The notes under the pieces: model-generated | Seen by the model: only the letters and a program-made list of their open reading frames with translations | What the model was told of the DNA's origin: nothing | Database searches by the model: none | Made by a program: the position numbers and the translations under genes | Assembly (NCBI RefSeq): GCF_002113885.1 | Contig: NW_018403602.1 | Span: forward strand, 247,001-311,000 | Origin: Mizuhopecten yessoensis | Lineage: Eukaryota | DNA length: 64,000 bases | Direction of reading: 5' to 3' | Part shown: piece after piece, positions 1-64,000 of the stretch | Position numbering within the stretch: the first letter of the stretch is position 1 | How the letters are laid out: each line of letters opens with the position of its first letter

Positions 1-218
1 GTATATATATGTATATATGTACCATGTATATATATGTATATATGTACCATGTATATATATGTATATATGTACCATGTATATATGTACCATGTATATATGT
101 ATATATGTACCATGTATATATGTACCAGGTATATATGTACCATGTATATATGTATATATGTACCAGGTATATATTTACTATTTGTGTACCATGTATATTT
201 GTACCAGGTATATATTTA
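1..218. repeat. AT-rich short tandem repeat (gtatatatgtaccat variants)
   Basis: Visible tandem units. Confidence 0.9.
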
Positions 219-2857
219 CTGTTTTAGAAGACAATATGAATGTAACAATGAAAATCACTGATTTTAACATTTTTTGAAAGTCAGTTTTTGCAAGCTAACA
301 ATATAGGTTATTTTTGAGCAACAAATATTTGATAGTTAATTTACTCAGCAAGTTGCTTTTTTACAATCTGAGTTTCTCTGGGAGATATATGTTATTTAGA
401 AATGATTGTTTCTGTTGACATGGAAATAAAAATGTCACAAGTAGGTGAAACGTTAGGGTAATATACAGCTGTAATGATAATCATATGTACTTTTATGACT
501 ACACGACAGAGTTATTGCCCCTTGTAAGGAACATGTCACCAAAATGTAGGTGTTTTAGCACCAGACAGAAACGGCAACCCCTATTTTTAGAAGCTGACAA
601 AAGCCGCACGTTTGATAATCTAACTTTGGAAAGGTGTAGTACACCCTATAACGACAGGAAGGATCATAAAAACCTAAGGAAGAACGTTTTACAGGAGACT
701 TTGCACCAGATGCCTGATATATACCTGCATGCTTTTGTGATTATACAGTAAGACTTGACTTCTTTATTTTTGATTATATTTATGGAGAGTTGGTCTGATA
801 ATGAAACTCTGGGGAAATCAAGGCCCAGAGATCTGACAGATTCTACACTGTAGATAAGACAAGAACATGTAGGTCCCTGTAGATCTTCACCGCACCACAC
901 TTCAATGGTCTGTCTGGAAACTTTTCCGCCGGAAGCTACAGACTACTGTAACATAGGTATATAATCACACTTATATTTCCATGCATTCGCAGCAATTTAT
1001 TTAGTAAAGGGCATCTTCATTTGAAATTACAGCTGTTTAACATGCGAGAGTACAGTAATTGTATAGTTAGCACAAAAAGTGATAAAATATTATCACCACT
1101 AAAATCAGCAATACATTTGCAGTATGTTATGTAAACTATCAGATTATTCAAATATTTTACAATTCCATCATCTTTTGGAGTATTCAGTTGTAATCAATCT
1201 GAATATTAAAGTAATGTTGCATGTTAAAAATCATCAACAAATGTTCCCATAAAAGGATTTCTGATAACGACATGACCTTGGAACTGTTGAATTTTTCAGA
1301 GGGGAAACAGAAAAAACTACACCAAAGCATCAACTCACACACTCGAGTCCAGAATCCAAATGTCAGACAATAAAGTAAAATTTGCAGTGGCACTAACTCT
1401 AAAATCTTTATTGATATTATTTACTTTGAAATACACATTAAATCACATTTTGGCTGGAACTGAACTTTCTATTGACAACATTTTAATTTTGACTTGAATC
1501 TAAATATCTCCATGATCCCAAGGCCAATTAATTTGTTTGTTTGTTGGTATTATGTCCACTTCACTACAGAGTTGGTAATACAGAGCCACTATACCTGCCG
1601 ACAGAGGGGTTGGGATTTCTGTCAACGTTTAGACAGGATTTTTAAGTAAGACCGTTAATGGTTCCTAGCATGTTTTTTGTGTATAAAATTATTTCCTGTC
1701 ATAAATTTTTGCTGGAGTAATCAGTATTCTGCATCTTCCTTAAACTGTATTACCTGGAGGGGTATGTCAAGACATGGTATAATTTGAGACAAGATTTTGG
1801 TGTATATTGGTTTAGAGACATCGTGAGCGTTACAGCCATTTTTCTGGTTGCCAGTATTCCGTAAATGCACTCAGTGAACTTAAGACTACTCCTTGCCGAT
1901 GGTAGAATCTTCCGCAGTCCTTTCTCCCAGAGACGGATGATAGATGAATAATTGAGAAAGAGGTATGGACATGTGGTGCCCGAAGCCAGCTAAAAAGTGG
2001 GAGTCTCTCGAGAAGTCCCAATTTGATTTGTAAAAAAAAAGTATATAGACAGGATAATAGGTTGAATCTTTGGGAATAGTGTTCCAATTTTTCCTGCGTG
2101 ATGAAAAAAGTGTAAGTCTAGCTAAGATGGCGACACGGTAATATTGACCAACCCAGGTTGCCAGACCAGCGACTGTAAAATTTAGCTACAGGCTTTGTAC
2201 TTTACATTCTGAAGGTAATTGGTCGCGTTTGTAATCAAGAGTTCTCAGAGTTGTATAATTGTAGGGAAAGTTGGAACAGGTAAGCAGATTGGAAATGAAA
2301 GGTTTGGTTTGGAGGCTCGCAAAGGAAATAGACTGGAGCATTATATGGAATGTTGTAGATCACCCCTTTCTGTCCCTCTATCTCCCGAGCTGCACTACCG
2401 ACATATAGGGAATTATATTTCATCAGTGAGTTGCAAATACCATTTCATGGGAGTACAATCTTGTTCCACCCTCATTACTGTTGTAATGACAAAGGAATAT
2501 TTTCACTGTAAATAAAGGTGCTTTATACATCAAAGTTTTAACTATATCTATGTTAGCTAAATACTGACTGGCACTGGAATATTAAATCTTATTATTGTAA
2601 GATTATAAAAGACATTGAAATAGATTGTTTGTGTGAGTGGTTTACGTCCGTTTCACTACCCAGTAGTTCGGTTATCCAACAGAACTAGAAACGGACAGAT
2701 TTTTGTATGGTCATATGACGGGAATGCAGAAACAAATATTGGCTAGCAATGAGAAGATAGTTCTCACACAGACAATTTGTCAATGAAAGGGCAATTACTT
2801 AGCAAGTGAGTAAACATTAGCTGTTTTTATATATACATTAGACAATTGGAATTTAAG

Positions 2858-3050
2858 ACAGTGGTCACAGATATTAGCCAATGAGAGAACAGTTGTCACA
2901 GACATTAGTTAATGAGAAAACAGTTGTCACAGACATTAGTTAATGAGAAAACAGTTGTCACAGACATTAGCCACTGAGAGAACAGTTGTCACAGACATTA
3001 GCCAATGAGAGAACAGTTGTCACAGACATTAGCCAATGAGAGAACAGTTG
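2858..3050. repeat. 31-bp minisatellite, about 6 copies
   Basis: aacagttgtcacagacattagccaatgagag. Confidence 0.9.
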
Positions 3051-4742
3051 GCTGGCCTCACAGGAGTGTTGTGTACTCTACAGGAGTAAGTCAATTTATG
3101 CAGCAAAAGAGTCTAGACAGTCCCTTTGACCTTGACAAGGTTGGTAATTCGACCTTGGCAAGGTTGGTAATTCAACCTAAGGAAGGGTTTGATGAAGCAT
3201 GACTAGCCAACATTTGAGTTTGGTATTTGACTAGGATTTCTGGTCTCTGAGGGGAGATCAGACTTTTGGGGAAGTCTCTGGGCGATCGTCTTAAGGTTGA
3301 TGTAGGTTCTGATCATCACTCAAGGAAGTCTTGTTACATGAGTGACCCAGTATCACTGATGCTGTTGGCTACGTGGTGCTGACCAACCATTAGTTCGCCA
3401 GGAAACATGACCATGTGCTGGTCTTCTCTATTTCTCTGTTGGATACCTTTAATTACATGTATATACACATGTACCCTCTGATCATACAGCTTATTGTTGG
3501 TGTGTCTACAGATTGGACATAAGCTCAACCTTTAAGTAATGTGTCAATATGGACGTAATGCTGGTATCGTCGCTGTACATATAGATGGATTGCTCTTTGA
3601 TAATCAAGAAAAAATTAAACAGTTGAAAAAACTACAACCGAAATTGAAATGCATTTGTTGCCTAGAAGTGGTTGTCAATATACATCGTTTCCCTAGCTGT
3701 AATGTAATTTATAAAACAATCATGCCAGAGTGTTGGATTAACTGTAATATTGCACTGGGGCCTATTGGCAGGAGTGTGTAACGGTGAAGGGACACGCCAG
3801 TGTAATTACCCCTATGTCATGTAATCCCCCACATCCAGTCCGCCACAGGGATCAAATGTCCCCTCCAATCCTCTGCCCCTTCTCATAGCCAGGCTACGGC
3901 TATTGACAGCATCAGAAAACAGAAAGGCTGATCTTAATTGCGGCGGGCGTCCTGGTCGGAGGTTATCACAGTCGGGCAGAGCTTATCACAGTTGGGCGTA
4001 CTTGGTTCACCAATGGCACTGGTTACCTGTCACTAGCAGTTTTATCTCAGTTTTATTAAGCTCTCAGAATTTAGAGAAGTTTTACCACTGGTATGGTTTG
4101 GTTTCTCAGCAATAATTTCTTTCTCATTATTTACCTCTGCTGGAAATTGTTTCCATTCCAAAGATACTCTAGTGCAATATCTCCGTTTCCTAATATTGAC
4201 ATTACTCTTCTTCCATTGAAACTTAATCAACAGAGGCTATTACGCTTTAGACTGTGTGTCCAATATCTATACTGTAGGTGTATAAAGTTTCGGGAAGGAT
4301 GTGTGGGCTGACGACTAGCTTCCCAAATGTGGGGCGTATTTAAGGTAAAGTCTGCATGGTGTTGTTAGGTCTCACTGGTCTCAGAGGGTTTGCTCTCAGG
4401 ACTTCTAATTGGTGTTAATAGCATAGTTGGGTCTTTGTCTGGTCTCAATTGCAAGATATTGAAAATCTTGGTCTTTCATCACAGCTCAGGTCTCAGCAAT
4501 CGTCGTCCTGGTCTTGCATGTTTAGCCAAGAGACAGTTGGTCTGCTCTGGCCCATCTAGTCATAACTTAATTCAGACCTGACTAAGGACACAGAAATGGA
4601 CCAAGTAGACCAGTCCATGTTTTAGAGCATGCCTCCTCACACTTATACTGTGTTAATGTGGCCTAATGTTGTGAGGCCCTTTGTCCATTATCTACATAAC
4701 TGACCAGAGTGGTTCTGGCTGTCAACTCATCATGATCAGAGA

Positions 4743-5008
4743 CTTTTCTGGTTCCTGAGATATTACTTATTACTTCTCTAGGAATCGGTTCACCTTTTCT
4801 GGTTCCTGAGATATTACTTATTACTTCTCTAGGAATCGGTTCACCTTTTCTGGTTCCTGAGATATTACTTATTACTTCTCTAGGAATCGGTTCACCTTTT
4901 CTGGTTCCTGAGATATTACTTATTACTTCTCTAGGAATCGGTTCACTACTTATTACTTCTCTAGGAATCGGTTCACTACTTATTACTTCTCTAGGAATCA
5001 TTTCACCT
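4743..5008. repeat. 51-bp x4 plus 30-bp x2 tandem repeat
   Basis: ccttttctggttcctgagatattacttattacttctctaggaatcggttca. Confidence 0.9.
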
Positions 5009-5642
5009 TTGTTTGTTTCTTATCTGTAAGGGGACTTTCAACTGACTTTTTTCTGTTTTCAACTTTTTTTTTCTGTAACATATTATGGAGTTTTTTCATT
5101 TCATTTCTGAAAAATGTCTGTCATTTCAATTATTCAGTGATTTGCGGCCAATTAAGTCTGGGATTAGTAAGTAATCATCGCTTCATTTAATGACTATAAA
5201 TTTGTCCTCACTTTTATAAAGTAATCGACTTAGCCTCTTCCTGGATTGAATTTGTCATCAATTTGGATTTGTAATATAAAGCCATCTAAACCATCTAGAT
5301 TTGTCAGCCATCTTGATATATTGTATGATATTACTTATATCTACTGACCTAAGTCTGAGATAATTAATAATCATGTTGGTTCAGTATATATCCACTCTCT
5401 GGTTTCTGAGACTCATTTGAAGCTGACCTTTTCAAGATTGTGTCGGCCATGTTGACAGATGATTTGAGACTATAACCTATTGTGAGGCCTACCTTTTCAC
5501 CCTGCTCATAAGTAATTACAGCGTGATTTGGTGAGAAGTGGAGGGCTGGAGATCTGATTGCTGTAGTCCCCAGGTGTTTCACCGTGCCAATAACCTCACT
5601 GACCCTGTCAGATTGGGAACCTGTCCGTCCTACAGCGAAACA

Positions 5643-5915
5643 GAGATTGAGACTGACTGGACAACGCCATCTGGACGAGATTGAGACTGACTGGGCAGTG
5701 CCTTCTGGACGAGATTGAGACCTACTGGACAGCGCCTTCTGGACGAGATTGAGACTGACTGGACAGCACCATCTGGACAAGATTGAGACTGACTGGACAG
5801 CGCCATCTGGACGTGATTGAGACTGACTGGACAGCGCCTTCTGGACGAGATTGAGACTGACTGGACAACGCCATCTGGACGAGATTGAGACCGACTGGAC
5901 AGCGCCTTCTGGACA
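5643..5915. repeat. 34-bp minisatellite, about 8 copies
   Basis: gagattgagactgactggacagcgccttctggac. Confidence 0.9.
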
Positions 5916-8580
5916 GATGCTGGTGATCATTACTTGAGATATATATTGACAGCAATAAGAAGCACATACCTTATTGAATTATTTCTCCTTCTTCTGGCTG
6001 GAAAGGAGGATGTCTAAATTATGATTCTAAAATAAATTATTAATGGAAGCATTTCTCAGCAGCCTTATGATGTACCTATATTTAGGAAAATACATTCAAA
6101 ATCCCAAACTTTGATACCCACCATGAACATGCATGTTTTGAAGCAGTACATGTTCCCTGGCCTTTCCTTAATTTCCCACAACATTAAGACCATGCCCTTG
6201 AAGTGGAGGTCGTTATTTTTCATTTAAGCTGTACAATAATATTGAAAATTAGAACAAAATATTTATGAGGTTGAATCCCATGTCAGTTAACTGATGCCAG
6301 ATCAGGGTAAGATTGCAGTGGCTTTTGTGCAGTTCAAGTAAACATTGAAAACATGCTGTCATTTTATCAAGGTTTTGTTAAACAAAACGATGAATTTCCA
6401 CAGATAAAAGTCCTGTTAAAGCCTGCTTCTGTATAAACTGTGTTGCTCTAACAAGTACGATGCGTACAGACCTTTAAATCTCTCACGTCACCCCCAAAAA
6501 CAGATGGCATTCTGCTTGTAACTCGAAGCTTTCACTCTGCAAAAAAAGTTGATTTTTTTTCTGCAACTTTCTTTTTTTTCTCTTTACTCTTTACTTGACA
6601 ATCTTGTGTAAATTGTGCCAAACTATTTACTGTTTATGGGCTAAGGGCGGCCGTTTTACAGCACGCTCCCAAGAGATGAATTTGTAAATGGTGCCAACAG
6701 ATGGCGATTACTTCTACAGAAACTGTTTATATGTTTACTTAAAATGCTTTAAAATTCTGCGAAATTCCTCAGAAAATATCAGACAGATTTGTTGGGAATA
6801 AAATGGATTGGCATTCACAAATTGTATGTAATTCTCTTTAAATCTTTTCTGTTTGGAAAACAATCTGCCATATGTATTTCAAAGAATTTTATTACTGCTA
6901 ATGTCAGGAAATGTTTATTCTCTAAGCCCACAGTTCAACTTTGGTAGCAAACGGGAGTAAACAAAACAGCGTGTAATTTGGGAAATATAGTGTTGTGCTG
7001 TTACAGACCAGATCAGGAACTTAATTACTTATTATTTAGATAACAATACATATTATAACAACATTATTTTATCCCTTATTGTGTAAGGATATATAGTTCA
7101 GTATATGTTCTACAGAAAACATTTGACGTCAAAAAGATTCTTGTATCAAATAACATTGAAATAAAATACCAAGACTTGTGCTAAGTAAGACATTTCCAGA
7201 CATGTTTATGCCTGTGAAGATCAAGATGTTTCTCTCATTTCTAAAATTGAATATTCTTCTGCAGTTGATCTTTTAGCAATATTCTTGTCATAGGTAGTGC
7301 CATACTATGAGCTCTGGGTAAATTATTGAAACTAGTGATGATGAAATGCTAATTGCCTCAAAAAGGAGTCATTGGCCATTGAACCCCAAATTACCTCCCT
7401 TTGGAAGGAAATTGTCATTCCTTCTTGCTTTTGAACAAAGGAGTTGTTCCCCTTGGGAAATCACAAAACACATTACTGTCAGTTGATAAATTATTAAAGG
7501 ACTGGTCAAATTTACAGCTTAAATGTAGTGGGCAAGTGGCTTGACAAGAAATTAGAAATAAATTCAAGTTTCTCAATAACAGATCATTGACATTGGAACA
7601 GAAGAATTTAACGGGGGAGGTGATTGAAATAGAGTTAAGGTGCGATCTGTAAATTGAGTTTCAACTCCATAAGCCAGGTGTGAACATTCAATGTGATGGT
7701 AGATATAGTTATAGCAGAAATCGTGATCTAGCCACCGATAAAATATATATATACAAAGATCCACTTCCTGCGTGAGTCATTATCAATCGATATCGTACAT
7801 CAGGTTTGAAAATACCCCTTCCCTGCAAACAGAAATTGCTGGCTAATACAATTTGAATTGATCTGCCTGCTGCGACTAGGATCCTTGCTTGTACAGTGGG
7901 GAACCAGGCTGCTAGCCTTCAGTGTGATTTCACAGACACCATGATATAGAAACACTCCTTCCTGTACTGCACAAGCAAGACGAAACCTGCAGACAGATGT
8001 TTTGGAAGGAGGTGTTGATGCATTCATTGTTTCTTGATTGGTCTGAAGACTATAGTACCACTTCTTTAGCTGCAGAATAGATCTAGATTTAGGCTGGAGA
8101 ACAACCGTTATCAGCCAAATAAAGCATAACCTACTTTTTATCGAAGAAGCAATATATCCTGCCTACGACCTACTTGGGCCATTGTATCGGATATTACATG
8201 TCATCGGGAATGTCAGTGACCCAAATTAAGTTGTAGCAATTAAGAACTGAAAATTGATTCCCTGAAGTGATACAGCAAACATCGGTAATGTCAGTAATTT
8301 GACACTAATCAGTCAGACACCTACAATAATGCTTGGAACCCTTTTAATTAAATTGTTTTCTTAAAATCAATGAATTGTTTGTCTCATCTTTAGGATATTC
8401 ATGAGCAAAAAGTTCAATGAGGCTTATCTCATTAAGGGTCAAGGGTTATTACAAGGCAAGAGAAGACAACTCCCTCGAAGGGATTCAGCATCATCCCTTG
8501 CAATGTATTGGAACTTTGTAATTCAGACATTTTAATTTCAATTTCAAAGTACTGTATTTATTTCAACACCTCGTTAAATT

Positions 8581-8875
8581 TACCTAGAATAAGAGGATCA
8601 CAGCTGTAGAAATGGTAGTTAGTGATGATGCCTTGTCTCTACCTAGAATAAGAGGATCACAGCTGTAGAAATGGTAGTTAGTGATGATGCCTTGTCTCTA
8701 CCTAGAATAAGAGGATCACAGCTGTAGAAATGGTAGTTAGTGATGATGCCTTGTCTCTACCTAGAATAAGAGGATCACAGCTGTAGAAATGGTAGTTAGT
8801 GATGATGCCTTGTCTCTACCTAGAATAAGAGGATCACAGCTGTAGAAATGGTAGTTAGTGATGATGCCTTGTCTC
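8581..8875. repeat. 59-bp perfect tandem repeat x5
   Basis: tacctagaataagaggatcacagctgtagaaatggtagttagtgatgatgccttgtctc. Confidence 0.95.
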
Positions 8876-10879
8876 TGTGTATAGTTGTATTACTGGTCAT
8901 ATGAAACAAACATTTGTCTGCCTCGCTATCTGTCCGACGACCGACCGACAGTGAAGGCATCCCCGACGACCGACCGACAGTGAAGGCATCCGACTGTTCA
9001 GACCTGCCAGGTAGGAGGTCCAATATAAACTGTTCATCTTTATTTCCCCAGAAATCTGTTTCACTTGGGAATTCTCTGACAGGTGTGATAAGGTATAAGA
9101 CTGACGTCCCAGTGTTGGTGGTATCCCTACCACTTCCCCACAGCAGGGCATAGGGTAGCACGTCTACAGAGGAATAACATAGAAATTACATAGATATCCA
9201 AAATTTTCAGCACAACAAGTCTGGAATTGTCTAAACTATAGCACCATTAAAAGATAATGTAATTGCAAGTCTTTGACTAAGATTCATGTCTAATCTGCTC
9301 TACTGTTAGGAAAAAGGTTGGTTGTGGTTTTGAGTATGATCAGTCATGCTGTCTATAATAGTGTCAGAATAGTTGAGGTTAGATTGTACAGGACATAAGA
9401 TTACACAGGGTCAGATTAGAGAGGATATGTTAGAGTTTGCAGGGTCGGATTAAACAGGTTCTACTCTATACCTCAGCAAAGTAGTTTGTTGCATGTCATT
9501 GAGTTCATTATAAATACTTTATTGTAAACCTACAACATGTGGTGCTGCCAATGGTAGATTTGTAATGTTTTCAGAGCTTAAATCTCATTGGTGTTTGTTG
9601 GTAGATATATAGACATAACAGATTTAACAGCAGTGAACAAGATCATGTGACCTTATGTCTGTCAGTGTTACATGTGTACCAGCCATCCCTCAGAAGTTGT
9701 ATTACAATGTGAAACACGGTCCAATATATCAAACATGGCGGATAATCATCAGACTTGTAGGTATTGTGCCATTTTTACCCAGAATTCCACCTGTCATGCC
9801 GACCCCGGTAGTATGCTGGTGTCAACATGTGTGATTCTGCCGAGAAGGCATGTAGGCTATGCATGCTTCAGAGGTTTCAGTGCTCTGAAAACATTTTAGG
9901 TTTATGGTATAGTAATAAGCTAGGTTGTCTTCACAACAAAGCTGGTGCTTCTGAAAGATTCTGTGCCAATTTTAGGCTATGAGGGAAACTGGTATTTTCA
10001 GTGATGCGTTGTACATCTCACCCACCTGGTTCTCCCGTCAAGAGGACAGGAATATTTATCCATCCTCCATGTTTTTACGTCTCTTATCAGATTTCATTCC
10101 AATTAAACTTTTAAATGGATTTTAAAATGAGAAAGAAGTTGACGAATTAGCAGGGTGCCCCTATGTCATCACAGTTTTGTACTTTAAGTAAAGTGGGGAG
10201 AAGAATTCAAGGCACGGATGAACCAAATTTCTGATGTCATTTTAAATGATAAGTCTTATAGAAGCTGTTGATATCTTGAAACAGGCTACAAATTGAAAAC
10301 TAGTAAAACACATAATTACTGTCATCAAAGTGGGTTTCCACTGCGTGCGGCAGTGATAGATTGAAGTATGTTTGATCACCATGGTAACAAGACACCTCTA
10401 ATCACTTATGTCTGGCAGCAACCCACAATGCAGTCCCAGAGGTTTCACTGTTTTTTTCAAAGAAAAACGCTTTTGCATATATCTTGAAATGTATTGTCTT
10501 TCCTAGCATTGTAATTAATTTTGCGTATATATCTTAATTAGCACTCGGTTACAGTGATGGCGTTGAGACAATAAACAAACCTGGAGATAAAATACACAAA
10601 ATATCTGAAACTCTTGCAGAAATAGATTGCCATGAGGCCAAAAAAAATATCTTCAAACTAAAGGTGATATAAATCATTAGTTTGAATAGAAATAATAAGT
10701 TAAACTGGAAACAAAAGATGTAGTTGCTGGCTGGTAAATGATTTCAGTAAGGAGTAACCCATATTCCAAGAACCAGTACATGGTTCGTTGAAAGAGCAAT
10801 GTTCAGCTGACAATCTGACATTTGATTGGTAAACATTTTGTTGTGTAAGTACCATGTTACCTGTATATTAACATAGATA

Positions 10880-13468
10880 TAGATATGAGAGATGTTCTGT
10901 GTTTTGTGTGATGTATTGTATGTGTAGATATGAGAGATGTTCTATGGTTTGTGTGATGTATTGTATCAGTAGATATGAGAGATGTTCTGTGTTTTGTGTG
11001 ATGTATTGTATGTGGAGATATGTGAGATGTTCTGTGTTTTGTGTGATTTATTGTATGTGTAGATATGAGAGATATTCTGTGTTTTGTGTGATGTATTGTA
11101 TGTGTAGATATGAGAGATAGTCTATGTTTTGTGTGATGTATTGTATGTGTAGATATGAGAGATGTTCTATGGTTTGTGTGATGTATTGTATCTGTAGATA
11201 TGAGAGATGTTCTGTGTTTTGTCTGATGTATTGTATGTGTAGTTATGTGAGATGTTCTGTGTTTTGGGTGATGTATTGTATGTGTAGCTATGAGAGATGT
11301 TCTGTGTTGTGCGTGATGTATTGTATGTGTAGCTATGTGAGATGTTCTGTGTTTTGTCTGATGTATTGTATGTGTAGCTATGAGAGATGTTCTGTGTTTT
11401 GTCTGATGTATTGTATGTGTAGCTATGTGAGATGTTCTGTGTTTTGTGAGATGTTTTGTATGTGTAGATATGTGAGATGTTCTGTGGTTTGTGTGATGTA
11501 TTGTATCAGTAGATATGAGAGATGTTCTGTGTTTTGTCTGATGTATTGTATGTGTAGCTATGAGAGATGTTCTGTGTTTTGTCTGATGTATTGTATGTGT
11601 AGTTATGTGAGATGTTCTGTGTTTTTTGTGATGTATTGTATGTGTTGATATGAGAGATGTTCTGTGTTGTGCGTGATGTATTGTATGTGTAGTTATGTGA
11701 GATGTTCTGTGTTTTTTGTGATGTATTGTATGTGTTGATATGAGAGATGTTCTGTGTTATGTGTGATGTATTGGGGGTGTAGATATGAGAGATGTTCTAT
11801 GTTTTGTGTGATGTATTGTATCTGTAGATATGAGAGATGTTCTGTGTTATGTGTGATGTATTGTATGTGTAGATATGAGAGATGTTCTGTGTTTTGTGTG
11901 ATGTATTGTATGTGTAGATATGAGAGATGTTCTATGTTTTGTGTGATGTATTGTATGTGTAGATATGAGAGATGTTCTGTGTTTTGTGTGATGTATTGTA
12001 TGTGTAGATATGAGAGATGTTCTGTGTTTTGTGTGATGTATTGTATGTGTAGATATGAGAGATGTTCTGTGTTTTGTGTGATGTATTGTATGTGTAGATA
12101 TGAGAGATGTTCTGTGTTTTGTGTGATGTATTGTATGTGTAGATATGAGAGATGTTCTGTGTTTTGTGTGATGTATTGTATGTGTAGATATGAGAGATGT
12201 TCTGTGTTTTGTGTGATGTATTGTATGTGTAGATATGAGAGATGTTCTGTGTTTTGTGTGATGTATTGTATGTGTAGATATGAGAGATGTTCTGTGTTTT
12301 GTGTGATGTATTGTATGTGTAGATATGAGAGATGTTCTGTGTTTTGTGTGATGTATTGTATGTGTAGATATGAGAGATGTTCTGTGTTTTGTGTGATGTA
12401 TTGTATGTGTAGATATGAGAGATGTTCTGTGTTTTGTGTGATGTATTGTATGTGTAGATATGAGAGATGTTCTGTGTTTTGTGTGATGTATTGTATGTGT
12501 AGATATGAGAGATGTTCTGTGTTTTGTGTGATGTATTGTATGTGTAGATATGAGAGATGTTCTGTGTTTTGTGTGATGTATTGTATGTGTAGATATGAGA
12601 GATGTTCTGTGTTTTGTGTGATGTATTGTATGTGTAGATATGAGAGATGTTCTGTGTTTTGTGTGATGTATTGTATGTGTAGATATGAGAGATGTTCTGT
12701 GTTTTGTGTGATGTATTGTATGTGTAGATATGAGAGATGTTCTGTGTTTTGTGTGATGTATTGTATGTGTAGATATGAGAGATGTTCTGTGTTTTGTGTG
12801 ATGTATTGTATGTGTAGATATGAGAGATGTTCTGTGTTTTGTGTGATGTATTGTATGTGTAGATATGAGAGATGTTCTGTGTTTTGTGTGATGTATTGTA
12901 TGTGTAGATATGAGAGATGTTCTGTGTTTTGTGTGATGTATTGTATGTGTAGATATGAGAGATGTTCTGTGTTTTGTGTGATGTATTGTATGTGTAGATA
13001 TGAGAGATGTTCTGTGTTTTGTGTGATGTATTGTATGTGTAGATATGAGAGATGTTCTGTGTTTTGTGTGATGTATTGTATGTGTAGATATGAGAGATGT
13101 TCTGTGTTTTGTGTGATGTATTGTATGTGTAGATATGAGAGATGTTCTGTGTTTTGTGTGATGTATTGTATGTGTAGATATGAGAGATGTTCTGTGTTTT
13201 GTGTGATGTATTGTATGTGTAGATATGAGAGATGTTCTGTGTTTTGTGTGATGTATTGTATGTGTAGATATGAGAGATGTTCTGTGTTTTGTGTGATTTA
13301 TTGTATGTGTAGATATGAGAGATGTTCTGTGTTTTGTGTGATGTATCATGTGTGTAGATATGAGAGATGTTCTGTGTTTTGTGTGATTTATTGTATGTGT
13401 AGATATGAGAGATGTTCTATGTTTTGTGTTATGTATCATGTGTGTAGATATGAGAGATGTTCTGTGTG
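10880..13468. repeat. 45-bp TG-rich satellite, about 57 copies
   Basis: agatatgagagatgttctgtgttttgtgtgatgtattgtatgtgt; homogeneous core with diverged ends. Confidence 0.97.
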
Positions 13469-14994
13469 ATATGAAAAGACTGTAATGAGGATATTTACGA
13501 TGATTTTTATGTACAGGTACCCCTCAGCACTGCTATAATTACAGGTGACATATTAGCCCTGTAGTTACTTCACTTCTCACCATTATCCTCCTGTAATTGC
13601 CTCATTTAACATGCTCCGACAGTTCCCTGGCAACCAGACCTATCACATAGCAACAGGTATCTAACACACCGCTCCAACCTGATGGGCATATTACCATCGA
13701 AAAACAATCCTAACATAATGTGGTTAATTTGTCTATTTTTTCATATTGTCAACAAATTATATCCCTTCAGAAAATAATTTGTTTTAGCATAAATTTAATG
13801 AGAGATATAAAAATAGCATTCAGTTTTATTAGTTGATTGCTTATTGACATACTAACAAAGTGACTAAGATTGGTGATTTATTCAAATATTCTTACACATA
13901 AAATATACTTGGAAAGAAATTGTGTACAATCATAATTTGTTATAAGTGAGATTGACTATGGACAGTTCTCACAAATAATGGACATATATTGAAAGTTAAT
14001 GGTGCCTGGAAGGACAGTGAGACTGTTGTACAGTTCCCACAAGCTACTTATGGATGAACTTTGGTTTGTGGACAGTTACTACAAGTAATGGGCACACTTA
14101 CAATGTATATATATGTTGTCGATAGATTGGTTTAGTTTATGGACAGTTACCACAAGTAAGGGACACACTTTGTGCGTTGTCGATAGATTGGTTTAGTTAT
14201 GGACAGTTACCACAAGTAAGGGACACACTTTATATGTTGTTGGTAGATTGGTCCTCATTGTTTTGTCACACATTGTATGTTGTTGGTAGATTGGTCCTCA
14301 TTGTTTTGTCACACTTTGTAACTGTCACCCATTCATTATCTTTTGGTGTTTGTCGTAAAGAATGGTCAGGCGTAGTACAAGGCTGACAGAAGGAAACATC
14401 TCCTAGCCTGTTGGGTTTGGCAGAAGCATCTTTCTTGTACCAGCCGGTAACCTCTCGTGACCTCCTGACAGGCAGCAATCCTGTAATTAAGTTTTATCTC
14501 AGCTCTAACTGACTTTAACATCTCCAAAAGATTGGTTTGCTTTCTCCATGTTTTTAAGACTTTTTTCTTTGTTTTAATTTGTTGACTGATACATTGCTGA
14601 TGTAAACAAGATTTTGTTATTGACCTGGGCTGAAAATCGTTTGTTTATAGAGCAGGCCTCCAAATATCTTAGCTTCCACTAAAAAAAATAGGTGTTTCTG
14701 GAGTTGAGAGACAAGAAAACTCAAAGTCTTATTTAAGTCATCACACTGATAACACTGCCGATGTTTTTGTTTTTTTACTGGAGCTTCCACAGAATGTCTT
14801 GTTCTCTGACTGTACACGGAACATATCTAGAACTGCTATACTGGAAAAGTGGCAGGCGGAGAAAGGATAGAACCTGATAGAACCTGCGCTGTTGAGTGGA
14901 GAAAGAATGAGTAATGGGGGATATCAGGTTTTTTCTGTCTAAGAAACTTAATACCTAGCTATCTCATATTCAGAACACTTTCTTGTAACATTCC

Positions 14995-15190
14995 TCAGAG
15001 GTCCAAGGTCAGTTCTCTCAGAGGTAGAAGGTCAGAGGTCCAAGGTCATTTCTCTCAGAGGTAGAAGGTCAGAGGTCCAAGGTCAAAGGTAGAAGGTCAG
15101 TTCTGTCAGAGGTAGAAGGTCAGTTTTGTCAGAGGTAGAAGGTCAGTTCTGTCAGAGGTAGAAGGTCAGAGGTAGAAGGTCAGTTCTCTC
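14995..15190. repeat. Short degenerate tandem repeat (cagaggtagaaggtcagttct)
   Basis: Visible units. Confidence 0.85.
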
Positions 15191-17032
15191 TTTTATAGAT
15201 ATCGCTCTGAAATAGAAATATCAAGATCTTTTATATTCGTATCTGGGAAATTATCGTTATAATGTTAGAGACCCTTAAATATCCACAAAACCTAATTTAA
15301 GCTGTTTTAACTTCAGAAAAAGTTGAAGGTTTTACGCCAGAAATACTATATAGGAATAATGAGTCTGATTGGTTTATAAAAAATAAGTAATTCTTGTTCA
15401 AAAAAGGTTTTTAAGAAAATGCACATGTCGTTTGGAAATTTTGGAAATGAAATGTATTTGGTGGACTAGATGTACTTTATGATTCAAAATATCACAGCTT
15501 ACTGTAGCACTTACTTCAGAGACAAGTCTAAATAAAATAGTGTTTTTGAAAAGGTTCACTGGTTTTGCGTCTATGTGGCAAATACCATTTGATGACAGGT
15601 GTAATCCAATTTACATGTCTAAGCTGACAACTGAAAATATTGATATTCAGCTGTTAGCCAAAATTACCTATAATATAATAATACAGGTATGGTATCTTCT
15701 TGATTGATAGCTCGTAAGTTCTGGTATAAAATGTAACCCTTTTGAACGCGAGACAAGTTCGCTAATCATGTACCTTTGGTTGAGTTTACCATCATACAAT
15801 GATTGGACAGAAACACCTCCTTTGAACTGTCTCAATAATTGACGAAGCAGCAATATTTGCCAAAGTCAGCAATTCCCGGTGTTCAGTGTTAGAGTCTTGA
15901 ATCGCTCTTTCCTCAGATCTAGAACTTCCAATTCCAGCTAGGCTACTTTTATGAGCCCATCACAAAGCCAGAATGAATTGGATTTCCAGCTTTACATAGG
16001 TTGCCTACAGGCCTAGCTCACCATTTCATATTTGTGTTGGGGAACTTTCCAGGCCTGGTGTGAAAGTGTTTATTATTTTACCGTGATTGTCTCCCTTTAT
16101 CTAGAGCTTACACCAACACTAGCGAGGTTTATGTTCATCGGTTCATTCCTTATTCCTTGTTTTCACTATCCACTCCTTTCATTGGCTCCTGGTATTTTGT
16201 TTTCTCCCTCCAATAGAAACAAGAGATCAAGGAACTTATTAGAGTTTCTAAAATAAAACGAGAAAATTCTTAGGTGGTTACTAATGTTTAGATATAGCTC
16301 ACAGTCGGATCTTCGCTGTCGGATCTTCGCAGTACTCTGCTGTTATATGGCAGATTTCCCTTGAAGTGTGTTAAAAAAGATAAATGTAAATATATCTTTA
16401 AGACATTCTATAAAACTTAAAAAAGAAATAGTAAAACACATTATAAAATAAAAGAATGTTAGCAGACATACTGTGTTGTTTACGTAACTATCTTTAAGTA
16501 TGAGGTGAATTAGATTAGCTTAGGAGGGATGGAGATTCTGGTGACAGTTCTGAGAGAATATGTATACAAGATCATCATTACGCTATCTCAGAATAACAGG
16601 GGCTGTTTAAGGGACTTCCCTTATCTCCATAGCAACAGGGGCCATAAAAACAAGGAATCTGGAAACTCTGAGTTAAGATTTGATGACTCAAAATGGGATT
16701 TTATCATAACTGTATGGAGGCAACAACATCAGTAAACTATAGATAGATGAAGTAAAAGGTCTAAGGGATCAAACAAAAGGCCTCCAATAGAGCTAGGGTG
16801 AACAATGACATGGGGAGAACCTCAAGGCCAGTGTCTGTAGACATGGAATTTGTTTTTGGTTATTTGTAAGAAAGTGGTCGTGATGGGTAGGGGTGTTGTT
16901 ATCGGTGGCGTTACAGCAATCGGTTTTAATTGACAGGTACAATATATCGACACCTCTACCATTCCTATTAATCAGTGTCTATTTCAAATGCTTACTGAAA
17001 GATGAACTTTTGCCTGCTCGGTGCTGCTCTGC

Positions 17033-17887
17033 AGTTAGAGCAGCGTTAAGTTTGGACCGGATGTAAGATCACTGATCATGTATTGGGGTTGGTTAGAGCA
17101 GCGTTAAGTTTGGATCGGATGTCAGACCACTGATCTTGTATTGGGGTCGGTTAGAGCCGCGTTAAGTTTGGATCGGATGTAAAATCACTGATCATGTATT
17201 GGGGTTTGTTAGAGCAGCGTTAAGTTTGGACCGGATGTCAGATCGCTGATCATGTATTGGGGTCAGTTAGAGCAGCGTTAAGTTTGGACCGGATGTAAGA
17301 TCACCGATCATGTATTGGGGTTGGTTAGAGCATCGTTAAGTTTGGATCGGATGTAAGATCACTGGTCATGTATTGGGGTCGGTTAGATCAGAGTTAAGTT
17401 TGGATCGGATGTCAGACCACTGATCATGGATTGGGGTCGGTTAGGGGAGCGTTAAGTTTGGATCGGATGCCAGACCACTGATCATGTATTGGGGTCAGTT
17501 AGAGCAGCATTAAGTTTGGACTGGATGTCAGATCACTGATCATGTATTGGTGTCGGTTAGAGCAGCGTTAAGATTGGATCGGATGTCAGACCACTGATCA
17601 TGGATTGGGGTCGGTTAGAGCAGCGTTAAGTTTGGACCGGATGTCAGATCGCTGATCATGTATTGGGGTCAGTTAGAGCAGCGTTAAGTTTGGACCGGAT
17701 GTCCGATCACTGATCATGTATTGGGGTTGGTTAGAGCATCGTTAAGTTTGGATCGGATGTAAAATCACTGATCATGTATTGGGGTTTGTTAGAGCAGCGT
17801 TAAGTTTGGACCGGATGTCCGATCACTGATCATGTATTGGGGTCGGTTAGAGCAGCGTTAACAGATCACTGATCATGTATTGGGGTC
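17033..17887. repeat. 58-bp satellite, about 14-15 copies
   Basis: gttagagcagcgttaagtttggaccggatgtcagatcactgatcatgtattggggtcg. Confidence 0.95.
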
Positions 17888-18314
17888 GTATGCCAGGACT
17901 TGTACAAGTAACAAAACACATTCTATACCTCTACACTCTCCTTATCACTGTTTATGCCTCCAAATATTTTTTATTTCCGATGATACTGTCCCGATTCCTG
18001 AGATGATAGATGCAGATGTTTATGTACCTAACAATTCAATGTTTGCCAGTTTTTTTTACTCCCAAGTTTATAAACAGAGTTTATGTCAAAAGTGCCAGCA
18101 TTTCTTTTGTTTACAGCTGTAAGATCCTTTATTTCAGATTAATGGTGTTTATTTCTCATATGATTGTGAGAATGGGGAGAGATTAAACCATCAGATTGTA
18201 GTCGAGGATGTTTGGTTGGCTCTACAAATGTTACTAGATGTTACCAGCATATATATTGTTTGTCGACATTTTCTATGGAGTTTACTAAGTGTGTCACCCC
18301 TCTATATGTTACAG

Positions 18315-18415
18315 CACCAGGAACTCCGCCCCGCAATGTCCACGCCCGACCGATCAGCACAACTACCGTTATTGTCGAATGGCTGCCTCCAGAGAAACCC
18401 AACGGAATTATCAAG
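18315..18415 (+). CDS. Lar: Lar exon, FNIII-2 N-half ([34 protein letters not shown])
   Basis: acag| acceptor, phase 1 to 0. Weak donor AAG|GTTTTT, but it joins in frame to GYKIFYT. Confidence 0.9.
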
Positions 18416-21400
18416 GTTTTTTATACGGCCAATCACAAAATTATAAAAGCTTAACTAAGGGCAAAAATACCAAAACATTTGATTTGGGGGAAATCTACTG
18501 CATAATATTTCATCCAATTGAATAATAATAATGTGTTAATTTGCACTCAGAAAATACTCTTCTGACTTTTCTTTGTGACGTCTTCTAATAACCTCTTTCC
18601 TGTGTTTGTTGTGACTCATACATTTGTGACTTAATACATGTTTTGTCTGTGACAGTACAACACGCTTCTTCTGTGACTTTTGTGTGACCTGTTTGTGACA
18701 TTTTATCAGACATATTTGCAGACTTTTTATGCAAATTGACTTTTTGTGACCTGTTTCCTCCGACTCTTTGTGACCTGTTTCCACTGACTTTTGTGACCTG
18801 TTTCCTCCAACTCTTTGTGACCTGTTTCCACCGACTTTTGTGACCTGTTTCCTCCGACTCTTTGTGACCTGGTTCCACTGACTTGTTTGGACCGGATGTC
18901 CGATCTCTTTGTGACCTGTTTCCTCCGACTCTTTGTGACCTGTTTCCACTGACTTTTGTGACCTGTTTCCTCCGACTCTTTGTGACCTGTTTCTATGTAC
19001 GTTGGACAGGAAGACTTGTGACAAGTGAAGCTTAGATTTGCTAATTACATTTGTCCTTTGTGTGTCACAGTGGTAAGTACATGCAGCTATTCGCTATAGT
19101 TTTGTGATTACCTGTTATGTTTGTTTAGGTACATGGTTTTCGGATTAAATGAATAAATGAGGGTTACTACTTTCCAGAAGATTTTGAAATGTGACTGCTT
19201 TCTGCTGGCGTGTGACAACAAACCAATACAAAGTGGCAATGTGTTTGGAAATGTTACAACATGCAATAAAAATGGACAACACCTTTTAAATTTGACAAAA
19301 TGCCATTGAAATATAGCAACACACCATTGAAATGTGACAAAACACCATTGAAATGTGACAAAACACCATTAAAATGTCACAACCAGCTTTGACATGTGAC
19401 ACTGCACCATAGTCAAGTGTGACCTGTGATCACACACCATTGAAATGTCAACACAAAATCTCATTATAACATGCTTTCCTCTTTTCCAATTTTTTCAGGG
19501 CTACAAGATTTTCTACACACTAGATCCTGATCTTCCAATCATCCTGTGGAAACGACATGATGTCAACTCCGATAAGAATGTGGTGACCATCGAGAACCTA
19601 CAGGCTAATGTGACCTACCACATGTGTATCTTGGCCTATTCTAGCAAGGGGGAGGGGCCTGTATCCGATCTCATCCAGGTCATGACTCGTCAAGGAGGTA
19701 TGCGCCCCAATCCTGTCACTGTGAACACCCACCGACACCCTCTAGTGCTATGCCTCCATGGGGTACAGAATGCAAAGTACTCTCATTAGATCGAAAGTTT
19801 TTTTTCCCTATCGTCTCTAGAATGATGGACCATGTAGCTTACATGGTGGATTGGTAAATGATGTGAATGGTTGGTCTTGACATAGCACACCTCCGTTTGT
19901 ACTCAAACTCAGACTCCGCATCTTTTTGCTCGAGGTTTTGATAACAAACTGCATGAAAGTCTGAGTGCATGCCTGTATAAGGACTTTGTTAGTATGAAAC
20001 TGGATGATTACCCTGTCTCACTCACTACCGAGCAGACCACCGTCGGTGTGTCTCTCGCAGCGTATATCTAGCAGCATGTCCGTTACTTTCTCTGTATTGT
20101 TTTTATCGGGTACTATGTTGCTGAACGATATCTGTCAACCAAGAGATTTGGGGCATGCCGTGTTCAAATGGGCAACATTAAAAATGCCATGCTGTATGTT
20201 TTTTCGGTGATAATAATTATTGTGTTTTACATAGAATGCCTGCCATATGAATCACAGATATGTTTTGTACTGTCTCCATTATGTATTTACATATAACTAC
20301 TGGTACACTGATATACCCCCCACCATATATAGACCTGCTCAATTACCTCATTCGCCACAGAAATAGGTGGCTGTACCAATGTCTATAACTATACAAATGT
20401 AATAGCCCAATATATTTATATGTGTACATACTTATATTTATATCATAATACACCATATATATCTATATATAATACATATTTATCGATTATACACCAAATA
20501 TGGATATATACGTAGAAACCGCATATATTCCACATAATTCACACTATCTATAAAATCTTGATACACCATATATGGGCATATATATATTAACCTAATTTTT
20601 TAACCTTTTTTTGAAATATGAATATAAATACATATATATTTATTGACAAAAACATGTAAATATAAAAATGTGGTCTAAATAGCAAATATGATTCAAAAAG
20701 TATCAGATACTTAATATCACAATGTGTTCTATATCATTTGGTGCAAATTATTCAAAATTACTTTTTGTTCACCTTTTTTTCCTTATTCGTATTTTCTAAT
20801 TATTATCGACTCACATTTTACAACACAGTTAAAGTTAAGCGTATCAACATCACTACAAACATCTACAATTCTAGGACTTTCTATTTCCCTACCCTACAGT
20901 ATATCAAAAATTACAAACCTAGTCACTGCTATCAATATTACTTCACTGGTACAACCCAAACTGTCACGGTAAACTTCCTCCAAGGAATGGAATTTTAAAA
21001 ATGAAGCAGGACAAAAATGATTAAATATGTTATTATCGATTTTGGGAAAGAACACTGGTTTAATCATGACAAGTAAAATGAACAAAAACAATACTGAAAT
21101 TTAAAAAAAAAAAAAAAATCAAATTCATTCAATCCCAGAAATAGCATACTTTAAATTTACAAACTAGGTAGCCACCTGCATGGAATTGTACAATGCTGTT
21201 TATTACACACATATATAGATCTTGTCACAAGCATTTATATCACTGACAAACAAGTTTTATTTACCGAGTGCCCGTCCCGACAACAAACATGTGGAATGCA
21301 TCTCAATAACATCACCGCCATCACGTCTTACTTACTCACCCAGGAACTTGGTTTGGTGGAATATCAAAAACATTAGAAGAAATCATAACAAAAAAATCCA

Positions 21401-24400
21401 TATTTATATCAATTTGTTTTATATATTTTTTATGTTATCATATACCATATTATAAGTCCAGACAAATGAAAAACATTAAAAAGTACATTCTCTGCAGAAC
21501 AAATGATTGAAAGAATTCTTGATTATTTATTGTACATTGCAAGATAGAATAATTCAAACTATATTTAAAATAAATAATACTGATATATTTTAGTCTTGAC
21601 CATTCAAGTAATATCAAGCAGATACTTACTTCCGCATATAAATTCCTTTGAATGAAAAAGAAAATATTGATTTATTGAATATAGAAAAATAAATTTGATC
21701 TGTATTGGAAAGCATACAATACTTACATTTTTTTCCGATTTTGACAATTTAAATGATACTGTAACATGAATTGTGATAAACGTTTGGAAGAAGTCCACCA
21801 AACCTAGGTTTTGAGTTGACTTGTTTGCATAAGGAATCGATTGCATTTGAGATGGTCCATAGAGACCTCCATTTTAGTCTTCAGGACCCAACTGTGGAAA
21901 AGCTTGATGAACATGGCCACATTTGATCCACGGCCGTTTACGTACAGAGTTATCTACCTTACAACTAGAGTTGCCTACCTTTAGTTATGTTGTATCGTTG
22001 TGCAGGGAGGAACCACAAGATGTCCATGTTTTTTGTCAAATTATAAAGTTGTTGAAGGCAAGGCTTTGCTTTCTGTAGTAAAACATAATTGTGTGCTTTC
22101 ATGATGACAAAATTGTTTAAGGTAACTGTTTGTGAACTAAAGTTATCAACCTTAGCACACTCAACCTTAGACTAGAGTTGTCTACCTTGTGTAGGTAGTT
22201 AATATTTTGGGTTTTATCAAGTAAGGAAAGATGAATACAGTAGTATTTCAATGAATCTGAAAGAAAAACATGTATATTTAAATTAAATAGGTGAATTTAG
22301 TCTCAAATAAATAACTATTTCCTTCAGATAGAAATCTGACTAAAAGTTGAACTCACACATTGGTATAACTAAAGCTTACAATACATGTGCTTGTGATGCA
22401 TTCCACTTGCAAAACACAGGCCAATGGCCATGTAGCTGCGAAACGCAAAGCCCAAACCTGCTGCGCGTTCTCACGTGTCGCGACTGCGTACTGCGAGTGC
22501 GCCTATGCTCAAGCTTTTCCACAAGTGGGTGTATGCATTGCATCCTAAACACCGTAGAATAGGTATATACGTACGCTAGACCCTGTAGCTATATATAGCC
22601 TGCCACTGGGAGTTGCTGCAGAAGTCCGTGTGGTAGTTGAGTCATGTGACTGCCTGTAGCCCAATTATTTTGATTGCGTTCTTGAATGTGTTATTTGATG
22701 TGTTTGACAAATTCTGTGTTCGATCCTTCCAGCGCGAGATAGTCAATGTTCTAGGAAAACTTGTTTTCCCGGTAAGTTCGAGCCATAAAGTTATGGCACG
22801 CTAAATCTTGTATCTCCAGTGTTCTTCGGAGTTGTGTTCAATATTTTTCTCCAAAAATTTTGTTTTATCTGAAAATTTCATTGATGTCATTTTCTGCATG
22901 TTTCCATTTCTGATTCTGAATTTCATTCGTATATGACGCCAAATTTTAACTCCTTTTTAAATCTCTAAATATATATCAGTGTCATTTCTTCCGTTATATT
23001 TCAAAGCTTCAATTTCATGCTAGTGTTATTTTTCCAGGCAGTTAATTTTTAGGAAACAAAAAGAAGAAACCCAAACAAATAATAGTTTAAATGAATTAGA
23101 TTAAATAAAATGGTGAGATTCCATTTCTGTGAGATTGTTTAAATTATATGAGTGTTATACTCGTACGGTACCTGTTTTATCTTCCATTAATTGCCTAATG
23201 TGGGTCTGAACAAAATGGATGACTCTGCATCTGCTCGCTGCCTGCGATTGTTGTGTTTATTATGATTGCATACATATGTTATTATCCCCGCGCATAATCT
23301 CACAATACACGCCTATCACTGTAGCATGACGTAGCATCAGTTTTCGTAGTTCGTAATCTGCTCTGCATCTTAATGCGCGTCTCTCAACCTTTTTACGTTC
23401 ACCTTGTCACCTGCTCAGTGTTTGATAACAATTCAATTTGTATACATTTGGTCAAAATTCTCTGAGAATTCTTATTATATTGTTGATTAACTGTTAAAGA
23501 TAATTGATAATTCCATATTTCATCTGAAATGTTCGTTTTTTTCATGTTTCATCATCTATATACATTTTTTACTGTGAAAAGTTTGAATTATTATTCAACA
23601 TTAATTCTTTAATGAATTTATATTAATGCGAATAAATGTTGAATTTTAAAAGATGATTGTAATTTATTCAGAGAACCATGCTTGTAATTCAGCTAAGATA
23701 TTTCACAGTAATTAAGCATAATTTTGCACTATAGTTTCAAAGAGAAGATAACTGCATCTAAAGTATCTAGTAAAACACGAAGCGAAAAGCGCTAGCGATT
23801 GTGTTAGAGCAATAACGGCTGTCTGTTCACCAATGGTTCATGCTGAAGAACTATAGTCTGTATGAGATATGTCACAGCTGTGAGACTATAGCCTGTATCA
23901 GATTTCACTAATTGCTGTGTAGTCACATGATGTGCTGGTCACTGGTATTGAGCTGTCTATAACATGTAACTCATTTTAGCGTGATTTTTCTTTTTCCTCC
24001 ACCGTACCTGGGTACAGAGATTGTAGGTGAGCTGCCATTACCTAAACATAGACTTTTTCAGTTTATTTCTCCCGTTTATTTTGATTTTCTATTTCAGCAC
24101 AGACTTTTTAAGTGTATTTTTAAAAAAAGAAACAAAATAGCTAATGCAATTATATACATTGTACTTTGCCTTCCCTGAATACCAATATAATATATACCTA
24201 TAAATGATGTGCTAATCATGATCTAAAATGTGCATGCATCTTAAAATGATCTGGTTTATATTGTGTTCTTGTGAGAGCTGAAACACTAAGTCAGGTGGGC
24301 GTCAATAGACTGGTCCTCAACCACGAAGGAAGAGTCTGTCTAGTTAAATTAGGAGTGAAGGGAAGTAAAGTTTTTTTCTTTACTAATGTTTGTTTCAGGG

Positions 24401-27400
24401 GATAGTAGTAGCGGTAAGATTGCATTTTAAACTTTTTGTCTTGATCTTGAATTAACTGTCATGGAATTCATTAGTGCTGTATTAATTGATTGAAGCTTGT
24501 AAACAAAATCAGCTAAACAATGCATGATATTTACAAGTGAAATGTCAATATCAGTTAAACTCTCATAGCTATTCCTTTGGCAATGTTGGAATAGTGATAA
24601 GACCTTTCCTGTCCCGTAGAGACAGATGTATTGCAGTGTTTGGCATGGAGTTGTAGTGGAATTAACAAGGACTTGAATGTCTGTGTACTTCTGCATTGCT
24701 GAGGACTTACGAGCTGTCATTTTGATATGTTGATGTTAGTTATAGTAATTAATCTACTAATTTCTCATTAGTAGCTGTTTGATATGCATTTAATATTTGA
24801 TGAATTATATCTAGCTCACTTACCAGAGCATTGGGGGGGGGGGGGGGGGGGGGGGATAGGCTGTGCTGAACCTTAATATATATTTTTAGGAGCCAAAAAC
24901 AGCTTAATTTTACTTGATTAAACTTTTTGAGAAAGCCTTTTTTTGCAAACTAGAACACTGCACTCAATAAGTTTTTGACTATTATAAGGTTGAGGCATCT
25001 ATATGGAGTGTAAGCAAGGGGCCAAAAGGACTTACTTTAAATTCAACTTGTAGATAGAATCTGATGAAAGCTTTTGATCCCTAATGATAGCCTAATGACC
25101 ATTTGGGAACTATAAATTATATTTTTTTCTAATATCTAAATAGTTCAGTATAGTCAATGGTTTTTGTTGGAAGATAAAATCCTTACAAATACAGTGTTAC
25201 ACTTGTCAAAATATACATAGATAAAATCCTCAGGCTAATTGTTACACAGAAACAATATTGTTGTGAAGATATTTAAATTTACCAATATTGCTACCAATAC
25301 CTAGCCAACAAAAGTATGTTTAAGCCCGAAAAAAAATGTTTATATAGGTCAAAAATACTGCAGGTGAAATAGAGAGAGAATAAAGCCACTCAGTGCTACC
25401 CTTTACCTTGGTTCAGCGGTACCCTTTACCTTGGTTCAGTGCTACCCTTTACCTTGGTTCAGTGCGACCCGTTACCTTGGTTCAGCGGTACCCTTTACCT
25501 TGGTTCAGTGGTACCCTTTACCTTGGTTCAGTGGTACCCTTTACCTTGGTTCAGTGCTACCCGTTACCTTGGTTCAGTGGTAATCTTTACCTTGGTTCAG
25601 CGGTACCCTTTACCTTGGTTCAGCGGTACCCTTTACCTTGGTTCAGTGCTACCCTTTACCTTGGATCAGCGGTACCCTTTCCCTTGGTTCAGTGCGCCCC
25701 GTTACCTTGGTTCAGCGGAACACTTTACCTTGGTTCAGTTCTACCCTTTACCTTGGCTCAGTGCTACCCTTTACACCTTTGTTCAGTGCTGCTCTTTACC
25801 TTGGTTCAGCTGTACCCTTTATCTTGGTTCAGTGCTACCCTTTACCTTGGTTCAGTGCTAATCTTTACTTTGGTTCAGCGGTACTCTTTACCTTGGTTCA
25901 GTGCTACCCTTTACCTTGGTTAAGTTTTACTCTTTACCTTGGTTCAGTGCTACCCTTTACACCTTTGTTCAGTGCTACTCTTTACCTTGGTTCAGTGCTA
26001 CTCTTTACCTTGGTTGAATGCTACCCTATACCTTGGTTCAGTTTTACTCTTTACCTTGGTTCAGTGGTACTCTTTACCTTGGTTCAGCGGTACCTTTTAC
26101 CTTGGTTCAATGGTACCCTTTACCTTGGTTCAGTTTTACTCTTTACCTTGGTTCAGTGGTACCCTTCACCTTGGTTCAGTGCTACCCTTTACCTTGGTTC
26201 AGTGGTACCCTTTACTTTGGTTCAGTGCTACCCTTTATCTTGGTTCAGTGCTACTCTTTACCTTGGTTCAGTGGTACCCCTTACCTTGGTTCAGTGCTAC
26301 CCTTTACCTTGGTTCAGTGCTACTCTTTACCTTGGTTCAGTGCTACCCTTTACCTTGGTTCAGCAGTGCCCTTTATCTTGGTTCAGTGCTGCTACCCTTT
26401 ACCTTGGTTCAGTGCTACCCTTTACCTTGGTTCAGTGCTACCCTTTACCTTTGTTCAGTGGTACCCTTTACCTTGGTTCAGTGCTGCCCTTTACCTTGGT
26501 TCAGTGCTACCCTTTACCTTGGTTCAGCGGTACCCTTTACTTTGGTTCAGTGCTACCCTTTACCTTGGTTCAGTGCTACCCTTTAGCTTGGTTCAGTGCT
26601 ACTCTTTACCTTGGTTCAGTGCTACCCTTTACCTTGGTTCAGTGCTACCCTTTACCTTGGTTCAGTGGTACCCTTTACCTTTGTTCAGTGCTACCCTTTA
26701 CCTTTGTTCAGTGCTACTCTTTACCTTGGTTCAGTGATACCCTGGTTCCATTGTGTAAAATATGACAAGTACTGATTTTTTTAGTATTATACTATAATTC
26801 TGTCATCAGGTCTCTGTACATCTAGAGTTCTGACTCATCAGGTCCCTGTACATATTATAGATATTAACCCATCTAGATCATGTAAGTGTTTGAATGTAGG
26901 TAGTTCTGTCATCAGGTCTCTGTACATATTATAGATATTAACGTTACTCATCTAGATCATGTAAGTGTTTGATTGTAGGTAGTTCTGACATCAGGTCCCT
27001 GTACATATTATAGATATTAACTCATCTAGATCATGTAAGAGTTTGATTGTAGGTAGTTCTGTCATCAGGTCTCTGTACATCTAGAGTTCTGACTCATCAG
27101 GTCCCTGTACATATCATAGATATTAACTCATCTAGATGATGTAAGTGTTTGATTGTAGGTAATTCTGACATCAGGGCCCTGTACATATTATAGATATTAA
27201 CGTTCCTCATCTAGATCATGTAAGTGTTTGAATGTAGGAAGTTCTGTCATCAGGACTCTGTACATATTATAGATATTAACTCATCTAGATCATGTAAGTG
27301 TGTGATTGTAGGTAGTTCTGACATCAGGTCCCTGTACATATCATAGATATTAACGTTACTCATCTAAATTATTTAAGTGTTTGATTGTAGGTAGTTCTGA

Positions 27401-28140
27401 CTCATCAGGTCTCTGTACATGTCATAGATATTTACTCATCTAGATCATGTAAGTGTTTGATTATAGGTAGTTCTGTGATCAGGTCCCTGTACATGTCATA
27501 GATATTAACCCATCTAGATCATGTAAGTGTTTGAATGTAGGTAGTTCTGTCATCAGGTCCCTGTACATATCATAGATATTAACGTTACTCATCTAGATCA
27601 TGTAAGTGTTTGATTATAGGTAGTTCTGTGACCAGGTCCCTGTACATGTCATAGATATTAACCCATCTAGATCATGTAAGTGTTTGATTGTAGGTAGTTC
27701 TGTCATCAGGTCTCTGTAAATATTATAGATATTAACTCATCTAGATCATGTAAGTGTTTGAATGCTCTCATAATAACACTTTAACAGTTTATTTAAGATG
27801 CTAAAGCGAGAAAAAAATGTATAAATTCATGCTAGCACAAAAATGCACACTATTTTTGCCATTGAAGTCATGACATTTGACTTTCACAAACGGGTCATTT
27901 TGCTTACTGTGTATTTGAAGTTAATGAAAATGGAAAATGTCATTTTAGAGAAGAAGAAAAATTGAGAAAAATATCTGCACATCTGGTATTATAAAAAAAA
28001 AATCTATAAAAGAGTGTTTTCATTTTGTTTAAATTTTTTGTTTGTTTTCTTTTTTTTGTATCATATTTGAACAGAAAATAAAGCAACAATGAATATTTTT
28101 TTTCATTCAGTGTCACATTATCAGTTAATAAACAATTATN

Positions 28141-28180
<40 letters not shown>

Positions 28181-31100
28181 TTTTTTAGTGATTTTAAGAT
28201 TGAACATTTTATTTGTTGTTGCTTTTTTCCTGTTATACCTAATTCTAACGTGTGTTGATTGTTTGATAAAAATGAAAAGAAAAAAAATCTTTGAAATTTC
28301 TCAAATTTTCATTTAACATTATTAATGTTTCACATATTTTGACCATCGCAAGAGAAATTTTGATGATTTTTGTTAAGCAGAATGTATCAATATATTGATG
28401 CAACAACGTGAATTTTGTAAAAGAAATAGATTTTCCTATAAGGAAACAGAACTTAGCCAGCATGCTGATTCCACTTGAGCTCAATGCATGACAAGTTTGT
28501 CACGTTTCCACGGTTACAAAAAAATATTAGATGTCATGAGAATCTCATGCTTTGTAAATTAAAGATTGGACCCCCCACAAATTATATAAAAAAAAACATG
28601 AAAATAAATAATAAAGAATATGATTTATAGCAGATTTTTGTAAACATCCATTGATACAAATTTATATATTCAATAAAAAAAATATCAAATAAAATTCTTC
28701 TTATAGAATTTATATATTTTTTAGACAATTTGCTGGGAAGTCCACCTATAATCTATATATTGTAATGACCTAAGACCGGCTGAGTCCATGTTGTACTACA
28801 GAGGGGACAGGTTTCTGCTACCTCTGTTGACACCAAATGACCTAGCCTAGTTTTAGAAAGATAAGAAATCTACTGTAGTAACAGTTTGTAATTTTTTAAT
28901 TCATAAGAATAGATTTGCATAACTTTTACTGATGTGGAAGCCTGCAAAAGGCTATCAAATTCTTACTGATAAAGCGTGCTCGCCCCACCGCGAGCGATCT
29001 GCGGGCGCAATACTGTTGCTACAAATGCAGGTGCGATGGGCTTCGCTTCAACTGCAAAGCGCCTTTCTAGCCTACACTGTCTGAGTTGGCTATACCTTAG
29101 TGAAGTCACTAAGCCTAAGGCCCAGTGTCTCAACTGCAGGATGCCAAACGCATCAATTATTCTGTGTAATCACAGGATTATACATTCTTTACATGTCAAA
29201 ACTACAACATTTCAATCTTGTCAGTTTTATGTTTATGATTAAAAAATATCTGTTAGCTTTTCAAGAATTACATATATATTTCAGTTCAGTTAGACATCCT
29301 ATATCTCTTAGCCTTCCTATCGATAAAATTTAAAATAAAATAGTTTTCGACATATATTTACCAAGTGATTGTTGCTACTTTTATTCCTCATATGTTGTTA
29401 TTTATTTGCGCCTTTTTTTCGATTTAACAGTGCCACTTCAGCCCAAAAATTTGCATGCGGCTGCATTGTCGCCCAACCGTATCGAAGTGACGTGGGACCC
29501 ACCAGAGAACCATCAAAGTGTTATAAGCTACAGGTTATATTTCAATGATTCGTACCGTCGCCAGAGTGCCCATATCACTATAGACCCGCCTGTGACCCGT
29601 TTTCGCCTGACCGATCTGACGCCAAACACACTCTACCACATCCAGGTGTCTGCCGTGTCGACGAAGGGTGAGGGCGCCCACACACCTACGATCCAGGTCC
29701 AGACCCGACAGTTTGGTATGTGTTTTCCACTGTACATGTCTTCTGTTTTGATATTCATTATTTCCTCTTTTTATGTGTGATTGTACCCGTACTTCATGTT
29801 TGGATATACCTTAGTCGTTGAAAAAAATTTATGCTTTGTTTTATTTTATGTAATAAAACGTATAAACCTTCATTGTCATAAAACTTTAATGTGAATTTAT
29901 TTCCCTGATTTTGTGACGTGAGGTGACATTTGACCTAGCTGTGGTTTCAGTCTTCCTTCACAGATTTCTTTCTCTCCGTGTTTTCCTCCCCACTTGAGGC
30001 GGTGTCTCTGTGAATTCTTTCTTTATGGTGATTTTACCAGGTTGTCATTGTTTTTTGCTTTTTTTGATTTTCACAAAAAAATGTGACCTTTTCTACATAT
30101 TCATGATTGTTTTTCTTATATATATATGTATATCTGTCATCTTTTTATCTCCTTTCTTTGTCTTGTTTACATGTTAATATCAATATCTGTTGAAACTTGT
30201 TTGGGAAATGACATCTTCAGGTTCAGGCAAGCCCAAGCCATTTGGTAAGTCTGTTATAAAAAACTTTGTTTTAAATTTTACTTTCACAGCCAGCATAGAC
30301 TTACATTTTTTTCCCTCTCTTATCGTGTCCGGTGAATACAGTTTGTTTCCAAGCTGACAGGGGAGAGCACTCCTCCTGTTTCCAGACTGACAGGGGAGAG
30401 CACTATTCCTGTCCATTCCCTAATCCTACCCAATCCCAGAACTCCTCAGACCCAAATTTTAAACATTTTGAAGAAAAGAAATGTTTTCCCATTATCATCC
30501 CCATTCTAAATCTCATAATATTCAATGACATTGAATTGGTTTTTTCGTTGTGAATCGCGACCACATTTACCCTGCTTTATGGTGCGTTAACCTCACCAAT
30601 AAAGGATCTATAACTGTAGGATGTTGACCAATCTGCTTTGTGTAAACCACTGAAGTTGCTCCATTTTTATTGATATTGTTTACTCCCGGTTTTGGGTCGA
30701 TATGTCAGTGGTTGGATGTATATTTATCAACACACTGCTTACACGTGCACCACGTTGCTGGACCGCTATAATAAAGTTTTCTATTTCCACGAGTAATCTG
30801 CTGGTTGTTTTTTCTTCTTTTATATTTATACATCACCTTAAACCCACACAAAGCGTACCATATAGTTTGGATTTCCGGTTCACATGTGACTTCACCTTCA
30901 GTGTTTGTTCACCGTGTCTGATCCACCCCATCTTCAATGTTTCCTTGTTTTTTGGTTTGGTTGTGGAGCTATTTTGACTTGATAATTATCTCCATGTAGT
31001 TGGTCGGTTTATTTGCTCCGTGTTTGTTTATAGATTTTAACTGTACTCTTTGTTGCTGTAGGTTATCAGAAACTGTCTTTCTGCTTCTTTGATTTCTTGT

Positions 31101-34100
31101 GTATCTGTTAGTGAACAATTCTTCATTGTTGGGTAAAACTTCATCACATTTTACCTGTTTGTTTTCGGTTCTTCACGAAATTCATATTTTGTATGATTTG
31201 ACGTTTGACTCTATGAGGACATGCTAGGAAATGCCTTTTTGTAAATGTTATATTTGACTTTAAACATCAGTGACAAAGGAATATAACAGTAAGTTTGATG
31301 TCACAAGTGGAGGGACAAAAATGATAACTATCACTACTGACTTGTATAGAAAGTATCTACTGTTGTAAAAACTGACAGATCTTTCAATGAACACTGTACT
31401 TAAAACCAAAATGACTATAAGTGACTCTTTGAAATCATGAATTAATTTTGTTTAAATTAATTTTTCCACATTATTTATCATATTGCTCATAGAAATCATT
31501 ATCATTGTTTTATTGTCAGTGTATTATGTATTATTCTTTTTAGCTCTAATGACTCATGAAGCCAAATGAGCTTATGCTGGGGTGCGGCATCCATCGTCAC
31601 TCTGTCAACTTCTTTTTATTTCAAATGACTACTTATCTTGAACAGCTGCAGATATTTTCACAAAATTTGTTGTGGGACATCCCTTGGTCAAGGGAATTCA
31701 TTGTTCATTAAGGATGGGGCCCATAAGGGGAAATAAGGGTTAACCGTCAAAAGGGGAAATAAGGGTTAACCGTCAAAAGGCTACCTAACATTTTTGAGGT
31801 TAATTTTTTTAAAGTACAATTCCCTTTTGTCAATATAAATGCTGCTAATATTCTTACCAAATGCTAGTTTTATTCTTTGATCAATAAGTAACCTGAGTCG
31901 GCCACAAAAGGCTCAACTTTGTTCAATTGACAAGTAAGCGATACAGGCCAAATGGGCCTCTTGTTCCCATAAATTGTCTTTTTGTGAATATGTGTTATAA
32001 TGCTTTACTAACAGTGTCCGCAAAACCTTCAGAACCTCCTCGCACTTCAGATACAAATATGTCGGTTCAACGGTGTTAGTATGGCGTTGGCTTACTTGTT
32101 TGCTGCCGATTTCTCATGTATCCTCATTGGGTCTCCAGACAGGCCTTTTTTTATTACAATTAATGAACGCACCAAATCAGAAAACATGTTTCCAAATGAA
32201 CGTGTTTAATTGTAAGTTAAATACTTCAGTACGATCCTGTTGAAATTTTCAACTTGGGTGCCCTTGACTAGAAGCAGTAAGCCTGCAAAGCAAAAAAATA
32301 AAATAAAGATAGCAAAGTGATCTGCCTGTAATCTCTTCACCAAGAGGGAATAAAGAATTCTATCTATCTATCTATCTGGTCAGAAAAAGGTACGGGATGT
32401 TTAAGGACCAAATGTCTGGCAATATTCTAAACAGTTTTGTGGTGACTGAGGTTCGCGGAGACTGTTATTAACATAACATTATGTAGTATTGTATGACAAC
32501 AAGTTTCGACAGGGGAAGTGATGGAGGGGAAAGATACTCACAGAATCAAGTAATCATCATAAAATGGGATTTTGGTCCCATTTTGGTGTTAGGAAAAGGA
32601 CGAGAACACAGCTCTGTGTAGTGGACTACATACCATTGTCACAGCTATCTGTTGTATCGTAGCTGTTCACGGCGTAGAGTGTTTATATATATTTGACTCA
32701 TGGATCAAATCATCTGTTTAAGTCATTCTCTATAAATGTAACCAGTTGAAAACTGACTCAGGTTGTCCCATTGACCTAATGTGAACTATAAAATATCCAT
32801 TTCAGATAATTTCTAACAAACAAACAAAATATACACATTACTTTTTTTCATAAATTCTTGTTTTCTGAAACTTTTGGCAGTTAAAATTCTGTGTTTCAAT
32901 TTAGTCCTGGATATTGCTGTAGTCAGTTAACAAAGGTCCACTAAGTAAATATATCTATATCGTGCCCTACACTTCTTTATATTTATTGTTATTGTACTGT
33001 CTGCAGAGGGAGAGCCTTTAACAAATCGTGTTGATCAAGATAGTGTTCAATGTTTATTTGGGAGAGTAGGAAAATGGTACCAGAATAATCAATGTAACAA
33101 TAGTGTACATTATCTCTACCTCAAAATAGTATTAGTTCAAATTTACGATGGCAGTTACCATATTGAATGGTAGAAAATTTACCGGTAGAGAAGCAAAACA
33201 TCAATAGAATAGCAGCAGATTCTCTCATAGCCTAACAGAAGATTTAGGAAATAACCCTAATGGCATTCCCTCACACTGTAGCAGAATATCTCACATACAG
33301 TGGTAGAATTCCCTCACACTGTAGCAGAGCATCTCCCATGCAGTGGTAGAATTCCTTCACACTGTAGCAGAGCATCTCCCATGCAGTGGTAGAATTCCTT
33401 CACACTGTAGCAGAGCATCTCCCATGCAGTGGTAGAATTCCCTCACACTATAGCAGAGCCTCTCCCATACAGTGATGGAATTACCTCACACTGTAGCACA
33501 ATATCTCCCATACAGTGGAAGAATTCCCTCACACTATAGCAGAGTATCTCCCATACAGTGATAGAATTACCTCACACTGTAGCAGAATATCTCCCATACA
33601 GTGATAGAATTCCCTCACACTGTAGCAGAATATCTACCACTGTATGGGAGATTCTCTGCTGTAGTGTAAGGGAATTCTACCCTTGTATGTGAGATACTCT
33701 GCTTTAGTGTGAGGTAATTCTACCACTGTATCTATAGTGTGAGGGAATTCTGCCATTGTATGTGAGATACTCCGCTATAGTGTGAGGGAATTCTACCGCT
33801 GTATGGGAGATATTCTGTTACAGTGTGAGGTAATTCTATCACTGTAGCAGAATATCTCCCCTACAGTGGTAGAATTCCCTCATACTATAGCAGAGCATCT
33901 CCCATACAGTGGTAAAATTCCCTCACACTATAGCAGAACATCTCCCATACAGTGGTAAAATTCCCTCACACTATAGCAGAGTATCTCCTATACAGTGGTA
34001 GAATTCCCGCACACTATAGCAGAGCATCTCCCATACCGTGGTAGAATTCCCTCACACTAGAGCAGAGTATCTCCCATACAATGGTAGAGTTCCCTCACAC

Positions 34101-37100
34101 TGTAGCAGAGCATCTCCCATACGGTGGTAGAATTCCCTCACACCATAGCAGAGCATCTCCCATACAGCGGTAGAATTCCCTCACACTGTCGCAGAATATC
34201 TCCCATACAGTAGTAGCATTCCCTCACACTGTAGCAGAATCTCTCCCATACAGTGGTAGACTTCCCTCACACTGTAGCAGAGCATCTCCCATACAGAGGT
34301 AGAATTCCCTCACACTAGAGCAGAGTATCTCCCATACATTGGTAGAATTACCTCACACTGTAACAGAATATCTCCCATACAGCGATAGAATTACCTCACA
34401 CTGTAGCAGAATCTCTCCCATACAGTGGTAGATTTCCCTCACACTGTAGCAGAATAGCTCCCATACAGGGGTAGAATTCCCTCACACTAGAGCAGAGTAT
34501 CTCCCATACAGTGGTATCTCCCATACAGTGGTAAAATTCCCTCACACTATAGCAGAGCGTCTCCCATACAGTGGTAGATATTCTGCTACAGTGTTAGGGA
34601 ATTCTATCACTGTATGGGAGATATTCCCTCACACTGTAGCAGAGCATCTCCCATACAATGGTAGAGTTCCCTCACACTGTAGCAGAATCTCTCCCATACA
34701 GTGGTAGAACTACCTCACACTATAGCAGAGTATCTCCCATACAGTGGTAGAATTACCTCACACTATAGCAGAGTATCTCACATACAATGGTAGAATTCCC
34801 TTACACTACAGCAGAGAATCTCACATACAATGGTAGAATTCCCTCACACTGTAGCAGAGTATCTCACATACAGTGGGAGAATTCCCTCACACTGTAGCAG
34901 AATCTCTCCCATACAGTGGTAGAATTCCCTTACACTATAGCAGAATATCTCCCATATAGTGGTAGAACTCCCTCACACTGTAGCAGAGTATCTCGCATAC
35001 AGTGGTAGAATTCCCTCACAAGAATTCCCTCACACTGTAGCAGAATCTCTCCCATACAGTGGTAGAATTCCCTCGCACTATAGCAGAGTATCTCCCATAC
35101 AGTTGTAGAATTACCTCACACTATAGCAGAGAATCTCACATACAATGGTAGAATTCCCTTCCACTACAGCAGAGAATCTCACATACAATGGTAGAATTCA
35201 CTCATACTATAGCAGAGCATCTCCCATACAGTGGTGGAATTCCCTCACACTATAGCAGAGCATCTCACATACAGTGGTAGAATTCCCTCGCACTGTAGCA
35301 GAATATCTCCCATACAGTCTCCCATACAGTGGTAGAATTCCCTCACACTGTCGCAGAGTACCTCCCATACAGTGGTAGAATTACCTCACACTATAGCTGA
35401 GTATCTCACATACAATGGTAGAATTCCCTCACTCTATAGCAGAGTATCTCCCATACAGTGGAAGAATTACCTCACACTATAGCAGAGTATCTCCCATACA
35501 GTGGTAGAACTACCTCACACTATAGCAGAGTATCTCCCATACAGTTGTAGAATTACCTCACACTATAGCAGAGTATCTCCCATACATTGGTAGAATTACC
35601 TCACACTATAGCTGAGTATCTCACATACAATGGTAGAATTCCCTTCCACTACAGCAGAGAATCTCACATACAATGGTAGAATTCCCTCACTCTATAGCAG
35701 AGTATCTCCCATACAGTTGTAGAATTACCTCACACTATAGCAGAGTATCTCACATACAATGGTAGAATTCCCTTCCACTACAGCAGAGAATCTCACATAC
35801 AATGGTAGAATTCCCTTACACTACAGCAGAGAATCTGTAGCAGAATATCTCCCATACAGTGGAAGAATTCCCTCACACTGTAGCAGAGTACCTCCCATAC
35901 AGTGGTAGAATTACCTCACACTAAAGCAGAGTATCTCACATACAATGGTAGAATTACCTTACACTACAGCAGAGAATCTCACATACAATGGTAGAATTCC
36001 CTTCCACTACAGCAGAGAATCTCACATACAATGGTAGAATTCCCTCACTCTATAGCAGAGTATCTCCCATACAGTTGTAGAATTACCTCACACTATAGCA
36101 GAGTATCTCACATACAGTGGAAGAATTCCCTCTCACTGTAGCAGAATATCTCCCATACAGGGGGAGAATTCCCTCACACTATAGCAGAGTATCTCCCAGA
36201 CAGTGGTAGAATTACCTCACACTATAGCAGAGAATCTCACATACAATGGTAGAATTCCCTTACACTACAGCAGAGAATCTGTAGCAGAATATCTCCCATA
36301 CAGTGATAGAATTCCCTCACACTATAGCAGAGCAGCTCCCATACAGTGGTAGAATTCCCTCACACTATAGCATAGAATCTCCCATATAGTGGTAGAATTC
36401 CCTCACACTGTAGCAGAGTATCTCACATACAGTGGTAGAATTCCCTCACACTATAGCATAGAATCTCCCATATAGGGGTAGAATTCCCTCACACTGTAGC
36501 AGAGTATCTCACATACAATGGTAGAATTCCCTCACACTATAGCAGAGCATCTCACATACAGTGGTAGAATTCCCTCACACTATAGCAGAGAATCTCACAT
36601 ACAGTGGTAGAATTCCCTCACACTATAGCAGAATATCTCACATACAGTGGTAGAATTCCCTCACACTGTAGCAGAATATCTCCCATACAGTGGTAGAATT
36701 CCCTTACACTATAGCATAGAATACCACATACAGTGGTAGAATTTCCTCACACTGTAGCAGAGTATCTCCCCTAGAGTGGTAGAATTACCTCACACTATAG
36801 CAGAATATCTCCCATACAGCGGTAGAATTACCTCACACTATAGCAGAATATCTCCCATACAGCGGTAGAATTACCTCACACTATAGCAGAGCATCTCACA
36901 TACAGTGGAAGAATTCCCTCACACTGTAGCAGAGCATCTCACATACAGTGGAAGAATTCCCTCACACTGTAGCAGAGCATCTCACATACAGTGGAAGAAT
37001 TCCCTCACACTATAGAAGAGAATCTCACATACAGTGGTAGAATTACCCCACACTGTAGCAGAATATCTCCCATACAGCGGTAGAATTACCTCACACTGTA

Positions 37101-40100
37101 GCAGAATATCGCCCATACAGTGGTAGAATTTCCTCACACTGTAGCAGAGTATCTCCCCTAGAGTGGTAGAATTACCTCACACTATAGCAGAATATCTCAC
37201 AAACAGTGGTAGAATTCCCTCCCACTATAGCAGAATATCTCACACTATAGCAGAGTATCTCACATACAGTGGTAGAATTCCCTTACACTATAGCATAGAA
37301 TATCACATACAGTGGTAGAATTCCCTCACACTATAGCCGAGTATCTCACATACAGTGGTAGAATTCCCTTACACTACAGCAGAGAATCTCACATACAGTG
37401 GTAGATTTCCTCACACTATAGCAGAGAATCTCACATACAGTGATAGAATTCCCTCACACTATAGCAGAGTATCTCACATACAGTGGTAGAATTCCCTCAC
37501 ACTATAGCAGAGTATCTCCAATACAGTGGTAGAATTACCTCACACTATAGCAGAATATCTCCCATACAGTGGTAGAATTCCCTCACACTATAGCAGAGTA
37601 TCTCACATACAGTGGTAGAATTCCCTCACACTGTAGCAGAGCATCTCCCTTACAGTGGTAGAATTCCCTCACACTATAGCAGAGGATCTCACATACAGTG
37701 GTAGAATTCCCTCACACTATAGCAGAGGATCTCACATACAGTGGTAGAATTCCCTCACACTGTAGCAGAGCATCTCCCATACAGTGGTAGAATTCCCTCA
37801 CACTGTAGCAGAGCATCTCCCATACAGTGGTAGAATTCCCTCACACTGTAGCAGAGCATCTCCCTTACAGTGGTAGAATTCCCTCACACTATAGCAGAGT
37901 ATCTCCCATACAGTAGTAGAAATAACTATATAGTATTTTATAGAAAAGTTCCTCATATAATAGCAAAATGACAGCCACACAGTAGCAGATGATTTACCTA
38001 TAGAAAAGTTCCTCATAGAATTAAAGAAAAATCCTTTGTAGAATAGCTGAAAAATCCTTCGTAGAATAGCAGAAAATCCTTCATAGAATTGCCGCTGCAG
38101 AAGTTTCACCAAAAGAAGTGGACACATGTATGAGATGGGTAAAATCAGGTCTTGAGACAAGAACCAGCATGTGTTGACTTGACCACTGGTCATCTATTGG
38201 TTGACCACTGGCTACTGTAGTGCCATTGAGGATCAAACCTACAATGGTACCAACTACAAGGGCAAAACCAAGGGAGATAACAAATTTCCTACTTCATTGT
38301 TGAAAAGTAAAGGCATGAATTGCATGTCATACCATTCAAGAAAAAGAACTTGTAGTTAGCTCAGAGGAAAGAAGTATGTTATAACAGAACTTGTAGTTAG
38401 CTCAGAGGAAAGAAATATTTTATAACAGAATTTGTAGTTATCTCAGAGGAAAGAAATATGTTATAACAGAACTTGTAGTTAGCTCAGAGGAAAGAAATAT
38501 GTTATAACAGAACTTGTAATTAGCTCAGAGGAAAGAAATATTTTATAAAAGAATGTATTTGCCCCACCCCTATTCTTAAACTGCAACTCAAGAAATATAT
38601 GATTCTGTGAAGGATTGTTGGGAAATGGTTCTCTGGTAATCAGTGTGATGGGTATTATTAAGTCGCCCTGTTTGAAATGGTCTAACGTATGCCTCTCTTG
38701 CATGTGTAGTTAGACCAACAATGGTCGCTACTTTACATATCCTAGATATTCTGATATATAACTATCGGAGGCATGTAATCTGCTTTCTACATCAATGATG
38801 CTATGAACTTCTACTACAAAAATTGATGCTACAGTTTCAGAATCATGGAATAAAACCTATATAGCATTTTCTCTAGACTTCTGTTTAGACTATAGAATTC
38901 TCCTATGATATGCATCTGTAGTAAAGCCTGAAGTATTTGTTCCTTTATATCATTTTAGTTGGTTTGGAAGTTTTGCAATTGATATAGGAAATGTTAAAAC
39001 TGAATTGATGCATTTTAAGGTATTTGGAATGATGTTGAAATCCAGTGTTTTCATATTGGGCAATCTTTAGTTTACTTGGAAATGGAAGTATAAAACAAAA
39101 AATTATTGCGTTAAGTTCGATCCATGACTCAAATAGCATAGCCTTATGTGTTTGTTTTTATTTTTTTCGCCTTAAAATTTCACGAAAGACTTGAGCTTTT
39201 ATAAATCATTTCTTTCTTTTCTTTTCGACCACATAAGTCTGTCATTACAACGATCATACAATGCTGCATGTTGTTTTTTGTCATGTTTTTTATTATTTAT
39301 GTTTTGTTTTTCATCTTTTTTTATTTCTTGTCTTCTTTGTTTTTCTCTTTTATTGTCGATCTTCCCCAATGACCCCCTTGAAAATGATCCACCCATGGCC
39401 ATCTTGAATTATGACAATTCAGTTCCAAGTGGTGAGCCTCAAAATCTTAGCGGCCGACCAATCGACTCTCGGAGTATTGAGGTCACGTGGAACCCTCCTC
39501 CTCCAGATCAGCAAAATGGTGACATAACAGGCTATAAGATTTTTTACGTGAAAAATGTGCCTGATTTGTCAGAAGAAGATGCTCAGTCTGTTACCGTGAA
39601 TGCAGTCCCCAACAAGTTGACGCTAGCGAACCTGTCGGTGTGGACGCAGTATAAGATTTGGGTGCTGGCGTCCACAAGTGTGGGTGATGGCCCTAAATCG
39701 CAGCCCATCATCGTGTCGACCGATGAAGATGGTAGGTAGCGTCTGCTCTGATTGGCTACTCGCTGCAGTAGTTATATGCTAATTCTGGTTGGCTGTGGAA
39801 AAGGAACTTAAACAGATATCTATTATTTGAGTTTTACATTAGCAAATATTTAATACTAATAGATTCCTTGTTTGAATTAACTGTTTTGGTATCTGGTTTA
39901 GAAGCCTTTCCAAAACTTATACAACCAGATCTTTATTTCAAATCTACATCTTGAAGTCCTTTCTCCTCCTCTTTTTCCATACATCAGGAAGTTTCTTACT
40001 AATATCATCCCAACAATTCAATATCATCATCTTTCTTCATCATTTTCATCCCAATTGTCATATTGGTTTAGTCAAGTAATAAACTTCTGAACCGTGTTCA

Positions 40101-43100
40101 ATTAAATTATGGAGGAAACAATCACCATTATGTGTTTATAGCAAACAGTCAGTATCATTTGTCTTTGGAAGTAGAACTAAATACACATATATAAAGGAGA
40201 TTGTGAAAAAGAAACATCCTTTTATTTGTTGTAAAAGTGATATTATTTAAAAAGTACATCCTTTTTATTGTCATTTGATTGAGGTTTTTCACTCACATTT
40301 GACAAGAAAATGATAGTTTCGTTTTTTATAATTATTACATCATATGAGCACACTTGTATCATTGTTCATTTTCATTAATGTCATTTCTTTCTTCATTGCA
40401 CTCATTTTTTCTGATATTGCATCCTCATTTACCTCCCATTAATTCATTGGTCTTTTGCATCATCGTTTTCCTCACCTCTTTGTATCCTTTTCTTTACACA
40501 CTCATCTTACAGAACCATTCATTACCTGTGTCTGTTGACTAATTATTTAAGATGAGTGCATCTGTCATGTTCTTTCCGAAAAAAGATATTCATTTATCTA
40601 CTAATTCTACTACCTGTCGGTGATAGTCATCATTTATCTACTAATTCTACTACCTGTCGGTAAAAGTCATCATTTATCTACTAATTCTACTACCTGTCAG
40701 TAGTCATCATTGCGAACACTATAGAAATGAGATCTATTTCATTCCTTTACATCTTTCTAATATCATTCATACCAATTCCATTTCAAATCATTTCCTCTCT
40801 TCATATCCCATAATAATCCAAACATGTTTTTCATTCACAAAAATTCTAGTCTTGAACTTTGAACCCTGACCCCAAATTTCTAGTAACACTTAAATTGGCG
40901 ATGGTATCTATAGCTGAGAAACATATTTTTTCTTGTATATTAATTATTTTGAATGTGTAAGTATATATTCCAATGACTCTAATATATACAAATGAGTATA
41001 TGTTTCCATGGAAACTAACAAGCATGCTGCATGTACCCTGCATGTCCGTTTTACTGTCACCCTGTTTCCTTGTGGCTAGTATGGATTTCTTTCCTCTGTC
41101 TTCTCTCTGTTTTTTTCTATGTTTGTGAATGTTGTGTGTGTCAATCCATTAACAAACAAAACCTGCCACATTTCGTTGAATTTGGAACATGAAATTGATT
41201 AATCATTGAGATTGACCATTTTTAGAAATCATGAAAAATGAAAATATGGACTAGTATAACATTTCGTGCTCTTACTCCAGACAAAAATTAGAGTTCATTT
41301 GGCCCAATTACAAAATGTTTCTGTAGAGAATCATTTTTTGACTAAATTCATGCATGATTGGTACAATAGAAAACCATTAAAAAATATCATAGAATGGTAA
41401 CATAGAGTGATGTCGGTAAATACTGTCATCCCACAGAAATGGTTACCATTCGAGTATATGACATAGATTGATGTCAGTAAATAGTGTCATCCAACAGAAA
41501 TGGATACCATTCATGTATATGACAGACTGATGTCGGTAAATACTGTCCTCTCACAGAAATGGTTACCATTCGAGGATATGACATAGAATGATGTCGGTAA
41601 ATACTGTCATCTCACAGAAATGGTTACCATTCGAGTATATGACATAGAATGATGTCAGTAAATATTGTCATCCAACAGAAATGGTTACCATTCATGTATA
41701 TGACATAGAATGATGTCGGTAAATACTGTCATCTCACAGAAATGGTTACCATCCATGTATATGACATAGAATGATGTCAGTAAATACTGTCATCCCACAG
41801 AAATGGTTACCATCCATGTATATGACATAGAATGATGTCGGTAAATACTGTCATCCCACAGAAATGGTTACCATTCGAGTATATGACATAGAATGATGTC
41901 AGTAAATTTCGTCATCCAACAGAAATGGTTACCATTCATGTATATGAGATAGAATGATGTCGGTAAATACTGTCATCTCACAGAAATGGTTACCATTCGA
42001 GCATATGACATAGAATGATGTCAGTAAATATTGTCAGCCAACAGAAATGGTTACCATCCATGTATATGACATAGAATGATGTCAGTAAATACTGTCATCT
42101 CACAGAAATGGTTACCATTCGAGCATATGACATAGAATGATGTCAGTAAATATTGTCATCCAACAGAAATGGGTACCATTCATGTATATGACATAGAATG
42201 ATGTCGGCAAATACTGTCATCCCACAGAAACGGTTACCATTCATGTATATGACATAGAATGATGTCAGTAAATATTGTCATCCAACAGAAATGGGTACCA
42301 TTCATGTATATGACATAGAATGATGTCGGTAAATTCTGTCATCTCACAGAAACGGTTACCATTCGAGTATATGACATAGAATGATGTCAGTAAATATTAT
42401 CATCCAACAGAAATGGTTACCATTCATGTATATGAGATAGAATGATGTCGGTAAATACTGTCATCTCACAGAAATGGTTACCATTCGAGTATATGACATA
42501 GAATGATGTCAGTAAATACTGTCATCCCACAGAAATGGGTACCATTCATGTATATGACATAGAATGATGTCGGCAAATACTGTCATCCCACAGAAATGGT
42601 TACCATTCGAGTATATGACATAGAATGATGTCGGTAAATACTGTCATCACACAGAAATGGTTACCATTCCAGTATATGACATAGAATGATGTCGGTAAAA
42701 ACTGCCATCCTGCAGAAATGGTTACCATTCATGTATATGACATAGAATGATGGCGGTAAATACTGTCATCCCACAGAAATGGGTACCATTCGAGTATATT
42801 ACATAGAATGATGTCGGTAAATACTGTCATCCCACAGAAATGGTTACCATTCCTGTATATGACATAGAATGATGCTGGGAAATACTGTCATCCCACAGAA
42901 ATGGTTACCATTCGAGTATATGACATAGAATGATGTCAGTAAATACTGTCATCCCACAGAAATGGGTACCATTCGAGTATATTACATAGAATGATGTCGG
43001 TAAATACTGTCATCCCACAATATGGTTACCAGTCATGTATATGACATAGAATGATGTCGGTAAATACTGTCATCCCACAATATGGTTACCATTCATGTAT

Positions 43101-46100
43101 ATGACATAGAATGATGTCGGTAAATACTGTCACCCCACAGAAATGGTTACCATTCATGTATATGAAATAGAATGATGTCGGGAAATACTGTCATCCCACA
43201 GAAATGTTTACCATTCATGTATATGACATAGAAGGATGTCGGTAAATACTGTCATCCCACAGAAATGGTTACCATTCATGTATATGACACATTCTGCAAT
43301 ATCTATTATGTGATTTTTTGTATGTTTGTTTACAAATCAACATGATGAGGTAAACATGTTTGTTCCCGGAGTAACACCACAATGTATGTACAGTACTTGT
43401 CTAATGAAATTCCTTCCTCGTTTGAAGTGTTCGTTTGATTGGCTCAGCATGTCTGTTTTACAACTAACATCTTTTATATATATATATGTAAACCAACTTG
43501 GTGTGAAACCAGTGTAGGAGAAAATTGACACCATTCTGAACCAGACATCATATATATACAGTATATATACTTGTATATATGTATATATCAGAACTAATGC
43601 GATGAAATTTTTGTACCGTTTTGACTTCAGTGTTTTTTATATTGAATATATTACAATATATATCTGATGTGACCATGAATGACTGATTTCATTATATCAA
43701 TTGCATGACATCTTTTTTTCTCAGCGACCAGATAAACATACACCACCACGTAGGAGCCGATTCCTTTTTTTGGTTACAGCTCTTGTTTTAGACCAGAATT
43801 CCTAGTCAAGGATATAGCATTATCCGTGCAAATGCTGCCTTTCTTTACTACAGAGTCATTGCATGCGACAGCGCTGCGGTGCGCAGTTGAAATAAATATT
43901 GCTCAACCATTGGGGAAATTAATACAAATTTGATCTGAATATAAATCTAAATCTAAATTGTGTACAATTAACAGGAGGACAGTTTATACTACATAAAGTA
44001 AGAAGTGCTATTGTAGAAAAGAGAAAATTGTCAAAATACCTGGAGACTTAAAAAAAAAGTGTCTGAAAAGTATACGTGTAACTCTTCTGACTAGAGGGAA
44101 TTTTGTTTGTAGCTCGTACAAGCTGCTTTACGGAATAGCATATTCTGAGACGTAGATTCTAGTTGAACAGTCTTTTCTGCCATTTTTTGTTTTCTTTCTA
44201 GAAACTGTTTGGAAGCTTTCTGTGATCCTAGATTAGACCTAGATATGTATATACATTATATACTACACCTTACACCTTGGTCTCGTGTAGCCTAGATATG
44301 TATATACATTATATACTACATAACTTACACCTTGGTCTCGTGTAGCATAGATATGTATTTGGGTGTGTGCACCAACCAAATCCAAAAGATAACATCAAAA
44401 TTGCTACATGATAGAAAATTAAAAGTCTGGCTGAGGGGTTCAGTCTTATTTTGAAATCTCCATTTTGGTTGTTGGTATGGCAACTTGGATGCTGTGCAGC
44501 GAGCTAGGCTGTGAAAACCACATAGCTTCTGTGATGTGGAAACTTTATCAGACGCTTTATCAGCAACCCAAGTCCACTTAAACTAGACACCTATACTCCA
44601 ATAAAATAAAGGATCTTGCACTTCCTGCCTTCTTGATGATTTTTGTTTTAATTTACATTTGTTTAATTGATTATTTTTAGATATTTATTTTTTTGCACTG
44701 TTCAGCAAGTCAGCAAAGATTTCTTTTTGGAAAATCCTAGTTTTGCAATTTACTAGATATTTTTTTTAGACTTTATTTTTGAACTACATCATATCTTTTA
44801 TATATATATTTTATGAATTTTTCAACTGCGTTCGTTTTTTATATTTACTAGATTTTTTAATTGTATTCAAGAGCAAATTTTTTGCCTATGAAATTAATTT
44901 GGAGTAGTTTAGTTTGTTATGTTTATATTATGCATTTTGGAATTGATTTTTTTTTTTTAATATTTTAAATAATTGCATGTGAAAAATCATCATTTGGTGC
45001 TGCATGGACAGAAAGTTTTGTTTAGTTCTGTTTCATAAAAATGTTATTCTTCCCAGAAGCATGATCGAGTGCATTTTGATACTTTTCACACAAGGAATGT
45101 GCATTTTTGAACTTAAACAAGAAAACTTTGAGATTATCAAAATGTTTGCCTCTTTTCTGAGTTTGCGTGCTTGTGTTTTTAAAGCTTGTTGATGCACAAA
45201 GTATATCAGTTAAAATATGCCCAGTATAGGAATTGCTTTAGACAAGCGCTTACAAACTATTATCTATCTCTTACTCGGAATAGGCGTTGACTGGCAATGT
45301 CATGTGAACTCAGCTCTAAAGATCAAATTTTCTAGTTCTGGTTCTTTTGTAACTATAATAAGTGACAAATTCTCATAATAAAAGGTAACAAATTCTACTA
45401 CAATAAGTCTCAGATTCTACTACAATAAGTCACAGATTCTACTACAATAAGTCACAGATTCTACAACAATAAGTCACAACTTCTACTACACTAAGTAACA
45501 GATTCTACAACAATAAGTTACAGATTTTACTACAATAAGTCACAGATTCTACTACAATAAGTCACAGATTCTACAACAATAAGTTACAGATACTACTACA
45601 ATAAGTCACAGATTCTACTACAATAAGTCACAAATTCTACAACAATAAGTTACAGATTTTACTACAATAAGTCACAGATTTTACTACAATAAGTCACAGA
45701 TTTTACTACAATAAGTCACAGATTCTACTACAATAAGTCACAGATTCTACTGCAATAGGTAACAAATTATACTGCAATAAGCCTGTTATTCAACTGTAAC
45801 AAGACACAAAATGTATTGCTAGCATTAAGAATGTACTGCAGGAAACTGAATAGGAAAGTTAATACTTTCGGCACACAGGTCAAAAGGTTAGTTTATCACC
45901 ACAAATGCAATGGCCTTTTTTATGGAGGTCAAGTTCATCGCAACTGGACAGTAAACTGTAGTATATGTTTTCTGACCAAAAAGCGTATTGAAAAGGAATT
46001 TTAGTCTCCTTATAAACAATGTTCCTTAGAAACACCAAACCATTATTGTCTGAAAACTATATCCTAGGCCTCCATTTGGTGACACCTTTCTGCCTAGTCT

Positions 46101-49100
46101 ACACTGATAGCTGTTTTTCAACTCAACTGACAACTTGAGATTTTAGGATTTTCGGAATAAAAATCCAGAACTGTCATTTTACTTAATAGAAAAGTTAGAC
46201 AGAACTACAAAAATGTTCTTCCTGTTTGAGAGCTTATTTCACATGAAGTTGTCTGTATATATACTGGTGTACATGAAGTTGTCTGTATATATACTGCGTG
46301 TAGATCTTTGGCATTCACTGCTGACATACAACACTAATACCAGAACTCTATTTATAGCTCTTTGTTTGTATAAAATATGCAATGGAAGCCATGTTGTTTT
46401 TGTTACAGTTCCTGGGCCTCCCAAATCTGTCACAGTTGAAGCCATTAACTCGACCACCATATTTGTTGAATGGCGACCCCCAGAGACACAGCGAGAAAAT
46501 GGAATTATACGTGGCTACCAAGTATACTGTGTTGTTGTAGACAGCAAAAATCGGCCAAAGGCTGGTACAGAACGTATCTTTGACACAACTGATGGTAATC
46601 GACGGGAAGCGGTCATCACTAGTCTTGACCCTGCCACCAAGTATTCTATCAAGGTGGCCGGTTATACAAGGAGGGGCGACGGTCAGCGCAGTAAAGAGAA
46701 GTTCATCGTCACATCAGGGGCAGGTAAGTCCGTATCTATAGTGTACTGCAGGCTATATTCTTACTGGAAAGCCTTTCCTTGAAATACATGCTTAAGATGT
46801 CCAGCTGTGTGATACAACTTGAAATGTACATTTTATAAAGTAACCTTAATTTTTGGTCATGTCATTTACAGTTCCCACTATGCCACGGAACCTTAACGTG
46901 GAATTCCTGGGCGAAGATCCTCCACAAGTTCAGGTCACATGGCAGCGGCCGCGAGAAACCCACGGCAAGCTGGCCGGCTATAAGGTGTTCTGGGGACGGA
47001 GAGGGGAAAAATACTCGCTGGTCAATCTAGGCCCCATACATCATGCTTACATCTCGGATATCTTAGGTACGTAACAAGCAATGGAATCTGGTTAATCTGA
47101 CATCTCACCAATCTTGGGCTCATCAGTTCAAAAAGGTTGCATTCCATTTGTTTAATGTCAAGAGTACAGTATGTGTTTTCAACAACAAGTCTTTAGTACT
47201 TTCATTCCTTCTAGGAGATTCTTCAGACTATATATATAAGGAAAATACAAAACACAAAGACTACAATTCGCCCGTTTTGAGGCTCTAAGGAAAATATATA
47301 TTCTGTATTTCTGGGGTTTTCAGACTAGTAAGTTTCACATAATATCTATGCTAATATCTGTAACTTGTTTCATAATTGATGTAATATAAATGAAGTTTAT
47401 TTATAAATTCTCAATATAAAAAAATAATATTGTCTCCCTTGTCAATAATTGTAGCAAAGGCAATCCTAGTAAAGCCTTGATATTCTGCCTCTTTTTTCCA
47501 GCAAACATTAACTGAAGTCAATGAGGTTTTGTTTTGTGATTAGATAGTTGAACCCATTATACCAGTTTTATTACTGAAAATGGTATCAATAGAGTAAAAT
47601 AGAACCTTGTGCCTTGTGTTTACAAATACAATAGAATACCAATTATCCTAACCCTGATTATTCAAACTTTTGATTTATCTTTTCAGAATTTGACTTTAAC
47701 TAATTGTATTTTACTAGCTGCACGTAAAACAGTTGTGACTGTTTAGCCATAATGTAAATCTGCAAATCTGAAAAATACATCAGGTTTATCCTTATCCTAA
47801 TTTAAATATTGATTTGTATTGAACATCCAAAATTTCCACAAATCATCAAATAAACAAGTTTAACTTCACATCATATCACAGATCACATTCGTAAAATTCC
47901 AATAGAACTTATTTAAAGTTTGCATTTGTTTTGTTCAACTTAAGAAATTCTTTGTTCAAAGGAGAACTCTTGCATGATTCCTGAAATAAACAATTTTGTC
48001 TTTCATCTTTCATGATATTTAAAAATGGGGTGGTGAATGAAAATGTTCCTGTTTTACACTATATTGTAATAAGTGTTTTCTTCCTCCAACAGACAAAGGA
48101 GCCACGTACGAATTCCTTGTTGTTGCACGAAACGAGGAGGGTGACGGTGTGAGAGCGTCTCAAATTATCACAACACCAGATGGAAGTAAGTGTCATGCGC
48201 TGCATTCATACTGCCTAGTCGGCTCAGCGCTGCAGCAGAGAAGACGACGGCCAGCTCACTCAGCATTACTGCACGTCAGCGTGGTCACACCGCTGTGGTG
48301 GCCATATTTGTTGTCGTAGCAACAGCTCATTGTCCCTCAGTGTCGCCACACCCCCTCGGTTTCCATGGAAACCAGCTTTTTGAAGGCTCGACGTTTTCTT
48401 TAGTCTGCCTTTGACTTATTAGTTTGTCACTTTGTTTTTTGCGTTCGCTTTAAAAATATTTCAAAAGCTATTTTCATGTTGTGGCCTTTTTTTACTTGAC
48501 TGTTGTTCTTGTTAAATTCAACTAAAGCTGCTTTTATGTATCTACAATTTTCATTTGAATTACTTTAAGCCTTTTTTAATTCCGAATCTTATTGAAACTT
48601 ATATTCTTTTTTCAGCAAACATCTTGTTAAAAACTCTTTTTTGCGTTTATTGTTTAGAAAAATATTACATTCCTTTTCTGAAATTATTTGCATTTGATCT
48701 TTTTATAATTAAGAACATGGATGTTCGTGCTTTGAGTACAGACTTGTTGGTTCTAAGATTTCCGGTCCATCTGTGTTTTATTTTGTGGTCATTGTTGGTT
48801 TTTTTTATATTTTGATTTGTTTTATTAATTGTACTTGCACATTCAGAGTGAGAAAGGCAACACCTCTTTGTGTCTGAAAGATATTGTACTGAAAAGTTTA
48901 GAGATAAATAAAATGACTCATATTTCCGTTCAGCATCCTGTATATACATGGTGAATGTTTTCAACTCTAGCATGTTGAATTGAAATTAAAGAAAAGAGTT
49001 GTCTTGACAAAAAATTTCAATTTTTTCTTTTTGGTGTCTCTGGTATTCTGCTTCGTAATTTTAACTTTCCGAGATTGTTGGCTGAAACAAATGTTCACAA

Positions 49101-52100
49101 TTTTCTAACAAAAATTTAAAAAGATGCATGTAAGTGTGATTTTTACATTGTCATGAAATTGAACATTTTTTAAAGATTTTGGACATGATTTTTTTCTCTT
49201 TTATACAAAATTATAAACATATTTTTGATTTTGAAGATTTGCATTCATTTAAAAGATGTAATAAATATACATATTTTGTTATGCTATACTTCTCAGGAAA
49301 CTTTATATAGAAATCTCAGCTGTTAACTCATTTAAGCATAGATCTTTAAAAAAAATAGTAAGGAAACAACGAAGTGTTTGACATGAGAAAACACATATTT
49401 TGTGTTATACTAACTGGCACCATGTATGATCACTCCCAATAACACCCCTCACAATTTTTCATTTTTCCAAAAAATGTACAGAGGATTTCATAGGCATTAG
49501 AAGTTTGGTAAGAAACCGTACATTAAAATAAGTTTGATGTCTGAATGAATTAATTATCTGAGGCAGTCTGGTACTACAACAGTGTAAAAAGATTTTTGAA
49601 AAGCAAAAACATATGTAAGAGGGATATTTATATAAGAATGTGCAAGTATAATAGTAAAACAATCCATTCAATATTGTACCTGCCTTTTTGTTGTATTTTT
49701 TTGGTGTATATTTTTCTCTCTTTTCTCCCCGTCCTGCCTATAGTCCCCGATGGGGCCCCGCAGAATTTCACTGCGACGGGGCTGACAGAGACCAGTGTGA
49801 GGCTGGAGTGGGACTTGCCAGCTAAAAAACTGCAAAATGGCGAGATAATCATGTATCAACTTATCTACCATAAGATGGCCGACCCCACTGATACGGAGGA
49901 CCTAAACATCACGGGCATTCAGCACGACGTTCACAACCTCGAGATGAATACCGATTATGTTTTTCAAGTTAAGGCCTACACAAGTCAAGGAGCAGGTCCA
50001 TGGACTGTGCAGCACCCGTTCCACACGTTCGGACCAAGTATGTTAATAAAGAGATGTCAATCAAGGGCAGATAACCCTTGCCGCACTGCGATGGGTTTGC
50101 AGCAAGCTTTGCAGAAAGACTTTATTATTAATATGCGTTAACCTGTTACTACCTGCTATACTAACACCGGGAGCATTGACCGAGAAACTTATCATTGATA
50201 TGCAAAAAGCATGTGTTGTTTTGTGGTTTGAATTGATACTAATTATATGACGTATTAATACATTAAGTTTGTAATCCAGAACATATTGTTATAGGCGACC
50301 AGAAGGAGTACAGCTTCTGATACATGATCATCACCCCCCTCGGCTTTCCTTACTGAACAGCAATTCCCTCACCCACCCGTGTTTTCATCCCTGATCCCTG
50401 CCATTAGTCCATTCATATCCCAGCCTCTCACACTCTACGTCCCCTAACACCCTACATTCCCCAACCCTTATACCCTACATTCCCCAACCCTTATACCCTA
50501 CATTCCCCAACCCTTATACCCTACATTCCCCAACCCTTATACCCTACATTCCCCAACCCTTATACCCTACATTCCCCAACCCTTATACCCTACATTCCCC
50601 AACCCTTATACCCTACATTCCCCAACCCTTATACCCTACATTCCCCAACCCTTATACCCTACATTCCCCAACCCTTATACCCTACATTCCCCAACCCTTA
50701 TACCCTACATTCCCCAACCCTTATACCCTACATTCCCCAACCCTTATACCCTACATTCCCACTCCTTACACCCTACATTCCTCCCCACACACCAAACACT
50801 CTCTACCCCTTACACCCTATATTCCCAACCCTTAACACCCTATATTCCCCACCCCTTACACCCTATATTCCCCATCCATTACACCCTATATTCCCCACCC
50901 ATTACACCCTATATTCCGACCCCTTACACCCTATATTCCCCACCCATTACACCCTATATTACCAACCCTTAACACCCTATATTCCCCACCCCTTACACCC
51001 AACATTCTCTACCCCTTACACCCTATATTCCCCACCCCACACACCCAACATTCTCTACCCCTTACACCCTATATTCCCCACCCCACACACCCTACATTTC
51101 CCAACCCTTATAAACCCTACCCATACCCACTTGATATCCAATGATTTCATCTCCACCTGACACCCCACCCCTCCTTTCCATACATGTACCACCTGTCAAT
51201 TTCCAACACCTCACCAAATTCAATAACTCACCCCATATTGTTAACACGGATACCAAAATTGTTTGGGTCTTTTTAAAACTCTGTTTTTCAGTAGAAATTG
51301 CTTCACAAAGCGATATTGTACCCATAGATTAGTTGTTTCATTGTTTTACAAGTATTAGTTATATCTAGCTATTATATAGATGTTGTGATACACTTTTCTA
51401 ACTTTGGATGACCTCTGTTTGACCTTGGAATGACCTCCAAAGCGTGTGTTGCCATCCTCCTTTTATAAATGATCACCATGCCCCCCCCCCCAACACGTGA
51501 ATTGATGACATCACACAGTTTTGCGGGCACATTTGATGCACAACTGTTTTTATTAGGCCCTAAAGAATCGCAGCATTTTTTAGTTTTGTGTTATTTATCA
51601 TTTTCTTTTGAAAGTACTCTACGCGTGTTTTTGCAGAGCAGTTTGTTAGATGACTACATCGTTGTGCTGGTTTGGACTGAGTTGGTGTTTTGATATTATT
51701 TGATTTAAGCACATCCATTATAATCAAATCTTTGTTAAAATCATAAAAGATCTGAAAGAAAAAGTCAGCTCCATTGCATGATCATAACTATAAGTGATAT
51801 AAGTTCTTGTTTGGGTTTTGGATTCTATTTCTTGCCTCTGATATCAAATGTTACTGAATTACAGAGAAATTAAACAGTCAATGAATAAATTTTAGATTAT
51901 TTTAATGAGAACAGTCTCACTATGAATCGTAAACAAATCTAGATAATGTTGTTGAAAAAGTGCACTTTTCTGAAAATGCATTAGTCAGCAGGATTTGAAA
52001 ATTGTACTAGTAATTGTGTTTATTAATGCTAGATTTCCTCTCAGGAGAGGTTAGTGCCCCTACCAGATTTCCTCTCAGTAGAGGTTAGTGCCCCTACCAG

Positions 52101-55100
52101 ATTTCCTCTCAGGAGAGGTTAGTGCCCCTACCAGTTTTCTTCTCGGTAGAGGTTAGTGCCCCTACCAGTTTTCCTCTCAGGAGAGGTTAGTGCCCCTACC
52201 AGTTTTCCTCTCAGGAGGGGTTAGTGCCCCTACAAGTTTTCCTCTCAGGAGAGGTTAGTGCCCCTACCAGTTTTCCTCTCAGTAGAGGTTAGTGCCCCTA
52301 CAAGTTTTCCTCTCAGTAGAGGTTAGTGCCCCTACCAGTTTTCTCTCAGGAGAGGTTAGTGCCCCTACAAGTTTTCCTCTCGGTAGAGGTTAGTGCCCCT
52401 ACCAGTTTTCCTCTCAGTAGAGGTTAGTGCCCCCATCACTTTTCCTCTCGGGAGAGGTTAGTGCCCCCATCACTTTTCCTCTCAGTAGAGGTTAGTGTCC
52501 CCATCACTTTTCCTCTCGGTAGAGGTTAGTGCCCCCATCACTTTTCCTCTCGGGAGAGGTTAGTGCCCCTACCAGTTTTCCTCCCAGGAGAGGTTAGTGC
52601 CCTACCAGTTTTCCTCTCAGTAGAGGTTAGTGCCCCTCCCAGTTTTCTCTCAGGAGAGGTTAGTGCCCCTACCAGATTTCCTCTCAGGAGAGGTTAGTGC
52701 CCCTACCAGTTTTCCTCTCAGTTGAGGTTAGTGCCCCTACAAGTTTTCCTCTCAGTAGAGGTTAGTGCCCCTCCCAGTTTTCTCTCAGGAGAGGTTAGTG
52801 CCCCTACCAGATTTCCTCTCAGTAGAGGTTAGTGCCCCTACAAGTTTTCCTCTCGGGAGAGGTTAGTGCCCCTACCAGTTTTCCTCCCAGGAGAGGTTAG
52901 TGCCCTACCAGTTTTCCTCTCAGTATAGGTTAGTGCCCCTACAATTTTTCCTCTCAGGAGAGGTTAGTGCCCCTCCCAGTTTTCCTCTCAGGAGAGGTTA
53001 GTGCCCCCATCACTTTTCCTCTCAGTAGAGGTTAGCGCCCCCATCACTTTTCCTCTCGGTAGAGGTTAGTGCCCCTTCCATTCCCCACATCGCTGACATT
53101 TACACCTGCTTTGAATGCTGACTAACTTTTGAAAGGACCCTCTTGCTTACCATTATCACTGCATGACACAAATTAACAACTCAAAGGTTTGAGGCTGTTC
53201 AAATGTTTATTTCACGCCCCAGACACTTCTTTTAAATGTCCAGCTGAGAAATGTTTGTTTCAACAGAAATTGATTTGTTTTCATCTCGGAAGCAATTCCT
53301 ATGATAATGTGAAAAAGGTGGGCAGATTATTTATCTTGAATAATTTTGATTTTAGCTTTTAAAAGCAAAAAACTGAAAGTATACTTAATTTCATTTTTTT
53401 GTTAATTTCAGTAAATATCTGTTAAAATAATTATGATGGGTGCAGCAATGTTTAGGTGCCCTTGCCGTTCACAGAGCACCCACTGCACCTCCCAGACCAC
53501 ACACATCTTAACCGATATGGATTAAAATATATCATACGTCTTCTGTAAATTTCAGCTGTTATTTATAAAAACAATACTACACCTAGGTAGTCATCAATGT
53601 TGTCCTAAACGTCTTTAGAATATAAGAGACATTTTTGTGATGCGATTAAATTTTGTCTAAATATGTGTATACCTAGTATATTTGAGTATCTAATATTTTA
53701 TTGATGCCATCTCATAAATAAAATACAGAAAATATTTAATGTCCAACACAAATATCATTTGAATTTTAATGATATAGTACATCTTTTAACCAGTTTTTAC
53801 CAAAAAGATTTCCATCATAATAATTTGTATTACTGTTTTATTTTTTTAAAGAAAGAAATATTATATTTCCCTTTTGAAATAATTATTTATTGGTATTTAA
53901 GAGATGTTTTGTCCATCTCCAGAAATAAGAACATTTATATAACAATTTTCTAGAGTAATTCTTCCACTTAAGAAATAATACTATATTGTGAGATTGCTTT
54001 CATCCGTCATTAGAAATAATAACATGTGGTTATTTATTTTTTTCCTCTCCTCACGTGCAGAACCTTATGGTAATTATCTCGTTGTCAATACCAGCCTTAT
54101 GTCAACAGTTTAGATGTTGACAGATTGTGGTATCAAGCTTAGGTCGGGGTGTCAGGGGACACAACTCTGCCATATTTGTCGTCCTGTTTCGATGGAGTGC
54201 ACTCGTAGTGTATTTAATTTTTTTGCACTGCAGTCATATTATTTATTAATTAAAGGGCTATCTTTTGTCACTTTGATTCTTATTTCTAAACATTGCTTAC
54301 ATTTCATTCTAGTTTTTCCCTGAGTCACATGGCGTTTTATTTTTATATTATAAACAGTGTTATATGGGTATTTGGTATTAGATTGGCAAAGTTAAACAAT
54401 TATTTACAAGGTATATGGGTTTGATATTATAGTTTAGAATTTCTTGGTGAAAAGCCTCTGCCAGGTCATTAGATGTAATACTTGGAACGAGAGACAAGAA
54501 AAGGCCACACCAGCACCAGTCCGGGGTGTTAGTCAAGTCCCTTTTCTATAATGTATATTTACAACAACAAAACAGATAAATTTCTTGCTTGATTTTGAAA
54601 ATGTGATTGAAAAATTACACATTGGTATTTTGAATTTGTTAAAAGAAGTAATTGAACTGTTGAGAATTTCATGAGTGACAGTGTTTAACCAAATTTAGTA
54701 CGTTTGTTTTAATGGCTCCTGTTTTCTGCATGTCATGGGTTTAGCGAGCACCTATGTGTTTAACCTACACCTAATTGTCAACACCCATTTTTATGATGCA
54801 TGCTGGGGGGAAAGTTGTATAAATGTCTTACTCATTTTGTTCAGTTTGTTTGTAGTTATTCAAAATATGCATAAAATGGACCAAATTGACCAGCTATGTC
54901 CCATTTGACTGGACACTGGTCAACTTAACCAATAAGGTTATTGTTGTGTAGAGGGTCACTTATTGTTTGTGTTTCGTCATGTACCCATAAACACTGTACT
55001 GTGCTAACTGTAACGTAGTGTTGGTAAATCAATTGATGAATCTCTAGCCACTCCCTTAAAGTCAAGCCCACATCGGCCCTAAATGACTCAATTTAGTTGA

Positions 55101-58100
55101 TGGGTCGAAGAACAATACAAAAACATGCCCACATTCTTTTCCTCGACTAGTGTTACTATGGTAACGGGCGACAGATAGATTCTTTTCCTCGACTAGTGTT
55201 ACTATGGTAACGGGCGACAGATAGATGCTGTGTCATTTGGTTTTCAACTTTTTGGAACAATATTCTTTTGCTAAATAAGAAATCGTTGTATTGTTCCTGA
55301 TTTTTTTTATATAATGGGTTTAGAAGACATGGTTGTCAGACTTTAAATAATGTACAAAGTACGATTTAAATCTGATTGTTATTTTACCCAGAGATAGCCT
55401 GGAAATTGTTCATGTCAGACGTAGCATCAATCTTAAGAAAATTCTGTCACTGTCAAAATAGAGGCAAAGATGAGAGATTCATCAATTGGCAATGTTGGTA
55501 GTTAATTTTGGGTTTTAGGTATAATATATCTCAGTTTGTCTGAAAATTTAGCCAACTACTTTCCTATGAATATTAATCATTTTGTTAACTGTGGTCCAAA
55601 TAACTTTAATGGGCGACAACTTGGTGATATCCTATTGTTCTCATGTCATAACACCATTTTTATTTTATAAATGAATGTTAATAAGTGTAACAAAGTAAGA
55701 AATGCTATAACATTATGCAGATCAGTATATTATTCTGATAAAATGTCTTCATGAAAAGGTGTTTCAATGTGTTTTAATGAAAATATTTCATATGGCTTAA
55801 TTAAATAAGTTCCCCTCATTTCCCAGAATTTTCATGGTATTTGTTTTTTCCAACAGTGTTGCCTCCACCGGAAAAAATTAAACTGATACGGTCTGCCCCG
55901 GATACCATCCTGGTCACATGGGACGAACCTAAGCTCCCTGTGGCAGGGTATAGGGTCTACTATAACATGTTTGAGCTACAGAAGATGGAACTCTGGCAGA
56001 AGGAAGACATTGGACCGTATACCGTCACTGAACTGACCAATCTGGACAGTTTCTCCGTATACGCAGTTCGCATCCAGGCTAGATCTGTTGATGGTCGCTA
56101 TGGCAACCTGTCGGAAGCTGTTGTTTGTCCAGTGGGAACATCGCGTGAGTATCATCTTTAATGAAAATTGTGTCTTATCACAATTTTTGACAATCAAACA
56201 TTTTTTCTGTTTTTGCTCTTATTTTCAGAAAAATGCACCTCAAAACATCATGAAGTTGTAAAGGAAATGTGTGTAAAATGAAGATTAAAAAAAAAAAAGC
56301 TGTATACCAGAAATTTGGAAACGTACAAAATAATAACCTTTACAGTTTAGGATATGTAAACATTAGTAGGAGTCAGGTTATACAAGTCAATGACACATAG
56401 GGTAAACAATGTCTATATCTATGTCTCAGAGCCTTTGACCAATGACGTACCAACCAACTTCCACGTGTCGATGAGGACGTCTGTTGACGTAAATCTTGTG
56501 TGGGAGATTCCAAAGAAGCCTCAGGTCATAACCTACACAGTAAGTACACATGTACCGACAAGTGCGACAACCTAATACCACCATGGCAACAGTACAAATA
56601 TTGATTCTCAGTTGTTCAAAAGCTGGACAATTTCAAATATTCTCAGTTGTTCAAAAGCTGGACAATTTCAAACACATCATGGGAAGGTTTTTTGTTGTTT
56701 TTTTTTTTTTTAAGAACTAAATCAACAACAGATAAGGTAGAACATAGAATTAATTATAATGTGTGAGGTAGCACATACCCTTAACTTTAATACAAATTAC
56801 AGATATAACATGTAAGGTAGCATATACCCTTAACTCTAATACAAATCACAGGTATAACATGTAAGGTAGCAAATAACCTTAACTCTAATACAAATCACAG
56901 GTATAACAGGTAAGGTAGCATATACCCTTAACTCTAATACAAATCCCAGGTATAACATGTAAGGTAGCATATACCCTTAACTCTAATACAAATTACAGGT
57001 ATAACATGTTAGGTAGTATATACCCTTAACTCTAATACAGATCACAGGTATAATGTTTAAGGTAGCATATACCCTTAACTCTAATACAGATCACAGATAT
57101 AACATGTAAGGTGACATATACCCTTCACTCTAATACAGATCACAGGTATAATGTTTAAGGTAGCATATACCCTTAACTGTAATACAAATCACAGGTATAA
57201 CATGTAAGGTAGCATTTCCCCCTAACTCTAATACAAATCACAGATATAATGTAAGGTAGCACATACTCTTAACTTTAATACAAAATCACAGGTATAATGT
57301 AAGGTAGCACATACCCTTTACTTTAATACAAATCACAGATATAACATGTAAGGTAGCATACACCCTTAACTCTAATACAAATCCCAGGTATAACATGTAA
57401 GGTAGCATTTCCCCCTAACTCTAATACAAATCATAGATATAATGTTAGGTAGCACATACCCTTAACTTTAATACAAAATCACAGGTATAATGTAAGGTAG
57501 CACATACCCTTTACTTTAATACAAATCACAGATATAACATGTAAGGTAGCATATACCCTTAACTCTAATACAAATCACAGGTATAGCATGTAAGGTAGCA
57601 TATACCCTTCACTCTAATACAGATCACAGGTATAATGTTTAAGGTAGCATATACCCTTTACTTTAATACAAATCACAGATGTAACATGTAAGGTAGCATA
57701 TACCCTTAACTCTAATACAGATCACAGATATAACATGTAAGGTGACATATACCCCTTCACTCTAATACAAATTACAGGTATAACATGTTAGGTAGTATAT
57801 ACCCTTAACTCTAATACAGATCACAGGTATAATGTAAGGTAGCACATACCCTTTACTTTAATACAAATCACAGATTTAACATGTAAGGTAGCATATACCC
57901 TTAACTCTAACACAAATCACAGGTATAACATGTAAGGTAGCAAATAACCTTAACTCTAATACAGATCACAGGTATAATGTAAGGTAGCACATACCCTTTA
58001 CTTTAATACAAATCACAGATTTAACATGTAAGGTAGCATATTCCCTTAACTCTAACACAAATCACAGGTATAACATGTAAGGTAGCTTATACCCTTAACT

Positions 58101-61100
58101 CTAATACAAATCACAGGTATAACATGTAAGGTAGTATATACCCTTAACTCTAATACAAATCACAGGTATAATGTAAGGTAGCATATACCCTTAACTCTAA
58201 TACAAATCACAGGTATAACATGTAAGGTAGCAAATAACCTTAACTCTAATACAAATCACAGGTATAATGTGTTAGGTAGTATATACCCTTAACTCTAACA
58301 CAAATAAAATGTATAGTGTGTAAGGTATAATAGAGTAATGAAAATGGAAACCAAAAAAAGACAATAAGAATGATTTCTCATTTATTTGTTTGTGTGACAA
58401 ATTATTTGTGTTTTTGCTTCACAGCTTTCCTATTCCGGGGTAAAGAAATACCGTGAGGATAATGTGATGCAGACATATCACCAGCCACGCAAGGATGCGC
58501 GCATTCATGGTCTTACAACCTCTTTCACGGTCGAGAATCTGCTTCCGAAAACCAAATACACATTCAACATCTCCGCATTCTTCCAGGATGGAACACAAGG
58601 CGGTGTCAACTCTCTAGTAGTCCAAACCAGGATTGAAGGTAGGTATTTCTTACACCAATAGGAAAATCTTACAGTAATTAATTAGCAATCAAATGTGGTT
58701 TATGTTTCTTTAGATGAAACAATATGGGCAATGCTAATTTCTGTTTTTATGGTTTGAAATATGGACAAAGGGAAAACAAAAAGTTCTGTACATTTTGATT
58801 TTTTTCCCCATTAGCACCGAAGGAGGTGAGGAAACCACTTGTGTCGAAAATCTCTGGCCAGGAAGTGACCGTCATCCTGAAACCAGCATCTGAAGCAAAT
58901 GGTGGTCTTAGCTACTATTACCTAGTGGTGGTCCCTCTCATCAACACCACAACCAAACGACCAGAGGACATTAGTAATGACGAGGTACTGTCAGATGGCC
59001 TTTATTGTTGTAGGACATTTTGATCAAGATACATAACTCAGCATGGGCATCAATAACCAGAATAGTTTTAATGAAATTTGCTTCACTTCAAAATTAAACA
59101 GAAAACATAGACCAAAGCTGACCTCTGACCTTGTAAAAGGTCAACCAGTGTATGGTCAGATGCACTAGTTATAAAGTGTATAAAGAAAGGTTTTACAAAA
59201 ATAGGATTTTCACTAAGATTCCTTAGATTTGTTGGTTACATTGTTTCTATCTGGTGTTTTAGTTGTCGGTGGAAATATCTCCAGAGCTGCCATCAGCCAA
59301 ACCCTACATCGCAGCCAAGTTTGATGCCCAGCACCTTCCTAAGGAGTTCAATCTCGGCAACAGGGACACCTTAGGGGGCTACACCAACAGACCACTTGAC
59401 CATGGGATGAAGTACAAGACATTCCTGCGAGCTTTCACTGTGGACACTGTAAGTTTGACCTCTAACCTTTGACACTAAAGGTCTGACTTGTAACATTTGA
59501 CCTCTGACATATATCACTGTAAGACTGACCTATAACCTTTGACACTGTAAGACTGACCTTTAACCTTTGACACTGTAAGACTGACCTATAACCTTTGAGA
59601 CTGACCTGTAACCTTTGACACTATAAGACTGACCTTTAACCTTTGACACTGTTAGACTGACCTGTTACCTTTGACACTGTAAGACTGACCTATAACCTTT
59701 GACACTGTGAGACTGACCTATAACCTTTGACACTGTAAGACTGACCTGTAACCTTTGACACTGTATTCTATTGTATTTGAATGATAACTGTATAAATTGT
59801 TAATAATTTGTGTGCCATTTTTTCTCTTGACCATTCCAGAAACTTTACAAAACCAGTCAATACTCAGAAATCATCAATCTGAGCCACATCAACCCCCATA
59901 TTCCAAAGAACCCCGACAGTTCAAATGATCACCTAATCCCACAGTCTGCACAAGCTAGCGAAAAAAGTCTGCTCATCATCATGATCGTCGCCCCGGTCTG
60001 TGCAGGGGTGGCACTCATCATCATTGGGTGTATCGTCCTGATCTGGCACATGAGGTGAGCTTCATACAAGGTTTTGTTACTTTTTCTCTTCCATGCTTAG
60101 TTTTCTTGGCAGTATGGTTCAGGTATTGTTATAGAACATTAGTAAATCCAAACCTAATAAAACCCATCAGAGCTGGAAATAACCAACGAGAACAATGGTG
60201 TTGATACGATGACAATTACATGACAGGTGTCATATTCCAAATATTCAATTTACTGTAGGAGGAAGGCTACCCGTAAAGAAAAGAGTCCGGAGCCAACATC
60301 TGGGAAGGTGTTTGTGGACGTACCACCTCATCCATGTGATCCTGTCGAACTTCGTAGACAGCATTATCAAACACCAGGTACCTATTCTCAAAGTCACAGA
60401 GGTCAAAGGAGATATTTCATAATGGTTGTAGGGGTCCAATGCGACAATCTCAAGTAAAGAGTGAACAAATTAGTCATTTTCATGTTAACAGGGGTCAAAT
60501 GTATGAACCGTTTGCAGTGTTTAATTCTGCTCTGGAAAACATTCCTACATGGAATTTTATAAACAGAACTGACATTGACCAAACTTCTTGTAAGAGTTGA
60601 ATTCTCAAGGTCATATATCTTCCTAGATGCTTGGTTCTCACACATGTAGTAGTAAAGCCAGTGCCGATTTGATCTTCAAACCCTGAACGTGACTCAACCA
60701 TACTGTAGATTAGTGGCTTTTGGTATTTTTACATTTCTAATTTTAGGAAACTTTGAGTTGTCGATAGTCCTGCAAATATTCATACAAATTTTTATACATA
60801 TTTGTGTTTCCATAGCATATCTCAAATCTGTAAAATTTGCCACACAAGTTTCTCACAAAGTAACGGTGTGTTTATGTTTTTCTTCAGGTATGATCAGTCA
60901 TCCACCGATCCACATCCACATGCTACAGGAACACATTGACAATCTGAAGAACAATGACAACCTGAAGTTCTCTCAAGAGTACGAGTCGATCGAACCGGGT
61001 CAACAGTTCACGTGGGACAACTCCAACTATGAGGTCAACAAACCTAAAAATAGATACGCCAATGTCATAGCGTACGACCACTCCCGTGTGATTCTCCAAC

Positions 61101-63587
61101 CGATCGACAGCGTCCCGGGCAGCGATTACGTCAACGCAAACTACATGGATGGATATCGTAAACAAAATGCCTACATCGCAACACAGGTATGTATTTAATA
61201 GTCATTAGCTGGTACATGTTGATTGGATATCTGCTTGTTTCTGTAATAGTGTTGGGCTCTATCACTTTTGCTACTTTTTGCCACTAGGTGGCAGTCTTAT
61301 CAGTCACTGTCAGTGCTGTTACTAATCTTCAGCAGTATGAAGGTTATATGCTAGTTTCCTGAGAAACACATTAAACAGATGTCCTTTTAACTAGCCACTC
61401 CATTCCATGTTTCAGGGACCACTTCCGGAGACATTTGGAGATTTCTGGCGCATGATGTGGGAACAACGATCAGCAACCATCGTCATGATGACTAAATTAG
61501 AAGAAAGGTCAAGGGTCAGTATCAATGATTTTACAACATCATTTACTATTTATATCTATTATCTCAATGTTTACCTCATATTAAACACTGTCCCCTTATA
61601 TATGTGTCATCAGGTAAAAGGAAAAAGAGATAGTAAACTAAGCCTTTACTAATCTTATTCACTTCATTCAAAGACTTTCAATTTGTGTATCAAAGATATT
61701 TGCATCAAAGCCAACCCCAAGATATGTGTCTTGCACATTAGGCAACCATGTGAGATAGGTCTCAAAAGATTTCTCTAGTCCAAGAGTACTTATTTCAATT
61801 TCTGATTATTTGATGTTACGCTTCAATTTGACAGGTTATAGAAATATTGTTATGTGTTTGTGTTTTAGATAAAGTGTGACCAGTACTGGCCTCACCGTGG
61901 AGCGGAGCATTACGGCCTGATGCACGTCCTACTGGTAGATGTGACAGAACTATCTACCTACACGATACGAACCTTCCATATCTCCAGGGTAAGTGAAATA
62001 TTTACCTAAAAGTACCTGTAATTAAAACTGATTTACCTTTGGGTAGCTGTGATAAGTTTTGGTTTACACTGAAATACCAGAAACGATTTCCCTGTGATTA
62101 CCTATGCTCATCCTGTCTAATGACATACCTGTTGTTTACCTACAGTACGGTTTCCCGGAGAAGCGTGAGATTCGCCAGTTCCAGTTCACCGCCTGGCCAG
62201 ATCATGGTGTTCCTGACCATCCCACACCTCTCCTAATGTTCATGAGGCGTGTCAAAACTAGCAACCCTCCCGACGCCGGGCCAATGGTAGTCCACTGCAG
62301 GTATAGACTACTTTTAACTCATGCAACCCCAACGCTGGTGATATGGTAGTGCTAAAGAGTATGCCTTTCTGATGATGATGGTCAAACACAGCAATAAGAT
62401 CATTACCATTATATGGTCAAACTCCGGGATTAAGCCCAAAGACTATTTGACTGCCGTTTTCAGAATTAGGCCTGTAGTTTGTCTCCTTGGGTCTAATAAA
62501 GGTATTATATAGTAATATTGTTAGATTTATCATAAAAGTATTCCTGGTTTTGTGAATAGTAAGCACTGCAATGATAACATCTTATTCTTCAGTGCTGGAG
62601 TCGGAAGAACAGGAGCCTTCATAGTCATAGACGCCATGTTGGAACGAATTCGACATGAAAAGACAGTAGATATATATGGTCATGTGACCTGCTTACGAGC
62701 GCAGCGTAATTACATGGTACAGACGGAGGACCAGTATATATTTATCCACGACGCACTGTTAGAAGCTGTTACTTGTGGGAACACAGAGGTACCCGCGCGT
62801 AACCTGTCCGTACACATACAGAAACTGATGCAGCCAGAACCAGGAGAAACCGTCACAGGCATGGAATTGGAATTTAAGGTAAATCTTATATTTTATACTT
62901 CTGGTAAAATATAGTTCTGATAAAAATGTTGTCTTAATAAAATTTCAAATCATATTTTGTTTTGCTCAAAAATCCTTGTTTGAATCTGCAGTTTAACATC
63001 TGTCTTGATATACAGTAAAACTTAAAACCATCGACATCATTGGTTTGGCAAAAGATTTCTAAGGGGTTTCTACTTCATTTCACTCCAGGCTAAGAGTTAT
63101 AGTTAATTGTGTTTGTTTGTTTTCTTTTCAGCGGTTAGCAAACATGAAGGCTAGTCCAAATCGCTTTGTTAGTGCAAATCTTCCAGTGAATAAATTCAAG
63201 AATAGACTTGTTAACATTTTACCTTGTAAGTATACAGAGCCCAGAAGGATGGAGGAACATTTCCAGTGTATTTGTGACCTATGACATATCAAAATCTGCA
63301 TCAATGAAATATAAATCAAATAATCTCTTCTCTTGCTTCTTGTGAAGTTCTTTTACTGAGTAAAATGTATCGTTGTTCAAAGTTATATACTATTACTAAA
63401 AAGAGGGAGTGGATGACGGGGATTGAACTGGATATTAAATCAAAGAAAGTTTTGTTAAATAATGTTATTCATGCGATGCCATTGACTCGACTGGACCTCA
63501 TTACTTACAGTTGAATCTACAAGAGTAGCCCTACAGCCAATCCGAGGAGTGGACGGTTCCGATTACATCAATGCCAGTTTTATAGAT
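18315..63587 (+). CDS. Lar: LAR-family receptor-type tyrosine-protein phosphatase (Lar / PTPRD-PTPRF-PTPRS ortholog), partial multi-exon gene: FN2-FN9, TM, D1, start of D2
   Basis: 22 exons join in frame with GT-AG sites. D1 motifs [44 protein letters not shown] and QTEDQY are present. The juxtamembrane sequence [24 protein letters not shown] and D2 KNRLVNILP are diagnostic of the LAR subfamily. Confidence 0.97.
18670..18992. repeat. About 22-24-bp tandem repeat (tgtgacctgtttcctccgactctt)
   Basis: Visible alternating units. Confidence 0.9.
19499..19697 (+). CDS. Lar: Lar exon, FNIII-2 C-half ([11 protein letters not shown]...[16 protein letters not shown])
   Basis: Polypyrimidine tract plus cag| acceptor; G|GTATGC donor; FNIII motifs. 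Confidence 0.95.
20829..20998 (+). CDS. Candidate alternative Lar exon: 120-nt cassette ending at 20948, or terminal exon ending at TAA 20996-20998
   Basis: About 120-nt AG-free pyrimidine-rich run, then cacag|; open in the phase-1 frame for 56 codons. Confidence 0.3.
22733..22771 (+). CDS. Candidate 39-nt cassette exon ([13 protein letters not shown]), FN2-FN3 linker
   Basis: ccttccag| ... CCG|GTAAGT; symmetric phase 1, no stop. Confidence 0.5.
24018..24026 (+). CDS. Candidate 9-nt microexon (EIV), FN2-FN3 linker
   Basis: tttttctttttcctcc...tacag|AGATTGTAG|gtgagc. Confidence 0.5.
   Translation, partial: RL
24399..24413 (+). CDS. Candidate 15-nt microexon (GDSSS), FN2-FN3 linker
   Basis: tactaat branch-like site plus gtttgtttcag|GGGATAGTAGTAGCG|gtaaga. 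Confidence 0.55.
25391..26750. repeat. 23-bp satellite, about 59 copies
   Basis: cagtgctaccctttaccttggtt. Confidence 0.97.
26797..27763. repeat. About 74-79-bp satellite, about 13 copies
   Basis: tcatcaggtccctgtacatattatagatattaactcatctagatcatgtaagtgtttgattgtaggtagttctg. Confidence 0.95.
28140..28176. other. Ambiguous base (N) followed by poly(A) run; possible assembly join
   Basis: Single n at 28140, then about 36 A. Confidence 0.7.
29431..29715 (+). CDS. Lar: Lar exon, FNIII-3 (VPLQPKNL...IQVQTRQF)
   Basis: 285 nt, phase 1-1, acag| and G|GTATGT; full FNIII repeat. Confidence 0.95.
30221..30244 (+). CDS. Candidate 24-nt (or 18-nt) microexon (GSGKPKPF), FN3-FN4 linker
   Basis: About 180-nt AG-exclusion zone; cttcag|...TTTG|gtaagt; second in-frame AG 6 nt downstream. 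Confidence 0.6.
31537..31965 (+). mobile_element. Degenerate non-autonomous Helentron/Helitron-associated (HINE-like) element of the type common in bivalves
   Basis: Starts TTTTTAGCTC with inverted GAGCT; ends CAAGTAAGCGATAC-AGGCC(AAATG)GGCCT-CTTGTT terminal hairpin. Family assignment is from recalled consensus ends. Confidence 0.6.
32015..32074 (+). CDS. Candidate 60-nt cassette exon ([20 protein letters not shown]), FN3-FN4 linker
   Basis: tgctttactaacag| ... GGT|GTTAGT; symmetric phase 1; S/P/T-rich. Confidence 0.45.
33262..37920. repeat. 43-bp satellite, about 4.65 kb, with two internal inverted blocks
   Basis: gtagaattccctcacactgtagcagagcatctcccatacagtg; reverse-oriented units at 33633-33846 and 34576-34626. 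Confidence 0.97.
38345..38546. repeat. 41-bp tandem repeat x5
   Basis: agaacttgtagttagctcagaggaaagaaatatgttataac. Confidence 0.92.
39423..39731 (+). CDS. Lar: Lar exon, FNIII-4 (VPSGEPQNL...IIVSTDED)
   Basis: 309 nt, phase 1-1; resembles LAR FN4 (WTQYKIWV...GDGPKS...TDED). Confidence 0.95.
40591..40710. repeat. 40-bp tandem repeat x3
   Basis: catttatctactaattctactacctgtcggtgatagtcat. Confidence 0.85.
41002..41015. promoter_or_regulatory. RFX X-box-like palindrome GTTTCCATGGAAAC
   Basis: Perfect 14-bp palindrome matching the X-box pattern. Confidence 0.5.
41400..43288. repeat. 61-bp satellite, about 31 copies
   Basis: gacatagaatgatgtcggtaaatactgtcatcccacagaaatggttaccattcatgtatat. Confidence 0.97.
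45390..45780. repeat. 22-bp minisatellite, about 17 copies
   Basis: ctactacaataagtcacagatt. Confidence 0.93.
46409..46723 (+). CDS. Lar: Lar exon, FNIII-5 (VPGPPKSV...[16 protein letters not shown])
   Basis: 315 nt, phase 1-1, CAG|GTAAGT donor. Confidence 0.95.
46872..47066 (+). CDS. Lar: Lar exon, FNIII-6 N-part
   Basis: 195 nt, phase 1-1; VPTMPRNL...GYKVFWG...ISDIL. Confidence 0.93.
48093..48185 (+). CDS. Lar: Lar exon, FNIII-6 C-part ([31 protein letters not shown])
   Basis: 93 nt, not in the ORF track; caacag| acceptor, A|GTAAGT donor; completes FN6. Confidence 0.93.
48310..48372. promoter_or_regulatory. Paired RFX X-box-like sites (GTTGTCGTAGCAAC, GTTTCCATGGAAAC) in a GC-rich intronic block
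   Basis: Two 14-mers 49 bp apart. Confidence 0.55.
49744..50037 (+). CDS. Lar: Lar exon, FNIII-7 ([14 protein letters not shown]...FHTFGP)
   Basis: 294 nt, phase 1-1, A|GTATGT donor. Confidence 0.95.
50440..51122. repeat. 23-bp C-rich minisatellite
   Basis: ccctacattccccaacccttata, grading into acaccctatattccccacccctt variants. Confidence 0.93.
52031..53075. repeat. 34-bp satellite with internal palindrome, about 31 copies
   Basis: ttttcctctcaggagaggttagtgcccctaccag. Confidence 0.95.
54061..54069 (+). CDS. Candidate 9-nt microexon (KPY), FN7-FN8 linker
   Basis: tttttttcctctcctcacgtgcag|AACCTTATG|gtaatt; symmetric phase 1. Confidence 0.6.
55152..55211. promoter_or_regulatory. Duplicated RFX X-box-like site GTTACTATGGTAAC x2
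   Basis: Carried on a 46-bp tandem duplication. Confidence 0.5.
55857..56144 (+). CDS. Lar: Lar exon, FNIII-8 (invertebrate Dlar-type extra repeat)
   Basis: 288 nt, phase 1-1, C|GTGAGT donor; LPPPEKI...GYRVYY...YAVRIQARS. Confidence 0.93.
56430..56539 (+). CDS. Lar: Lar exon, FNIII-9 N-part
   Basis: 110 nt, phase 1-0; [13 protein letters not shown]...ITYT; ACA|GTAAGT. Confidence 0.9.
56757..58305. repeat. About 49-bp satellite, about 31 copies
   Basis: taaggtagcatatacccttaactctaatacaaatcacaggtataacatg. Confidence 0.95.
58425..58638 (+). CDS. Lar: Lar exon, FNIII-9 C-part
   Basis: 214 nt, phase 0-1; LSYSGVKEY...[14 protein letters not shown]...QTRIE. Confidence 0.92.
58815..58984 (+). CDS. 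Lar: Lar exon, membrane-proximal region
   Basis: 170 nt; APKEVRKP...[18 protein letters not shown]...DISNDE. Confidence 0.92.
59263..59448 (+). CDS. Lar: Lar exon, membrane-proximal region
   Basis: 186 nt, phase 0-0; PYIAAKF...FNLGN...YTNRPL...YKTFLRAF. Confidence 0.94.
59443..59764. repeat. 28-bp minisatellite seeded from the exon/intron junction
   Basis: gacactgtaagactgacctataaccttt; the first unit spans the donor at 59448/59449. Confidence 0.9.
59840..60054 (+). CDS. Lar: Lar exon, stalk plus transmembrane helix (KLYKTSQYS...[29 protein letters not shown])
   Basis: 215 nt, not in the ORF track; ccag| acceptor, AG|GTGAGC donor; long hydrophobic segment followed by basic residues in the next exon. 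Confidence 0.93.
60259..60377 (+). CDS. Lar: Lar exon, cytoplasmic juxtamembrane (RKATRKEK...[16 protein letters not shown])
   Basis: 119 nt, phase 2-1; conserved DPVELRR motif. Confidence 0.93.
60888..61186 (+). CDS. Lar: Lar exon, wedge region and D1 N-terminus
   Basis: 299 nt; GMISHPPI...FSQEYESI...[15 protein letters not shown]...YIATQ. Confidence 0.97.
61416..61514 (+). CDS. Lar: Lar exon, D1
   Basis: 99 nt; [17 protein letters not shown]...TKLEERSR. Confidence 0.97.
61869..61988 (+). CDS. Lar: Lar exon, D1 ([11 protein letters not shown]...RTFHISR)
   Basis: 120 nt, not in the ORF track; tag| and AGG|GTAAGT. Confidence 0.96.
62146..62300 (+). CDS. Lar: Lar exon, D1 WPD loop to catalytic Cys
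   Basis: 155 nt; [10 protein letters not shown]...GPMVVHC. Confidence 0.97.
62593..62878 (+). CDS. Lar: Lar exon, D1 P-loop and Q-loop plus D1-D2 linker
   Basis: 286 nt; SAGVGRTG...[14 protein letters not shown]...GMELEFK. Confidence 0.97.
63132..63225 (+). CDS. Lar: Lar exon, D2 N-terminus ([31 protein letters not shown])
   Basis: 94 nt; KNRL instead of KNRY is typical of the LAR D2 pseudophosphatase. Confidence 0.95.
63511..63587 (+). CDS. Lar: Lar exon, D2 ([26 protein letters not shown]); gene continues beyond the window
   Basis: 77 nt; acag| and GAT|GTAAGT. Confidence 0.95.
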
Positions 63588-64000
63588 GTAAGTATGACAG
63601 AGTTATATAACTAACATTGTTGTACCTCAAAGTGACTGCAGAATTCTGATTGGTCCTCCTTCTATTCTGATTGGTCTTCCTTCCAGGGTCACTTCCTTGA
63701 GTTTGCTGGTATACAGCATCCTGTATAGTAAGGGAAGTAACTTTTGGTGAAAGCATACATTGTACTCAACATGGACAGATTCGTGTCTCACATTTGTGTT
63801 ACAGTGAAAAAAATATCATTGCAGGCCATTTGTGAAAATACTTTAAGGCCGAAAAATGTCTCGAAAATTTAATAATGTCCTTAAATGAATTATTAAATAT
63901 CTTACCATGTTTTAAATTAATTTTTAACTGTGAATTTGTTTTGTAACTGTTATTCTGTATAGCATCACATATTTCCATGCTTGTCTAACACTACATGTAT

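Follow-up and report, generated by a model that had tools for sequence, protein, structure and literature searches.

In vertebrate LAR receptors, a few residues encoded by micro-exons decide which partners bind, and to our knowledge effects are known only for the exons of the Ig region and for the exon in FN5. A neural microexon programme is driven by the eMIC of Srrm3/4. Further systems of splicing control are Rbfox-regulated exons and long-range intronic duplexes, the latter comprising RNA bridges and the docking/selector pairing in Dscam. The mini-exons meA to meD of vertebrate LAR-RPTPs are located in Ig2, between Ig2 and Ig3, inside FN5, and in the juxtamembrane region, respectively (PMC8711739; PMC13080001). 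Literature searches, for which most subscription journals were outside reach, returned nothing relevant on micro-exons of Lar in molluscs or other invertebrates or on long-range RNA structure in molluscs.

The window, which is the whole 64,000-nt stretch of Mizuhopecten yessoensis DNA that was analysed, contains the exons for FN2-FN9, the TM region, and D1 of a LAR-type (type IIa) receptor tyrosine phosphatase. The class features (Ig, FNIII repeats, one TM, two PTP) were assigned from these exons together with the RefSeq match, and the exons for the Ig domains and D2 are located beyond the window. The FN exons are 100% identical to full-length Lar-like RefSeq proteins of Mizuhopecten, which bears out the assignment to an invertebrate Lar receptor made in an earlier note on this DNA. 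The closest solved structures are those of PTPRS, PTPRD, and PTPRF. A search of 50% representatives with a single exon returned mostly multi-FNIII proteins and provided the seed ortholog P0019.

All exons are encoded on the forward strand. Exon mapping and RefSeq place the constitutive first exon of FN2 at 18315-18415, FN5 at 46409-46723, the two exons of FN6 at 46872-47066 and 48093-48185, and FN8 at 55857-56144. The second FN2 exon (19499-19697), whose phase-1 donor is common to all FN2/FN3 linker variants, and the FN3 exon (29431-29715) are additionally covered by run contigs, the former being based on these and on exon mapping. Every FN-linker intron is in phase 1, and base 28140 of the window is an N.

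In these introns, the earlier note had proposed six short units, flanked by AG and GT, with lengths that are multiples of 3 and without stops in the phase-1 frame. All six were found as described. Its caution that chance AG..GT pairs occur in the window was justified: a scan of 20.4 kb of alignable sequence gave 30 such units in sense and 15 in antisense orientation. Five of the 15 antisense control units are likewise retained in Ylistrum, the one genome to which nucleotide-level conservation refers, and splice-site scores alone do not separate real from chance units. Because chance units are common and are retained even in antisense, splice signals and retention in one species are insufficient as proof. 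Three raw RNA runs have a depth of about 1-2 reads, which is too shallow for junctions, inclusion levels, or phasing.

Four of the units, termed A, B, C, and F, are real micro-exons and are represented in isoform models or junction contigs. Mini-exon A (22733-22771; 39 nt) encodes 13 aa with two cysteines and is annotated only together with B; its flanks are 99% identical in Ylistrum, where the exon itself is kept. Micro-exon B (24018-24026; 9 nt), which is also kept in Ylistrum, is used alone or following A. Both exons are present in the RefSeq models X1-X4 and X7 of Mizuhopecten and likewise in Pecten models. Micro-exon C (24399-24413; 15 nt) is annotated only without A and B, and its orthologues are 12-nt inserts in models of Pecten, Argopecten, and Ylistrum. 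Junction reads, which had been named as a check, gave, within contigs from run X1, the FN2-C-FN3 junction as well as an FN2-FN3 junction that skips C, and none for A, B, and F at the given raw depth. Inclusion as well as skipping is seen for C in run contigs and for A, B, and F in RefSeq/GenBank models, and for neither D, E, nor the larger candidate at 20829.

In the intron alignment with Ylistrum, splice sites and frame are kept for A, B, C, D, and F and lost for E and 20829. Candidate D (30221-30244; 24 nt) may be a genuine micro-exon, with roughly even chances judged from its conservation: 21 of 24 nt are the same in Ylistrum, which retains the frame as well as the donor and first acceptor, and two of the three changes are at third positions. 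A second acceptor at 30227 is lost in Ylistrum, and D is contained in no isoform model or read examined. The FN3/FN4 intron in which it is located carries mini-exons in models of Mytilus, oyster, and Biomphalaria. Candidate E (32015-32074) was rejected as an exon; its donor is weak, donor and frame are lost in Ylistrum, and it is absent from transcript models. The larger candidate (20829-20948) was not borne out either, as its acceptor is weak (1.3 bits), a good in-frame donor is lacking, the Ylistrum counterpart contains stops, and run contigs show no junction. Short-protein searches with the FN3 exon and FN2-FN8 returned no scallop transcript fragments spanning D, E, or F.

The exons A, B, and C would act at the level of hinge length, where the FN2/FN3 phase-1 intron would offer no insert, B (+3 aa), C (+5 aa), or A+B (+16 aa); these are the states annotated in RefSeq for Mizuhopecten and Pecten. 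A further type of variation, whole-domain skipping of FN4 and FN7, was missed by the earlier note. The FN4 exon (39423-39731), which has a weak acceptor, is left out in Pecten X10 and in many mollusc models, skipping being found in oysters, mussels, snails, octopus, and a chiton as well as in Lingula. FN7 (49744-50037) is skipped singly in mollusc models, including Pecten X8/X9, Mytilus, Mya, and Mercenaria. In some cases, a dedicated mini-exon replaces the skipped domain. Micro-exon F (54061-54069; 9 nt), which is kept in Ylistrum, has its only Pecten annotation in X8, where it stands in for skipped FN7. The FN7/FN8 intron of Mya also holds a 21-nt exon, which is annotated only with FN7 skipping, and in Biomphalaria a 33-nt exon is annotated with FN4 skipping. 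No report of a mini-exon in place of a skipped Lar domain was found in literature searches. At this second level, domain count, FN4 and FN7 would be whole-domain cassettes, with F as a 3-residue spacer once FN7 is omitted.

The up to 64 linker combinations considered in the earlier note shrink to about four hinge states and one domain-replacement switch in the annotation. The RefSeq sets of both scallops (tallied without Mizuhopecten X5 and X6 and Pecten X6) contain no isoform with A alone, A+C, B+C, or A+B+C, and the Pecten set none with FN7+F. Exon use is documented by annotation and one run, whereas coupling is deduced from which isoforms are missing; at this annotation level, the exons do not look independent, rare forms being possible. 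Independent choice of the micro-exons, with rarer combinations missed by annotation, would give 8 hinge states multiplied by F and D, which still does not reach 64 because E fails. This is rather improbable, since the same four combinations are absent from two separately annotated scallops despite the fact that each would rank among the longest isoforms. The absence of FN7+F in Pecten and two inserts that never co-occur in models of a chiton also argue against it. Full 2x2 sets at the FN2/FN3 linker of Haliotis rufescens and Octopus sinensis, however, fit independent choice, as does the use of all eight meA3/meA6/meB variants by vertebrate PTPRD (PMC13080001). Furthermore, the distance of 372 nt from B to C leaves no steric block, and between B and C there is no conserved duplex above control to explain exclusion. 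The reading preferred here, with a probability of about 0.6, is that cassette exons of the scallop Lar ectodomain are spliced in a regulated and coupled manner, with hinge length as one level and domain count as the other.

Optional FN2/FN3 inserts are also found in oysters, mussels, abalones, other snails, octopus, and a chiton, where they vary in length (2 to >30 residues) and share little sequence. Separate AG/GT exons were mapped in the FN2/FN3 intron of oyster (78 or 12, 12, 9 nt), Pomacea, and Biomphalaria. Nemerteans have a fixed insert at this site in 8/8 models; no insert was found in arthropods (0/54 proteins) or in models of several clams, Littorina, Patella, annelids, and Lingula. 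The frequency of chance units of the AG..GT form, the dissimilarity of inserts between lineages, and their absence from models of many species could be explained by tolerated splicing noise, in which functionless frame-preserving cryptic exons arise and persist because the linker is flexible and the intron is in phase 1. This explanation has very little probability, given that identity between genera is 85-99% in the sequences flanking A and B, which are thus at least as conserved as coding exons, at roughly 80-90%. In addition, the FN5/FN6 and FN6/FN7 linkers are free of inserts in every mollusc model examined, whereas FN2/FN3 inserts occur in many lineages, and the micro-exons are found in annotated isoforms of at least four scallop genera.

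Conserved candidates for control elements are located in the introns of the scallop gene. Among 618 hexamers, conservation is highest for TGCATG, with 15 of 17 sites kept in Ylistrum vs 20.8%. Conserved UGCAUG sites are located 124 nt 3' of A, 108 nt 3' of C, and 158 nt 5' of FN4, and Rbfox-type proteins would probably bind them and help to control exon choice. No UGC is found within 30 nt upstream of the acceptors of A, B, C, and D, and at F a UGC is part of the acceptor and absent in Ylistrum.

Complementary arms conserved in Ylistrum were identified at four places on the forward strand. In duplex 1 (21340-21362 with 21794-21816), two one-sided changes in Ylistrum preserve pairing, with an energy merely at control level. 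Duplex 2 (21884-21918 with 22500-22533) is 100% identical in Ylistrum vs 73-77% in its flanks and shows no covariation; its 3' arm is located about 200 nt 5' of exon A in a 98%-conserved island. The FN4 duplex pairs 32480-32496 with 39253-39269 at a distance of 6.8 kb, comprises 17 bp in Mizuhopecten and 23 bp in Ylistrum with one G-U to G-C change, and has a stem score of 15.5 vs 15.0 for the control in the window and 22 vs 16.5 in Ylistrum. Its 3' arm marks the 5' edge of a 183-nt AG-free zone before FN4 and overlaps a TGCATG at 39265. In the FN7 duplex (48817-48844 with 49636-49663; -28.7 vs -21.2 for controls), the 3' arm likewise marks the 5' edge of an AG-free zone of 87 nt before FN7, which is likely the branch region. 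Besides Rbfox-type proteins, long-range RNA duplexes across the branch regions of FN4 and FN7 would probably control splicing. The constitutive acceptors of FN3, FN5, and FN8 have no stem above control. The compensatory-change test gave only one-sided pair-keeping changes between the two related scallops compared. Stems of the FN4/FN7 type were not found in Mya, Pomacea, and Biomphalaria; FN4 of oyster is preceded, at a similar offset, by a different duplex (-36.8 vs -21.3 for the control), which fails the perfect-stem test. There was no Rfam match in 19700-25300 and no competing selector set around B and C.

In the protein, the inserts are most likely flexible spacers, which would alter the bend of the ectodomain and the reach of the Ig ligand-binding tip. 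The idea of a hinge gains outside support from human RPTP-sigma, in which the FN2-3 linker has been suggested as a flexion point (PMC4239663). AlphaFold retained both domains and predicted A+B as low-confidence coil, with pTM going from 0.75 to 0.62; since few aligned sequences cover the insert, its low pLDDT is to be expected. It is unlikely that the inserts are binding or blocking epitopes instead, comparable to meC in FN5 of vertebrate LAR, in which inclusion of a 9-aa exon abolishes laminin-nidogen binding (PMC2133008). For such epitopes, the cysteine pair of A could close a disulfide loop or link a dimer, and both cysteines are indeed retained in three scallops. This retention may, however, reflect an RNA-level constraint, because A is located within a 98%-identical DNA island. 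A short Pro/Val-Ile-Phe/Thr-Asp-like motif that recurs in inserts of abalone, Biomphalaria, octopus, and oyster also points to epitopes, whereas the first and second codon positions of A, B, and F vary between scallops, the length of C differs between them, and the range of lengths among molluscs is wide.

A more general view is tentative at present: at the FN2/FN3 hinge, molluscan Lar might possess an ancient length code that is conserved in position and largely independent of sequence, together with a domain-for-spacer switch, in which a whole FNIII domain is removed by means of an RNA duplex over its branch region and a dedicated micro-exon replaces it. Such a geometric code would set receptor reach by cell type and would be distinct from the Ig-interface code of vertebrates. 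In molluscs from chiton to octopus, optional residues are placed where the ectodomain is proposed to bend, and their sequence changes freely; whether a synaptic/adhesion receptor is tuned by linker length alone can therefore be tested directly. The Rbfox sites and three to four duplexes of scallop Lar are also concrete RNA elements that can be mutated to study splicing control in molluscs, and no elements of this kind were found described for molluscs in literature searches. Since most of the exons are already contained in automatic RefSeq models, the new part is the pattern and not the sequence.

The closest known system is that of the vertebrate LAR-RPTP mini-exons, which belong to the same receptor family and are short frame-preserving ectodomain cassettes like those of scallop Lar. 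Vertebrate meA consists of two adjacent micro-exons, similar to A+B (PMC8711739; PMC13080001), and at the position of meB an optional insert is also present in scallop and abalone models. As the earlier note had pointed out, the positions otherwise differ from those of meA-meD, the scallop exons being inserted at FN2/FN3 and FN7/FN8. In contrast to the vertebrate mini-exons, the mollusc peptides are poorly conserved between lineages and in scallops appear to be chosen in a coupled manner; compared with PTPRD (8/8 variants), the scallop combinations in RefSeq are incomplete at the annotation level. Insect Lar has a 9-nt insert at FN4/FN5 (5/54 arthropod proteins), which is also a linker micro-insert in a Lar ortholog, although in another linker than FN2/FN3. 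The scallop exons resemble eMIC microexons in their sizes of 9-15 nt, in being multiples of 3, and in their conserved flanks, but lack a conserved UGC close upstream of the acceptor. With Rbfox- and duplex-controlled systems they share conserved UGCAUG sites and complementary intronic arms 0.4-6.8 kb apart; what sets scallop Lar apart from these systems is the position of the arms, across the presumed branch region of whole-domain cassettes.

The plus strand of the window encodes the FN2-to-D1 portion of a LAR-type receptor phosphatase, with FN2 at 18315-18415 and 19499-19697, FN3 at 29431-29715, FN4 at 39423-39731, FN5 at 46409-46723, FN6 at 46872-47066 and 48093-48185, FN7 at 49744-50037, FN8 at 55857-56144, and FN9 at 56430-56539 and 58425-58638. 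Lar-like proteins of Mizuhopecten yessoensis in RefSeq and GenBank match these exons at 100% identity, and the Pecten, Argopecten, and Ylistrum counterparts match at about 90%. All introns separating FN domains are in phase 1. Large intronic tandem-repeat arrays (10860-13500, 25370-27800, 33500-37500, 50400-51150, 52500-53070) are a source of many false AG/GT units.

The earlier note had proposed six short exons and a larger one in the FNIII linkers. All six short candidates indeed have AG/GT bounds, a length divisible by three, and a stop-free phase-1 frame. Its caution about chance pairs was also justified: the 20.4 kb alignable to Ylistrum balloti contain 30 sense and 15 antisense units, and 5 of the 15 antisense units survive in Ylistrum. 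Because such control units are common and partly conserved, bounds and frame alone are weak evidence, and transcript-level support was therefore sought for each candidate. Four candidates (A, B, C, and F) are judged real, one (D) is kept as a candidate, and two were rejected.

Exons A (22733-22771) and B (24018-24026) in the FN2/FN3 intron are present in Mizuhopecten RefSeq isoforms X1-X4 and X7 and missing from the GenBank model; most Pecten models have both, and Pecten X5 has B alone. For C (24399-24413) in the same intron, one contig end of sequencing run X1, which is guessed to be RNA, passes from 19697 directly into FN3, and another passes through C into FN3. These junctions count as transcript evidence, since genomic DNA of the locus cannot yield them. 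A 12-nt ortholog of C is found in Pecten X4, Argopecten, and Ylistrum X1. Exon F (54061-54069) in the FN7/FN8 intron matches a 3-residue insert via which FN6 is joined to FN8 in Pecten X8; Pecten X9 has the same skip without F, and Pecten X1 has FN7 without F. Raw RNA runs, with a depth of only 1-2 reads over the gene, showed no joints; support for A, B, and F therefore comes from RefSeq models, assumed here to be based on RNA-seq. Run X1 also yields unspliced contigs over 20568-24800 at a depth of 21-28 (exon 133) and none at 19794-20567, and in run X21 a single read pair maps around 22350-22700; this signal could reflect pre-mRNA, carried-over DNA, or a transcript arising within the intron.

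Conservation in Ylistrum, which the proposed exons should display, extends to the splice sites and frame of F and to most of D (30221-30244, FN3/FN4 intron), where the first acceptor and the donor are kept, 21 of 24 nt are identical, and two of three changes are third-position, but where a stronger second acceptor and a long AG-free zone are lost. D occurs in no model among those examined. Because the same intron houses mini-exons in mussels, oyster, and Biomphalaria, the odds that D is a true exon are placed near even. E (32015-32074) was rejected after loss of its donor and frame in Ylistrum, and the larger candidate at 20829 for its weak acceptor, lack of a good in-frame donor, and stops in the Ylistrum counterpart. 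A 12-nt AG/GT unit at 44351-44362 in the FN4/FN5 intron, with sites and frame kept in Ylistrum despite low flank identity, is a further candidate; inserts in this linker occur in insects and Lineus.

Up to 64 independent linker states had been envisaged, which is argued against by combinations missing from the Pecten and Mizuhopecten annotation. RefSeq X-numbers in the scallop isoform sets run in order of declining protein length. In Pecten, A+B+C (1976 aa) and A+C (1973) would rank above X1 (1972), while the gap from X2 (1971) to X3 (1961) would hold A alone (1969) and B+C (1964); none of the four is annotated. The same four forms (1972, 1969, 1964, and 1959 aa) have no slot among Mizuhopecten X1-X4 (1967, 1966, 1960, 1957), and FN7 plus F, which would likewise rank above Pecten X1, is not annotated. 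The ranking left three models unlisted, and rare forms may exist. Based on these absent slots, the annotated grammar appears to be that A occurs only with B, C is never combined with either, and F substitutes for FN7. A better description is about four hinge states (exon choices in the FN2/FN3 intron), presence or absence of FN4, and three states of FN7. No structure accounting for the exclusion of A and B by C was found; exclusion through separate cell types is therefore a guess.

The Rbfox motif TGCATG is the best conserved of 618 intronic hexamers between the window and Ylistrum (15/17 against a background of 20.8%). Conserved copies lie downstream of A (124 nt) and C (108 nt) and upstream of FN4 (158 nt) and would take part in exon control. 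The scallop micro-exons lack the upstream UGC that marks eMIC-type microexons. AG-free zones precede FN4 (183 nt, 150 in Ylistrum) and FN7 (87 nt, 93 in Ylistrum). In both scallops the 5' edge of each zone can pair with a distant conserved arm, 39253-39269 with 32480-32496 for FN4 and 49636-49663 with 48817-48844 for FN7, and one-sided changes between the species preserve pairing. The FN7 duplex is clearly above control, the FN4 duplex only in Ylistrum, and no stem exceeds control at the constitutive FN3, FN5, and FN8 acceptors. In the simplest model, pairing would conceal the branch regions of FN4 and FN7 and favor skipping. Two further duplexes precede A.

A block of about 450 nt that spans A and its upstream flank (22450-22900) is 98% identical to Ylistrum, above coding exons, and has no Rfam match; this constraint is more than one 39-nt exon should need. 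A GC-rich conserved arm within it (22465-22510), adjoining the second duplex upstream of A, could pair over 21 kb with 43851-43900, at -33.8 here and in Ylistrum at -28.9, against -24.7 for the best control. Such pairing would place A-C, FN3, and FN4 in a loop, but GC-rich islands may also pair by chance. In a Physella model, FN2 is followed directly by FN5. The intron starts after FN6 (48186-48330) and FN2 (19700-20300, with conserved TGCATG at 19950 and 19966) are 85-91% identical to Ylistrum and probably regulatory.

Optional FN2/FN3 inserts are found in oysters (Magallana gigas, five states), Ostrea, and Mytilus, in four abalones (H. rufescens full 2x2), Gigantopelta, Pomacea, Babylonia, and Biomphalaria, and in two octopuses (O. 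sinensis 2x2); a chiton has two that never co-occur, and all eight Lineus models carry one. They are absent from 54 arthropod proteins, 5 of which have a 3-residue insert at FN4/FN5, and from the models read of venerid and myid clams, Littorina, Patella, annelids, and Lingula. In genomic DNA, the intron contains exons of 78 (inner 12-nt form), 12, and 9 nt in oyster, one 12/9-nt exon with tandem acceptors in Pomacea, and a 60-nt exon in Biomphalaria. Insert lengths and sequences are highly variable; some lineages share a short recurring motif, so individual exons may be homologous. Replacement of a skipped domain by a mini-exon recurs beyond scallops: Mya has a 21-nt FN7/FN8 exon annotated only when FN7 is skipped, and Biomphalaria a 33-nt FN3/FN4 exon annotated with FN4 skipped.

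Lar varies elsewhere, too. Short scallop isoforms have their own N-terminus followed by FN1, without Ig domains (first exon outside the window), and long models pass from Ig3 directly to FN2; FN1 is a cassette in abalone, Biomphalaria, and clam models. An optional insert of two lengths at the Ig2/Ig3 (meB) position, an Ig1/Ig2 linker exon common to many molluscs, and an optional N-terminal insert also lie outside the window. Mytilus and Ostrea isoforms differ by apparent alternative juxtamembrane and transmembrane segments. In Mizuhopecten and Pecten, RefSeq X1 and X2 differ by one serine just past the membrane; no tandem AG that could supply this codon was found at the acceptor near 60260 (60054-60260).

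In the RPTP-sigma Ig1-FN3 crystal, FN3 is folded back, and the FN2-3 linker was proposed as a flexion point (PMC4239663). AlphaFold models of scallop FN2-FN3 retain both domains, with the A+B insert as unstructured low-confidence coil and a pTM decrease from 0.75 to 0.62, though sparse coverage of the insert in the alignment might have the same effect. A spacer role would fit the loose conservation of the insert sequences and is favored. The inserts, foremost the two-cysteine exon A, might possibly act as epitopes instead, by analogy to the LAR FN5 exon, inclusion of which blocks laminin-nidogen binding (PMC2133008).

The literature searched contains no account of a molluscan FN2/FN3 hot spot, a mini-exon replacing a skipped domain, or the duplexes; most of the scallop micro-exons are already in automatic annotations. 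Since the mini-exons meA-meD of vertebrate LAR-RPTPs (PMC8711739), their combinatorial use in PTPRD (PMC13080001), and FN4 skipping are known, micro-exon splicing here is of a kind already known in the LAR family. As the earlier note had held, the scallop micro-exons lie at other positions than meA-meD (PMC8711739). Whereas each of the eight possible Ig-region combinations occurs in PTPRD (PMC13080001), the scallop annotation lacks several of its own.
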